The position numbers and the translations under genes were made by a program. Source: Hydrolagus colliei (lineage: Eukaryota). From it: DNA of 64,000 nucleotides. The notes under the pieces were generated by a model that had not been told where the DNA came from, made no database searches, and worked only from the letters and a program-made list of their open reading frames with translations. The DNA is taken from positions 9,610,001-9,674,000 of the forward strand of contig CM068757.1 of the NCBI GenBank assembly GCA_035084275.1, in the 5' to 3' direction. Each line of letters starts with the position of its first letter. Within the stretch, counting starts at the first letter, position 1. This document shows positions 1 to 64,000 of this stretch, one piece after another.

Positions 1-87
1 ATTGTGTGTGAAGCAATGTGTGAGGCAGTGTCGTGTGTCCTGTAGCTGGAATATAATCTTGACATGCTGCTTGTGATTGTTTTGTAG

Positions 88-504
88 ACCCTCCCACAAT
101 TACTGAAGTCAATATACCCTCTGATATTAAACACGGAGCCCAAACCACTCTGAGCTGGTCAGTGACTGGGTTCAATCCACGGCCCATTGTAATTGGTGTA
201 TTCCTGAAAGAATGGGAGCAGAACGCACAGCTGCTGTTTTGTTGGCAAACAACAGAGAAAACACAAGCAGAAAGAAAGAAGTCAGTGAAGATTCCAGGAA
301 GCTCTGACAGAAACAATGTCGCCATCACTTCGAAGGAGGCAACGATTGAACGGGAGGCAACTGGGAATTTCAGGGTGAAGTGCAGTGTTACCATGGTTGC
401 TGATATATTCAGGGACAATGGTGCCGAGTTCATTATTCAAGTTGAACATCAGGCTATTCTTGGGAAACCTCTCACCAAATCTGTACCACTACACGTTAAA
501 GGGG
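88..504 (+). CDS. Intracellular-type C1-like exon, upstream paralog (cassette copy A)
   Basis: tttgtag|ac acceptor and ggg g|gtaagt donor, 417 nt, open frame DPPTITEVNIPSDIKHGAQTTLSWSVTGFNP...FRVKC...DNGAEFIIQVEH...LHVKG. Confidence 0.85.
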
Positions 505-1161
505 GTAAGTGCTGCCTCTGTCTGGTCTCCTCTCTCTCCCTCACACATCACTGTAGAAATACTGAGGTGAAGAGTGGCTTTATTCACGGCTCCACACTCA
601 CATGGTCAAAGGGGATTTATTATATTTTACGCAGTAAATTATTGGTGATTTCTGACAAATATGTAATATTATAATATAATATTGAAACCATTGTATAGTC
701 ATAAATATGGGTATGAGCTCAGTGCATGTAGCATCTCTTGTCAGAAGGTTGTGGGATCGCATCACATCAGGACCTGAACTTACAGTCTGGCATGACACTG
801 TGCAGTGTGTGCTGGGGGAGGCCTGTAATCCTGGAGGTGCCGTCTTTTGGTTGAGGTGTTGAACCGCTGTCCCGTCTGCCTGTTCCGCTAAACGTTAAAA
901 TTCCTACAGCACGATCAAAAAGAGAAGGGAGTTTCTCCCTTTGTCTTGGCCTCTCCGGCTGTGTGTATGTCTCTCTTTATGTCTCTCTCTTGCTATCTCT
1001 CTCGTTCGGTCTCTCATTCCCAAATCCTATCGACCTTTCTCTTGTATTTATTTCGGATATAATGTAGAACGTTAAGTTATTTATTTGTCAGTGTGCAATT
1101 TGTCTGGGGGCAGCGTTTGCAGGTTACTGGAGGCTCAGACAGGCTGTGTGCAAATGATGTA

Positions 1162-1768
1162 CCGTATATCTCCGCGTATAAGGCGCACCCGCGTATAAGG
1201 CGCACCCCCCGTTTTTGACCTTTTCTTGGTGAAAAAAAACGGAAGCATTTTCAATGATATTGCCGGCAGAAGGGAGGAGAGACAGGTAGGTAGGGAGAGA
1301 CGCAGGCAGGCAGGGAGGGAGGGAGGGAGGGAGAACGGCAGGCCAGCAGCCCGGGAGAGAGAGAGTGAGAGAGGCAGGCCGGCAGCCCGGGAGAGAGAGA
1401 GGGAGAACGGCAGGTCGGCAGCCCGGGAGAGAGAGACGGAGAGCGGCAGGCAGGCACGCAGGCAGGGAGGGAGGGAGAGAGTGGCAGGGATGGAGAGAGG
1501 CAGACTGGGTTCGGCAGAAGGTAAGCACAGCACTGAAGTCCGCTGCTGCTGCCGCTGCCCGGGCGGCCGAGGCCGAAGCCCCGTCACCCGCTCCTCCCAA
1601 CCCCCGCCGGACACTGACCAAACCCCGGCTGACAGCGCGCCAGCCGCCCCTCCTGTTTACTGTATCTCCGAGGCTCAAAATTGCTTGTACCTGTGTATAG
1701 GGCGCACCCCCAACTTTCGAGATCTTCCGACCTGAAAAAAATTGCGCCTTATACGCGGAGATATACGA
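1162..1768. mobile_element. Tc2/pogo-type non-autonomous TcMar element (MITE)
   Basis: About 26-bp TIRs CCGTATATCTCCGCGTATAAGGCGCA with a TA duplication; the paralogous site near 4960 is empty. Confidence 0.8.
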
Positions 1769-2244
1769 TAGTTTAACATCACTCTACACCTCCAGCCTGG
1801 TGCCCTCTGCCATGATGTGCAGGCTTTTCACTTGTTTCTGTGGATTTTGTTTCTACTTTGTGTCTGACACAGACATAGACTAGAAATGTGGCTGTCTACA
1901 GCACACAGGTGTATCCCACAAATATTCTCGGATTGAGTGACCAGATTATTATATTTGTTGAGCTGTTATGTCCTGCAGAGAGTGATTGGCCAATCCACGA
2001 ACCATCTAACATCTGCTTACTGCTGGGTAAACAGAAGCATGTGGAATAATCAATTTTTTGCCCTGTAGAGGAATCTAACCTGAGGTTGGATTGAGAGGCG
2101 AGTGCTCTAACCAATATGCTACAGGACTCCAATGATAATCCTTGCATTGTGGTACAGCTCCTTATGATGTCTTCATTAGATTCACTGTGAAATGGAGTAA
2201 CTGTGTATTTGTAGGCAAATATGGCAGTACAAATGGTAATGTCA

Positions 2245-2360
2245 CACAAGCAGCCCTGCTGATAATGTCTCACAAGCAGCCATGGTGATAATGTCTCACA
2301 AGCAGCCGTGCTGATAATGTCTCACAAGCAGCCATGGTGATAATGTCTCACAAGCAGTGG
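2245..2360 (+). repeat. 26-bp minisatellite (cacaagcagccatgctgataatgtct), about 4.4 copies; fewer copies near 5420-5495 and 34055-34130
   Basis: Direct tandem units visible. Confidence 0.85.
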
Positions 2361-2445
2361 TCAATTGTGTTCGTGGTGAGGGGGATGGGAGCGGGGGTGG
2401 ATTGATGGCCAGGACACGGGGAGATCTCCCTTCTCTTTTCGAATA

Positions 2446-3415
2446 CAGGTAGTCCCCGCTTAACGAAGGGGTTGGGGACTTCGAAACTCCTCGTTAAGCG
2501 AAAAGTTTGTTACGCGGGAGGGAGGTCCCTACTGTATTTCCGTACATGAAGAAATTCAGTTTTGTTCCCAGTAATGCCTTGCGCGTAGCCTAGCGCTACT
2601 AATTGTGGTGTACCAACGATGCCATAAGGTAGGTAGAACTGCTATTGAAGGCTGCTATTGAAGAGAGAGACTGTGAGTGAGATTGTNNNNNNNNNNNNNN
2701 NNNNNNNNNNNNNNNNNNNNNNNNNNNNNNNNNNNNNNNNNNNNNNNNNNNNNNNNNNNNNNNNNNNNNNNNNNNNNNNNNNNNNNNNNNNNNNNNNNNN
2801 NNNNNNNNNNNNNNNNNNNNNNNNNNNNNNGACAGAGAGAGAAATAGAGAGAGAGAGCGCGACCGAGACAGAAAGAAAGAGATACAGAGAGAGAGACTGG
2901 GACAGAGAGAGAAATAGAGAGAGAGAGCGACCGAGACAGACAGAGAGAGAGAAAGAGACACAGAGAGAGAAAGAGACACAGAGGCAGATTGAGACACAGA
3001 GAGAGAGAGACTGAGAAAGAGAGAGGGAGAAACAGACAGACAGAGAGAGAGAATGTACCTTGTATCGCTTTTGGAAACGATCAAGCCGCCCGCTGCTAGC
3101 AGCAAAAGTCTCCGCTGGCTTTTTCAGAGTAGCGTCATATAGTTGCCTAGCATCCTGCTGCTTAACCTCCTCCCATACTACACTGCTTTCTCTTGGATTA
3201 GGTGGCATGCTGAACTAAGTGTGTGTATGTATGTAGCTTCCTCGACTGAGACTGCGCTTGTGTTGCGGAGGCTGCCGGGAGACGAGAAGCGCGCAAAATT
3301 TAAACTTTCTTTATAGTGAGCGCAGCCTTCGCTAAGCGCATGGGGGGGTACAAATAGAAACTATCTTTATAGTGAAGCTTCATTAACAGGGCGTGTGTTA
3401 AGCGGGGGCTGCCTG
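2446..3415 (-). mobile_element. Tigger/pogo-like element containing a compound (GA)n array
   Basis: TIRs CAGGTAGTCCCCGCTTAAC / CAGGCAGCCCCCGCTTAAC (17 of 19), TA flanks, remnant ETFAASSGRLDRFQKRY resembling the Tigger CENP-B HTH motif FxASxGWLxRFKKR. Confidence 0.75.
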
Positions 3416-3838
3416 TAGTGACACAGGATTCCTTAACATCCACCTGTGGAGGCAGATAGGACTTTGGTTTAAAATCTCATCTGTGGGTCGTGTCTGTCAT
3501 GGGAAGGAACAGCCTCAATACTGTCAGCACATCGTGCATGTATTGTAAAGACTAGTGTAAAGAGTAACAGTGTGAATATTTTACAGGATGTGTAGTTGTG
3601 CCTGGGGGCAGCTCTGTTGCAGGTTGATGGGGACGTGATGGGCTCTGTGGTCAGGGTCCAGCTTAACACCAGCCTGCAACATCGTCTGCTGTCCTCAGCA
3701 ATAGTGTGCAGCTCTGGATGTCTGAAGCTTTGCTGCAGATTTAGATTGTAAATTGTGTGTGAAGCAATGTGTGAGGCAGTGTCGTGTGTCCTGTAGCTGG
3801 AATATAATCTTGACATGCTGCTTGTGATTGTTTTATAG

Positions 3839-4255
3839 ACTCTCCCACAATTACTGAAGTCAATATAACCTCTGATATTAAACACGGAGCCCAAACCACT
3901 CTGAGCTGGTCAGTGACTGGGTTCAATCCACGGTCCATTGGAATTGCTGTATTGCTGAAGAGAGAACGGGAGCAGAACACACAGCAGCTGTTTTGTTGGC
4001 AGACAACAGAGAAAACACAAGCAGAAAGAAAGAAGTCAGTGAAGATTCCTGTTACATCTCACGTTAACGATGTCTCCATCACTTTGAAGGAGGCAACGAT
4101 TGAACGGGAGGCAACTGGGAATTTCAGTGTGAAGTGCAGTGTTACCATGGTTGCTGATATATTAAAGTACAATGGCGCCAAGTTCATTATTCAAGTTGAA
4201 CATCAGACTCTTGGGAAACCTCTCATCAAATCTGTACCACCACATGTTAAAGGGG
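3839..4255 (+). CDS. Intracellular-type C1-like exon, upstream paralog (cassette copy B)
   Basis: tttatag|ac ... g|gtaagt, 417 nt, open frame, near-identical to the 88-504 exon. Confidence 0.85.
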
Positions 4256-5580
4256 GTAAGTGCTGCCTCTGTCTGGTCTCCTCTCTCCCCCTCACACATC
4301 ACTGTAGAAATATTGAGGTGAAGAGTGGCTTTATTCACGGCTCCACACTCACATGGTCAAAGGGGATTTATTATATTTTACGCAGCAAATAATTGGTGAT
4401 TTCTGACAAATATGTAATATTATAATATAATATTGAAACCATTGTATAGGCATAAATATTGGTATGAGCTCAGAGCATGTAGCATCTCTTGTCAGAAGGT
4501 TGTGGGATCGCATCACATCAGGACCTGAACTTACAGTCTGGCATGACACTGTGCAGTGTGTGCTGGGGGAGGCCTGTAATCCTGGAGGTGCCGTCTTTTG
4601 GTTGAGGTGTTGAACCGTTGTCCCGTCTGCCTGTTCAGCTAAACGTTAAAATTCCCACAGAATGATCAAAAAGAGATGGGAGTTTCTCCCATTTTCTTGG
4701 CCTCTATATACATATCTCTCCGGCTGTGTGTGCGAATCTCTCTCTTTATGTCTCTCTATCGCTATATCTCTCATTGTCTCGCTCATTCCCACTTTCTCTC
4801 TTCTTTCCTCTTGTATTTATTTGGGGAAAAATTTAGAACTTTATTATTCATTTGAATAATTAAATTATTAAATTATTAATTTGTTGAAAGGCCAGTGTTC
4901 ACCCTGTCTGAGGGCAGTTATTGTATGTTACTGGAGGCTCAGACAGGCTGTGTGCTAATGATATAGTTTAACATCACTCCAGCCTGGTGCCCTCTGCCAT
5001 GACATGCAGGCTTTTCACTTGTTTCTGTGGATTTTGTTTCTAGTTTGTTTCTGACACAGACATAGACTAGAAATGTGGCTGTCTATAGCACACAGGTGTA
5101 TCCCACAAATATTCCCGGATTGAGTGACCAGATTATTATATTTGTTTAGCTGTTATGTCCTGCAGAGAGTGATTGGCCAATCCACGAACCATCTAACATC
5201 TGCTTACTGCTGGGTAAACAGAAGCATGTGGAATAATGAAATTTTTGCCCTGCAGAAGAATCTACCCTGAGGTTAGATTGAGAGGCGAGTGCTCTAACCA
5301 ATATGCTACAGGACTCCAATGATAATCCTTGCATTGTGGTACAGCTCCTTATGATGTCTTCATTAGATTCACTGTGAAATGGAGTAACTGTGTATTTGTA
5401 GGCAAATATGGCAGTACAATTGATAATGTCTCACAAGCAGCCATGCTGATAATGTCTCACAAGCAGTCATGCTGATAATGTCTCACAAGCAGTGGTCAAT
5501 TGTAATTGTGGTGGGGGGGATGGGAGGGGGGGTGGATTGAGGGCCAGGACACGGGGAGATCTCCCTTCTCTTTTCGAATA

Positions 5581-5993
5581 CAGGTAGTGCCCACTTAACG
5601 AAGGGGTTGGGGACTTTGAAACTCCTCGTTAAGCTAAAATTTCATTAGGCGGGAGGGAGTTCGCTACTGTGTTTCTGTACATGAAGAAAATCAGTTTCGT
5701 TCCCAGTAATGTCTTGCGCGTAGCCTAGCGCCCAGCGCTACTAATTGCGGTGTACCAACGACGCCATAAGGTAGGTAGAACTGCTATTGAAGGCTGCTAT
5801 TGAAGAGAGAGACTGTGAGTGAGATTGTGACAGTGAGAGACTCAGAGAGAGAGAAAGAGAGAGAGAGAAAGAGACACAGAGAGAGAGACTGGGACGGAGA
5901 GAGAAATAGAGAGGGAGAGAGAGAGAGAGAGCGACCGAGACAGACAGAGGGAGAGAAAGAGATACAGAGAGAGAGACTGGGTCAGAGAGAGAA

Positions 5994-6027
<34 letters not shown>

Positions 6028-6734
6028 AAACAAACAGAGAGAAGGAGATACAAAGAGAGAGACTGGGACAGAGAGAGAAATAGAGAGAGACAGACAGCGC
6101 AACCGAGACAGACAGCGAGAAAGAGATACAGAGAGAGAGAGAGAGAGAGAGAGAGCGTGATCGAGACAGACGGAGAGACAGTAAGAGACCAGGGAGAGAG
6201 ACTGGGACAGAGAGAGAAATAGAGAGAGAGAGAGCGCATGACCGAGACAAACAGAGAGAGAGAAAGCGACACAGAGAGAGAAAGAGACTCAGAGGGAGAC
6301 TGAGACAGAGAGAGAGAGACTGAGAAAGAGAGAGACAGAGAGAGGGAGAAACAGACAGACAGAGAGAGAGAATGTACCTTGTGTCGCTTTTGGAAACGAT
6401 CAAGTCGCCCGCTGCTAGCAGTAAAAGTCTCCGCTGGCGTTTTCACAGTAGCGTCATATAGTTGCCTAGCATCCTGCCGCTTTACCTCCTCTCATACTGC
6501 ACTGCTTTCTCTTGGATTAGGTGGCATGCTGAACTAAGTGTGTGTATGTATGTAGCTTCCTCGACTGAGACTGCGCTTGTGTTGCGGAGGCTGCCGGGAG
6601 ACGAGAAGCGCGTGCAATTTAAACTTTCTTTATAGCGAGCACAGCCTTCGCTAAGCGCATGGGGGGGTACAAATAGAAACCATCTTTATAGTGAAGTTTC
6701 ATTAACAGGGCGTGTGTTAAGCGGGGGCTGCCTG
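5581..6734 (-). mobile_element. Tigger-like element, cassette copy
   Basis: Same TIRs and insertion site as 2446. Confidence 0.75.
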
Positions 6735-7157
6735 TAGTGACACAGGATTCCTTAACATCCACCTGTGGAGGCAGATAGGACTTTGGTTTAAAATCTCATC
6801 TGTGGGACGTGTCTGTCGTGGGAAGGAACAGCCTCAATACTGTCAGCACATCGTGCATGTATTGTAAAGACTAGTGTAAAGAGTAACAGTGTGAATATTT
6901 TACAGGATGTGTAGTTGTGCCTGGGGGCAGCTCTGTTGCAGGTTGATGGGGACGTGATGGGCTCTGTGGTCAGGGTCCAGCTTAACACCAGCCTGCAACA
7001 TCATCTGCTGTCCTCAGCAATAGTGTGCAGCTCTGGATGTCTGAAGCTTTGCTGCAGATTTAGATTGTAAATTGTGTGTGAAGCAATGTGTGAGGCAGTG
7101 TCGTGTGTCCTGTAGCTGGAATATAATCTTGACATGCTGCTTGTGATTGTTTTATAG

Positions 7158-7577
7158 ACTCTCCCACAATTACTGAAGTCAATATACCCTCTGATATTGA
7201 ACACGGAGCCGAAACCACTCTGAGCTGGTCAGTGACTGGGTTCAATCCACGGCCCATTGGAATTACTGTATTGCTGAAGAGAGAACGGGAACAGAACACA
7301 CAGCAGCTGTTTTGTTGGCAGACAACAGAGAAAACACAAGCAGAAAGAAAGAAGTCAGTGAAGATTCCTGTTACCTCTCACGTTAACGATGTCTCTATCA
7401 CTTCGAAGGAGGCAACGATTGAACGGGAGACAACTGGGAATTTCAGTGTGAAGTGCAGCGTTACCATGGTTGCTGATATATTCCGGGACAATGGTGCCGA
7501 GTTCATTATTCATGTTGAACATCAGACTATTCTTGGGAAACCTCTCATCAAATCTGTACCACTGCATGTTAAAGGGG
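7158..7577 (+). CDS. Intracellular-type C1-like exon, upstream paralog (cassette copy C)
   Basis: tttatag|ac ... g|gtaagt, 420 nt, open frame; counterpart of 35799-36218 at offset 28641. Confidence 0.85.
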
Positions 7578-10524
7578 GTAAGTGCTGCCTCTGTCTGGTC
7601 TCCTATCTCTCCCTCACACATCACTGTAGAAATATTGAGGTGAAGAGTGGCTTTATTCACGACTCCACACTCACATGGTCAAAGGGGATTTATTATATTT
7701 TACGCAGTAAATAATTGGTGATTTCTGACAAATATGTAATATTATAATATAATATTGAAACCATTGTATAGTCATAAATATGGGTATGAGCTCAGAGCAT
7801 GTAGCATCTCTTGTCAGAATGTTGTGGGATCGCATCACATCAGGACCTGAACTTACAGTCTGGCATGACACTGTGCAGTGTGTGCTGGGGGAGGCCTGTA
7901 ATCCTGGAGGTGCCGTCTTTTGGTTGAGGTGTTGAACCGCTGTCCCGTCTGCCTGTTCAGCTAAACGTTAAAATTCCTACAGCACGATCAAAAAGAGAAG
8001 GGATTTTCTCCCATTGTCTTGGCCTCTATATATATCTCTCTGGCTGTGTGCGCGAATCTCTCTCTTTATGTCTCTCTATCGCTATATCTCTCATTATCTC
8101 GCTCACTCCCTCTTTCCCTCTTCTTTTCTCTTGTATTTATTTTGGGAAAAATTTAGAACTTTATTATTCATTTGAATAATTAAATTATTAAATTATTCAT
8201 TTGTTGAAAGGCCAGTGTTCACCCTGTCTGAGGGCAACTATTGTATGTTACTGGAGGCTCAGACAGGCTGTGTGCTAATGATATAGTTTAACATCACTCT
8301 ACAGCTCCAGCCTGGTGCCCTCTGCCATGACATGCAGGCTTTTCACTTGTTTCTGTGGATTTTGTTTCTCGTTTGTGTCTGACACAGACATAGGCTGGAA
8401 ATGTGGCTGTCTATAGCACACAGGTGTATCCCACAAATATTCCCGGATTGAGTGACCAGATTATTTGTTGAGCTATTATGTCCTGCAGAGAGTGATTGGC
8501 CAATCCACGAACCATCTAACATCTGCTTACTGCTGGGTAAACAGAAGCATGTGGAATAAGGAAATTTTTGCCCTGTAGAAGAATCTACCCTGAGGTTAGA
8601 TTGAGAGGCGAGTGCTCTAGCATGTGGATTAGGTGTTGAGCCTTTCAGACCAGAAGCCCCAAGTTTCAAGCGCTGGTCTGGTAGCTGATCTGAGCTGTAT
8701 GGGACAGAAGCTGTGCTGCTCCATTTGGTTTCTGGGACCCTATGTGTGAAGAGTCTGACGTCGTTCACAATCTGGACTGAAATGTGAGAAACCCAGTGAT
8801 TAAGGGAGAAAATTATTAAAGCTCATCTTACGATCAGCAACGTAGATATCTCTCACCTTTCAGATATTGGGCAGATCAGATATGATAATAATAACTTGCA
8901 TTTGCGTATAATGCCTTATATCTGAAGGATGGCTTAAAGTTCTTAATTTAGTGTGAAATGGATTGATTGATTGTGTATTTGAAGCCATACTCGGCAGCAC
9001 AATTGCATACAGCAAAGTCCCACAAACATTCATGGAATGAGTGAGCAATTTTATTCGGTGTAATAATTATAGACCAAGACATCAGGAGGATTCCCTTCTC
9101 TCTTCGAATATTCCTGTGAGATCTTTAACATCCACTTGAACACGCAGACGGGACCTCGGTTTAACATCTCATCCAAAGGATGTTTCGCTGCAGCTGGGAG
9201 GGAACAGCTTTAATCCTATCAACACATTTTACAGAGAATATAAAGATTTTGAGCAAATTATACAGGACAGAATTACTATAGCGTGCTGTGCTTATGTATC
9301 AGCCTGGCCCAGTTGGTAGCACTCTTGTCTCTCTGTGTCAGAAGGTAATGGTTGACCCTCTCAGTGCAGTGCTGCTGCAATGTTTACAACATGTTTCCAT
9401 TTGATAATTCCTGCTTAAAAAATACCCAGGGTGTGTCTGTGAGACCATAGTGTCCTGTTACTATATATGTCACTCCGGGGACATATAGGATGTTTCAAAA
9501 GTCTTTACTGGGGTGATTCTGAGCCCGTGCTTTGAGGGATGTGACAGCTGAGAACGAAAGGGGGGCAGATGAGATTGAAAATAAAGGTCTAAAAGGCAAA
9601 TCCACATGATCGTAATCTCTCATTTATCGTGTTTTCTCTCATTTATTAACAAATTCACAGAATGGCAGGGACAGGATTCACATTGAAGCCACCCCAGAAC
9701 ATCAGAGATCAGTCCTCTGGTCTATCGTTTAATCTTTTTTGCTAATTCGATAAATAACATAGATAAAAAGTTTGAGAGAAAAAACTTTAAAATTCTTAAT
9801 TGTCTTTTACACAGCTGTGAAACTGAAGATATAGGATGTTTTATATAAAGTTAAAAATTGAATGATACAGAGCAACAAACAGAAGCTTCAGTGTATATTT
9901 GTGCATGTGTTAAAGTCGGAAGAGAGAGTGTGTATGTGAGTGAGGGAGAGTGTGTTTATAGACAAGCGAGAGATCGTGAAGGAGCCTGGGAATGAAACAA
10001 AGAGTAAGAGAGTGAATGGAAGAGAGAGCTCAGGCGGGAAGAGATAGAAGGAGTGACATAGAGAGGTACTGTTTCACGCAGATAATAACTGTATCGATAA
10101 AACACACGTATTGCTAGTCAGAGTTGGGAAGTCACAGAGAGAATGGAAATGAGAGTTAAAGAGTGAATGAAAGAGAGAATGGGGAGGGAGGGCTAGAGAG
10201 AGTAATCAAAGTGCATCTCTTGAGTGGTATTGTCGATATCTCTCCTTTCGGATATGGGGCAGATCAGATCTCTGTAGCTGGGAAGCTCTCCCCACCACTA
10301 ACTCAGACTCACCCATAATATCTGCCATCCGGCTACCTCCCTCTTCCCCTTCTCTCTTATTCAGGGTTGTACCCCATCCCTGAAAGCACTTTGGAGGTAT
10401 TTACCTGTGTGAAGGACACATTAATCATGTTAATTTATTGTTGTTCAATTTTGAGTATATTAATATTGTTTTCTCAATATTAATCCTTTCTGAATAACTT
10501 TCTCGCAAATTGTTTCCATTTCAG

Positions 10525-10588
10525 AGCCAACAACAGCAGCTGGTTCAGAAGGGCAGTGACTGAACACTACCAGTAGATCAACAACAGG
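10525..10588 (+). CDS. Candidate stop-containing mini-exon (EPTTAAGSEGQ*), upstream paralog
   Basis: Pyrimidine tract ttgtttccatttcag|ag, TGA at 10557-10559 in phase 1, donor gg|gtaact. Confidence 0.35.
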
Positions 10589-11680
10589 GTAACTAGCTAT
10601 GTCACTTGCTGTCTTCCAGTTCTCTCCAGTCACTTTGTTAATTAAAATAAACTTTATTGATAAAATTAAGAGCTATGATGATGTGTTTGGGGATTAGAAT
10701 GTGTTGTTTGGGTGATTAATATTTAGGAAATTCCTTTGCTTTAGATGGTGCAAATAATCGGTCTCCCAGGTACCAGACACGTGGTATCCCAAGAAAGCAT
10801 GATGGCCAGTCTAACTTCTCGTCACACAAATACTGAGTGTTCGCTACAGCCACTGTCATCATCTCAGCTTTCGATTCTGACAACCACAATGTGAATATTG
10901 ATCAGCTTTGTCAATCGCTGAACAGCGATTAGTAATGTGTCAATTTTTCAGAAATATAAAGAATCTCTGAAATGGTAATTTGTTAAGACCTAAGGCTTAA
11001 AGTGGCGATGCTCTGCTTGTATCTCTTGATTACGACGCTCGCATATTAATTTTGTTTTTGACTAAGGTGCTTCGGTTGGATGTTTCCCAGATTCCCGCTC
11101 TGAGTCAGTCAAATGATTCCCAAACCATAATACCTGTGAAGTGGGCACAGTGCTGTCCAGGGACATGCTGCCGGGTTGTCGGCGGATCTGGCTTTGTGAC
11201 TGTGGCTTCCTTTCAATCCTGAGCATAAATTGGAAAAACTTCCACATATATGCTTGGGACGTCCTCCTGATGAGAAAGGCACTCTATAAATGTAATTGTG
11301 TTGTTGTTGTTTTGTTGTGACTGCACTGCACTCTCCTGGTTTGTGTCCTACATAACTAACAGCCATCACTTGTCTCTGCAAATTATTTTTCCTATTGTCA
11401 CCTGTGACGTACACCAAGGTTTCATCTTTGGTCCCCTACTTTTCTTTGTATATATGCTCTGCAGAGATTGGATCAACTTCCACATGTATGTTACTTCTCC
11501 TCCAGCTGCAACTCCAGGTCCACCAGTGTATGCAGGTTGCTGCTGTTTAATCCATAAAGCCATGGGTTTTGACAGCATGTGTGGTTTAGTGGCTTGACCT
11601 GGATTCATTTCTTGAAACAGTGGGCCCTTTTGTGTCATGTTATTTAGATGAGATATTAAACCCTCTTTGTACTTGTGCAG

Positions 11681-11781
11681 ATGGCAAGAAGTTGGCTACA
11701 ATGCTGTATTTTACTGTCATCTTGACTGGTGTTTTATTATTATGTATTATTATTGTATTATTATGTAGTACTATTACGTAA
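11681..11781 (+). CDS. Candidate terminal TM exon (DGKKLATMLYFTVILTGVLLLCIIIVLLCSTIT*), upstream paralog
   Basis: Acceptor ccctctttgtacttgtgcag|at; the phase-1 reading gives KK, about 25 hydrophobic residues and TAA; AATAAA at 12214. Confidence 0.5.
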
Positions 11782-14700
11782 ATATATAATTTTAAGCCAA
11801 TTTTTGGTGTGGAAGCTGCACTTCTTTATCCAAGTCTCTTGTTCACCAATGTGGTCAAGAAGCAGTGAGTGGGAGAAGGAATGTTTTATGATAGTTTTTG
11901 TGCTATAAACCAGTGGTGGTGTTGCAGCTTGTGAGTTGAAGAAAATGTAAAGTAAGTAAGTATAAAGATATCTGTCGTAGCTGCTGCACTTCATGCAGGA
12001 CAGTCGAAAGATAAAGAAACAAGAATACTCCCAAGAAGAAGAAAGAAACACAAGTTTTGCTGTGGTAAAATACCTTTCTGTATCTCACACATTGCTGTAT
12101 ACCGTATAAACTTTTCTTAAAAGGTTTTCTGTGAGCTTGATTATCTCCGTGTCCATAAACATAACAAGACTTAATGTCAAAACAGGTCAATCGTTTCAAT
12201 TCAATGAAACATAAATAAATGAAACTAAGGGAAGCAGCAGTGGGAGTTGCAGAAATGAAGAGGGTAGGAATCATATTCTGCTTGTCAAACAGTGAAGTTT
12301 TTGGGGCGTGGGAGGTCAGTCTGATGTCCAACACATATTGAAACCCACCACCAGGCTTAGGAGTAACTGTGATTTCTATACATTCTATCTGTATGGAAAT
12401 CCCAGAGATAGATTGTTGGAACGCCATGCACACTGTCTCCCTGGAGGGATGCATTCTGCTCAACTAATTCTGGAAAGTATGAGGCGCAGATGGGGAAGAG
12501 CCATTCTATGGGGAACATGCGTTGGGGTAACTGCTGGAGTTTAACCAGCTAAAGCCAGCATAGCTTGCCATTGATATTGCTGCCTGGCAAGCTTTCTCAC
12601 AACATATCCAGCTAGGACCACCATACCGGATAATAGCCAAGCCTTTACATACCCCAGAGTGGACACACGTAAAGCAAAAATATGAATAATAAATTGGTCA
12701 CTAAATCCCTGACTGTTTGTGGGACATTATTTGTGTGCAATTGGCTGTCACGTTTTGCCTACAATATATATAATCAATATATATATGTAAATGTGAGATG
12801 GCTTGAAGACATAATCGGTTAGTATATCAAATTCAACGATTATTATGACATATTGTATGGAATGTAACTATCCCCAAAACCAGGCCTGGCATCTCTCTGA
12901 GCCACTGGTGATCTTCAGACAGTTTGTTGGATGGGAAGGACCTGCGCCTGCGCCTGTCTGGGTTGGGCACTGATCAAGGAGCCTCTTTAAGGAAGGAATG
13001 TCACTGATTGTGTGAGTCTCCGGACAAGCGATGCCTGGAGCCCAGAAAGGAGTCTTTGCTTCAAGTGCAAATGAACAGTGATGTTTCAGGGCTGTGACTG
13101 GGTGTTGGCAGAAGCCAGAACAACACGAGAGGAATGTCAGGGCTGTGTGTGCTGTGGTCACACGCATCCCTGAGTCTGTTGCTGGGGTGTCTGATCTCAC
13201 CGGCAGGTAAAGTGTGTCAGCAGAGGCGGCCAGAGGTGTCCAAGCCAGAGGGTAGAGCAGCCTCCCTGCTGCCTTTGTAACATGAACACCCGGAGTAGCC
13301 CCGCTGTGTGTTAATGAGAGTCGCTGCAATGGACTTCGTTATCACTCTGGAAACTGAACCTGATGTCAACTTACATCACAACCCTCACACACCTGTACAT
13401 CCACACAACATATACGCACAACATATGCACACCCACAACATATACACACACCACTCACATGTAACATACACACACAAACCATATATACACACACAAACAA
13501 CATACACATATTCACTCACCAGCTAACATTAACCTATGTGTACTTTGCTGGACTTTCCAAAGCTTGGAAAGTGTTGAATCCTCAACTTGCGAAAAAATCA
13601 TACGACTTTTCTATATTCTGCTAAATGACAAGTTTAAACTCCTGTCTGGGTTGGGAACTGATCATGGAATTGATCCAAAGTGGCCGGAGAGGCCGAAGGG
13701 ACATCGATTATTGTAGAGCAGTGATTCTCGGTCAGGCGGCTGCGTTTCAGAGGATTTGGTAACGATCCGATCAATATACTAATGGGCTTCTTGTCACCAT
13801 GTGTTGTATGTAACCTTAATGTTTGTTGGCAGTGTTTGCTGACACAGTAAGTACAGTACTGCCACCTCCTGTTAATAATACAATATATAATAATCCTGTA
13901 TTTCATATAGCGCCTTATCATGTATAGACACTCACACACATATACATTGTCACATCTGGATCTTTGGATCTAACATTAGGAAACCCAACCCCTCGCTCAG
14001 TAGATTTACTGAATAAATCAGAGCTTCTCTCAGAAAATGGAACAGAAGTTGGCGAGATCTGTTTGTGGATTACAATGTGTTGTTTGGGTGATTAATATAT
14101 TGAAATTCCCTTTGGTTTAGATGGTGGATATTAAGGTTCAGTTTTCTAGCCGCCAGGCGGATGGTTTGTGAGGAGAGCGCGATCCCAATCTCTACTTGCT
14201 ACACACACACACACTACACATCCACTGAGTGTTCGCAACAGCCACAGTCATCGTCACGACTTTTGATTCTGACAACCACATTGTGAATATCGATCAGCTT
14301 TGTCAGTCACTGAACGGTGATTAGAAATGTATCCGTTTTGCAGAATTTTGGAGAATCACCGTGAATTGTGTTTATCCCCTTCAGGCCATTTGTTCGACAG
14401 TAAATTAGCTGTAATCTTTGCTGTGATCTTAGGGTTAATGTATAAATGCTTTGCTGTAGTCTGTTATTAAACGCTCACACACTAGTTGTGTTTTTCACTG
14501 AGGTGCTTCGGCTGCATGTTTCCCAGATTCCTGCTCCGTGTCCGTTGGTAGAAAGAATCCCAAACCATGACACACCTCACCGTCAGTGAACCCATGGCCT
14601 GTGCCCTGTGAACAACTACAGCAAGTTACATTGGTATAGCTGGATGTGGCTTCATAAATGTGACTTCTTGTCAACGCTGAGTAACACGGCTGATATCTTC

Positions 14701-15094
14701 CAGGGGGCATCCTGTTTAACTCATGCCAAAGATTGGAGACCCCAGTGTGTGCGTTGGGATATTGCTGGAGTTTAACCAGCGAAATTCCTGTAGCTTGCCA
14801 TTCACAACATCATCTGGTGTGAATGGCAAGGGCCCAGCAGGGCAAAACTTTGGACAAGATTTTTTACTCTATACGCGTCTGATTACCTATCAGTAAGTAG
14901 GAACCTGGGTTTTATTTGATTGGCAGATCACTTTATGGGGTGGGGGGGGTGGGGGGGTAATAATCCCTTTTAAAAAAAATTATACTAGTAATTTATTTGC
15001 TCACTGAATCCACGACTGGCTGTGGGACACTGTTGGTACGATTGGCTGCCGTGGTTCACCCACAAAATATAGTCAACATATTTTACACTATATT

Positions 15095-15925
15095 CTGATT
15101 GGCTCGTATCAGCGCCTCCGCACCTCAGGCACTGGCAACATCAGCATTTAAGGCTGCACTCTCCACCTCTCAAAGCCAGTCAGGAATTTGGGCGTCTTGT
15201 TCGACCCCGAATTGTCCTTCCTCCCCCAAATCTGCGCCATGACCGGTACAGCCTTCCACCACCTCTGCAACATTGCCAGTCTCCGCCACCACCTCCCCAC
15301 CATGCTGCCGAAATACTCATCCACGTATTCATCACATCTAGGCTTGACCACAGGAATTCTTTCCTGGTCAGCCTTCCCAGCTCCTCCCTTCGCGAGCTGC
15401 AGATCATTCAGAATTCTCTCCTGTGTCCTCTCCTGCACTAGACTCCGCGACATCACATCACTCCCACCCTCGCCCCTGTCCACTGGCTCCCCATCCCCCA
15501 GAGGATCAAATTCAAGATCCTCGTCCTCACTTTCAAGGCCATTCACGGCCTTGTCACCGCCTATCTCTCCGACCTACTATCTCCCTATCAGCCTGTCCGC
15601 GCTCTCCGCTCAGCGAGCTCCACGTCTCCCGGCCGAACCGCCCTACCATCGGTGGCCGGGCTTTCAGCCTCTCTGTCCCCGCACTCTGGAACTCCATCCC
15701 TCAACCCCCTCGCTTTGCTTGCTCCCTTTGCTCCTCCAAGGCCGGTCTCAAGACCTTCCTCTTCGACTCTGCCTTCTGCTCCCCTCCGCACTCTCCCCCC
15801 TCTCCCCCCTACTCTCCTTCCCCGACCCTTCCCCCTCTGCTCGGGTCCCGACCTAACTGTTCAGCGCCTTGGGATGTCCTCCCGTCGTGAAAGGTGATCT
15901 ATAAATGTAATTGTGTTGTTGTTGT
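15095..15925 (+). mobile_element. L2-clade LINE 3' fragment
   Basis: RNLGVLFD..LSF, RLD..NS, HITP.L..LHWLPI..RI.FKI remnants; tail aaaggtgatctataaatg...(ttg)n. Confidence 0.85.
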
Positions 15926-16196
15926 GATTGTAAGGCGCTGTAGCCAATACAGGGATTATTATTATTATTATTATTATTCTAACAATATCTACATTGCAAA
16001 GGTTATTGTTGCTGTGAACATCACTACGATTGAATAAGTTGATCTGTCAAGTGCTTTCACACACTATATCTCCCAGCTGTGGCTTCTCCTCGGTTCCTCT
16101 TTTCTTTTTCCCAGAAATGAGGATAACTCGGGATCTGTGTTCGCATCTTAAAGCTAATCTGCTGTGAATACAATGATAGCGTTAAACACCATCCCT

Positions 16197-16231
16197 TTCC
16201 GAGAAATCATACACGAGAGTGAAAGTGAAAG
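16197..16231 (+). promoter_or_regulatory. GAS (TTCCGAGAA, 16197-16205) plus IRF-E/ISRE (GAAAGTGAAAG, 16221-16231)
   Basis: Exact matches to TTCN3GAA and GAAANNGAAA, 93-127 bp upstream of the leader ATG. Confidence 0.6.
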
Positions 16232-16323
16232 CACAGCCCCAGTCAGTGCGGCTGGAAGCTGGAGAGAGAGAGAGAGACACACAGAGAGAGACAGACATGT
16301 TGAGGGGGACAAACTCGGCTATA

Positions 16324-16396
16324 ATGTCCTCACCCGGTGGAGCTGCCAGGGCGCTGACCCTCGTCCTGATCCTTGGGGCTTGGATTGCAGGATCAG
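16324..16396 (+). CDS. NCR3LG1: Leader (signal peptide) exon MSSPGGAARALTLVLILGAWIAGS
   Basis: 73 nt, hydrophobic core, phase-1 donor g|gtacag. An in-frame upstream ATG at 16297 is an alternative start. Confidence 0.85.
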
Positions 16397-19300
16397 GTAC
16401 AGAAAATGCGCAAACGTTAGACTGATTTGCTGCTGGATCCCACCGCTGAGCGAGACACAGAGACACACCGCTAACTGGAGGCTGCCCTGGGGGGGGGGGG
16501 GGGGGACACAGCCTGAAGGGTCTGTGTTTGGGGTTTAGCTGATAATATCAAATATCAAGGGCCTCTTGGATGGTAAACTGGCGGCCCACGGGCCGGATTC
16601 CTTTATCAATTTATTTGTTTTGAACGTTATAATTGGAAACAGCGACAAAATTTCTCTGGGCTGATGGTGATTCTCCCCAGCAAGTTATAAGGGGAAAAAC
16701 CAAGCCCTGTTTTGTGTGGGAGGCGAGGTCTTCAACTTAATGTTCAACAAGGACTCTCTTCAATCTGCACAAATTGTATTGTTGCTATGTGCTGTATATA
16801 ATATTAAGTTACAGTGAAGCACTGGGGCAGATACATTGGAAAAATTGAAGAGTCTCAGTTATGAGAACCAATAGCGCCCTTGAAGAAGGAACCATCTTGG
16901 CGCAATTAACAAGGGACAGTGAGGCTAGGGAAAAGAGAGTGACTGAAGGCGTGGTTGAATTGAAGGGTCTTGAAACTTGGCTTGATGGAGGCAAGGGAGT
17001 GAGCAAGGCAAAGGGAATGTGGGATGGAGTTATAAAGAGTGGGGGCAGAGAGGCTGAAGGATGGTGGAGCGTGCAGGGCGGAGGACACAAATGAGGCCAG
17101 AGCCTGCTGAGTGGAGGAGAAGACAGATCCAATTGGAGTTAGCACGTCTCAGACACAGGGAGGAGCAAAGCCGTGGAGGGCTTTGAAGGTGATGAAAAAA
17201 TTATTTTTAATTCTATAATCTGGGGAATGGGAGCCAGAGCTGCCAAGTCAGGGTGATAGGGTCAAGGATTCCGGTGTGGGAGAGAATACAAGCTGCAGGT
17301 TGTGAATGACTGGCTGCTTGAGGAGGGAAGAGTTGGGAAACCGATGAGCAGGAATTTGGAGTTGTCCAATCTAAATGTAAATAAATGCATGGATGAGGAA
17401 CTCAGTGGGTGGGGGGGGGGGAGAGTCAGGCGATTAGTACATGTAGGTAGGGTGCCATCGAGGGTGGAGGCAGAGAGATGGAGTTGGGTGTCATCTGCAT
17501 ACATTTGGAAGCTAACCCCGTGTAGATAACATCGTGGTGGGGTATGAGCAGCTTGGAGAGGTGGGGAGGGGCCAGGGCGGGAAGTGATTTGAAAGTGAGA
17601 AGGAGGATATTCTAATCAATCCATTCTGCAACAAGCAGCCAGTGAGGGCTTGCAGACACGGGAGTAATGGGGGTGCGGAGTCTCAAATACGTGAGGCACA
17701 GTCAGCAGAGTTTTGACACAAGCCTCAACCCCTCATTCTCTGGATAACCTGTGGGGTACAATTCTATAGGCACTAGCTGTGCTCCAGTGCTCTGCCTAAA
17801 TGGCCATTAATTGCAAATGCACATGAGCATGCTGTTTAACATTCACTCCTTGGTATTGTCACCAAACCCTTGGGTAGGACTAGATTTTCTTGTTTCAATA
17901 TTCTTGAAGCAGTAGCTCATCCCAACCTATGAATTTTAACGTGCTTCTAATCTCAGATAATCAAACCTGCTATTCTGGTGTTTAAAATGCTCAGTTGTCA
18001 TCAATGTTTTGGAATGCCCCTTGTTTTTACACAGATGCTTTGGCGATGACAATATTTAAAGACCCATTGGAGGTCTTATTGAATGAAGATGTTGTCCTTC
18101 AATGTAACGTAACCCTCAAGACTCCGGAGGAGCCCAGCCTTGAAATAATTGCAGTTCGGTGGTTTTGGGGGTTGAAGGAAGTGTATGCATACAATGGAGG
18201 GATATTTAAAGCTATCAGAAACGGATCAAAGATAATAGTAGAAAATCTGCAAAGGGGAGATGCCTCACTACATCTTCCTAAGGTTCAGATATCTGAAGCA
18301 GGAGTGTACAAGTGTATGGTTTACTTGATGCCGACCATATCACAAGAAGAAAAGAGTTCAACCTTAATAGTGTCAGGTAAGCACAGTAATCTTGCCGTGT
18401 GTGTTGTGTGTGTTGTGTTGCGGCTTGTAATGCTGTATTCAACAGATCACAAGATAAGTTGAGATGATTCGCCCACAAATATACAGTCAATTCACTTTAC
18501 AGTATATTCTGTGAAGCGCTTTGGGACATCGATAAGATGTGAAAAGTGCTGTATCAAATACAAGAATTATTATTATTATGAAGATGGCTGTTCAGACCAT
18601 CTGAGCTCAAGCATCCAGGAAACCCATCGTCACATCACTGCATCAAACTATTCCAGTGTGCTATCTTCAACCACCCTTCTGTAAGGGTCTGGTGCAATAG
18701 TCAGCAATGAACAGCACACATTAAAAATTAAATAACACAAGTTTATTGCTTGGTAATAAGGGAAGTAAATTAAATAAGGACACGGACAAAAAGGAATCAA
18801 TATAAACAAACTTATTCTCTAAAATTAGTAACTAACTCATCTATTCCGCATACACGTACTGCTCCCACCCCGCAGTGTATGGATGCGTGAGTGTGTGAAT
18901 ATACTACTGGGTTCTGGGTGTCTGTCAATAATAATAATCCTTAAGTTTATATAACACTTTCCACGACTAATTGTTGCCTCAAAGCGCTTCACAGAATACA
19001 CAACGTCCTAAGTTGGGACAGGAGCAGTGGGGGAAGGTTCGTGGTTGGGGGAAGGAAAGTAGGAAAATTAACCGCATTGACCGTTTGTGGGTGAAACGCG
19101 GCAGCCAAATTGCGCACAGCGGTGTCCCACAAACAGTCGTGGAAATGGAGCCAGGGGAGAAAGGGGGAAAAGAGGATAAGAGGGAGAGGGAGGCGAAGGT
19201 GGGGAATAGTCAGATAGGAAAAGGGGAGAGAAAGGTGGCAAGGGAGAGAGGGAGGGCAAGGTGGGTGGGGGGCAAAATCAGAGAGAAAGGGGGGCAAGAG

Positions 19301-22300
19301 GAAGAGGGAGAGAAGGGGAAAAGGGGGGAGAGAAAGTGGGGAAAGGGAGCAAGGGAAGAAGAAGGGGGGGGGGGGGGGGTAGGCCGGGGCAGGGGGGATT
19401 AAACAACAACAATAAACAACAAAATCAACAACAATAAACAACAAAAGCAATAATATTAATAACAAAAATAATAACCATCAAAAATAGTCCAGAAGCACCA
19501 CCTCAAGGTCCAGTTTCCCTCTGCTTGTAGATTTCCTTGACTCTTTGCTCTGCCCTGCTTGCCTTTTACTCAACTTCTGTATGTCTGTCTCTCTTGCCAA
19601 GCTGTGTTTTAGGTTCGTTGATTGGGCTGATATTCTGCTTGACAGTCAATCAAGGCTTCTCTCTTTCTCTGTCTCTCTCACTTTTGCCAGTTAACCCTTC
19701 ACTGCTATTATCCAGGCTGCAGTACCTGGACAATAACAATTGTCCTGGCTGATCACACAACAGCTGGACTCTCTCAGCAGCTAGTCTGACATTTGGTGTT
19801 GGCTGACCACAAACAACCAGACCTCCCTTCTTCTGACTGTTGGCTCACTGCTCCACTGTGCACTGTCCTCCTGCTAGCCTGACCTCTCACTCTCCTGCTG
19901 GTTCTCTTTCCTTCTTTTGATTGTTGAAATGATTGTTGGTTCTTGGTTGATTGTTGAAATGATTGTGCCTTTACCCCTCAAACCTTCCTATCTTTGTACC
20001 GTTTTTGCAGCATCAGGACAATAACCAGATTTCTCCTGTTAGAACTGGCCATGCACCCACAAGAATCTGTTTATTGATCTTTGTCCAAGTCATTCTCAAA
20101 CTCATTAAGTTTTAAAAAGAATGTGTATTCTTAATCATTGTCCCTTAGTACTCCATAAACCCTTGCACCTGACTAGGTCAGTTCAATCCACGACTGTTTG
20201 TGGGATACAGAGGGTTGGTGGATCGCTACTCGGGGCATTAATCCCATTACAAAAAGTTCTAATAATAATTTAGTGCTGAACACGTCTTATCAATGTCTCA
20301 AAGCTCTTCATAGAATATATTGTAAAGTGAATTGACTGTATATTTGTGGGCAAAATGCGGCAGCCAATTGCGCACAGCAGCGTCCCACAAACAGTCGTGG
20401 ATTGAAATGACCAATTTTTATTATTTTTTAATTGGTAATTTTGTCATTGGATTTGAGTTTCTACCTTGGATTATTTTACTAATTTCAACTTTAAACCTTT
20501 AACCTCTTGTTCTACCATCTTGGTGCATCATGTTTTACACATTTATGCACCATCTGAGAAATCGTCTCTCAAGACTGATGAGCCCTATCTCATTTTGGCT
20601 GAAAGTCCCAGTTAATAAACAACCCATCAGTCAGAGTGATTGTTATTAACCCCTCTGCTTAAGCAACCATTGATGCCATCTAAAATGGGTCAGATGAACT
20701 GGTAACCATGCATTGGTCTCCAACACACCTGTCCATTTCTATCTCGGTGAGATGCTTCATTTGGGGAAACACAGTTACCCCATTCTTCTGTTGACCTATA
20801 GTGATGTAAATTGTTTCGTTAACTTGCCAAGATTAGATGTATGTAGCTCACTGGTATTAGTTCATAAATCTTGGGGTTGAAATTCAAATTAGTCTTAATT
20901 CATATGGTATTGTTGTTGTTGTTTGTTGTTGTTGTTATGTTGTAAAATCTAAGTGTTGTGCAAAATTGTTCCATTGAATTAGAAAGCCATTACTTCTAAG
21001 AAGTGGGAATCATTGATTTTTTAAGGAATTTTTCTTAATTTTGTGCAATTCAAAGTTCCAGGGTAGACAAGGTGGAATTTCTGTCTGCCTGTTGCTGTGT
21101 CTGAAGTAAATACAAGTTGTATTATTATTCTCACGTGTGTGTATGTTGTGGGTAGGAAATAAAAGTGCTGCTTGAAAGACAATACTATATTCATGTAAAG
21201 AAATGTGATAACCTCTACAGCTCAGCCAAACGTCACCTTGTCTCCACATCGCATCAATGTAATCAATGGTTCAGTAGAAGACTTGATGTGTGATGTCAAT
21301 GGATTTTACCCTGAGATGCACAGCATCAGCTGGGTCAAGGTATCGCGTGGTGTGGAGACGGAGATTACAACAGATATCTTGACGCAAGATTTAGTTATCA
21401 ATGAGGACAAAACATTTAATCTTTCCAGCAAGTTGAAGATCAGACCAACCCTGGCTGTCGATGGTGATAAATACAGGTGTGTGGTGAAGCACAGAACATT
21501 CAGTGATAGTCTTACACTGGAGGCAGAGCTGACTGTGGGAATTGAGAATCCCCAGGATCCTGAAGGATATGGACCTGGAGCTGTTATTGGAGGTGTAATC
21601 GGTGTTGTCCTGATAGTGATTGTCGTCTTTGTTTTCGCGGCACTTTACTTTTGGAAGAAAACGAAACAAGGTAAGGATCTTCACAGCCCTAAACAACAAC
21701 GGCAGACGTGGGGGTGATTTATTATACACTAAATGGTCTTGTGCACATTTTCTATCAATAGAGAACAGTCAGCTGACACTTGATCAACTGAAATAGATAT
21801 TGTCCTAATGACAGTCAAAAAGTTTGTGTCGAGGCCTCTGCTCTCTGGGACATTTACCCGAATCTTTTCTAAAGACTTACCTGTTTGATCGTGCTTTTGG
21901 TCACTAGCAGCATTCCCTGCTTCCTCTTTGCACCTCACTCAGTGATCCACACTGTAAAGTCCTTGTAAAGTACTTTGAGATGACATCAAAAGATACTGCA
22001 TGAGGGCAAATTGTTGTTATAACTGAACTGTGTTGATCATTACCCAGGTTTCTTGAGAGAATTAGAATATTTGATGCTACTTTTTGTATGTTCCACAGCT
22101 CCTCCCAAGATCAATGAAATCAGCAAACCCACTCGCTTTATACATGGGCAGCGCGTCAATCTGAGTTGGGAAGTGACTCGTTTCAAACCAAAAGAGATAG
22201 AGATCATGATATTTCTGACGAGGAAAGGAAAACAGCCACTGGAGCTATTTGTCTGGAAATTCACAAAGAATAAAAACGAACCAGGTCAGGTTGAAGAAGG

Positions 22301-25300
22301 TTTTCATCTCCTGAAAACAAAAAATGGATCTGACGGGGATAATTCGTTCTCTGCTGACACCCCACAATGTGATCAGCTCGAAAATGGGACCTTCAGGGTA
22401 AAGTGTCACATATGGTTCTGTCCTGATGTATCTGAGGACGATGGAGCTCAAATAACAATGCAAGTTCATCACAAGGCTCTGAAACAGCCTCTCAAAAAAT
22501 CTGTAACTTTAGATGTTGAAGGTAAGATTTGCATTGTGCACCTCCCTACCTCCACCTAACCACACCCACATGTCAATGTGCAAACAATGGCAAGAAATAA
22601 AAACATGGAAATCCGGGGTATTGATCCTTTCTAATAATAAAAAAAAAAAATTTGGTCACTCAATCCAGAATTAGAGTGTGAAATTGGCTGACGGGTTACG
22701 CCCATAAAATATGCAGTCAATACACTTTACAGTGTATTCTGTTGAGTGCTTTGAGACGTCTCAACAGTGGGATAAGGCGCGATATCAAACACTAATTATT
22801 ATTATAATTAGAGGAAACAAGGTTATTCACCCCACCGAGCCTATGCCGGTGGTCACTCATCCACTGGAGCTATCTCCCCGTATCCCAATTCTCTACTCTT
22901 CCCCCTTACCCAATGATGAGCTGCTTCAAAACCACTGCAACATTGTTACTATGTGAGCTCCAAGAGTTACCTTATGCCCAGTAACCCTGTGTGGTCAGTT
23001 GACGGATTGACTCAGTTGGTGACGCTCTCTCCTATGGGACAAGGTCGTCAGTATTTCAATTGGCATCTGAAAACCTGCCCTTCACCTCAGGCTATATAGA
23101 AGCTACCATAATCTCTGTCACTCTTACTGTGTGTCACTCTCTCTTTCTTTCCCTCTCAGCTTCAGAGAGAGAAGAGAATAGATTGAGAGGGTAAACAAAA
23201 GGGGAGAGAGAAGAGAGAGAGACAGGGAGGGAGAAAGAAGAACACATAAAAACACAGACAGTTTGTGTTCATACAACTTTTATATTAACATGGAAGTTCT
23301 CAGACAATAATAGCCTTGCACATGACATATCACCTGATCATGCCTTTGAGACTTCACAGAATAAACTGTAAACAGAGGAATGTGGAGTAAGGAAACTTGC
23401 ACAATATTTCGCCTGCTGGAAATCGTACCCTGGTCTCTCGCTTATGAGCTACAGGACTCCACAGAATATACTGTAAAGCAGATTGATTGTGTAATTTGTG
23501 TGCGACGAGCAGCAGCCAATTGTGCACAGCAGTGTCACACAAATAGTCATGGATTAAGTGACCAATTTATTATTTTTTAATATTTTTGATGCAATTATTA
23601 TCCCTGAAATACAATCTGAGAATCTACTAATAACCAGGTTCCTACATACGGATGGGTAAACAGAGGCGTGTGGATTAAGGAAATTTAAGGCCCACCATTT
23701 CCAGGAATCAAACGAAATCTGAGATTGAAGTGCGAATGGAATCCAGGGGGTCAATGTGAGCCCCTAGATTGATTTTATGATTTGTAACTGGACACAGTGT
23801 GGCCAGTTGTAGAATTACAGCATAATGTTAATAATGTTTGTGGAGTCCTGTAGCTCAGTGGTTAGAGCACTCGCCTTACAAGCGAAGGACTTGTGTTCAA
23901 TTCAAGCATGGTGAAACCTTGGGCAAGTTTCCTTGCTCCACATGCCTGATAATAATCCCTCAAAAAGAAAATTGGTCATTTTAATCCACAATTGTTTGTG
24001 GGGCACTGCTGTGCGCAATTGGCTGCCGCAATTCACCCACAGTTAATTCACTTCACAGTATATTATGTGCAGTGCTTTGAGATGTCTTGAAGACGTGAGA
24101 AGCGCTATATAAAACACAAGGATTATTAGTAATAACATGTTACTTGTGTTTACAGCTCCTCCCACGATGACTGAAATCAACATACCCTCTGGTATTGTGC
24201 ACGGTGCCAATGTGCCTTTGACATGGGAGGTTAATGGCTTCAACCCACGGGCCATTGTAATTGCTGTATTGGTGAAGAGGAAAGTGGATCAGGAAGCAAA
24301 GCAACTGTTTCATTGGCAGATCCCAGAGAAAGAAAAGCAGCCAATCCCACATGATATTACCCCCAGCATTGATACACAAGTTAACTCCTTCACTGCTGAG
24401 GTGGCAACGATTGTAAAGACAGATAAAGGGACTTTCAGTGTGAAGTGCAGCGTTGCCATGTGTGCTGATGTAATCAGGGATAATGATGCTGAATTCACTG
24501 TTGAAGTTAAACATCAGGCTGTGGATAATCCTCTCACTAAAGCTATAACATTATGTGTCGCAGGTAAACTCTACCTCTGTATTTTCTCGCTCTCTCTGGT
24601 GCTAATATGTGAGTTGAAGTGCAGCATGCTGCTGTGTGTGTCCCTCTATGCTGCAATAGTTATTTTTGTTTGTGACAGTGACGTTCTATCACATAGACAT
24701 CTGTGCCGACAGCCACCCCCCTTCCCCTCTCTATCCAGGCTCAGTGGATGACTCTGTCACTTTAAATCGCTCAAACACATTAGCTGAAGTGAACAATGCC
24801 ATATTAATGCATGTTGTTGCTGTTGTGTTTGGGGGCAGCTCTGTTGCAGGTTGATGGGGAGGTGATGGGCTCTGTGGTAACGGTCCAGCTCAACATCAGC
24901 CTGAAATCTCATCTGTTTTCTTGAGAAACTTAAACAAATCGATTTTGAGATCCTCAGACTTGCCTACAATTCACCTCTTGCTCTCACACCTCGCTACCTC
25001 TCCAATCTGCAAACACCCACTTCTCAACCCACTCCGTTCGCTTGCTCAAACCTTTGGCATCTTCCTTGACCTGTCCACTATACTATCGGCAGCCAGGCAT
25101 TCAACAACGATACCCTGAACCTCTGAAACTGCCTTCCCCAAACTCCAGCTCGCCCTCCATCTCCATCAATCGTTGGATTACACATGGAGGTTCTACTCTC
25201 TGACCATGCCTACCATCACCTCCCCTCTCTCCCCAGCTCAGTATCAAACTACAATATTGCGAAGCTCATCAAGACGTTACCCTGCATGAAAGTTGCTATA

Positions 25301-28300
25301 TTAAATGGAAGTTGCTATTGTTGAAAGAGTGTGTAACTCTGTCTGAAGCCTTGCTGCAGATTCTCATTGTAAATTGTGTGTGAGGCTGTGTGGTGTGTCC
25401 TGTAACTGGATTTAATCTTTACATGATATTTGTGTTTGTGTTATAGCTCCTCCCATAATTACTGAATGGCCGGCAACCCCTGATAGGACACATGGTGAGA
25501 TCTCCACTCTGAGTTGGTCAGTGATACGGTTCAATCCACGTCCCATTGTAATTGCTGTATTACTGAAGAGAAAAGGGGAGTCGAGATCACAGAAGCTGTG
25601 TTATTGGCAGACAGAGAAAGAACAACCAGCAGGAAATAAACCAGTAAACATTTCTGTTAGCCGTGTCACAAAGGATGACTCCATCAATCCAGAGATGGCG
25701 ATGATTGTACAGGGAAAAAATGGGACTTTCATTGTGAATTGCAGTGTTACCGTGAATGCTGATGTATCCAGGGATGATGGCGCTGAGTTCACTGTTGAAG
25801 TTCAACATGATGTTCTGGAGAATCCTCTCACTGAATCTGTAACATTACGCGTTAAAGGGGGTAAGTGCTGCCTCTGTCTGTTCTCTTCTCTCTCTCCCTC
25901 ACACGTCAGTGTAGAAATATTCAGGTGAAGGTGATGATTTTACAAACGGGAGTTTGAAATGATCTGTTAATCTCCAGAGTGAGTTTTGCAGCTGTGTGTG
26001 AAGAGAGGCCACATTATTCAGGGCTCCACAGTCACATGGTCAAAAGGGATGTATTATTTTGTACACAATAAATAATCTGGTGATTTCTGACAAATACGTA
26101 ATGTTAAAATATAAAATCGAATGTGTATATATGCACTCATATGGGTGTCAGCTCAGAACATGAAGCACTCTAACCTCTCGTCCACAAGGTTGTGGGTTCA
26201 CATCACATCAGGACCTGAACCTACAGTCTAGTAGGGACTTGTAATAAGGAAATGAAATGATGATATCTTAAAGAATTTGATTGTTGACAATGGTTTCAAT
26301 TTCAAATAATAATTCCCTTTATTACCATCGAGGATGACACTGCAGTGTGTGCTGGGGGGGGGCTCTGTAATGCTGGAGTCTGTTATTTCAGATGTTAAAC
26401 CATGAACTCATCTGGGTGTTCAGCTAAATGGCCGGCAACCCCTGATAAGACACACTTCAGCACTAAAAGAGTTGGGAATTTCTCCAGTGTTTTGTCCTCC
26501 ACCTCTTGCTCTATGTGTATGTCTAGCTCTCTCTCTGTCTCCCTTTCCCCCTTTCTCTCTTCCTTTCTCTTATAATCAGTCTGGATAAAATGTAGAATTT
26601 GAAATTATTTCTTTGTCAAAAGGCCAGTGTGCACCCTGTCTGGGGGCAGATCTTGCAGGTTACTGGAGGCTTAGACAGGCTGTGTGCTTATGATGGAGTT
26701 TAACATCACTCTACAGCTCCAGCCTGGTGCCCTCTGCCATGACTTGCAGGCTTTTCACTCGTTTCTGTGGATTCGGTTTCCAATTTGTATCTGACACAGA
26801 CATGGACTTGAATGTTTTTATATGGATTTGTCATTTTGTTTTGTAGTTCCTCCTAAAATTACATTTCCAAACCAAAAGAAAATGAAACATGGTGAGAATG
26901 CTGAGCTGCAATGGGCAGTGACTGGGTTCACTCCTGGGAAGATCTCGATTGTTTCCAGTCTACGGAGGAAAGGAGAGGAAGTAAGACAACTGTTTCACTG
27001 GGAAGTTCCAAATAAGGAAGCATTTCAAAGGAAGAGAATCCCCTGGAATCTTGAGGACAAATCAGAGAGATCCAACAATGTTGCCTCCTTCACTGCAGTG
27101 TTGCCTAAATGTGAACACGACAACAAAGAAGGAACCTTCAGAGTAAATTGCAAAATCAGCATGACTCCTGATGAGCCCACGGATGATGGAGCTGAATTAA
27201 TTGTTCAGGTTCAGCATGAGGAATTTCCTGATTTTTTCACTGACAGTTTAAAAATAAACATTGCTGGAGGTAGGTTCTGCCGTCAATATTGTGTCCTCTC
27301 TGTCCCATATGCTCTTAGGCAGTGTTTAGAATAAAGTAACAGTTTCCTCCACAATGGTTCAGCAACTGAGATCACCACTCAGTGAAACCCAGAGCCTCTC
27401 AGTCCAGAAGGTGGCAGGATATGCCATCTGAGAAATCTCGTCATAGTGCTTAAGATTATCCAAACCAGAGAGTTCATATGTGCCATCTACATGTGGAAAT
27501 TTCCCTTTTTCCAGAATGGAATGCTCACAGTAGTAAACAAACTTGGATCAAGAGCTTGACTAACAGGACTACCTCAGGATTGATTTTACTCCGATATTGT
27601 CAAGTGCGTTATTGTTCAAACAGAGAGTGAGTTTGTCCCAGTGTCCTGGCCAACTATCCCCGTTATAAAATCTGTCACTTAATTCATTGCTATTTACAAA
27701 ATTTATGCATCCTGTTTACCTGTTACCAAAGAGTATCAGCTGCACGTTGGCAAGATATAAAGCTTGGAGATCACAGAGTATGTGCTGGAATACTGCGGGA
27801 ATTTAAGAAGGGAAATGCGCATAGTTTAGTATTTCCAGTTAGGACCACACCACCTGTTAAGGCTTTGGTTTGCAGGGTTAACAAGACCTGAATAGGTAGA
27901 ATCCCTGCTCTCAGTGACTGGTCTTGCTGGCCCAGGCCTGCTGATGAGCCAGGCCGACTGGTTTATAATCAGCAATGGCCTGAAGAGCTGGGAAACCACT
28001 TGGAACAGGAACTGAGACTGAGTCTCAGGATTGATTTGGTTCCGATAATGCATTCTCAAGTGCATTATTGTTGAAACAGAGAAATGAGTTTGTCCCAGTG
28101 TCCTGGCCAACAATCCCCGTTATAAAATACATTACTTAATTCACTGCTGTTTGTGCGGCACTGCTGTGTACAAGTTGGCTGACACATTTGCCTTCAAGTA
28201 CAGAGCCAGTGAACTTCACACACAAATTCTGTGATGCGCTCTGAGACGTCTCAGTGATGTGATAAGGTGTTATATCAGTTGTAAGAATTATAAGGATTAT

Positions 28301-31300
28301 TAGAATGTTGTAGCCATCTTATCTCAGAGGAGATACTGCACACCTCTGTTCCCCCTCCCCCCAGGTGGGCTGAGCTGAGCTGAGGCAGTAGCTGTGCAGC
28401 TCTGTTTGGTCTCTGTGGGTGAATTGTCTGCCCACATTGACAGTCTGGGCTGAGATGTGAGAAACCCTGGTAATTAATAGAGAAAATAATCCAAGCTCAC
28501 CTCCTGATCAGCACCTTGGATACCTCTCACCTTCACAATATCGGACAGGTCAGATCTCTGCAGCTGGGAAGTACACACACCACACAGAGGGTTTACAGGC
28601 TGAGTAACATTATTACATAGTGTAAGTTATACAGGACTCATTTACATTTAGGTTCCACTGGGTGCTGTGTTCATGTGTCCGTCCGGCTCACTTGGCAGTG
28701 CTCTTGTCTCTGTGTCAGAAGGTATTGAGTTCAAGCCCCACATTGACACACTGGCTGTCACTCCAGTGCAGTGCTGCAATGCTTATATTGTGTTTCTGTT
28801 TGATAGCTCCTCCTCAAATTAATGGACCTTATCCACCCGGGAAAATTCTGCATGCTGTGAAAGACACAGTGACATGTGTAGTTACTGGGTTCACTCCTGG
28901 GAAAATGACCATAATTTTCAGCCTGAAGAGGAACGGGCAGCAACAGCAAATACAACGACTGTTTCACTGGGAAATTCCCAACAAGGAAATATTTCAAGAG
29001 TCGATAGGAGGAGCTTTTCCTCTGCAGGACCGATCGGATAGAGACATTAAAGATGCGTCCTTCAATGCTTTGGTGCCAAAGTGTGAACCTCTTGGCGATG
29101 GGACTTTCAGAGTAAATTGCATCATTGATATGATTCCTGATATTGATATGGATAATGGAGCTGAATTATCTGTTGAGGTTCATCATGATGTTATTGTTGG
29201 CTCTCTCACTAATACTGCAATATTACTCATTACTACAGGTAGGTTCCTCTATCATTGTTGTGTCTCACTGTCTCTGTGACAATGTTTAGGACATTGTAAT
29301 GATTTGCTCCCGATGGCCCAGCAGCTGAGGTCATTGCTCAGTACAGGTTGAGTCGAGTCTCTCAGGCCAGAAGCTCTGAGATTCAAGTGCTGGTCTGGGA
29401 GCTGATCTGAGCTGACCTGGGCCAGTAGCTGTGCTGGTCTGTTTGTATGTCAGCCTGGAGCTTTGGTAGCACTTTTGCCTCTGACTCAGAAGGTTGTGAG
29501 TTCAAGCCCCACGTCAGGACTTGGAATCACATCGTCTAAGCTGACACTCACTCCCAACGCAGTGCTGGATGTCTGTGCATTATCGGTGGTGCCGTCCTTT
29601 AAATGAGATGTTAAACTGACGTTCTACCCGCTAGTTCAGGTAGACATTGTAGATCCCATAGCGCTATTAGAAAAGAAAAGGGAAGTTTCTTCAATCCCAC
29701 AACTAACATAGGTCACTCATCCCATGGTTGTTTCTGGGACATTACAGTATGCAAACTGGTTGCTGTGTTCGCCAACAAAATATACAGTTAATCCATTTCA
29801 CGGTATAACCTGTGTAGCACTTTGAGACATAATAAGGTCTATTTCAAATGATAGGATATTAGAGAATATAATCAAAGCTCACGATCACCACAGTGGATAT
29901 CTCTCACCTCAGATGTATCAGGTCTCAGATGAGATCTCTGCAACTGGGAAGCAACAGCCTTAATGCAGTGTGCACAGTATGCAGAGGATAAGACCATAAG
30001 ATTTAGGAGCAGCATTAGGCCTCTTGAGTCTGCCACGCCATTCAATAAGATCATGGCTGATGTTCTAATCTAACTCCACCTGTCCACCTTATCCCCATAT
30101 CCCTTAAAACCTTTATTCATAAGAAATCTATCAGGATGTAAGTACTCGGAGTACATTTTACAGGATGTTGTAGTTTTTTCTGGGGCAGCTCTATTGTAGG
30201 TTGATGGAGAGATGTTGGTGCTCTGTGGTCATGGTGCAGCTTAACGCCAGGCTACAGCATTGTCTGCTGTCCTCAGGAATAATGCGCAGATCTGTCTGAA
30301 GGTTTGCAGCAGATTTGGATTGTAAATATTGTGTGAAGCAATGCGTGGGTGATGCAGTGTGTCCTGTAACTGGAATATAATCTACATTTGCTGCTTGTGT
30401 TTGTTTTATAGCTTCTCCCACAATTACTAAAATCCAGGTCCCCCCGAATATTAAGCACGGTGCCACCTACACTCTGAAATGGTCAGTGACTGGGTTCCAT
30501 CCACTGCCCATTGTAATTGGTGTAAAACTGAAGAGAGGAGGGGAGACGAATGAAAAGAAGCTGTTTCAGTGGCAGACGACAGAGAAAATTCCACCACCAG
30601 GAGTGATGCCAGTAAGGATCCCTATTGAATCCCAATCAAAGGATGATCTCATCACTTCTGAGGAGGCGATGATTATACAGGAGAAAACTGGCAATTTCAG
30701 AGTGAACTGCAGTGTTACCATGGTTCCTGATGTATCCAGCGATGATGGCGCTGAGTTCATTGTTAAAGTTAAACATCAGAACAAAGCTCTCACCGAATCA
30801 GTAACATTACACGTTAAAGGCGGTAAGTGCTGACACTGTCTGGTCTCCACACTCTCTCCCTTGCACATCACTGTAGAAATGTTCTGTTGAATGCAATGAC
30901 TTTAACAACGAGAAGAGTTTGAAATGATCTGTAAGTCTCGAGTGAACATTTGGTCAGTGTCCGGCGAGGGTTGGGAGGAGCGGGTGACGGGGCTTCGGCC
31001 TCGGCCGTCCGGGCAGCGGCAGCAGCAGCAGCGGACTTCAGTGCTGTGCTTACCTTCTGCCGAACCTAGTCTGCCTCACTCCCTGCCTGCCTCCCTGCCG
31101 CTCTCTCTCCCGGGCTGCCGGCCTGCCGCTCTCTCTCTCTCTCCTGGGCNNNNNNNNNNNNNNNNNNNNNNNNNNNNNNNNNNNNNNNNNNNNNNNNNNN
31201 NNNNNNNNNNNNNNNNNNNNNNNNNNNNNNNNNNNNNNNNNNNNNNNNNNNNNNNNNNNNNNNNNNNNNNNNNNNNNNNNNNNNNNNNNNNNNNNNNNNN

Positions 31301-34300
31301 NNNNNNNNNNNNNNNNNNCCTCTCTCCCTCTCTCTCTCCCAGGCTGACGGCCTGCCTCTCTCCCTCTCTCCCTCCCTGGCTGCCTGGCTGCCTGCCTCTC
31401 TCTCTCTCTCCCTAACTCCCTTCTGTCGACAATATCATTGAAAATGCTTCCGTTTTTTTTCACCAAGAAAAGGTCAAAAACGAGGGGTGCGCCTTATACG
31501 CGGGTGCGCCTTATACGCGGAGATATACGGTATATTCTGTGAAGAGCTTTGAGATGTCTAGAAGACATTAGAAGCACTGTATCAAATGCATTATTATTAT
31601 AAGTCACGTCACAGTCAGATGTTCAATGGGGATTTATTATTTTGTACATGGTGGTAAATAATCTGGTGATTTCTAGGAAATATTTAATATTAAAACACGA
31701 TATCTTACACCATTATATGTGCATAACTATGGGTGTCAGCTCTGAGCATGTTATCCTGTTGTCCCTTGTCCAGAAGGTTGTGGGTTCACATCATATCAGG
31801 ACCTGAACTTCCAGTCTAGTGCAGAGACTTGTAATAAGGAAATGAGTGGATCATATCTTATAAGGAATTTAATTGTTGATGGTTTCAATTTCAAATGACA
31901 GTTTCCTTTATTGTAGACTTTCTCAAGTCAATGGATATACTAGTACTAGGCAGTACAGTATCTAGATAAAGTAGTGCCTAACTCAGGAGAAGCAACCGTG
32001 ATCAGTTACCCATCGCTTGGGAGAACTCAGGCATTCTCTTACTTATCAGTTTATTTTCCTCGTCTCCCTCTCTCTCCCTCTCTCACTCTCCCACGTTAGC
32101 AGTCCATACTTATATGCAGCCTGTTTCAGGAATGTCTCATCGTTAACCCCAAACGTTCCAAGTTTGTTCCCAGGTGCAAGGTACATAACTGAAGTTATAA
32201 ACACCCGTACATTAAGTTTGCTCATCTTGCTCATTATGCACTTGATGTACCAAGAAACAATATCTGTGAGATCAGTCAGCTTTTTAAGATTGGGGATTTG
32301 AACAAAATCAACAGTATCTGTGAGTTGAATTAGATTGTGTCTCCTGAAAGTTGTTTTCTCACACTCAACTTTCAGTTAATCTTTACCCAAGATTACGCCT
32401 TGTACGAGAATCAAACCTGACACAAGTGCTCTAACCACTGCCCTACAGGACTAAAACAATCTTGAATTTTGGTGTAGATCCATATCATGTCTAGAGGACT
32501 ATCTCAAAGTGCCTCACAAGATTCAAAGTGAAATGGAGTAACTGTATCAGTAGACAAATGTGGCTTCACGATAGCACACAGCAATGTCTCACAAACAGTG
32601 ATGGAGTGAGTGATCAATTGTATTTGGGTATTTGATGGCCAAAACACCAGAAGAACTTTGTTCGCTTTTTGAGTAATGCCACATGTGCTTTAATGTCCAC
32701 CGGAAGAGGCAGGTGGTACTTCGGATTAACATCCATTCGTGGGATGTATCTTTGCAGCTGGGAAGGAACAGCCTTAATATTGTCAACACATTGTGTAGAG
32801 GATATAAAGACTTCAAGTAACATATTACAGTGTGAACGTTTTACAGGATGATGGTGCAGTTGTGTCTGGGGGCAGCTCTGTTGCAGGTTGATGGGGAGGG
32901 GATGGGGTTCTGTGGTCAGGGTGTAGAAATATCACTGTAGAAATATCGAGGTGAAGAATGGCTTTATTCACAGCTTCACACTCACATGGTCAAAGGAGGT
33001 TTATTATATTGTACACAGTAAATAATTGGTGATTTCTGACAAGAATGTAATATTATAATATTAAAACCATTATATATGCATGTACTGTATATGGGTGTGA
33101 GCTCAGAGCATGTAGCATCTCTTGTCAGAAGGTTGTGGGATCGCATCACATCAGGACCTGAACTTACAGTCTGGCATGACACTGTGCAGTGTGTGCTGGG
33201 GGAGGCCTGTAATCCTGGAGATGCCGTCTTTTGGTTGAGGTATTGAACCGTTGTCCCGTCTGCCTGTTCAGCTAAACGTTAAAATTCCCACAGAATGATC
33301 AAAAAGAGACGGGAGTTTCTCCCATTTTCTTGGCCTCTATATATCTCCAACTGTGTGTGCGTCTCTCTCTTTATGTCTCTCTATCTCTACATCTCTCGTT
33401 ATCTCGCTCATTCCCTCTTTCGCTCTTGTTTTCTCTTGTATTTATTTGGGGAAAAATTTAGAACTTTATTATTCATTTGAATAATGAAATTATTAAATTA
33501 TTAATTTGTTGAAAGGCCAGTGTTCACTCTGTCTGAGGGCAGCTATTGTATGTTACTGGAGGCTCAGACAGCGTGTGTGGTAATGATATAGTTTAACATC
33601 ACTCTACACCTCCAGCCTGGTGCCCTCTGCCATGACATGCAGGCTTTTCACTTGTTTCTGTGGATTTTGTTTCTAGTTTGTTTCTGACACAGACATAGGC
33701 TAGAAATGTGGTTGTCTATATCACACAGGTGTATCCCACAAATATTCCCCGATTGAGTGACCAGATTATTATATTTGTTGAGCTATTATGTCCTGCAGAG
33801 AGTGATTGGCCAATCCACGAACCATCTAACATCTGCTTACTGCTGGGTAAACAGAAGCATGTGGAATAAGGAAATTTTTGCCCTGTAGAAGAATCTACCC
33901 TGAGGTTAGATTGAGAGGCGAGTGCTCTAACCAATATGCTACAGGACTCCAATGATAAACGTTGCATTGTGGTACAGCTCCTTATGATGTCTTCATTAGA
34001 TTCACTGTGAAATGGAGTAACTGTGTATTTGTAGGCAAATATGGCAGCACAATTGATAATGTCTCACAAGCAGCCATGCTGATAATGTCTCACAAGCAGC
34101 CATGCTGATAATGTCTCACAAGCAGTGGTCAATTGTATTTGTGGTGGGGGGGATGGGAGGGGGGGTGGATTGATGGCCAGGACACGGGGAGATCTCCCTT
34201 CTCTTTTCGAATACAGGTAGTGCCCACTTAACGAAGGGGTTGGGGACTTCGAAACTCCTCGTTAAGCGAAAATTTCATTAGGCGGGAGGGAGTTCGCTAC

Positions 34301-34767
34301 TGTGTTTCTGTACATGAAGAAAATCAGTTTCGTTCCCAGTAATGCCTTGCGCGTAGCCTAGCGCCCAGCGCTACTAATTGCGGTGTACCAACGATGCCAT
34401 AAGGTAGGTAGAACTGCTATTGAAGGCTGCTATTGAAGAGAGAGACTGTGAGTGAGATTGTGACAGTGAGAGACTCAGAGAGAGAGAAAGAGAGAGAGAG
34501 AAAGAGAAAGAGAGAGAGAGACTGGGACGGAGAAAGAAATAGAGAGGGAGAGAGAGAGAGAGCGACCGAGACAGACAGAGGGAGAGAAAGAGACACAGAG
34601 AGAGAGACTGGGTAAGAGAGAGAAATAGAGAGAGATAGAGAGAGAGAGACTGAAACAAACAGAGAGAAGGAGATACAAAGAGAGAGACTGGGACAGAGAG
34701 AGAAATAGAGAGAGACAGACAGTGCAACCGAGACAGACAGAGAGAAAGAGATACAGAGAGAGAGACT

Positions 34768-34798
<31 letters not shown>

Positions 34799-37700
34799 CG
34801 TGATCGAGACAGACGGAGAGACAGAAAGAGACCAGGGAGAGAGACCGGGACAGAGAGAGAAATAGAGAGAGAGAGAGCGCATGACCGAGACAGACAGAGA
34901 GAGAGAGAGAAAGGGACACAGAGAGAGAAAGAGACACAGAGGGAGACTGAGACAGAGAGAGAGAGACTGAGAAAGAGAGAGAGAGGGAGAAACAGACAGA
35001 CAGAGAGAGAGAATGTACCTTGTATCGCTTTTGGAAACGATCAAGCCGCCCGCTGCTAGCAGCAAAAGTCTCCGCTGGCTTTTTCACAGTAGCTTCATAT
35101 AGTTGCCTAGCATCCTGCCGCTTAACCTCCTCTCATACTGCACTGCTTTGTCTTGGATTAGGTGGCATGCTGAACTAAGTGTGTGTATGTATGTAGCTTC
35201 CTCGACTGAGACTGCGCTTGTGTTGCGGAGGCTGCCGGGAGACGAGAAGCGCGTGCAATTTAAACTTTCTTTATAGCGAGCGCAGCCTTCGCTAAGCGCA
35301 TGGGGGGGTACAAATAGAAACCATCTTTATAGTGAAGCTTCATTAACAGGGCGTGTGTTAAGCGGGGGCTGCCTGTAGTGACACAGGATTCCTTAACATC
35401 CACCTGTGGAGGCAGATAGGACTTTGGTTTAAAATCTCATCTGTGGGACGTGTCTGTCGTGGGAAGGAACAGCCTCAATACTGTCAGCACATCGTGCATG
35501 TATTGTAAAGACTAGTGTAAAGAGTAACAGTGTGAATATTTTACAGGATGTGTAGTTGTGCCTGGGGGCAGCTCTGTTGCAGGTTGATGGGGAAGTGATG
35601 GGCTCTGTGGTCAGGGTCCAGCTTAACACCAGCCTGCAACATCGTCTGCTGTCCTCAGCAATAGTGTGCAGCTCTGGATGTCTGAAGCTTTGCTGCAGAT
35701 TTAGATTGTAAATTGTGTGTGAAGCAATGTGTGAGGCAGTGTCGTGTGTCCTGTAGCTGGAATATAATCTTGACATGCTGCTTGTGATTTTTTTATAGAC
35801 TCTCCCACAATTACTGAAGTCAATATACCCTCTGATATTAAACACGGAGCCCAAACCACTCTGAGCTGGTCAGTGACTGGGTTCAATCCACAGTCCATTG
35901 GAATTGCTGTATTGCTGAAGAGAGAAGGGGAGCAGAACGCACGGCAGCTGTTTTGTTGGCAGACAACAGAGAAAACACAAGCAGAAAGAAAGAAGTCAGT
36001 GAAGATTCCTGTTACCTCTCACGTTAACGATGTCTCTATCACTTCGAAGGAGGCAACGATTGAACGGGAGACAACTGGGAATTTCAGTGTGAAGTGCAGC
36101 CTTACCATGGTTGCTGATATATTCCGGGACAATGGTGCCGAGTTCATTATTCATGTTGAACATCAGACTATTCTTGGGAAACCTCTCATCAAATCTGTAC
36201 CACTGCATGTTAAAGGGGGTAAGTGCTGCCTCTGTCTGGTCTCCTATCTCTCCCTCACACATCACTGTAGAAATATTGAGGTGAAGAGTGGCTTTATTCA
36301 CGACTCCACACTCACATGGTCAAAGGGGATTTATTATATTTTACGCAGTAAATAATTGGTGATTTCTGACAAATATGTAATATTATAATATAATATTGAA
36401 ACCATTGTATAGTCATAAATATGGGTATGAGCTCAGTGCATGTAGCATCTCTTGTCAGAATGTTGTGGGATCGCATCACATCAGGACCTGAACTTACAGT
36501 CTGGCATGACACTGTGCAGTGTGTGCTGGGGGAGGCCTGTAATCCTGGAGGTGCCGTCTTTTGGTTGAGGTGTTGAACCGCTGTCCCGCCTGCCTGTTCA
36601 GCTAAACGTTAAAATTCCTACAGCACGATCAAAAAGAGAAGGGATTTTCTCCCATTGTCTTGGCCTCTATATATATCTCTCTGGCTGTGTGCGCGAATCT
36701 CTCTCTTTATGTCTCTCTATCGCTATATCTCTCATTATCTCGCTCACTCCCTCTTTCCCTCTTCTTTTCTCTTGTATTTATTTTGGGAAAAATTTAGAAC
36801 TTTATTATTCATTTGAATAATTAAATTATTAAATTATTCATTTGTTGAAAGGCCAGTGTTCACCCTGTCTGAGGGCAACTATTGTATGTTACTGGAGGCT
36901 CAGACAGGCTGTGTGCTAATGATATAGTTTAACATCACTCTACAGCTCCAGCCTGGTGCCCTCTGCCATGACATGCAGGCTTTTCACTTGTTTCTGTGGA
37001 TTTTGTTTCTCGTTTGTGTCTGACACAGACATAGGCTGGAAATGTGGCTGTCTATAGCACACAGGTGTATCCCACAAATATTCCCGGATTGAGTGACCAG
37101 ATTATTTGTTGAGCTATTATGTCCTGCAGAGAGTGATTGGCCAATCCACGAACCATCTAACATCTGCTTACTGCTGGGTAAACAGAAGCATGTGGAATAA
37201 GGAAATTTTTGCCCTGTAGAAGAATCTACCCTGAGGTTAGATTGAGAGGCGAGTGCTCTAGCATGTGGATTAGGTGTTGAGCCTTTCAGACCAGAAGCCC
37301 CAAGTTTCAAGCGCTGGTCTGGTAGCTGATCTGAGCTGTATGGGACAGAAGCTGTGCTGCTCCATTTGGTTTCTGGGACCCTATGTGTGAAGAGTCTGAC
37401 GTCGTTCACAATCTGGACTGAAATGTGAGAAACCCAGTGATTAAGGGAGAAAATTATTAAAGCTCATCTTACGATCAGCAACGTAGATATCTCTCACCTT
37501 TCAGATATTGGGCAGATCAGATATGATAATAATAACTTGCATTTGCGTATAATGCCTTATATCTGAAGGATGGCTTAAAGTTCTTAATTTAGTGTGAAAT
37601 GGATTGATTGATTGTGTATTTGAAGCCATACTCGGCAGCACAATTGCATACAGCAAAGTCCCACAAACATTCATGGAATGAGTGAGCAATTTTATTCGGT

Positions 37701-40422
37701 GTAATAATTATAGACCAAGACATCAGGAGGATTCCCTTCTCTCTTCGAATATTCCTGTGAGATCTTTAACATCCACTTGAACACGCGGACGGGACCTCGG
37801 TTTAACATCTCATCCAAAGGATGTTTCGCTGCAGCTGGGAGGGAACAGCTTTAATCCTATCAACACATTTTACAGAGAATATAAAGATTTTGAGCAAATT
37901 ATACAGGACAGAATTACTATAGCGTGCTGTGCTTATGTATCAGCCTGGCCCAGTTGGTAGCACTCTTGTCTCTCTGTGTCAGAAGGTAATGGTTGACCCT
38001 CTCAGTGCAGTGCTGCTGCAATGTTTACAACATGTTTCCATTTGATAATTCCTGCTTAAAAAATACCCAGGGTGTGTCTGTGAGACCATAGTGTCCTGTT
38101 ACTATATATGTCACTCCGGGGACATATAGGATGTTTCAAAAGTCTTTACTGGGGTGATTCTGAGCCCGTGCTTTGAGGGATGTGACAGCTGAGAACGAAA
38201 GGGGGGCAGATGAGATTGAAAATAAAGGTCTAAAAGGCAAATCCACATGATCGTAATCTCTCATTTATCGTGTTTTCTCTCATTTATTAACAAATTCACA
38301 GAATGGCAGGGACAGGATTCACATTGAAGCCACCCCAGAACATCAGAGATCAGTCCTCTGGTCTATCGTTTAATCTTTTTTGCTAATTCGATAAATAACA
38401 TAGATAAAAAGTTTGAGAGAAAAAACTTTAAAATTCTTAATTGTCTTTTACACAGCTGTGAAACTGAAGATATAGGATGTTTTATATAAAGTTAAAAATT
38501 GAATGATACAGAGCAACAAACAGAAGCTTCAGTGTATATTTGTGCATGTGTTAAAGTCGGAAGAGAGAGTGTGTATGTGAGTGAGGGAGAGTGTGTTTAT
38601 AGACAAGCGAGAGATCGTGAAGGAGCCTGGGAATGAAACAAAGAGTAAGAGAGTGAATGGAAGAGAGAGCTCAGGCGGGAAGAGATAGAAGGAGTGACAT
38701 AGAGAGGTACTGTTTCACGCAGATAATAACTGTATCGATAAAACACACGTATTGCTAGTCAGAGTTGGGAAGTCACAGAGAGAATGGAAATGAGAGTTAA
38801 AGAGTGAATGAAAGAGAGAATGGGGAGGGAGGGCTAGAGAGAGTAATCAAAGTGCATCTCTTGAGTGGTATTGTCGATATCTCTCCTTTCGGATATGGGG
38901 CAGATCAGATCTCTGTAGCTGGGAAGCTCTCCCCACCACTAACTCAGACTCACCCATAATATCTGCCATCCGGCTACCTCCCTCTTCCCCTTCTCTCTTA
39001 TTCAGGGTTGTACCCCATCCCTGAAAGCACTTTGGAGGTATTTACCTGTGTGAAGGACACATTAATCATGTTAATTTATTGTTGTTCAATTTTGAGTATA
39101 TTAATATTGTTTTCTCAATATTAATCCTTTCTGAATAACTTTCTCGCAAATTGTTTCCATTTCAGAGCCAACAACAGCAGCTGGTTCAGAAGGGCAGTGA
39201 CTGAACACTACCAGTAGATCAACAACAGGGTAACTAGCTATGTCACTTGCTGTCTTCCAGTTCTCTCCAGTCACTTTGTTAATTAAAATAAACTTTATTG
39301 ATAAAATTAAGAGCTATGATGATGTGTTTGGGGATTAGAATGTGTTGTTTGGGTGATTAATATTTAGGAAATTCCTTTGCTTTAGATGGTGCAAATAATC
39401 GGTCTCCCAGGTACCAGACACGTGGTATCCCAAGAAAGCATGATGGCCAGTCTAACTTCTCGTCACACAAATACTGAGTGTTCGCTACAGCCACTGTCAT
39501 CATCTCAGCTTTCGATTCTGACAACCACAATGTGAATATTGATCAGCTTTGTCAATCGCTGAACAGCGATTAGTAATGTGTCAATTTTTCAGAAATATAA
39601 AGAATCTCTGAAATGGTAATTTGTTAAGACCTAAGGCTTAAAGTGGCGATGCTCTGCTTGTATCTCTTGATTAAGACGCTCGCATATTAATTTTGTTTTT
39701 GACTAAGGTGCTTCGGTTGGATGTTTCCCAGATTCCCGCTCTGAGTCAGTCAAATGATTCCCAAACCATAATACCTGTGAAGTGGGCACAGTGCTGTCCA
39801 GGGACATGCTGCCGGGTTGTCGGCGGATCTGGCTTTGTGACTGTGGCTTCCTTTCAATCCTGAGCATAAATTGGATCAACTTCCACATATATGCTTGGGA
39901 CGTCCTCCTGATGAGAAAGGCACTCTATAAATGTAATTGTGTTGTTGTTGTTTTGTTGTGACTGCACTGCACTCTCCTGGTTTGTGTCCTACATAACTAA
40001 CAGCCATCACTTGTCTCTGCAAATTATTTTTCCTATTGTCACCTGTGACGTACACCAAGGTTTCATCTTTGGTCCCCTACTTTTCTTTGTATATATGCTC
40101 TGCAGAGATTGGATCAACTTCCACATGTATGTTACTTCTCCTCCAGCTGCAACTCCAGGTCCACCAGTGTATGCAGGTTGCTGCTGTTTAATCCATAAAG
40201 CCATGGGTTTTGACAGCATGTGTGGTTTAGTGGCTTGACCTGGATTCATTTCTTGAAACAGTGGGCCCTTTTGTGTCATGTTATTTAGATGAGATATTAA
40301 ACCCTCTTTGTACTTGTGCAGATGGCAAGAAGTTGGCTACAATGCTGTATTTTACTGTCATCTTGACTGGTGTTTTATTATTATGTATTATTATTGTATT
40401 ATTATGTAGTACTATTACGTAA
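16324..40422 (+). CDS. NCR3LG1: Complete B7-H6/NCR3LG1-like gene model: leader-V-C1/TM-7 x intracellular C1-like-(TM2). Join 16324-16396, 18035-18376, 21221-21670, 22099-22521, 24156-24563, 25447-25860, 26847-27269, 28807-29238, 30412-30822, 35799-36218, 40322-40422 = 3897 nt, 1298 aa
   Basis: All introns are GT-AG and phase 1. All internal exons have lengths divisible by 3 and open frames. V and C1 carry B7-H6 signature motifs as I recall them from the human protein. The choice of last exon is uncertain (alternatives 39166 or 49633). Confidence 0.75.
16810..17700 (-). mobile_element. Degenerate L2 fragments in intron 1 (also 47340-48230)
   Basis: MYADDTQLHLS and L2 3' tail remnants. Confidence 0.7.
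18035..18376 (+). CDS. NCR3LG1: Ig V-set exon, B7-H6-like
   Basis: acacag|at ... g|gtaagc, 342 nt; LNEDVVLQCNV, AVRW, GDASLHLPKVQISEAGVYKC motifs match B7-H6 V. Confidence 0.9.
21221..21670 (+). CDS. NCR3LG1: Ig C1-set plus transmembrane exon, B7-H6-like
   Basis: ctacag|ct ... g|gtaagg, 450 nt; MCDVNGFYPE, ISW, NEDKTFNLSSKLK, YRCVVKH; TM AVIGGVIGVVLIVIVVFVFAALYFW followed by KKTKQ. Confidence 0.9.
22099..22521 (+). CDS. Post-TM C1-like domain D1 (type B)
   Basis: ccacag|ct ... g|gtaaga, 423 nt; APPKI...LSWEVTRFKP...PQCDQLENGTFRVKC...DDGAQITMQVHH. Confidence 0.85.
23842..24135 (+). mobile_element. tRNA-derived SINE with L2-like tail (another at about 61926-62210; many fragments elsewhere)
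   Basis: A box TAGCTCAGTGG, B box GTTCAATTC, tail gcgctatataaa...attatt. Confidence 0.75.
24156..24563 (+). CDS. Post-TM C1-like domain D2
   Basis: ttacag|ct ... g|gtaaac, 408 nt; APPTM...LTWEVNGFNP...GTFSVKC...DAEFTVEVKH. Confidence 0.85.
25447..25860 (+). CDS. Post-TM C1-like domain D3 (type A)
   Basis: ttatag|ct ... g|gtaagt, 414 nt; APPII...LSWSVIRFNP...GTFIVNC...DDGAEFTVEVQH. Confidence 0.85.
26847..27269 (+). CDS. Post-TM C1-like domain D4 (type B)
   Basis: ttgtag|tt ... g|gtaggt, 423 nt; VPPKI...LQWAVTGFTPGK...PKCEHDNKEGTFRVNC...DDGAELIVQVQH. Confidence 0.85.
28807..29238 (+). CDS. Post-TM C1-like domain D5 (type B)
   Basis: tgatag|ct ... g|gtaggt, 432 nt; keeps the B-strand Cys (VTCVVTGFTP) but lacks the F-strand Cys (NGAELSVEVHH). 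Confidence 0.85.
29462..29760 (+). mobile_element. Deu-domain SINE (SacSINE1-like); fragments recur in each cassette
   Basis: tRNA-like head plus ggtgccgtcctttaaatgagatgttaaac...gatcccatagcgctatt core, recognised from memory of DeuSINE consensus. Confidence 0.55.
30412..30822 (+). CDS. Post-TM C1-like domain D6 (type A)
   Basis: tttatag|ct ... g|gtaagt, 411 nt; ASPTI...LKWSVTGFHP...GNFRVNC...DDGAEFIVKVKH. Confidence 0.85.
30956..31530 (-). mobile_element. Truncated copy of the same Tc2-type MITE
   Basis: Reverse complement of 1162-1620; one TIR ends at 31530, followed by TA. Confidence 0.75.
34214..35375 (-). mobile_element. Tigger-like element, duplicated copy
   Basis: Same TIRs and insertion site as 5581. 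Confidence 0.75.
35799..36218 (+). CDS. Post-TM C1-like domain D7 (type A)
   Basis: tttatag|ac ... g|gtaagt, 420 nt; near-identical to the exons at 88, 3839 and 7158. Confidence 0.85.
39166..39229 (+). CDS. Candidate stop-containing mini-exon (EPTTAAGSEGQ*)
   Basis: Duplicate of 10525-10588; TGA at 39198-39200. Confidence 0.35.
40322..40422 (+). CDS. Candidate terminal TM2 exon
   Basis: Duplicate of 11681-11781; gtgcag|at acceptor; closes the reading frame after D7. Confidence 0.5.
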
Positions 40423-43400
40423 ATATATAATTTTAAGCCAATTTTTGGTGTGGAAGCTGCACTTCTTTATCCAAGTCTCTTGTTCACCAATGTGGTCAAG
40501 AAGCAGTGAGTGGGAGAAGGAATGTTTTATGATAGTTTTTGTGCTATAAACCAGTGGTGGTGTTGCAGCTTGTGAGTTGAAGAAAATGTAAAGTAAGTAA
40601 GTATAAAGATATCTGTCGTAGCTGCTGCACTTCATGCAGGACAGTCGAAAGATAAAGAAACAAGAATACTCCCAAGAAGAAGAAAGAAACACAAGTTTTG
40701 CTGTGGTAAAATACCTTTCTGTATCTCACACATTGCTGTATACCGTATAAACTTTTCTTAAAAGGTTTTCTGTGAGCTTGATTATCTCCGTGTCCATAAA
40801 CATAACAAGACTTAATGTCAAAACAGGTCAATCGTTTCAATTCAATGAAACATAAATAAATGAAACTAAGGGAAGCAGCAGTGGGAGTTGCAGAAATGAA
40901 GAGGGTAGGAATCATATTCTGCTTGTCAAACAGTGAAGTTTTTGGGGCGTGGGAGGTCAGTCTGATGTCCAACACATATTGAAACCCACCACCAGGCTTA
41001 GGAGTAACTGTGATTTCTATACATTCTATCTGTATGGAAATCCCAGAGATAGATTGTTGGAACGCCATGCACACTGTCTCCCTGGAGGGATGCATTCTGC
41101 TCAACTAATTCTGGAAAGTATGAGGCGCAGATGGGGAAGAGCCATTCTATGGGGAACATGCGTTGGGGTAACTGCTGGAGTTTAACCAGCTAAAGCCAGC
41201 ATAGCTTGCCATTGATATTGCTGCCTGGCAAGCTTTCTCACAACATATCCAGCTAGGACCACCATACCGGATAATAGCCAAGCCTTTACATACCCCAGAG
41301 TGGACACACGTAAAGCAAAAATATGAATAATAAATTGGTCACTAAATCCCTGACTGTTTGTGGGACATTATTTGTGTGCAATTGGCTGTCACGTTTTGCC
41401 TACAATATATATAATCAATATATATATGTAAATGTGAGATGGCTTGAAGACATAATCGGTTAGTATATCAAATTCAACGATTATTATGACATATTGTATG
41501 GAATGTAACTATCCCCAAAACCAGGCCTGGCATCTCTCTGAGCCACTGGTGATCTTCAGACAGTTTGTTGGATGGGAAGGACCTGCGCCTGCGCCTGTCT
41601 GGGTTGGGCACTGATCAAGGAGCCTCTTTAAGGAAGGAATGTCACTGATTGTGTGAGTCTCCGGACAAGCGATGCCTGGAGCCCAGAAAGGAGTCTTTGC
41701 TTCAAGTGCAAATGAACAGTGATGTTTCAGGGCTGTGACTGGGTGTTGGCAGAAGCCAGAACAACACGAGAGGAATGTCAGGGCTGTGTGTGCTGTGGTC
41801 ACACGCATCCCTGAGTCTATTGCTGGGGTGTCTGATCTCACCGGCAGGTAAAGTGTGTCAGCGGAGGCGGCCAGAGGTGTCCAAGCCAGAGGGTAGAGCA
41901 GCCTCCCCGCTCCCTTTGTAACATGAACAGCCGGAGTAGCCCCGCTGTGTGTTAATGAGAGTCGCTGCAATGGGCTTCGTTATCACTCTGGAAACTGAAC
42001 CTGATGTCAACTTACATCACAACCCTCACACACCTGTACATCCACACAACATATACGCACAACATATGCACACCCACAACATATACACACACCACTCACA
42101 TGTAACATACACACACAAACCATATATACACACACACAAACAACATACACATGTTCACTCACCAGCTAACATTAACCTATGTGTACTTTGCTGGACTTTC
42201 CAAAGCTTGGAAAGTGTTGAATCCTCAACTTGCGAAAAAATCATACGACTTTTCTATATTCTGCTAAATGACAAGTTTAAACTCCTGTCTGGGTTGGGAA
42301 CTGATCATGGAATTGATCCAAAGTGGCCGGAGATGCCGAAGGGACATCGATTATTGTAGAGCAGTGATTCTCGGTCAGGCGGCTGAGTTTCAGAGGATTT
42401 GGTAACGATCCGATCAATATACTAATGGGCTTCTTGTCACCATGTGTTGTATGTAACCTTAATGTTTGTTGGCAGTGTTTGCTGACACAGTAAGTACAGT
42501 ACTGCCACCTCCTGGTAATAATACAATATATAATAATCCTGTATTTAATATAGCGCCTTATTATGTATAGACACTCACACACATATACATTGTCACATCT
42601 GGATCTTTGGATCTAACATTAGGAAACCCAACCCCTCGCTCAGTTGATTTACTGAATAAATCAGAGCTTCTCTCAGAAAATGGAACAGAAGTTGGCGAGA
42701 TCTGTTTGTGGATTACAATGTATTGTTTGGGTGATTAATATATTGAAATTCCCTTTGGTTTAGATGGTGGATATTAAGTTTCAGTTTTCCAGCCGCCAGG
42801 CGGATGGTTTGTGAGGATAGCGCGATCCCAATCTCTACTTGCTACACACACACACACTACACATCCACTGAGTGTTCGCAACAGCCACAGTCATCGTCAC
42901 GACTTTTGATTCTGACAACCACATTGTGAATATCGATCAGCTTTGTCAGTCACTGAACGGTGATTAGAAATGTATCCGTTTTGCAGAATTTTGGAGAATC
43001 ACCGTGAATTGTGTTTATGCCCTTCAGGCCATTTGTTCGACAGTAAATTAGCTGTAATCTTTGCTGTGATCTTAGGGTTAATGTATAAGTGCTTTGCTGT
43101 AGTCTGTTATTAAACGCTCACACACTAGTTGTGTTTTTCACTGAGGTGCTTCGGCTGCATGTTTCCCAGATTCCTGCTCCGTGTCCGTTGGTAGAAAGAA
43201 TCCCAAACCATGACACACCTCACCGACAGTGAACCCATGGCCTGTGCCCTGTGAACAACTACAGCAAGTTACATTGGTATAGCTGGATGTGGCTTCATAA
43301 ATGTGACTTCTTGTCAACGCTGAGTAATACGGCTGATATCTTCCAGGGGGCATCCTGTTTAACTCATGCCAAAGATTGGAGACCCCAGTGTGTGCGTTGG

Positions 43401-44229
43401 GATATTGCTGGAGTTTAACCAGCGAAATTCCTGTAGCTTGCCATTCACAACATCATCTGGTGTGAATGGCAAGGGCCCAGCAGGGCAAAACTTTGGACAA
43501 GATTTTTTACTCTATACGCGTCTGATTACCTAGCAGTAAGTAGGAACCTGGGTATTATTTGATTGGCAGATCACTTTACGGTGGGGGGGGGGGGGGGGTG
43601 TAATAATCCCTTTCAAAAAAACTTATACTAGTAATTTATTTGCTCACTGAATCCACGACTGGCTGTGGGACACTGTTGGTATGATTGGCTGCCGTGGTTC
43701 ACCCACAAAATATAGTCAACATATTTTACACTATATTCTGATTGGCTCGTATCAGCGCCTCCGCACCTCAGGCACTGGCAACATCAGCATTCAAGGCTGC
43801 ACTCTCCACCTCTCAAAGCCAGTCAGGAATTTGGGCGTCTTGTTCGACCCCGAATTGTCCTTCCTCCCCCAAATCCCAGCGCCTTGGGATGTCCTCCCGT
43901 CGTGAAAGGTGATCTATAAATGTAATTGTGTTGTTGTTGTGATTGTAAGGCGCTGTAGCCAATACAGGGATTATTATTATTATTATTATTATAACAATAT
44001 CTACATTGCAAAGGTTATTGTTGCTGTGAACATCACTACGATTAAATAAGTTGATCTGTCAAGTGCTTTCACACACTATATCTCCCTGCTGTGCTTCTCC
44101 TCGGTTCCTCTTTTCTTTTTCCCACAAATGACGATAACTCGGGATCTGTGTTCCCAGTTTAAAGCTAATCTGCTGTGAATACAATGATAGCGTTAAACAC
44201 CATCCCTTTCCGAAAAATCATATACCAGT

Positions 44230-44240
44230 GAAAGTGAAAG
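44230..44240 (+). promoter_or_regulatory. IRF-E/ISRE upstream of the orphan leader; the adjacent GAS is mutated (TTCCGAAAA, 44208-44216)
   Basis: Direct comparison with 16197-16231. Confidence 0.5.
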
Positions 44241-44334
44241 CACAGCCCCAGTCAGTGCGGCTGGAAGCTGGAGAGAGAGAGTGAGAGACACACAGAGAGA
44301 GACAGACATGTTGAGGGGGACAAACTCGGCTATA

Positions 44335-44407
44335 ATGTCCTCACCCGGTGGAGCTGCCAGGGCGCTGACCCTCGTCCTGATCCTTGGGGCTTGGATTGCA
44401 GGATCAG
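44335..44407 (+). CDS. Intact leader exon with promoter but no downstream V exon
   Basis: Same 73-nt leader and g|gtacag donor as 16324; no V-like ORF before the next leader at 56542. Confidence 0.6.
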
Positions 44408-44704
44408 GTACAGAAAATGCGCAAACGTTAGACTGATTTGCTGTCTCTCAGCGTGGGGAGGGGGAGGGGGTTGGGGGGAGTTGTGGGGGAGTCACAGCCT
44501 GAAGCGTTCTGTGTTTGGAGTTTAGCTGATAATATCAAACACTGTATGAAGAACCCAAAACGGTGTTTGGGTTGTACAACTGGCGACCCGTGCATTCATT
44601 TGTTCATTCATTGATTTCTTTCGAGGCTTGGGACGATTAGATAATATTAAAGCAGAATATTATGAGTAGTAACCATACAGTGTCTTTCATTAACAGATTA
44701 TATT

Positions 44705-46103
44705 CTTTCAACTCACTCAATCCTTGAACCCCTCCAATCAGGTTTCCGCCCTGTTCACAGCTCGGAAACTGCCCTGGTCAAGGTCACTAATGACATCTTA
44801 ACCGCCTGCGACCAGGGCTCCCTCTGCCTCCTCGTCCTCCTTGACCTGTCTGCTGCGTTCGACACAGTCGATCACACCATCCTCCTCCAACGTCTTTCCT
44901 CCCACCTCAACCTTCAAGGCACAGTCCTTCACTGGTTCCATTCCTACCTGACCCACCGCCTATACTTTGTATCTTCCAACGGTTTCTCCTCAAACCCCCG
45001 CATAGTTTCTCACGGCGTCCCTCAGGGCTCTGTCCTCGCCCCCTCCTTTTCACCATTTACACGCTCCCTCTGGGCGATGTCATCCGCAAACATGGGGTAA
45101 ATTTCCACGTGTATGTGCATGACACCCAACTGTACCTTTCTGCCTCATCCCTCAACCCCCAGACCATCGATGTTCTGACAGCATGTCTGTCCGACATCGA
45201 GTCCTGGACGAGGGGCAACTTCCTCCAATTGAACGTGAGTAAGACCGAGGCCCTCCTGATCGGCTCAAGCCAGCGCTTCCGCACATCGGGCGCTGCCAGC
45301 CTCAACATCCAAGGCTGTTCTTTCCACCTCACAAAGCCAGTCAGGAACCTCGGCATCAAGTTCGACCAAAAACTCTCCTTCCTCCCCCACATCCGTGCCT
45401 TGACCGGCACCGCTTACTTCCACCTACGCAACATTGCCAGGCTCCGCGACTATCTTACCCCCCCACGCTGCCGAAACACTCGTGCACGCGTACATCACCT
45501 CAAGGCTGGACTACGGAAACTCTCTCCTCGTCGGCCTCCCCAGTTCCTCCATTCACAGGCTGCAGGCCATTCAAAACTCTGCAGCCCGTGGTATTATCCC
45601 GCACCCGCCTCCGCGACCACATAACACCCACCCTCGCCCGTCTCCACTGGCTCCCCATCCTCCAGAGGATCGAGTTCAAGATCCTCGTCCTCACCTTCAA
45701 GGCCTTACATGGCCTTGCCCCGCCCTATTTAGCCAACTTGCTCTCCCCCTACAAGCCCACCCGGACCCTCCGTTCAGCAGGACTTGGCTTGCTCCAAGAC
45801 CTCCGCCCGAACCGCCCCACCATCGGAGGCCGGGCCTTCAGTTTTTCTGCTCCGACCTTATGGAATTCCATCCCCCAATCCCTGCGTCTTGTTTCTTCCC
45901 TTTCCTCTTTCAAGGCCGGTTTGATGACTTTCCTCTTCGACCGTGCCTTTTGATCCACCCCGAATTCTTCGACCTCCCCTACGCGTTTCACTCCTTCCCG
46001 TACACTCCCCTCCCAGCTCGGGTCACACGCCTCCTGTGCAGCGCCTTGGGACGTCCTCCCGGCGTGAAAGGTGCTTTATAAGTGTAATTTGTTGTCGTTG
46101 TTG
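44705..46103 (+). mobile_element. L2 LINE 3' part (RT remnant)
   Basis: [23 protein letters not shown]...[31 protein letters not shown]; (ttg)n tail. Confidence 0.9.
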
Positions 46104-46903
46104 TTCCTTGCCTGACACCATGGAGATGTGAAGAGGTGACAAATGGATGCTTGGTCTAGCTGTTCACAACATAAATAGAAAAGGAAATTGGAAACTGCTG
46201 GGAATCGCTCTGGACTGTTACACAATGTTCTGCTGTGTGTTGGCGGTGAGGTCAGGTCTATAACTCAATGTTCAGCAACGTCTCTCTTCAGTCTTTCTAT
46301 TCTCTCCCCACAGTAACCCCCCCCCCCCCCCACCCCCTGTTATTTCAGGGGCCACCAGCGCAAACAGGAAGCGTTTTGGAGCTGGAGCAAGGAACAGACA
46401 TTTTGTAATCTCAGTTTCTAATTTGCTCTATCAGCAGTTGGCTATCAGGTTAACATGGAGGGGAAATCGGGTGGGGTTTTAACTCCAAAGTTCAAGAGAA
46501 CTCTCTGCAGCCTGTGTAAATTACGTTGTTGTGATGGATACTGTATGATATTAAGTTGAAGTATTACGCAGTGGGGTAAACTTGTTCAAGGTGAGCAAAG
46601 TCACATGCGCAGTCAAGAAAATAATGAAACTACCCAATTGAGCATTTACCAACAACAAATTGGAATTGTATAAACCCTTTAATGTGGGTAAAATATCACA
46701 AGGCACTGGGCAAACAGGGTTACGACCGAAGCAGGGGTTGGGATCAGTAGGGATGGAGATCAGGTAGGATAGGGGTAAAATGGTGACCAAAGGCACGGTT
46801 GAGCAGGAGGTTCTTGAGACTTGCTTTAAAGGAGGTAAGTGAGTGCACAAGGCTGCAGGTTCTGAATGAATAGCATTCATGTGGGGGCACAAACTCGGCT
46901 ATA

Positions 46904-46964
46904 ATGTCCTCACCCGGAGGAGCTGCCAAGGCGCTGATCCTCGGGGCTTGGATTGCAGGATCAG
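46904..46964 (+). pseudogene. Promoterless leader exon with an in-frame 12-nt deletion (MSSPGGAAKALILGAWIAGS); its intron copy is truncated near 48465, just before where V would start
   Basis: TLVL lost at a ctga microhomology; 47.1-48.46 kb matches 16.5-17.94 kb and then breaks. Confidence 0.7.
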
Positions 46965-48894
46965 GTACAGAAAATGTGCAAACGTTAGACTGATTTGCTG
47001 CTGGATCCCACCGCTGAGCGAGACACAGAGTCGTGTTATCAGCACCGCTAACTGGAGGCTGCCCTCGGGGAGCGGTAGGGGTGTTGGGGGACACAGCCTG
47101 AAGGGTCTGTGTTTGGGGTTTAGCTGATGATATCAAATATCAAGGGCCTCTTGGATGGTAAACAGGCGGCCCACAGGCCGGATTCCTTTATCAATTTATT
47201 TGATTCTCCCCAGCAAGTTATAAGGGAAAAAACCAAGCCCTGTTTTGTGTGGGAGGCGAGGTCTTCAACTTAATGATCAACACGGACTCTCTACAATCTG
47301 CACAAATTGTATTGTTGCTATGTGCTGCATATAATATTAAGTTACAGTGAAGCACTGGGGCAGATACATTGGAAAGATTGAAGAGTCTCAGTTATGAGTA
47401 CCAATAGCGCCCTTGATGAAGGAACCATCTTGGTGGAATCAACAAGGGACAGTGAGGCTAGGGAAAAGAGAGTGACTGAAGGCGTGGTTGAATTGAAGGG
47501 TCTTGAGACTTGGCTTGATGGAGGCAATGGAGTGAGCAAGGCAAAGGGAATGTAGGATGGAGTTATAAAGAGTGGGGGCAGAGAGGCTGAAGGGTGGTGG
47601 AGCGTGCAGGGGGGAGGACACAAATGAGGCCAGAGCCTGTTGAGTGGAGGAGAAGACAGATCCAATTGGAGTTAGCACGTCTCAGACACAGGGAGGAGCA
47701 AAGCCGTGGAGGGCTTTGAAGGTGATGAAAAAATAATTTTTAATTCTATCATCTGGGGAATGGGGAGCCAGAGGAGCCGAGTCAGAGTGATAGGGTCAAG
47801 GATTCCGGTGTGGGAGAGAATACAAGCTGCAGGTTGTGAATGAATGGCTGCTTGAGGAGGGAAGAGTTGGGAAACCGATGAGCAGGAATTTGGAGTTGTC
47901 CAATCTAAATGTAAATAAATGCATGGATGAGGAACTCAGTGGGTGGGGGGGGGGGGGAGTCAGGTGATTAGTACATGGAGGTAGGGTGCCATCGAGGGTG
48001 GAGGCAGAGAGATGGAGTTGGGTGTCATCTGCATACATTTGGAAGCTAACCCCATGTAGATAACATCGTGGTGGGGTATGAGCAGCTTGGAGAGGTGGGC
48101 AATAAGTGATTTGAAAGTGAGAAGGAGGATATTCTAATCAATCCATTCTGCAACAAGCAGCCAGTGAGGGCTTGCAGACACGGGGGTAATGGGGGTGCGG
48201 AGTCTCAAATACGTGAGGCACAGTCAGCAGAGTTTTGACACAAGCCTCAACCCCTCATTCTCTGGATAACCTGTGGGGTACAATTCAATAGGCACTAGCT
48301 GTGCTGCAGTGCTCTGCCTAAACGGCCATTAATTGCAAATGCACATGAGCATGCTGTTTAACATTCACCCCTTGGTATTGTCACCAAACCCTTGGGTAGG
48401 ACTAGATTTTCTTGCTTCAATATTCTTGAAGCAGTAGCTCATCCCAACCTATGAATTTTAATACACTTCAAATGTTCGTTAAAACAAAAAAAACTCAGCG
48501 ATCGACTGACTTTAAAAACTCTTTTCGATTGGAAATCCTATCTGATTAACCACGATTTTAGACCAGAGAGTGAGGGAGGGAGGGAAGGGAGGTGGTGAGT
48601 TGACTTTTAAGGGAACATACATTTTTATCAGAAGAATAATGCTAGGTAGGATCCTGTCAGGTTTCAAATGTTGTTCAGACTTTTAAGGCAGATTGCTCTG
48701 TGTTTGAGCAGTTTGTATTTATATACATTATATATATGTTAAAAAAAACACACATGATGAATTGGGGTTTAAAGTCGGATTCCAGGAACTTGTAACGAGG
48801 AAAAGGAGAGACAGAGAGAGAGAGAAAGACTTGGAAAAGTCACCTTAAACTCCTATCCAGATTTGTACTCGACTGCTAACGGTAAGGGTACAGA

Positions 48895-49186
48895 TATACC
48901 TGCCTCTCTCCCTCTCTCTCTCCCGGGCTGCCGGCCTGCCTTTCTCCCTCTCTCTCTCCTGGGCTGCCGGCCTGCCGCTCTCCCTCTCTCTCTCTCCCTG
49001 CATCCCTCTCTCCCTCCCTGGCTGACAAGCTGCCTCTCTCTCTCCCTACCTACCTGTCTCTCCTGTCTCTCCTCCCTTCTGCCGACAATATCATTGAAAA
49101 TGCTTCCGGTTTTTTTCACCAAGAAAAGGTCAAAAACGGGGGGTGCGCCTTATACGCGGGTGCGCCTTATACGCGGAGATATACGG
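48895..49186 (-). mobile_element. Truncated copy of the same Tc2-type MITE
   Basis: One TIR ends at 49186, followed by TA. Confidence 0.7.
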
Positions 49187-49632
49187 TATATATTATATTA
49201 TTCATAGCCATTTGTGGACCATTACTTTCCTCTTGATATGAAACATTGTATTTAAGTTCCTAAATTTGGGGTATCACAGCTCAGGGAGAATATGTCATAT
49301 TTGGAGGATGACCAGCATTGATTGACTAAATTACTGCCAAGGATGAAAGGACCAAGTGGATGGGTGGTTGTGTGTGTGTATATGTGGATGGGTGAGTGCA
49401 TGTGTGGATATGTCAGATCAGTCAGTCAGCCAGTCCTGGCAGAATAGACACAACAAATGGGCTAAATAATAAATCGCATACTTGGCATAGGGCATTTTGT
49501 GTCAGGAGGGCGCCCCAAAGTGCTTCAAAGGATACACTGTAAAGTGTAGTAACTGCATGTTTTGTGCATTGAATGGCCTCCTCCTGTTCCTGATTAACTA
49601 CAGCGGTGTTTGAAATTGTTATTCATTCTTAG

Positions 49633-49940
49633 CCACTCCGAAACTGGATGCGATCTGGAAAGCATCAGGGCTGGCGATCACCAAGGAGGAACTCGTACTG
49701 AACTGCAGAATCCACTCCTTTTCCCCAAAAGCTATTGGCGTTGTGTGGTGCAAAGATGGGGAGGAATTGCCCGAGAGCGTGGAGCTCAGTGATCCCATTT
49801 GTGGGAAGGATGGCCTGTATTGCTGCTTGAGCACGTTGAGATTAATGCCCATCAAAAATGCTTTTGCCAGCAAGTACACGTGCAGAGTTTACCATGAAAG
49901 TCTGGCTCAGCCCAAAGAGATGGAGTGGATCCTAGATTGA
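49633..49940 (+). CDS. Orphan canonical C1-set exon ending in a stop (ATPKLDAIW...LNCRIHSFSP...VVWCKDGE...YTCRVYHESLAQPKEMEWILD*)
   Basis: cattcttag|cc phase-1 acceptor; both canonical Cys and the C-strand Trp are present; TGA at 49938-49940, then a phase-1 donor g|gtacgt at 49944/49945. Confidence 0.7.
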
Positions 49941-50694
49941 TTGGGTACGTGAAACAAATAACAACATTTGGTGTGTTCAAGTCCACACTGATGCGTAATC
50001 TCACATGAGGCACCTCATCTAATCCCAGTCTTTTATTTACGTTCCGAACCCTTTAATCTTCCTCTCGATAAAATTGATCATTCACTTTATAGCTAATTGG
50101 AGGACTTTGCTTGTGTACATTAGCTACTGTGTTTGGTTATAAATACATAATCACTACACTTTAGGTTATATCCTATGGTTATATCGTTTGAGTCATCTTC
50201 CTGATGTGAAAGGCCCTCGATCAAATTCAAGAATAATAATTATTTATACCGATTACAGTCACTATGCAGAAAGCTCTGGGAGTGCATTTTGTTGCCTTTG
50301 GCATTGTTGTAATGCAAATAACTTTTTTTATCTGTAGTCAAACCTGTTTAAGCAGCTGACTCTATTCAGCAACCACCGCTGTCAACAACCATACTGTAAC
50401 AGCCTGGATATACATTCTACATGCAGCTATAATAATAATGTTTGCATGTGATATAATGCTTTACTGCATTTTGTCTTTGAGATGTCTCAAAGTGAATTGA
50501 GATGAACCCTTACCCAGTCGCCAACAACTTGCATTTACATACTGCCCTCCATGCCGGGCGGTGTCTCAGAGCGCTTCAGAATGGCGGAGCCTAAGACTTA
50601 TTTTAAGCTATTTGTTTTTTTTGACCTGCAGATTCATACAGTGAAAGTTCAAGAATTAGCACGGACTAATCCAGTGAGGGAGCAGGATCAAGAA

Positions 50695-53600
50695 CTCAAC
50701 AACAACAACAACAACAACAAATTACACTTATAAAGCGCCTTTCATGTCGGGAGGACGTCCCAAGGCGCTGCACAGGAGGCGTGTGACCCAAGCTGGGAGG
50801 GGAGTGTTCGGGGAGGGGTGAAACACGTAGGGGAGGTCGAAAAATTCTGGGTGGAACAAAAGGCACGGTCGAAGAGGAAAGTCTTCAAACCGGCCTTGAA
50901 AGAGGAAAGGGAAGAAACGAGACGGAGGGATTGAGGGATGGAATTCCATAAGGTGGGAACGGAAAAACTGAAGGCCCGGCCTCCGATGGTGGGGCGGTTC
51001 GGGCGGGGGGCTTGGAGCAGGCCAAGTCCTGCTGAACGGAGGGTCCGGGTGGGCTTGTAGGGCAGGCCCGTACGCAGGGGGGGTGCGACGGGTGCGTACG
51101 CACCCCCCCAAATTATAAAAGGTCCACATTTTCCGGGGTAGAGAATTGTAATTTTTTATCACATTTAACTACCAAGTAAAGTAAATTTATTGAGCATTTG
51201 TGTAACAATCAGTTCTTCAAAACTATGTAAAAATTATAAACACACATCTTTGAATGTTTTAGTATTAATATAAAATTATCGAGTCGCACACCAGAATCGG
51301 CGTCTAACCCAAAACATACCGCGTCGATAGACGAGTCAATGACTCGGCGAGTCTGTGACTCGTGACTGGATAAACAAGACTCAAATCCTCGTTGGAAATC
51401 ATCCCGTATACAGCCACAAGGGACAGCACCACTACTGGAAGTTAAAATCATCTTTTAATCTGATCACCGTAAGTAAAAATTGCTCAAGTTTTGAGAGGTG
51501 TGACTGTAATGCTCGCAAACAATGACAACATATTTACAAGCTTCTGAGAAATTAAAGCTTTTGAGAACCCTACAAAAAAGTTATATGGTGGACGGGAATG
51601 CCTATCTTTAAAAGAAATACTCATGGACGTAGACCTATGCATTAGCGCCTATTCTACGTGGTGTGTCAATCGGAAATCATCCCGTATACAGTCACTACAT
51701 AAAAAGGTAGCACCACTTTGTGGAAGCTGAAATCGTATTTTAATCTGATAAATGTAAGTAAAAATCACTTAAGTTTTGATAGGCGTGTTTCTGAAATATC
51801 ATGTTTCTTGTTTTGTCTTGATTATCACATTTGATTTATATTATTAAAAATGTATTCCTGTAATTAAAAATTGCTTTTAGAGACGTCCACTGGCATGCAA
51901 AAAAAAATGACTGCAAAGATAAACAGTGCTACTTTATTTCACATTCAGTTTTGTACCCAGAGTGAAAAAACATCAATGTCGCACGAATTTGGCATAAAAA
52001 TAGTTTCACCATCATCTGATCGAGCGAACTCGGGCATTGACAACCACACTTCTCCACTGATCCCTTCTCTCCATGCAGCCTGACAACTCCCGCCTGCCAA
52101 TACCCGAATCGCGCTCCAGAGTATCGATGTAGGTTAGGGTCGGTCTACCTCGTGTTCTGTGACCGTGCAATGGTTCCCATAGGATATTAGGACTATCGAC
52201 AGTTTCCTCCCGGCTTCTCCAGCTATGTCCGCTAAACGTAAGACGCCTCTGCAGTAATGTCTGTGATACCAGTGTGGTAGTGTACCATATAGCTCACTAT
52301 TTGTCAGATGCTGTCGCCAGTAAACGTTCAGGGCGTCTCTTAGAAGCCTGGTATATACCTCATGAGTCACCTAATCTCCTGGTCAAGGTTTGCGTAAGTG
52401 TCCAGCATTCTGCTGAAGTTGCCGAGCCCCTTATAATTATACAACATAGGTCTACTCATTTCGTTAATGATATCGGAAACATCATAAATGCTACTCTGAG
52501 CCCTGAGGAGTTGACCAATGCAATTGAAAAACTTGATGTTGCATATAAATACCATCTCTTGACAAGCCACTTCATCCCATCTGAAGATTACATTTTCCCG
52601 TCACGGTTCCTTCACCATTGTCAGTGCCAGTTCAAGATGAGATACTTGCGAGATTATAAATGGATGGTCTACAGTCCTTCATTAGATGCTGCCTTTTGCA
52701 TTCACTGTGCACTGATGGTCCAAACAAGTGAGAGGAAACGGATGGGGGCATTTGTTAATACACCCTTTACCATGTTTTACAAACTAAACGAGAAGGCGAA
52801 GGAACATGAACGAAATGGTTATCACGTAAATTCAATGATTAGATCGGCATCAATGCGCGACTCTGTTGCAAACCCACAACATAAGATAGACATTCGTTTG
52901 GTCGATGAAAAGAAGAAAAACATTGAAAGAAATCGACATATCATAAGAACAGTTGCCGAAGCTGTATTATTCTGTGGACGTCAGTGCATTGCACTTACAG
53001 GAGATAATGAAAGAGTCGTGGAAAGTAACACCGTTACGAGTGACGGCACACATTACAAAGGTAATCCGGGAAACTTTCTGGCAGCCCTACAGATGATTGC
53101 GAAGCATGACGAGGTTCTTCGACATCACCTTGATAGTATTGGGCTCGCAAATAGGAATTCTAAATATACCTCACCTAGAATACAGAACGATATCATCACA
53201 ATCATCGGCCATGATATAATCCGCAGTGATTATTACATTATTGTTCATTACAGTCCGAAAGAAATTGAGTCTTAGGATAACAATGCAGAACAACTTATTA
53301 ATTACTGTCAATCTGTAGTTTATGATCATTTTCTCTTATACGCATACATTTATCAAGCATTCGTCATTGTACTGTTTTAATTGGATTGTAATTTACTTTA
53401 TCGTTCACATTCCGTTCAGCATCGAGTCAACAATCGTGTTTGTTTTTATTGGCGAACACATTCGACCTTCTCAAAAAATTTAGACACGGACTACCGGGGA
53501 AAATAAAAACACTGAATAAATAATGATGCTCTTAAACACCAAGGGCATGAAACATTTACCGTTCATATTGGATCTTCTGAACCGAATAAATAAGACCTCA

Positions 53601-53785
53601 AACTGTGTAAAACGTCGGAGCCTCGAGGGGGTTTCTGGGGCAGCCCGCAAGCCCCCGGCCATTGTTGGTCCCATCACTAGCAATTCGCACCCCCCATTAA
53701 AAATCCTGCGTACGGCCCTGTAGGGGGAGAGTAGATTGGTTAAGTAGGGCGGGGCAATGGACTGAATGGGCTACTCTTGGCTCCT
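50695..53785 (-). mobile_element. L2 3' fragment split by the hAT insertion (50695-51062 and 53721-53785)
   Basis: The two parts join into the reverse complement of about 45690-46100. Confidence 0.8.
51063..53720 (+). mobile_element. Non-autonomous hAT (Tip100/Zaphod-type) transposon with a partial transposase at about 52480-53230
   Basis: TIRs CAGGCCCGTACGCAGG / CAGGGCCGTACGCAGG (15 of 16); TTF-type Zn-finger motif YKWMVYSPSLDAAFCIHC and DUF4371-like LFCGRQCIAL...GNF...YTSPRIQNDII; no catalytic C-terminal region. Confidence 0.85.
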
Positions 53786-55234
53786 TGGTTCCAATGGGTT
53801 GCAGTTTTCTAGTTTTCTCTTTCATCTGTCTTGGAATTTTCCAGCACTTGCTTTCTGGGTGGGTAAAGGAAACTCAATGGGTAGTTTTTGTTACACAGAG
53901 AACAATCAACAGCTCTTCTGGGCCACCAGGAAGGGTGGTTAAAGCTGGGATACGGAACTCCTTTAAGAAGTGGGTCTGCTTTGGGATGGGAAGATGATAG
54001 TATTTGTTTTCTGGAAAGTTGTGATCAAATGGTCAGATATTCTCTATTCACACTTCTTTTCATTTTAAATAGGGAGCTTTGGGGGAAACATAGTTGCAAT
54101 TGTTACATTTTCAAAGTTCACTGTATATACTAATTGACTCAAGATGAGTTTTCTCAGGGGAAAGAGTTGTACATTTTTGGAATGCAAAACATCAGTTTCC
54201 ATTCACATCTTTTATTTCTTGTAAATGGTGTGATTTTCTCCACATTCCATAAACAATTCCACCTAAATAACTTTGTTATCGGTCTTAAGAGTTTCTAAAT
54301 ATTGGATAGCCAAGAACTAACATTCTATGATCTGTATTTTACTTTGTACTCTGAATAAACACTACGTGCCTTCAGCTATTACCCCACCAAGGGTCTGGAA
54401 CTCCCTTCCTCACTCCCTTTGCCTTGCCTCCTCTTTTCCTACTTTCATGTCTCGGCTAAAGACCTTTCTTTTCGATCACGCTTTTGGTCACCTTCTTTCC
54501 CCTCCCCCTGGCTCGGCTATAACAATAACGGATCCCCCTGGATCCATTATTGTGAAGCGCTCTGAAACGCTGTCCGGCATGGAGGGCACAATATAAATTC
54601 AAGTTGGTGTTGTTGAACTGTACATTGTAAATTTAATACAGATGTGGCGCTTATTTCCAGACCACTGTGAATTTTTTTTATTCCAGGTACATTACTGATT
54701 TAGTTCAGTCTCTTGTAATTCGGGTGAAGATAAAGGGATTGAATAGATCAACTTAAAGGTCCTGCTCTTAAATATAAATCCGTTCTTGCCCTGACACATT
54801 CTTTGCCCTCTGATCTGCTCCTTCTCCACTCCCCCGCCATACACCATACTTTAATTCACTACTCCCCCTAATGTTTGGAATTCCCTGCCGCCATACTTCT
54901 GTCTTGCCCCCAAACTAAATTCCACCTTAAAACCTATCTGCAACTCTGCTGCAGTTCATAGCATTTTTTCCCTCACAATCTTTGCAGTTTTAGGCTTGCA
55001 TTCTAGGCTGGGACTCCAGTGCAGTGGTGGTGGGGTTGCAGCACTTTCAGAGGTGATGTCTTTGGAGTAAATATTAAACTTGGGTCCCATCTGAGACAGG
55101 CAGGAAGGACCAACGTTTTACATCTTATCTAGGGATGGGAGCTCATCTAAAGGAGAGATGAAAGCCATCCAAAGCCAGATGTACTTCAGAACCACAAAGT
55201 GACCTTGCTGTCATAAAAGAACAAAGGGAATGAC

Positions 55235-55460
55235 GACAACAACAACAACAACAAATTACATTTATAGAGCGCCTTTCACGTCGGGAAGACGTCCCAAGGC
55301 GCTGCACAGGAGGCGTGTGACCCGAGCTGAGAGGGGAGTGTTTGGGAAGGGGTGAAACACGAAGGGGAGGTCGGAAAATACGGGGTGGAACAAAAGGCAC
55401 GATCGAAGAGGAAAGTCTTCAAACCGGCCTTGAAAGAGGAAATGACAAACGTGCCATTCA
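55235..55460 (-). mobile_element. L2 3' tail fragment
   Basis: Same tail as 50695 and 46000. Confidence 0.75.
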
Positions 55461-56420
55461 CTCAGTGGGGTCCTTCGGGACAGCGGCTCGTACATATTGT
55501 AATCATTCAGGTTAACGGATCATTCAGGTCATGTTCCTGAGTCTCGGGATTTTCCTGGTACAAATGTTTGCTGCCTTTGACTACAATAACAGCTCATCAA
55601 AGATATTGACTACAATAACAGCTCATCAAAGATCTCGAAAAGAGAAGGGAGTTTCTCCCGATCTACTGAACAACAAAATAAATATTTTGGGTGATTTGTT
55701 TCACGGCTGTGTGTGGGACATCACTGTGTGCAATTGAGCTGCCGTGCCGTTTACTTCATAGTAAATCCTATGACGTCTCTGGAGAGACAATCTCCAGACG
55801 TGATAAGATGCTATGGAGCACTGTAACATATTGGTTAGAACACTCAGCCCTCCCGTGAGGACCTGGGTTTGATTCCTGAGCTGGGCAAAACATTAGGCGA
55901 ATTTCCTCCCTTCACACGGCTCTGTTTATCCAGCAGTAAGAAGGAACCCAGTTGCTAGTTGATCAGCGGATTGCTTATTTGGGCGTAATATTCCCCTAAA
56001 AAGAAATGTGTTCACTCAATCCGTGAATGTTTGTGGGACACTCCGGTGCGCAATTGGCTGTTGCGTTTCGCCTGCAAAATATACAGTCGATTCACTGAAC
56101 AGTGTAAGCGCTCGGAGACGCCGCGCGGCCTGGAGGGCGCTCTGCAGATCAAAGTTGTTGTTGTTGTAGTCTGCGCAGTGCTTTCAGACATGTCAAAGAG
56201 GTGATAGGCTGCTAATATCAAATACAACGATCATTGAATGCATCAAATGCAAGTATTTTACTTTAACAATCACACAATTAGTCAAGATGACCCGTGAGAC
56301 GCTATTGGTCCCTTTCACCAGCCCTCCTGACTTCACACAAATGACGATAACTCGGGATCTGTGTTCGCAGCTTAAAGCTAATCTGCTGTGAACACAATGA
56401 TAGCGTTAAACACCATCCCT

Positions 56421-56429
56421 TTCCGAGAA
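56421..56429 (+). promoter_or_regulatory. GAS element upstream of the third gene; ISRE reduced to a single GAAA
   Basis: TTCCGAGAA intact; cagtgaaagcac lacks one gtgaaa unit compared with 16221 and 44230. Confidence 0.5.
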
Positions 56430-56541
56430 ATCATACACCAGTGAAAGCACAGCCCCAGTCAGTTCGGCTGGAAGCTGGAGAGAGAGAGAGAGACAGACAC
56501 AGAGAGAGACAGACATGTTGAGGGGGACAAACTCGGCTATA

Positions 56542-56614
56542 ATGTCCTCACCCGGTGGAGCTGCCAGGGCGCTGACCCTCGTCCTGATCCTCGGGGCTTG
56601 GATTGCAGGATCAG
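56542..56614 (+). CDS. NCR3LG1: Leader exon of the third B7-H6-like gene
   Basis: 73 nt, same peptide as 16324, phase-1 donor. Confidence 0.85.
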
Positions 56615-57164
56615 GTACAGAAAATGCGCAAACGTTAGACTGATTTGCTGCTGGATCCCACCGCTGAGCGAGACACAGAGACACACCGCTAACTGGAGGC
56701 TGCCCTGGGGGGGGGGGGACACAGCCTGAAGGGTCTGTGTTTGGGGTTTAGCTGATAAACAGTGACCGCCGCCCAGCGCATCAATCAGTGAGTGGCCCCT
56801 TTTCGGGGGTCTCTCCATTCTCTCCCCACAGTGGGGTTTACCCTCCCCCCCCCCCCCCCCACCCCCCCGTTATTTCAGTGGTCAGCAGCGCAAACAGGAA
56901 GCGTTTTGGAGCTGGGGCAAGGAACAGACATTTTGTAATCGCAGTTTCAAATTTGCTCTATCAGCAGTTGGCTACCAGGTTAACATGGAGGGGAAATCGG
57001 GTGGGGTTTTTAACTCAAAGTTCAAGAGAGCTCTCTGCAGCCTGTGTAAATTGGGTTGTTGTGATGGATACTGTATAACATGAAGTTTATGTGTTAAGCG
57101 CCGGGGCAGGTGCATTGGAAAGATTGAAGAGCCCAACCCTGTGAAACGCCTCCCAGTTTGAGAG

Positions 57165-59050
57165 AAACTTACATAAGAATTAGGAGCAGGAGTGGGCCAT
57201 TTGGCCCCTCAAGCCTGCCCTGCCATAACTCTAATTAACTGCTCGATCCCCATATCCCCTAATCCCTCTAGTTTAAAAAAATCTATCAAGTCTCAGCCTT
57301 AAAAATGTTCGAGGACTGAGAATCTATACCCTCTGAGTGAAGACATGTTTCTAAAAGGCTGATTCATAATTTTAAGACTATGACCCCTCTGGTTATAGAT
57401 TCTCCTACCAGGGGAAACAGTCCCTCATTGTCTACTTTATCCAGCCCTTTAAGAATCTTATAAGTTTCAATAAGATCTCCCCTAATTCTTCTGTACACTA
57501 ACATGTCGTTCGCCTTCTTAGTTGCTTGATGTACCTGCAAACTAACTTTTTGTGACTGATGTACAAGGACACCCAAATCCCTCTGAACACTAACACTGTC
57601 TATTCTCTCCCCTTCTAGAAAATAATCTGTTTTTCTATTTTTGCTACCTAGGTGAATAACTTCACACTTCCCCACATTAAATTCCATCTGCCACCTACTT
57701 GCCCACTCCCCTAGCCTATCTATATCCTGTTGCAATCTTTTTGCATCATCCTTAGAGTTTACTCTCCCACCTAGTTTAGTGTCATCCACAAATTTAGATA
57801 CGTTACATTCAATGTCCTCGTCTAGATCATTGATGTAAGTTGTAAATAGCTGAGGCCCAAGCACTGATCCTGGTGGCACTCCACTAGTCACATCCTGCCA
57901 ATTCAAGAATGACCCATTTATCCCTTCTCTCTGTTTTCTACCCGTTAGCCACTCTTTCAATCCATGATAATATGCTCCCATTAATCCCGTGGGCCTTAAC
58001 CTTGCGCAATAGCCTTTTATGTGGCACTTTGTGAAATGCCTTCTTAAAATCTAAATATACTACATCTGCTGGTTCTCTCCTATCTAACCTGCTAGATATA
58101 TCCTCAAAAAAACTCTTAACAGATTAGTTAAGCATGACTTCCCTTTTGTAAAGCCATATTGACTCAGCCTAATCTTGTTATGGTCTTCGAGGTATCCCAT
58201 AACGACATCTTTAATTAAGGATTCAAGAATTTTCCCTGTCACTGATGTCAGAATAACTGGTCTATAATTCCCCATCTTTTCTCTCCCACCCTTCTTAGAT
58301 AGTGGAGTTATGTTTGCAATCTTCCAATCACTGGGAACCATTCCAGAATCCAGAGAATTTGGGAAGATCAAAGACAAACCACCCACTATTTCAGTAGCCA
58401 CCTCTTTTAAAAACCCTAGGATGTAGGCCATCGGGTCCGGGGGATTTATCAGTTCTTAGACCTGACAATTTACCTAAAACCAATTCTTTACTAATATTAA
58501 TTTCCCTAAGTTGCTTGCTAACATTGTGTTCTTGGTTCCCCTCTATTCTTGGTAGGCTTTTGGTGTCTTCTAAGGTGAAGACAGTAGCAAAGTACTTGTT
58601 TAATGACTCTGCCATGTCTATGTCCCCAATTACAATTCCCCCTGTCTCTGCCTGTACGGACCCACATTTACCTTTGATAGCTTCTTCCTCTTTATACATT
58701 TGTAAAACCTCTTGCAGTCTGTCTTTATATTCCTTGGTAGTTTGCCTTCATATTCCATTTTCTCCCCTTAATCACTGTTTTGGTTCTCCTTTGTTGATCC
58801 CTAAAGCTATCCCAATCCTCGGGTTTACTACTCATCTTAGCTGTTTTATAGGTTTCTTCTTTTAACTTGATACTTTCCCTAACTGCTCTAGTTAGCCATG
58901 GCTGGACCACCCGTGGCATTCTTATTCTTCAAAGGAATATGTGCTCACTGGGAATTTTGCATTATCTCTTTAAGCGTCTGCCATTGTTGATCTACTGTCA
59001 AATCCTTAAGTCTAATGTCCCAGTCTATTTTAGCTAAATCATCTCTCAAA
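57165..59050 (-). mobile_element. CR1-clade LINE 3' part
   Basis: PGPDGLHPRV, NYRPVILTS, QYGFTKGKSCLTNL, GVPPGSVLGPQLF..YINDL, SKFVDDTKLGG; frameshifted. Confidence 0.9.
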
Positions 59051-59279
59051 TTTTTCACTCTCTCAGCTGCCACCCAGAGGCCAATTGTTAGTGTGTCCTG
59101 GGGCAGTCATGTAAACTTGTACAAGGTGAGGAAAGTCACATGGCAGCCAAGAAAATAGTGAAAATAACCAATTAAGCATTTATCAACAACAAATTACAAT
59201 TGTATAAAACCTTTAATGTGGGGAGGATATCACAAGGCACTGGGCAAACAGGATTTTGACCAAAGTAGGGGTTGGGATC

Positions 59280-60520
59280 AGTACAACAACAACAATAAAA
59301 GTACATTTATAGAGCACCTTTCACGTAGGATGGACTTCCCAAGGCGCTGAACCATCAGATCGGGACCCGAGTAAGGGGGGAAGGGTCAGGGTAGGGGTAA
59401 GGGGATAAAGAGTAGCAAAGAGAAGAGAATTAGGAGGGCAGCAGAAGGCACGGTTGAAGTGGAAGGTCTTGAGACCGGCGTTGAAGGAGGAAAGGGAGGA
59501 AGCGAGGCGAAGGGATTGCGGGATGGAGTTCCAGAGTGTAGGGGCAGAGAGGCTGAAAGCCCGGCCACTGATGGTAAGGCGGTTCGAGCGGGGGACATGG
59601 AGTAGGGTTGCAAAGCTGTGAATGGCCTTGAAAGTGAGGACGGGGATCTTGAATTAGATCCCCTGGGGGATGGGGAGCCAGTGGAGGCGGGCGAGGGTGG
59701 GAGTGATGTGGTCTTGGAGCTTAGTACGGGAGAGTACATGAGCTGCAGAGCTCTGAATAGTCTGGATCTTGTGAAGGGAGGAGCTGGGAAGGCTGATGAG
59801 GAGAGAGTTCCCGTTGTCAAGCCTTGATGTGATCAACGTGTAAACAAGCGTTTCAGCAGCTTGGGGGGTGAGGCAGTGGTGGAATCTGGCAATGTTGTTG
59901 AGGTGGTGGAAGGCAGTTCCGGTCATGGTGCAGATTTGGGGGAGGAAGGACAGTCCAGGATTGAACAAGACGACCAGATTTCTGACTGACTTTGAGAGAT
60001 GGAGAGTACAGCCTTGGTTGGATGCTTTTGTTGCCAGCGCCTGAGGTGTGGAGGTGCTGACACGAGCCAATTAGGAGGGCCTCCGGCTTGTTGACATTTA
60101 GTTGGAGGAAGTTGTCCCTCGTCCAGGAATCAATGTCAGACAGACACGCAGTCAGAAAGCCAGTAGTCCTGGAGTTGAGGGAGGAAGCGGAAAGGTAGAG
60201 TTGGGTGTCATCCGCATACATGTGGAAATTTACCTCATGTGTTCGGATGATGTCACTGAGGGGGAGAATGTAGAGGGTGAAGAGGAGGGGGGGGGGCAAG
60301 GACAGAGCACTGAGGGACGCCACAAGACGTGCGAGGGCTTGTAGAGTGAGTGATTTGAGAGGAAAGAGCGGAGCTGGGAGGCAACTACTCTTTCAAGGAC
60401 AGGAGGAATGGAGGTCAGGGAGGACAGGGGTAAAATGGTGACCACAGGCGTGGTTGAACAAGGAGGGTCTTGAGTCTTCCCAAAGACAGCCCTGGTCAAA
60501 ATCTCAAACCACATTCTTAA
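59280..60520 (-). mobile_element. L2 LINE 3' part
   Basis: [39 protein letters not shown]. Confidence 0.9.
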
Positions 60521-61387
60521 CATCTGATGAGCAAAGTCACATGCGCAGCCAAGGAAATTGGGGAAAATATCTTATTGAGAGTTTCTCCACAATCACGGCA
60601 ACTTACCGTGTATGTAACGTGCTTCAGGAGGGTGGCATCTTGGAGCACTTGACAGCGGCAAGATTTCACGCCAACCTGGAGAGAGAGGGGGGGTGACCGA
60701 AAGTGCGGTCAAAGAGAAAAGTCTTCAATTGCAATTTGAAGACGGACAAAAAAGAGTTGAAATGAAGGGATTGAGGCAGCAAACTCCAGAGGTTCGGAGT
60801 ATAATGGCTGAAAACACGGCCACTATATATTCAGTTGAGGGGATGAGGCCGTGCAAAGTGACTCAGTTGAGCTATGGCAGTCGGTAGTGGAGTGGGTGTG
60901 TGTAAGCAGATCGCAGAGGTCGGGAGGGATCAGGGTCGGAATTGATTTGCATGTGAGAGGGAGGATCTTGAAATCGATCTGTTCTGCAATAGGCAGCCAG
61001 TGGAGTCTTGCAGGGACTCGGGTAATTGGGGTGCAGAGTCTCAAATGGGTGAGGACATGGGCGGCAGAGTATTGCCTCAACCCGTTATTCTCTGGATAAC
61101 CTTCAGGGTACAATTCCATAGGCACAAGCTGTGCATCAGTGCTCTGCCCAAGGGGTCCATTAATTGCAAATGCACACGAGCATGCTGTTTAACATTCACC
61201 CCTTGGTGTTGTCAACAAACGCATGGGTAGGACTAGATTCTCTTTCTACAATATTCTTGAAGCAGTAGCTCATCCCAACCTATGAATTTTAACCTGCTTC
61301 TAATCTCAGATAATCAAACCTGCTATTCTGGTGTTTAAAATGCTCAGTTGTCATCAATGTTTTGGAATGCCTGTTGTTTTTACACAG

Positions 61388-61723
61388 ATGCTTTGGAGAT
61401 GACAATATTTAAAGAGCCATTGGAGGTCTTATTGAATGAAGATGTTGTCCTCGAATGTAACGTAACTGGCTTCACTGAGCAGGTTCTCAACCTTGATATT
61501 GTTGCTGTTGAGTGGAATTTGGGCTCCAGTCAAGTCTATTCATTTAATGGAGGGGACATTAGTGCAAAAAGAACAGGAGCAAAAATAATGAGAGAAAACT
61601 TGAAGAGTGGAGATGCCTCACTACATCTCCCGAAGGTGCAGATTTCCGATGAGGGCTATTACACGTGCATTGTTTTTGTGACCCCAGAAAAAGTGGAAAA
61701 GCGTTCGTCCATTGTGGTGCTCG
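61388..61723 (+). CDS. NCR3LG1: Ig V-set exon of the third B7-H6-like gene (remaining exons presumably beyond the window)
   Basis: acacag|at ... g|gtaagt, 336 nt; LKSGDASLHLPKVQISDEGYYTCIVFVTPEK matches the B7-H6 LKSGDASL...C.V.VTP.K motif. Confidence 0.9.
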
Positions 61724-64000
61724 GTAAGTGCAGTGAAGCATCTCACGGGGTGTATTGTGCGGTTTGTAATGGTATATTCATAAGATCGGTTGAGATGAAT
61801 CTGGTTCTTCAGGCCATCTGAGTTTATCCATCCAAACTTCCCATCCTTCCATCAATTCATCAGGCTATTTTAATGTCCTGGCTGCAAGCACCCTGCAAGC
61901 AAACTGTTCCAGTTATTAATCTTGTGGAGTCCTGTAGCTCAGTGGTTGGGCCACTTGCCTTGCAAGCAGGAGACCTGGGTTCGATTCCAGGCAGGGTGAA
62001 CCTTGCGCCAGTTTCTTTACTCCACACGCCTGATAATAATCCCTCAAAAAAAATTGGTCAATTCAATCTACATCTGTTTGTGAGACACTCCTGTTTGCAA
62101 TTGGCTTATCACCCACAAAATATACAGACAATTCACTAACAGTATATTCTGTGAAGTGCTTTGAGATGCCTGGAAGACGTGAAAAACCATGATATCAAAT
62201 GCAAGGATTAATCAGACCTTAGATAAAGAAATACTACCTGGTGTCTGTCCTGAAATTGTCCTTTTCAATTTGTTGTCAGACTCCACAACTGTGAGGCGCT
62301 CTGGGTTGCACTCCTTTGTGAAGTGCACTATACTATGAAAAGGCAAGCTGTTGTTGTTAAACCTATTTCCTCTTGTTCTACCAGCTGGATACATAACATT
62401 TAGTTTTGGCTTTATTTTTTCAATCCCATTTGAAATGTTTTCTATATATTCCGCTCAGCGCAAGTTATTTTGACATCTCTCAAGACGGAAAAGACTTCAG
62501 ATTGTCTCATCGTTGCTCCTAGCCATGGACAATAGAATTTTGCAGAAATATTTGCCCCAAATTGGGGGGTATTTCGGCTTATGATGCAAGGGAATTTGGC
62601 AAATTTGTGAAAAATTGCAAGGATTTTTGCTATTGAGAGGTACATAGCAACAATGTACTGCCAAGCCATTTTGTTCACTTCATTGATTAAAAACTACAGA
62701 TAAAGAAACAACAACAAAAACAATTTGCATTTATACAGTGCCCTTCACACTTGTTAGCATCCCTGAGTAATCCCAACGCAGGCTTGAATGGGGAAATGGG
62801 CTTTGCTCATTCCCGAGGCCCCGCTGTTGTGACTGTGGGTGTCGCTCTCTCTCACCTGAGTGTGTGTCCCTCTGTGAGTATGCGTCTCAGCGTCTGTGTG
62901 TGTCAGTGTGTGGTGGCGAGCCCCGAGAGGCAGGAGGTGGTGATCTCCTGGAGCCCCCACCCCCAAATCGAGTGGGTCACCCAGGCTTGTTAAAGGAAGC
63001 ATTTTTTTTGGCAGCAATTTAACATGTGTTATTTCTTAATGTTTCGTTTTCATCAATGAAATGTAATAATGTAGGTTGGCAGTAAAATATACCTCAATAG
63101 CACCAATCAATCCCCCGCAGCCCTGCAAATTTCCTCGCAATTTTGGGCAAATATTTGCACAATTTTCTATTGGCCTTGATTATGATAGGGTAAATAGTAA
63201 CATGTTATTTCCACTGGTTGGTGAACCAGTAACAAGATAACACAGGTTTAAGCTAACCACAAGAAGAATGCTGGAGATGTACACAATTAGGAGAGGTTTT
63301 TGACAGTTCAAATGGGAAGAAACATTTCCATGAGTTGGGGTGTCAAGTGACTAGGTAGTATAAGTGTCATAAGATGAGTGATAAGAGAGGTTAGGCAAAC
63401 ATTTGTCACTCCGAGGTGTTGGGGTGTGGAATAGACTGCCACGGAAGGTGGTAAGAGTCATAACAAGAGTAAAAAGCAGAGTCCATTGTGTTTCCAGATG
63501 TTAATATGGGAGGCTTGAAGGGGTTGGGAGAAAAAGAAAACGCAGTGGAATTCAATGAAAAACATGAGTTGAAAGCTAGAGAGAGACTTGATGGGCCAAA
63601 TGGCCACCTTCCGTAATGCAAATTGATACGATTCTGTGAATTGAAGGGGAGGGTAGAAAAAACGTTTCACCAACCAGCTGCTGTGATGTGGAACTCTCTG
63701 CCGTTATCCATTCTTGAGGCAGAGTCCGTAAATTCTTTCTGATGCGGGATTAGATGCAACAGCTTGTAATTATACAGCACCCCTTGAGCATGGTAGCCTC
63801 CCAGAGCGCTCAAAAAGAGGAAATTTGTGGGAGTGCAAAGGAAAGTGGCATTAGTTGTGTTCATGGTAAGTAAAGCAGCAGTGCATTTGATGGATGATCG
63901 ACCTGTTTCTTGCCTGTAACATTCTATCAGACATTTACACAACTTGATAAGGTGCTCTATCAAATGCAAAGATTATTATTTCACAATATTGTCTTCCAGT

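What the first reader, a model, noticed from the sequence alone, without database searches (positions are those of the whole stretch)
16324..40422. B7-H6-like ligand with a ~980-aa intracellular array of seven Ig C1-like domains
Seen: after a normal B7-H6-type leader-V-C1-TM-KKTKQ, seven further symmetric phase-1 exons each encode an open 136-144 aa C1-derived domain with intact splice sites. Established: B7-family proteins normally have short tails, and human B7-H6 has a Gag-derived tail rather than Ig domains. Inference: the array is cytosolic, forming a possible scaffold, reverse-signalling or pathogen-sensing module on an NKp30-ligand homolog. I cannot check whether this architecture has been reported in other non-mammalian NCR3LG1-like proteins.
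Basis: partly seen in the sequence, partly recalled or inferred. Interest (0 to 1): 0.9.

Follow-up and report, generated by a model that had tools for sequence, protein, structure and literature searches.

The report
B7-H6-like gene with Ig-repeat tail
This is an intact cartilaginous-fish gene for a B7-H6-type immune ligand in which seven antibody-like domains follow the membrane anchor; public gene models show the same layout for this gene across non-mammalian vertebrates, and I found no paper that studies it.

Summary
They give leader-V-C1-TM-KKTKQ, then seven open exons of 136-144 aa. The N gap lies in a CT-rich repeat inside the D6-D7 intron and breaks no exon, but it could hide further repeat exons.

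- **Ectodomain:** its best solved relative is human B7-H6.
- **D domains:** they model confidently as Ig sandwiches. They are homologous to the gene's own C1 domain (hhalign 97.5%), carry a central insertion, and have lost the canonical disulfide.
- **Orthology:** the gene matches Callorhinchus LOC103173843 exon by exon for D1-D5.
- **Spread:** the V-C1-TM-Ig-array layout recurs in public gene models of sharks, rays, chimaera, bichirs, coelacanth, lungfish, amphibians, turtles, squamates and crocodilians. Many of these are named NCR3LG1.

So the layout is the non-mammalian norm, not a one-off. I found no paper describing it.

A cytosolic position for the array is well supported but not proven. 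There is one TM, basic residues follow it, no homologue has a later TM, and N-glycosylation sequons (N-x-S/T) are not enriched behind the TM.

D1-D5 evolve at dN/dS of about 1.2 yet stay open. The function is unknown; a cytosolic scaffold or sensor rod is my best guess.

The parts
16324..16396 (+). Leader exon (MSSPGGAARALTLVLILGAWIAGS), ends in phase 1
   Evidence: ATG at 16324 and GT donor after 16396. The leader resembles that of Callorhinchus P0004.
18035..18376 (+). IgV exon, 114 aa, phase 1-1
   Evidence: AG/GT borders. Pfam V-set. Aligns to the human B7-H6 V domain. dN/dS 0.35 against the Callorhinchus ortholog.
21221..21670 (+). Single exon encoding Ig C1, stalk, TM (AVIGGVIGVVLIVIVVFVFAALYFW) and KKTKQ; donor AAG|GTAAGG in phase 1
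   Evidence: Pfam C1-set 1.8e-13. Kyte-Doolittle TM at residues 259-277. Borders.
22099..22521 (+). D1 exon, 141 aa, membrane-proximal Ig-like domain
   Evidence: Open, AG/GT, phase 1-1. Ortholog of Callorhinchus LOC103173843 d1, support 100/97. The 428-bp intron before it holds no leader-like ORF.
24156..24563 (+). D2 exon, 136 aa
   Evidence: Ortholog of Callorhinchus d2, 76% aa, support 100/99.
25447..25860 (+). D3 exon, 138 aa
   Evidence: Groups with Callorhinchus d3 and with window D6 and D7.
26847..27269 (+). D4 exon, 141 aa
   Evidence: Ortholog of Callorhinchus d4, support 99/94.
28807..29238 (+). D5 exon, 144 aa; the only D that keeps the B-strand Cys
   Evidence: Ortholog of Callorhinchus d5, support 100/98. 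Partial Pfam C1-set hit at 19.7 bits, below the 21-bit cut-off.
30412..30822 (+). D6 exon, 137 aa (D3-type duplicate)
   Evidence: AlphaFold2 model with pLDDT 90.2. Pairs with D7 in the tree.
31150..31318 (.). Assembly gap inside the D6-D7 intron
   Evidence: N run. Both flanks are CT-rich simple repeat. No exon is touched. Hidden extra exons cannot be excluded.
35799..36218 (+). D7 exon, 140 aa
   Evidence: It is 92-98% identical in DNA to three upstream copies.
39166..39200 (+). Probable true terminal exon (EPTTAAGSEGQ plus stop), phase-1 acceptor; ATTAAA at 39282
   Evidence: Aligns with the annotated terminal exon of Callorhinchus LOC103173843 and its flanks. This is inferred from synteny, not from transcripts.
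40322..40422 (+).
   Evidence: AT-rich low-complexity sequence. None of 65 homologues has a hydrophobic segment after the array.
88..7577 (+). Tail of the upstream paralog: three intact D7-like exons (88-504, 3839-4255, 7158-7577)
   Evidence: tblastn. Open, AG/GT, phase 1-1.
10525..10559 (+). Terminal-exon copy of the upstream paralog
   Evidence: Same sequence as 39166-39200, inside the 98% duplication.
61387..61719 (+). IgV exon of the next paralog downstream (58% aa identity to the V exon)
   Evidence: tblastn and translation.

Best explanation
The region is one intact gene of a tandem cluster in a chimaera-like cartilaginous fish. It encodes a type I membrane protein of the NCR3LG1 (B7-H6) family.

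**Protein layout.** A signal peptide, an IgV domain and an Ig C1 domain face outwards; by homology they are the ligand part for an NKp30-type receptor. One TM helix follows, then KKTKQ. Behind the membrane lie at least seven tandem Ig-like domains (D1-D7, about 977 aa) and a short hydrophilic end.

**What the D domain is.** It is a C1-set derivative with a central insertion of about 35-45 residues. The B-strand Cys is replaced by Trp and the F-strand Cys by Val, so it cannot form the canonical disulfide. That fits folding in the reducing cytosol.

**How the array arose.** D-only arrays came from amplification of the membrane-proximal domain of an older, pan-gnathostome NCR3LG1 form. That older form carries one D domain followed by ordinary C1-set domains.

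**Variable length.** Because all exons are phase 1-1, repeat number can change by exon duplication and by exon skipping.

**Inferred function, not shown.** The array is a rod roughly 25-30 nm long (assuming about 4 nm per domain) that acts as a cytosolic docking or sensing platform. It would couple the surface ligand to intracellular partners: control of surface display, anchoring, or reverse signalling. Its fast evolution suggests that the partners change quickly.
For: **Shown**
- Exon structure, phases and open frames.
- Ectodomain is V-set plus C1-set, with human B7-H6 as best solved relative.
- One TM lies before the array, and none after it once the doubtful last exon is dropped.
- The 428-bp intron between the TM exon and D1 has no ATG-plus-signal ORF. 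The TM exon has a near-consensus phase-1 donor that matches the D1 acceptor.
- Callorhinchus has the same tandem layout with short introns of a few hundred bp between the TM exon and the first D exon.
- A Callorhinchus UniProt fragment, P0011, reads FWKKWNQ|APPKITEIH straight across the junction.
- RefSeq LOC103173843 (1309 aa) is collinear with D1-D5, and each pairing is strongly supported in the tree.
- Of 90 database representatives with a full D domain, 65 have a TM 60 aa or less upstream, usually starting at residue 230-280. None has a later TM.
- The D fold is an Ig sandwich and is homologous to C1, with Cys to Trp and Cys to Val replacements.
- N-glycosylation sequons (N-x-S/T) are enriched in ectodomains (observed/expected 1.76) but not behind the TM (1.13), over 83 proteins.
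- ORF integrity cannot be chance: P = 2e-6, and 11 of 11 exon indels are in frame.
- The same layout is annotated as NCR3LG1 in crocodilians, turtles, squamates and amphibians. The post-TM domains of alligator, coelacanth and elephant-shark members pass Pfam C1-set.

**From my own knowledge**
- UniProt V9K7L7 (P0170, 1079 aa, V-C1-TM-D-C1n) comes from the elephant-shark transcriptome.
- In support, it differs at several residues from the genome-derived RefSeq model, and no genomic contig encodes it exactly.
Against: - I could see no transcript of the window species. A search with the C1TM+D1 junction found only the Callorhinchus fragment.
- One RNA-like Logan contig from a newt relative has the D and C1 exons spliced together. 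Its 5' end, however, is not the TM exon, and its first ATG lies inside D.
- Frog RefSeq isoforms lacking only the 34-37 aa TM cassette exist. In the wider family the array could therefore also be secreted.
- Post-TM domains of bony vertebrates keep the canonical Cys pair, which is unusual for cytosolic Ig domains.
- D1-D5 have dN/dS 1.17 (95% CI 0.90-1.55), and their DNA divergence is about equal to that of introns. Constraint on the residues themselves is weak.
- The proposed function rests on analogy only.
Confidence: 0.7

Rival explanations
1. There are two transcription units. One is a short-tailed B7-H6-like gene (leader-V-C1-TM, ending by read-through as KKTKQGKDLHSPKQQRQTWG). The other is a separate downstream gene for a leaderless, soluble cytosolic chain of D domains. 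Gene predictors fuse the two because the phases happen to match.
For: - Read-through after the TM exon reaches a stop after 15 codons.
- The Logan contig L003 has non-TM sequence upstream of its first D exon, and its first ATG lies inside D.
- Several database entries begin inside D arrays, for example P0013, P0015, P0016 and P0018.
- No transcript data exist for this species.
Against: - The intron is only 428 bp, and a few hundred bp in Callorhinchus. It has no usable ATG or first-exon ORF.
- The TM exon has a strong phase-1 donor.
- D1 has no start codon of its own in a good position.
- In 65 of 90 representatives from many lineages and pipelines, TM and D are joined.
- P0011 and V9K7L7 read through the junction.
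- Entries that start inside D look like fragments.
Confidence: 0.12
2. The D array is extracellular or luminal in the main product. This could happen by skipping the C1+TM exon (leader-V-D1..., all phases fit), by use of a cryptic donor inside the TM, or by an IGSF1-like processing route. The protein would then be a long secreted or surface Ig chain.
For: - All exons are phase 1-1, so any exon can be skipped in frame.
- RefSeq predicts TM-less isoforms in Bombina and Rana.
- C1-set domains are otherwise extracellular.
- Bony-vertebrate arrays keep the Cys pair.
- The window array carries 8 sequons.
- IGSF1 has Ig arrays on both sides of a hydrophobic linker (plus my own knowledge).
Against: - In the window and in Callorhinchus, C1 and TM share one exon, so the TM cannot be dropped alone.
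- No second hydrophobic segment or internal signal follows the TM.
- The window D domains lack the disulfide pair.
- Sequon counts behind the TM are at chance level: 8 seen against 6.3 expected here, and 1.13 family-wide.
- Shark members carry acidic, Ser-rich linkers and tails between D domains, which is typical of cytosolic segments.
Confidence: 0.08
3. The D exons are decaying, functionless duplicates that drift neutrally behind a working V-C1-TM gene.
For: - dN/dS for D1-D5 is 1.17, not different from 1.
- Exon DNA divergence (0.12-0.21) is about equal to intron divergence (0.18-0.22).
- Amino-acid differences fall about equally in strands (33%) and loops (38%).
- Copy number differs between paralogs and between species.
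Against: - Ten of ten D exons in the window are open with intact splice sites, and so are the orthologous and paralogous D exons found by tblastn in the Callorhinchus loci.
- P(no stop by chance) is 2e-6, and 11 of 11 exon indels are in frame.
- Positional orthology of D1-D5 is retained.
- The domain is recognisable from chimaeras to alligators, with invariant core residues.
Confidence: 0.04

Closest known systems
Human B7-H6 / NCR3LG1 (PDB 3PV6, 4ZSO, 6YJP)
   Same: Signal peptide, IgV plus Ig C1 ectodomain and a single TM. It is the best solved-structure match of the window ectodomain (8e-26).
   Different: By my own knowledge of the literature, the human tail is about 190 aa, Gag-related, and has no Ig domains. 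The window protein has about 977 aa of Ig-like domains behind the TM. Pfam finds nothing Gag-like in them.
RefSeq gene models: Callorhinchus LOC103173843 (XP_042197504.1), LOC121850342, LOC103174897; shark 'uncharacterized' models (Carcharodon LOC121283378, Heterodontus XP_067902348.1); 'NCR3LG1' of Alligator, Gavialis, turtles, geckos, snakes, axolotl and frogs
   Same: The same V-C1-TM-D... layout. LOC103173843 is the exon-by-exon ortholog for C1TM and D1-D5.
   Different: - Bony-vertebrate and 'long-form' chondrichthyan members have one D followed by ordinary C1-set domains that keep the Cys pair.
- The window gene and its chimaera and shark relatives have arrays made only of D, without the Cys pair.
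- The distal repeats are lineage-specific: D3-type in the window, D4-type in Callorhinchus.
- These are computer predictions without described function.
Butyrophilins (e.g. BTN3A1, BTN2A1)
   Same: A B7-related V-C ectodomain, a TM and a folded intracellular domain. This is the best functional analogy for inside-out control of an immune ligand (my own knowledge).
   Different: Their intracellular domain is B30.2/PRY-SPRY, not Ig. No SPRY match was found here.
Chicken BG genes
   Same: B7/butyrophilin-like MHC-linked multigene family. The long cytoplasmic tail is built from many short repeated in-phase exons, and its length varies by duplication and splicing (my own knowledge).
   Different: BG tails are heptad-repeat coiled coils encoded by 21-nt exons, not Ig domains.
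IGSF1
   Same: Ig-domain arrays on both sides of an internal hydrophobic linker. It is a warning that position after a hydrophobic stretch does not by itself prove a cytosolic location (plus my own knowledge).
   Different: The IGSF1 linker is processed so that both arrays are luminal, and a true TM follows the second array. Here no further hydrophobic segment follows.
UrIg2 of sharks (V-J plus nine C1 domains, then TM)
   Same: A cartilaginous-fish gene with many C1 exons amplified in tandem and homogenised. It appears among the PDB hits for the C1 domain (9dmx).
   Different: In UrIg2 the whole C1 array precedes the TM and is extracellular.
Cytosolic Ig-repeat rods (titin, obscurin, filamin)
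   Same: Tandem disulfide-free Ig-type sandwiches that work as rods and docking platforms in the cytosol (my own knowledge).
   Different: Those are I-set or filamin-type domains in soluble cytoskeletal proteins. They are not C1-set derivatives attached to an immune-ligand ectodomain.

Membership tests
B7 family, NCR3LG1 (B7-H6) branch | Signal peptide followed by one IgV and one Ig C1-type domain | tested here: met
   Pfam V-set (33 bits) and C1-set (51 bits) on residues 25-288. Leader.
B7 family, NCR3LG1 (B7-H6) branch | Closer to B7-H6 than to other B7 members | tested here: met
   phmmer against PDB gives B7-H6 8e-26 and CD276 4e-19. Proteins sharing the D tail are named NCR3LG1 by RefSeq in reptiles and amphibians. 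I built no formal B7-family tree.
B7 family, NCR3LG1 (B7-H6) branch | Single-pass type I membrane topology | tested here: met
   One Kyte-Doolittle TM at residues 259-277, followed by KKTKQ. This is a prediction only.
B7 family, NCR3LG1 (B7-H6) branch | Binds NKp30 (NCR3) | not testable with these tools
   No binding assay is possible, and no NKp30-like gene lies in the window.
B7 family, NCR3LG1 (B7-H6) branch | Gag-related cytoplasmic tail (a feature of the human protein) | tested here: not met
   No Gag-like Pfam match in D1-D6. This is a mammalian trait rather than a family-defining one.
Immunoglobulin C1-set domain (for D1-D7) | Passes the Pfam C1-set (PF07654) gathering score | tested here: not met
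   Best is D5 at 19.7 bits against the 21-bit cut-off, over part of the domain only. D4 is weak (13 bits, E 0.14) and D1, D2, D3 and D6 have no C1-set hit; D7 was not scanned.
Immunoglobulin C1-set domain (for D1-D7) | Profile-level homology to bona fide C1 domains | tested here: met
   hhalign of the D profile against the ectodomain C1 profile gives 97.5%, E 7e-12, end to end with one central insertion. The D HMM weakly hits C1 domains.
Immunoglobulin C1-set domain (for D1-D7) | Ig beta-sandwich fold | tested here: met
   AlphaFold2 pLDDT 90.2, pTM 0.85. Foldseek against PDB returns only Ig folds, E about 1e-4, TM 0.5-0.64.
Immunoglobulin C1-set domain (for D1-D7) | Canonical B-strand Cys to F-strand Cys disulfide | tested here: not met
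   The B-strand position is Trp in 6 of 7 domains (Cys in D5). The F-strand position is Val in all 7.
Butyrophilin-like (B7-type ectodomain plus intracellular B30.2) | PRY/SPRY (B30.2) domain behind the TM | tested here: not met
   No SPRY or PRY hit in Pfam scans of the D domains.
IGSF1-like processed two-array proteins | A second hydrophobic segment or internal signal after the first, and a true TM after the second array | tested here: not met
   Only KKTKQ separates the TM from D1. None of 65 homologues has a later hydrophobic segment. The only such segment in the window lies in the doubtful last exon.
Pan-gnathostome 'long-tail NCR3LG1' gene models | A D-type domain starting 60 aa or less after the TM that follows V-C1 | tested here: met
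   In the window D1 starts 6 residues after the TM segment. The same holds in 65 of 90 representatives. D1-D5 are orthologous to Callorhinchus LOC103173843.

The most novel reading that the evidence does not exclude
The intracellular Ig array is a fast-evolving cytosolic sensor or decoy. It binds host stress factors or pathogen proteins and thereby sets how much NKp30 ligand reaches the cell surface. This would be an inside-out switch analogous to the butyrophilin B30.2 domain, built from C1-set immunoglobulin domains working inside the cell. Mammals would then have lost an ancestral sensing module of B7-H6. The evidence that leaves this open: dN/dS is about 1.2 with strictly preserved reading frames, repeat numbers are lineage-specific, and the array is conserved from chimaeras to crocodilians.
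Probability: 0.12. Interest if true: 0.9.

Novelty: new variant of a known kind. Interest (0 to 1): 0.62.

Why it matters
C1-set immunoglobulin domains are regarded as hallmarks of the extracellular machinery of adaptive immunity: antibodies, T-cell receptors, MHC, tapasin and B7-H6. Here a chain of C1-derived domains sits behind the membrane anchor of the NKp30-ligand homologue.

Public gene models show that this is the usual form of the gene in cartilaginous fish, lobe-finned fish, bichirs, amphibians and reptiles. No bird or mammal appeared among the 57 hits listed. If the array is cytosolic, three consequences follow.
- The ancestral B7-H6 had a large intracellular module that mammals replaced.
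- That would re-open the question of how expression and signalling of this stress ligand are controlled.
- It would also give a rare case of C1-type Ig domains adapted to the cytosol, with loss of the disulfide in chimaeras and sharks.

The claim can be tested directly with cDNA, topology assays and interaction screens. The limits are real. The sequences are already in databases, the function is unknown, and my literature search could not reach the key 2012 and 2015 B7H6 evolution papers.

Tried and rejected
- **Pfam on single D domains** gave nothing above threshold. Homology had to come from profile-profile comparison and a structure model.
- **Literature.** Eight full-text searches for B7H6/NCR3LG1 with shark, elasmobranch, cartilaginous, Xenopus, alligator or cytoplasmic tail, and for phrases such as 'cytoplasmic Ig domains', found no description of this tail.
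- **Key papers not reachable.** The Flajnik 2012 paper and the Ohta and Flajnik 2015 review are not held. I cannot exclude that they mention the tail.
- **Spliced transcript of the window species.** A search with C1TM+D1 found only a Callorhinchus fragment.
- **Logan contig L003** looked like transcript proof. Its 5' end is not the TM exon, so it decides nothing about the TM-D junction.
- **V9K7L7** could not be traced to a contig.
- **Hidden leader exon** between the TM exon and D1: none.
- **Positive selection on the young D7 copies.** U3 against D7 shows 9 nonsynonymous and 1 synonymous change, and the exon is 97.6% identical against 99.6% for the neighbouring intron. The counts are too small, and the 11-kb duplication averages 98.3%, so I make no claim.
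- **Substitutions concentrated in loops?** No: 33% in strands against 38% in loops, P = 0.18.

Full report
**Observation.** The window has two N runs, 2687-2830 and 31150-31318.
- a leader exon (16324-16396)
- a V exon (18035-18376)
- one exon holding C1, stalk, TM and KKTKQ (21221-21670)
- seven further exons of 408-432 nt (D1 22099-22521, D2 24156-24563, D3 25447-25860, D4 26847-27269, D5 28807-29238, D6 30412-30822, D7 35799-36218)

All internal exons have AG/GT borders and lengths divisible by three, so each starts and ends in phase 1.

**The gap.** The N run at 31150-31318 lies in the intron between D6 and D7. Both flanks are CT-rich simple repeat. No exon or reading frame crosses it. What it leaves open is the number of repeat exons between D6 and D7.

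**Surroundings.** The gene is one unit of a head-to-tail cluster.
- Three more intact D7-like exons lie upstream, at 88-504, 3839-4255 and 7158-7577. They are the tail of the preceding paralog.
- An 11-kb block, 4298-15232, is repeated at 32931-43875 with 98.3% identity.
- Downstream there are three copies of the leader exon (44335, 46904, 56542) and the V exon of the next paralog at 61387-61719.
- Transposon remains lie between them.

**What the parts are.**
- *Ectodomain.* It scores as V-set plus C1-set in Pfam. Its best solved relative is human B7-H6/NCR3LG1 at 8e-26, ahead of CD276 at 4e-19.
- *D domains in Pfam.* None passes a Pfam threshold; D5 reaches 19.7 bits for C1-set against a 21-bit cut-off.
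- *D fold.* An alignment of 19 D domains gave an AlphaFold2 model with pLDDT 90.2 and pTM 0.85, all beta. Foldseek returned only Ig folds.
- *D homology.* Profile-profile comparison of D with the family's ectodomain C1 gave 97.5% probability, E 7e-12. The match runs end to end, with one central insertion in D.
- *Lost disulfide.* The B-strand Cys is replaced by Trp and the F-strand Cys by Val. In the window the B position is Trp in six of seven domains and the F position is Val in all seven.

D is therefore a C1 derivative that cannot make the canonical disulfide.

**Relatives.** A search with the whole model found RefSeq models with the same V-C1-TM-D array in Carcharodon, Cetorhinus, Mustelus, Callorhinchus and the lungfish.

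A profile search of 1.84 billion representatives found 317 proteins, 44 of them below 1e-30. Of the 158 retrieved proteins analysed (both searches together), 90 have a full-length D. In 65 of those a strong hydrophobic segment lies 60 aa or less upstream, usually starting at residue 230-280. None of the 65 has a later hydrophobic segment.

The names show horn shark, rays, chimaera, coelacanth, lungfish, reedfish and bichir, caecilian, newts and frogs, mostly as 'uncharacterized protein'. In Alligator the protein is named NCR3LG1.

A search with the alligator tail then found 57 proteins of about 750-1200 aa. Many are named NCR3LG1, from crocodilians, turtles, geckos, lizards, snakes, axolotl and frogs. 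No bird or mammal is among them. In alligator, coelacanth and an elephant-shark member the post-TM domains pass Pfam C1-set, with 5-6 stretches.

The layout is thus the normal one for this gene outside mammals. I found no paper that describes it, but the two most relevant papers are not in the library.

**Orthology and origin.** The Callorhinchus locus of LOC103173843 is collinear with the window.
- V, C1TM and D1-D5 match one to one at 59-76% amino-acid identity.
- Introns can be aligned at about 79%.
- Synonymous divergence is about 0.18.

The source is therefore a fairly close relative of the elephant shark, probably another chimaera.

In a tree of D domains, each of D1, D2, D4 and D5 pairs with its Callorhinchus counterpart with strong support, and D3 groups with Callorhinchus d3. 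D6 and D7 are window-lineage duplicates of the D3 type. Callorhinchus instead amplified a D4-type exon three times.

All D domains of the D-only genes of chimaeras and sharks form one supported clade (97/97). It sits next to the membrane-proximal domain of the long-form genes from chondrichthyans to alligator. The D-only array therefore arose by amplifying the first post-TM domain.

**One gene or two.** Several points favour one gene.
- The TM exon ends in a near-consensus donor (AAG|GTAAGG) in phase 1, and D1 begins in phase 1.
- The intron is 428 bp and contains no ATG followed by a signal-like ORF.
- The same tight spacing is seen in two Callorhinchus genes.
- A Callorhinchus UniProt fragment reads straight across the junction, FWKKWNQ|APPKITEIH.
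- UniProt V9K7L7 (1079 aa, V-C1-TM-D-C1n) is, to my knowledge, transcript-derived. It differs at several residues from the genome model and is on no genomic contig in the collection.

Against this, I have no transcript of the window species. One RNA-like Logan contig has the array exons spliced together, but its 5' end is not the TM exon.

**Which side of the membrane.** A signal peptide, a single TM and basic residues after it put the array in the cytosol. Four further results support this.
- No homologue has a second hydrophobic segment.
- N-glycosylation sequons (N-x-S/T) are enriched in ectodomains (observed/expected 1.76) and at chance behind the TM (1.13), over 83 proteins. The window has 5 against 1.5 expected outside, and 8 against 6.3 expected behind the TM.
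- The Ig disulfide is lost in the D-only arrays.
- Shark members have acidic Ser-rich linkers between D domains.

There are caveats. Frog RefSeq isoforms differ only by a 34-37 aa cassette that holds the TM, so a secreted form with the array outside is possible in the family. Bony-vertebrate arrays also keep the Cys pair. In the window and in Callorhinchus, C1 and TM share one exon, so the TM cannot be skipped alone.

**The end of the gene.** It lies in AT-rich low-complexity sequence and has no counterpart in any homologue.

The annotated Callorhinchus terminal exon encodes (G)ESASRQTQHSGRFK and lies 945 bp after the last D exon. It and its flanks align to window 39166-39200. That stretch has a phase-1 acceptor, encodes EPTTAAGSEGQ plus stop, and is followed by ATTAAA at 39282. 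I therefore prefer a product of 1276 aa. This step is inferred from synteny.

**Rate of evolution.** Against the Callorhinchus ortholog:
- the V exon has dN/dS 0.35 (CI 0.19-0.59)
- the C1TM exon has 0.84
- D1-D5 together have 1.17 (CI 0.90-1.55), with dS 0.18

Exon DNA divergence (0.12-0.21) is about that of introns (0.18-0.22). Amino-acid changes fall about equally in strands and loops.

Yet random substitutions at the observed numbers would keep all five exons open with P = 2e-6, and all 11 exon indels are in frame. The reading frame and a small set of core residues are kept, while most other positions change freely or are driven to change. I cannot tell relaxed constraint from diversifying selection with two species.

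**Mechanism.**
- *Shown:* gene structure, domain identity, orthology and family spread.
- *Inferred with good support:* one transcript, and a cytosolic array.
- *Inferred by analogy only:* seven or more disulfide-free Ig sandwiches would form a rod of roughly 25-30 nm (assuming about 4 nm per domain) under the membrane. That is suited to docking partners, much as butyrophilin B30.2 domains sense cytosolic ligands and filamin or titin Ig repeats act as platforms. Repeat number can vary by exon duplication and in-frame skipping, as the many RefSeq isoforms of shark genes suggest.

**Verdict.** The two main corrections are that the last exon is probably wrong, and that the architecture is the widespread ancestral form of NCR3LG1 rather than a rarity. 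It is already present, unnamed or named NCR3LG1, in many annotated genomes. It remains, as far as I could find, undescribed and unexplained.

Noticed in passing
window 88-504, 3839-4255, 7158-7577 (+): Three intact D7-like exons (91-98% DNA identity to D7) form the tail of the upstream paralog. Repeat number therefore differs between neighbouring gene copies: at least 3 there against 1 visible here.
   Followed up: partly
window 4298-15232 and 32931-43875: An 11-kb segmental duplication at 98.3% identity. It covers a D7-type exon, the probable terminal exon and the intergenic region up to the next leader.
   Followed up: partly
window 44335, 46904, 56542 (+); 61387-61719 (+): Three further copies of the leader exon: one identical, one with a 12-nt deletion, one with a single silent change. 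They are followed by the V exon of the next paralog (58% aa identity). Which leader that gene uses is unclear.
   Followed up: partly
window 57364-57981 (-), 45109-46081 (+), 59386-60323 (-), 15152-15853 (+), 52274-53275 (+): Transposon remains lie between the gene copies. One ORF has a reverse-transcriptase hit (RVT_1, 5.5e-11). Related ORF fragments occur elsewhere. A 333-aa ORF has a weak DUF4371 (transposase-associated) hit.
   Followed up: partly
window 2687-2830: The second assembly gap sits in the same kind of CT-rich simple repeat as 34461-34770 in the duplicated unit.
   Followed up: no
window 21671-21718: Reading through the donor of the TM exon gives KKTKQGKDLHSPKQQRQTWG plus stop. 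Intron retention could therefore produce a short-tailed isoform.
   Followed up: no
window D1-D5 against L002 (Callorhinchus): The post-TM array evolves much faster at the protein level (dN/dS 1.17) than the receptor-facing V domain (0.35). That is the reverse of what is usual for immune ligands.
   Followed up: partly
P0256/P0036 (Bombina NCR3LG1 X1/X2), P0257/P0061 (Rana X1/X2): Frog RefSeq isoforms differ only by a 34-37 aa cassette containing the TM. They predict both membrane-bound and secreted forms of the same Ig chain.
   Followed up: yes
L003 (Logan SRR10305542 contig, 3507 nt): An RNA-like contig from a newt relative carries a 778-aa ORF of D plus C1 domains spliced together. The sequence upstream of its first D exon is not the TM exon, so it may be an unspliced intron or an alternative 5' exon.
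   Followed up: partly
P0019 (Dendropsophus, 2158 aa): A frog protein with a different V-C1-C1 ectodomain, followed by a TM-like hydrophobic stretch and a long chain of C1-like domains (16 matched stretches in all). Post-TM Ig chains may therefore not be confined to the NCR3LG1 branch.
   Followed up: no
L001 and L002 (Callorhinchus MU249848.1, about 5.67-5.75 Mb): At least five genes of this type lie head to tail on one elephant-shark scaffold. The RefSeq model of LOC103173843 omits a V exon that is present at L002 8477-8827.
   Followed up: partly

Follow-up and report, generated by a model that had tools for sequence, protein, structure and literature searches.

The window, a 64,000-nt stretch of contig CM068757.1 (assembly GCA_035084275.1, forward-strand positions 9,610,001 to 9,674,000) from the chimaera Hydrolagus colliei, holds genes of a tandem cluster, and all exons described below lie on the plus strand. 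Gene B is composed of a leader, a V-set exon, an exon combining a C1 domain and a transmembrane segment (TM), seven tail-domain exons (D1-D7) and a short terminal exon, all belonging to one gene. The candidate leader (signal peptide) exon (16324-16396; MSSPGGAARALTLVLILGAWIAGS, with a phase-1 donor) was obtained by scanning for an ATG, hydrophobicity and a donor site. It is similar to MSAPGGASEGTTLLLILWVSIAGS, the leader of the related chimaera Callorhinchus milii, and leader-exon copies are found at ~44260 and ~56467. The V-set exon (18035-18376; Pfam V-set, 1.3e-7) is followed by a single exon (21221-21670) that encodes a canonical C1-set domain (Pfam C1-set, 5e-12), the TM and a KKTKQ stop-transfer sequence. 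This C1 domain keeps its Cys, Trp and Cys, as the initial annotation stated. Its exon ends with a consensus phase-1 donor (CAAG/GTAAGG) that, by the donor scan, joins D1. The best PDB matches of the V + C1 ectodomain in a phmmer search are the NCR3LG1/B7-H6 entries 6yjp, 3pv6 and 4zso (E ~1e-25), with CD276 ranking after them. Together with the leader exon and the TM followed by KKTKQ, this gives gene B the B7-H6-like ectodomain and the layout of a type I membrane protein. Downstream, a candidate terminal coding exon (39166-39200) has a phase-1 acceptor, reads ...G-EPTTAAGSEGQ-stop and precedes an ATTAAA at 39282; it would be the terminal exon of gene B and the positional homologue of the annotated Callorhinchus terminal exon. 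Gene C, the next gene of the cluster, is represented by a V-set exon (61388-61723), and the upstream gene A by three tail-domain exons, U1 (88-504), U2 (3839-4255) and U3 (7158-7577), the last being a duplicate of D7. D1-D7 and U1-U3 make up the ten window exons referred to below.

The exons were located by tblastn and splice-site scans, which reproduced exactly the seven positions given in the initial annotation. D1-D7 span 22099-36218 and are symmetric phase-1 exons, each a multiple of 3 in length, bounded by phase-1 splice sites (AG acceptor, GT donor) and encoding a domain of ~140 aa. D1 (22099-22521; LSWEV, FRVKC, DDGAQITMQVHH), D4 (26847-27269; LQWAV, PKC, FRVNC) and D5 (28807-29238) belong to type B, D1 bearing its extra Cys in strand D. 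The others are D2 (24156-24563; LTWEV, FSVKC, DNDAEFTVEVKH), D3 (25447-25860; LSWSV, FIVNC), D6 (30412-30822; LKWSV, FRVNC) and D7 (35799-36218; LSWSV, FSVKC). A Callorhinchus locus is collinear with gene B over the V, C1-TM and D1-D5 exons; D1 is 64% identical to the collinear first tail exon, and D2 and D3 are 75% and 60% identical to their counterparts. D6 matches domain 3 of the Callorhinchus protein best and is therefore a lineage-specific copy. D7 sits in a 10.9-kb segment that is 98.3% identical to 4298-15232, and the counterpart of U2 is missing from gene B through a clean deletion at ~32922/32931. With phase 1-1 exons, duplication, deletion or skipping of a domain leaves the frame intact. 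Besides the clean exon deletion, the locus displays recent copies that are 92-98% identical, and terminal amplifications differ between the two chimaera genomes. An assembly gap (31150-31318) interrupts a dispersed CT-rich repeat in the intron between D6 and D7, 328 nt past the D6 donor and 4.5 kb ahead of the D7 acceptor. Its flanks are parts of one such repeat, found ungapped and inverted at ~1172-1622 and ~48900-49176, and no exon or reading frame runs across it. The gap length being only an estimate, an exon could be hidden inside it.

The tail domains depart from the C1-set pattern at its core positions. In strand B, LxWxV replaces the LxCxV of the C1-set in six of the seven domains, the exception being D5 (VTCVV). 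The canonical C-strand Trp is absent from all seven, its position being taken by V, I, F or S, and an LF/CxW motif is present in strand C' of every domain. Strand E carries FxVK/NC in 7/7 domains, and in 10/10 when the upstream exons are included. These four features had been described correctly. Strand F is likewise devoid of Cys in all seven domains, D5 included, with V, I or M at the canonical position; however, the exact DxGAE motif attributed to it holds in only five, D1 having DDGAQ and D2 DNDAE. The "PxC-x11/12-C pair" reported for type-B domains proved to be one added Cys (P-x-C, one each in D1, D4 and D5) plus the same invariant E-strand Cys, and not a new pair. The tail domains are ~34 aa longer than the C1 domain of gene B itself and harbor a 30-35-aa insertion between strands C' and D. 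Sixteen columns are invariant across exons that have diverged by up to ~1 synonymous substitution per site, which excludes chance as the cause of their conservation.

Pfam is nearly silent on these domains. No model reached threshold on the tail domains, and C1-set found no match in D1-D4, D6 and D7; D5 is its sole match among the seven, at E = 0.0022 and 18.7 bits against a cut-off of 21 bits. C1-set is also the only recurrent weak match family-wide (13 of 42 domains at E <= 0.1, best 1.4e-5), I-set matching a single one (1/42, E = 0.027; 0/7 in the window) and V-set none (0/42). Comparison of the tail profile with that of the family's extracellular C1 domains (n = 69 domains) by hhalign yields a probability of 98.1% and E = 7.4e-14, and the alignment spans positions 2-138 versus 3-106, that is, full-length homology. 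The match to the V domain is partial (60%, E = 8.8e-5). In the tail-C1 alignment, Trp pairs with the canonical Cys of strand B and V/I with that of strand F, whereas the conserved tail Cys occupies a non-canonical position in strand E, as proposed in the initial annotation. Furthermore, the tail domains display GFxPxxIxI across strands B and C and VxH where strand F ends, both hallmarks of the C1-set (PF07654), share with it the organization of one phase-1 exon per domain, and are linked to it by intermediates in relatives that combine the C' Trp with either the C1 Trp or the F-strand Cys. Profile-level homology thus indicates that the tail domains descend from the C1-set. They differ from it in the missing B-F disulfide and C-strand Trp, the insertion, the extended C' strand with its new Trp, the conserved E-strand Cys, their sub-threshold Pfam scores, a predicted topology nearer to the V-set and a probably cytosolic location.

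The predicted structures bear on another possible ancestry, in which the tail domain would derive from a V-set or I-set domain and its C1-like motifs would be convergent. The AlphaFold2 models of D4 (pLDDT 88.9, pTM 0.84) and D7 (pLDDT 92.3, pTM 0.86) are Ig sandwiches in which strands A to C are followed by a long C', some small extra strands and strands D to G, with W, C and V/I located mid-strand in B, E and F, respectively. In Foldseek, the nearest solved folds of both models are V-set, with only moderate TM-scores of ~0.55-0.6, and nearly all of the best 50 matches are V-set domains (VH, nanobodies, MPZL1, SYG-1 D1). The tail D-x-G-A-E motif also resembles D-x-G-x-Y-x-C, a V/I-set motif. 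The resemblance of the models to the V-set arises because the insertion adds the long C' strand and C''-like strands. Set against the hhalign, Pfam and motif evidence and the intermediates, a V-set or I-set origin appears quite unlikely. Hence, of the earlier idea of a remodelled C1 fold, the C1 origin stands on the profiles, but a strict C1 fold is not supported by the models. In the family at large, domains with this Trp have smaller residues at the site that the C-strand Trp formerly held, a covariation suggesting that Trp may fill the vacated core, and the conserved, inward-facing E-strand Cys is probably a free thiol.

A search with a profile of the ten window exons, as had been proposed, retrieved 248 protein clusters at E < 1e-3, from sharks, rays, the chimaera, reedfish, coelacanth, frogs, a newt and a caecilian. 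Together, the lineages with the tail-type domain cover the deepest divergences within the jawed vertebrates. Among 30 cluster names looked up, 29 read uncharacterized or hypothetical, and one Bombina relative with a long Ig tail is named natural cytotoxicity triggering receptor 3 ligand 1 (NCR3LG1) at NCBI. Our literature search found no paper, name or description for this domain type. With its sub-threshold Pfam scores, it can fairly be called an uncharacterised Ig subfamily, as the initial annotation suggested. Two other parts of that description do not extend to the family. The E-strand Cys, invariant within the window, is present in 89 of 127 family domains, and the loss of the disulfide was stepwise rather than concerted, the B-strand Cys being kept in about half of the tail-type domains family-wide (Cys 54, Trp 52, Phe 8), in D5 and in the Callorhinchus counterpart of D4, where D4 itself has Trp. 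The absence of the F-strand Cys from all surveyed tail-type domains follows from their selection, as Cys-bearing ones were set aside as canonical C1. Trp at the B-strand position is also found in ranid frogs, and this mixture of residues implies that the change from Cys to Trp came later and repeatedly. At the codon level it is a single-base step (TGY to TGG), and one that arose more than once.

The predicted Callorhinchus protein annotated by NCBI reads ...FWKKWNQ/APPKITEI, the same TM-to-domain junction as in gene B, and, with the phase-1 donor that joins the TM to D1, makes a cytosolic tail most likely. Of 135 family proteins, 90 have a TM upstream of the tail, at a median distance of 13 aa from its first domain, and only one of these 90 contains a further hydrophobic segment downstream. 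The canonical Cys-Trp-Cys set is kept in 118 of 133 C1 domains preceding the TM (89%) versus 198 of 420 following it (47%), and the observed/expected ratio of N-glycosylation sequons is 1.69 before the TM versus 1.16 after it. Topology rules, the annotated gene models of other species and the Cys and sequon statistics therefore agree with the cytosolic tail of the initial annotation. The retention of Cys-Trp-Cys in ~47% of the post-TM C1-like domains runs counter to it, being unexpected if disulfides never form there. It would fit an extracellular or luminal tail, produced by an isoform that skips the C1-TM exon or by a separate transcript, in which the E-strand Cys would engage in inter-domain or inter-chain disulfides. 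A V-to-D1 splice would indeed keep the frame, all exons being phase 1-1; the E-strand Cys is conserved, type-B and frog domains have extra Cys, and the tail contains 8 N-x-S/T sequons. However, the TM is encoded within the C1 exon, with no phase-1 donor between C1 and TM in the scanned stretches (all but ~30 nt), and 21671-22098 is devoid of a leader-like exon. As the TM also precedes the tail family-wide, the tail shows no excess of sequons, and loss of the canonical Cys is about five times commoner after the TM than before it, such a luminal tail is very unlikely.

Compared with Callorhinchus, the tail evolves at a dN/dS of ~1.2 (1.18-1.36), indistinguishable from 1 (Fisher p = 0.30), so most of its residues are under little or no purifying selection. 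Values reach 1.4-1.7 in the loops, and range from 0.5 to 1.3 between paralogous tail exons. Over the five collinear exon pairs there are no stops and no frameshifts against neutral expectations of ~15 and ~31 (P ~4e-7 and ~4e-14), and the four indels are all in frame. This comparison indicates that selection keeps the tail reading frame open. That the tail exons are dispensable, functionless leftovers of exon duplication, spliced out or tolerated while they decay, would suit these dN/dS values, the variable copy number and the deleted exon, but is extremely doubtful given the open frames, the intact splice sites of all ten window exons and of eight Callorhinchus exons, the sixteen invariant columns and the persistence of the domain type across the deepest jawed-vertebrate splits.

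Taken as a whole, D1-D7 are likely the C1-derived, disulfide-free and probably cytoplasmic tail of a B7-H6 (NCR3LG1) family member with type I membrane topology. Human B7-H6, the NKp30 ligand, similarly has a V + C1 ectodomain followed by one TM. Its cytoplasmic tail, described as gag-like and bearing short signalling motifs, is not known to consist of Ig domains, whereas that of gene B comprises seven Ig-like domains over ~980 aa. Intracellular Ig domains are otherwise known from titin, telokin and myosin-binding protein C, soluble sarcomeric proteins whose tandem I-set sandwiches work in the cytosol, a reducing environment, with no structural disulfide; some titin domains possess conserved, redox-active Cys. 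The tail array differs from these in being attached to a B7-family surface protein and in its weak relation to Pfam I-set. The overall layout of gene B resembles that of butyrophilins such as BTN3A1, which combine a B7-like V + C ectodomain, a TM and a folded intracellular domain, although the latter is a B30.2/SPRY module instead of Ig. In the scenario that we favour, a C1-derived domain moved behind the membrane, lost its B-F disulfide and multiplied into an array. Its core would be built from Trp or Cys at the old B-strand Cys, V/I at the old F-strand Cys and, in place of the C-strand Trp, a small hydrophobic residue. Lacking the B-F disulfide, and with its E-strand Cys probably a free thiol, the fold would depend entirely on hydrophobic packing, in line with what a reducing compartment would demand. 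Speculatively, the array probably serves as a length-variable intracellular scaffold or spacer with fast-evolving surfaces, linking the ectodomain of the NK ligand with partners inside the cell.

In BTN3A1, the B30.2 domain senses an intracellular ligand and alters the display of the ectodomain to lymphocytes. By analogy, the tail might act as a sensor or decoy inside the cell rather than as a passive spacer, a role that we consider rather unlikely. Intracellular binding would then change the display to NK cells; the fast-evolving loops could reflect an arms race with pathogen factors that strip the ligand from the surface, and the buried Cys, or the Cys cluster of frog domains, might report redox stress. 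If this were true, the tail would provide the first case of a C1-derived Ig module acting as a cytosolic receptor, and one as old as the last ancestor shared by all jawed vertebrates. C1-set domains, whose defining feature is a core of disulfide and Trp, are the hallmark of the extracellular apparatus of adaptive immunity, found in antibodies, T-cell receptors, MHC, beta-2-microglobulin and B7 relatives. The tail described here would add to them an unnamed domain family missed by current profile libraries, and a natural experiment in which the Ig fold has been re-stabilised without a disulfide, with Cys, Trp and Phe variants at the same site. It also raises the question of which intracellular role B7-H6-type ligands may have had before amniotes replaced the tail.

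Gene B, the member under study of a group of related genes arrayed in tandem on the + strand of the window (vertebrate DNA), encodes a B7-H6-family protein carrying a disulfide-free, C1-derived Ig-like domain type that has no name in databases. It lies between the end of gene A, with its tail-domain exons U1, U2, and U3 (88-504, 3839-4255, and 7158-7577, +), and the start of gene C, a V domain exon at 61388 (+). The gene B exons, all on the + strand, were defined by tblastn with domain sequences followed by splice-site scans. They comprise a candidate leader exon from the scan (16324-16396), a V-set exon (18035-18376), and an exon (21221-21670) in which a canonical C1-set domain precedes the transmembrane segment (TM, 23 hydrophobic residues) and the sequence KKTKQ. 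Seven exons, D1 to D7 (22099-36218), follow, from both approaches and at exactly the coordinates of the initial annotation, each encoding a "tail-type" domain of ~140 residues. A candidate short terminal exon (39166-39200), with ATTAAA downstream, is placed by positional homology to the Callorhinchus gene. Each of the seven D exons has a length that is a multiple of three, an AG acceptor, a GT donor, and phase 1. The TM exon donor, CAAG/GTAAGG, is consensus and in phase 1, hence an in-frame junction with D1 (...FWKKTKQ/APPKINEI). A separate downstream gene made of the D exons was rejected, as the TM exon and D1 have no leader-like exon between them; in-frame ATGs immediately 5' of some acceptors add only 8-9 residues of translated polypyrimidine tract.

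The collinear gene of Callorhinchus milii, LOC103173843 (protein P0159, locus L001), displays the V, C1+TM, and D1-D5 exons in the same order, with 60-75% identity per domain, and is treated as the orthologue of gene B because of this collinearity. Its NCBI model harbors the identical TM-to-domain junction (...FWKKWNQ/APPKITEI), and intron divergence between the two loci is ~0.17. From this distance, the window probably comes from a chimaera species other than C. milii, the alternative being an old paralogous locus within that species. Beyond D5, three D4-like exon copies are found in Callorhinchus, and the D3-like copies D6 and D7 in the window. When the D6 donor is unused, a stop follows ...KGGKC (30824-30832), and likewise after D3 and D7; several domain exons could thus double as last coding exon, giving shorter tails. 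Gene B has no equivalent of U2: comparison of ~32866-33033 with 3602-4400 shows that ~640 bp are cleanly deleted, with the flanking intron joined at ~32922/32931, so that one domain is missing and the frame stays intact. The D6-D7 intron contains a run of N (31150-31318), 328 nt past the D6 donor, flanked on both sides by one dispersed CT-rich repeat that is ungapped elsewhere (~1172-1622, inverted, and ~48900-49176). No exon or reading frame crosses this gap, and a hidden exon between D6 and D7 was rejected in the read sequence by sensitive tblastn.

The surroundings of the gene are repetitive. A second assembly gap (2687-2830), located in a CT/GA microsatellite of the gene A U1-U2 intron, affects no exon. 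A 10.9-kb segment is found twice (4298-15232 and 32931-43875, 98.3% identity, offset ~28.6 kb), as the result of a segmental duplication of very recent date or of a duplication in the assembly; it includes the terminal exon, the tail exon before it (U3/D7, the last of its array), and the intergenic region. The leader-exon region is present in four copies (16251-16450, 44260-44443, 46878-47018, and 56467-56668); those at ~44.3 kb and ~46.9 kb are not followed by a V exon and resemble orphans left by the duplication. Reverse-transcriptase fragments of LINE type (Pfam RVT_1) occur at 57364-58699 (-), 59853-60323 (-), and ~45.1-46.1 kb. Such LINE-type fragments fill an insertion of ~12 kb that separates the duplicated upstream region from the gene C V exon. 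An ORF of 333 residues (52274-53275, +), which has Cys/His-rich stretches and is unmatched in Pfam at E <= 0.001, may be what remains of a transposase.

Several independent lines concur with the cytosolic tail proposed by the initial annotation, and we infer that D1-D7 lie on the far side of the membrane. The TM and the C1 domain share one exon of gene B, and no phase-1 donor was found between them in the stretches scanned. A TM is located upstream of the first tail domain in 90 of 135 family proteins (median 13 residues), most of the others being fragments, and a single one of these 90 displays a further hydrophobic segment downstream. The canonical Cys-Trp-Cys set is retained in 118/133 C1 domains before the TM versus 198/420 after it, these counts not being phylogenetically independent. 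N-glycosylation sequons exceed expectation before the TM (observed/expected 1.69) and are near random after it (1.16); in gene B, there are 5 in 232 residues before the TM versus 8 in 982 after. Against a cytosolic location, an isoform skipping the TM exon would stay in frame. Also against it, nearly half of the C1-like domains behind the TM of the relatives retain both Cys.

A concerted loss of the Ig disulfide had been described in D1-D7, together with a Cys-to-Trp swap in strand B; the observation is real, and its central idea largely right. The B-strand LxCxV position is occupied by Trp (TGG) in six of the seven domains and by Cys (TGT) in D5. The F-strand Cys and the C-strand Trp are absent from all seven, which all display LF/CxW in strand C'. 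The FxV(K/N)C motif is found in the seven D domains and in all ten window exons, but its supposed invariance fails family-wide, the E-strand Cys being present in 89 of 127 near-full-length tail-profile matches. The DxGAE motif is exact in five domains out of seven, not in the remaining two. What was taken for an added Cys pair is an extra P-x-C in D1, D4, and D5, the second Cys being the same E-strand Cys. The domains have ~34 extra residues relative to gene B's own C1 domain.

The change is, however, stepwise rather than concerted: the F-strand Cys was lost first, and the B-strand Cys is kept in many domains. Among the 127 near-full-length matches, the B-strand position harbors Cys in 70, Trp in 43, and Phe in 8. 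With domains possessing the F-strand Cys set aside as canonical C1, a tail-type set that lacks this residue by selection has Cys in 54, Trp in 52, and Phe in 8. Frog tail domains mostly keep the B-strand Cys and display a C-x-C in strand E. In Trp-type domains, V/I occupies the first of these two E-strand positions, and the residues at the old Trp position are smaller. The covariation fits with Trp having taken over core volume, and the pattern suggests that the B- and E-strand Cys may interact in Cys-type domains. Frog domains of this kind (e.g., P0005, residues 278-430) possess three inward-facing Cys on neighbouring strands, which might act as a redox switch, bind a metal, or form a disulfide within the sheet. 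The B-strand Trp is also found in Rana and Lithobates, and the Callorhinchus counterpart of D4 has Cys at the window's Trp site; the Cys-to-Trp change is thus recurrent, requires one base, and postdates the loss of the F-strand Cys.

The V+C1 ectodomain has human NCR3LG1/B7-H6 as best match among solved structures (E ~1e-25), CD276 being next. At threshold, Pfam does not recognise D1-D7, only D5 giving a weak C1-set match, and a PDB sequence search with a single domain returns only sub-threshold Ig constant domains (E >= 0.07). Across the family, C1-set is the sole recurrent weak Pfam match (13/42 domains). Compared profile to profile with 69 extracellular C1 domains from the same family, the tail domain matches over its whole length (98% probability, E = 7e-14), the match to V domains being much weaker. 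In this alignment, Trp falls on the canonical B-strand Cys and V/I on the canonical F-strand Cys, and the extra residues are placed between C' and D. The conserved Cys lies, as anticipated, off the canonical positions, facing inward on strand E two residues past the classical hydrophobic core position. AlphaFold2 models of D4 (pLDDT 88.9, pTM 0.84) and D7 (pLDDT 92.3, pTM 0.86) display an Ig sandwich with strands A, B, C, a long C', small extra strands in the insertion, D, E, F, and G. Foldseek ranks V-set domains on top for both (E ~3e-5, TM-score ~0.55-0.6). Of the remodelled C1 fold first proposed, descent from C1 stands by profile, but the topology of the models is no clear-cut C1 arrangement: the tail domain is C1 by descent, with a predicted topology shifted toward V-set and, in these models, near no solved structure.

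A profile of the ten window exons, searched against 1.84 billion representative proteins, retrieves 248 clusters at E < 1e-3 and 138 at E < 1e-10. Among the 30 clusters for which names were looked up are sharks (Heterodontus, Scyliorhinus, Stegostoma, Pristiophorus), rays (Narcine, Amblyraja, Hemitrygon), Callorhinchus, the reedfish Erpetoichthys, the coelacanth, many frogs, a newt, and a caecilian; no amniote or teleost is found among these 30. A basking-shark (Cetorhinus) relative came from a separate word-indexed search, and a word-indexed protein search with a coelacanth tail domain returned only itself. The suspicion of an uncharacterised subfamily is borne out: of the 30 representatives, 29 carry the label "uncharacterized" or "hypothetical" and a Bombina protein is named NCR3LG1, and no description was found in the literature searched. 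The full texts searched mention neither cytoplasmic Ig domains in B7-H6 homologues nor the LOC identifiers, an earlier description being still conceivable. Two architectures are observed. The "long form" (related proteins P0013, P0017, P0020, P0022, P0025, and P0005), V-C1-TM followed by one tail-type domain and then about six ordinary C1 domains, is found in coelacanth, reedfish, and frogs, and also in cartilaginous fish. Many of its C1 domains behind the TM keep Cys-Trp-Cys and others lack just one Cys. The form of the window, with tandemly multiplied tail-type domains, is observed in cartilaginous fish.

Selection was estimated against Callorhinchus as dN/dS by NG86, LWL85, YN00, and ML, with a loop/strand split by three methods. 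The ratio is 0.35-0.42 for the V exon, 0.8-1.25 for the C1+TM exon, and 1.18-1.36 for D1-D5 pooled, the latter not differing significantly from 1 (p = 0.30); within D1-D5, it reaches 1.4-1.7 in loops and 0.95-1.27 in strands. Protein evolution is fast in this supposedly cytoplasmic region (~1.2, versus ~0.4 for the V exon). The five collinear exon pairs (D1-D5 and 11439-19388 of L001) contain no stop, no frameshift, and four indels, all in frame, against a neutral expectation of ~15 nonsense changes and, at the intron indel rate, ~31 frameshifts; the tail exons have thus been kept translatable, with a fixed structural skeleton. Most surface residues of the tail turn over at or above the neutral rate, a pattern that would fit a spacer or scaffold for which folding is the sole requirement, or else loops under diversifying selection. 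The spliced gene B protein carries no ITIM/ITSM-type tyrosine signalling motif. An intracellular sensor is a possible, more exciting function; the best guess is that the tail would serve as a modular, length-variable intracellular scaffold.
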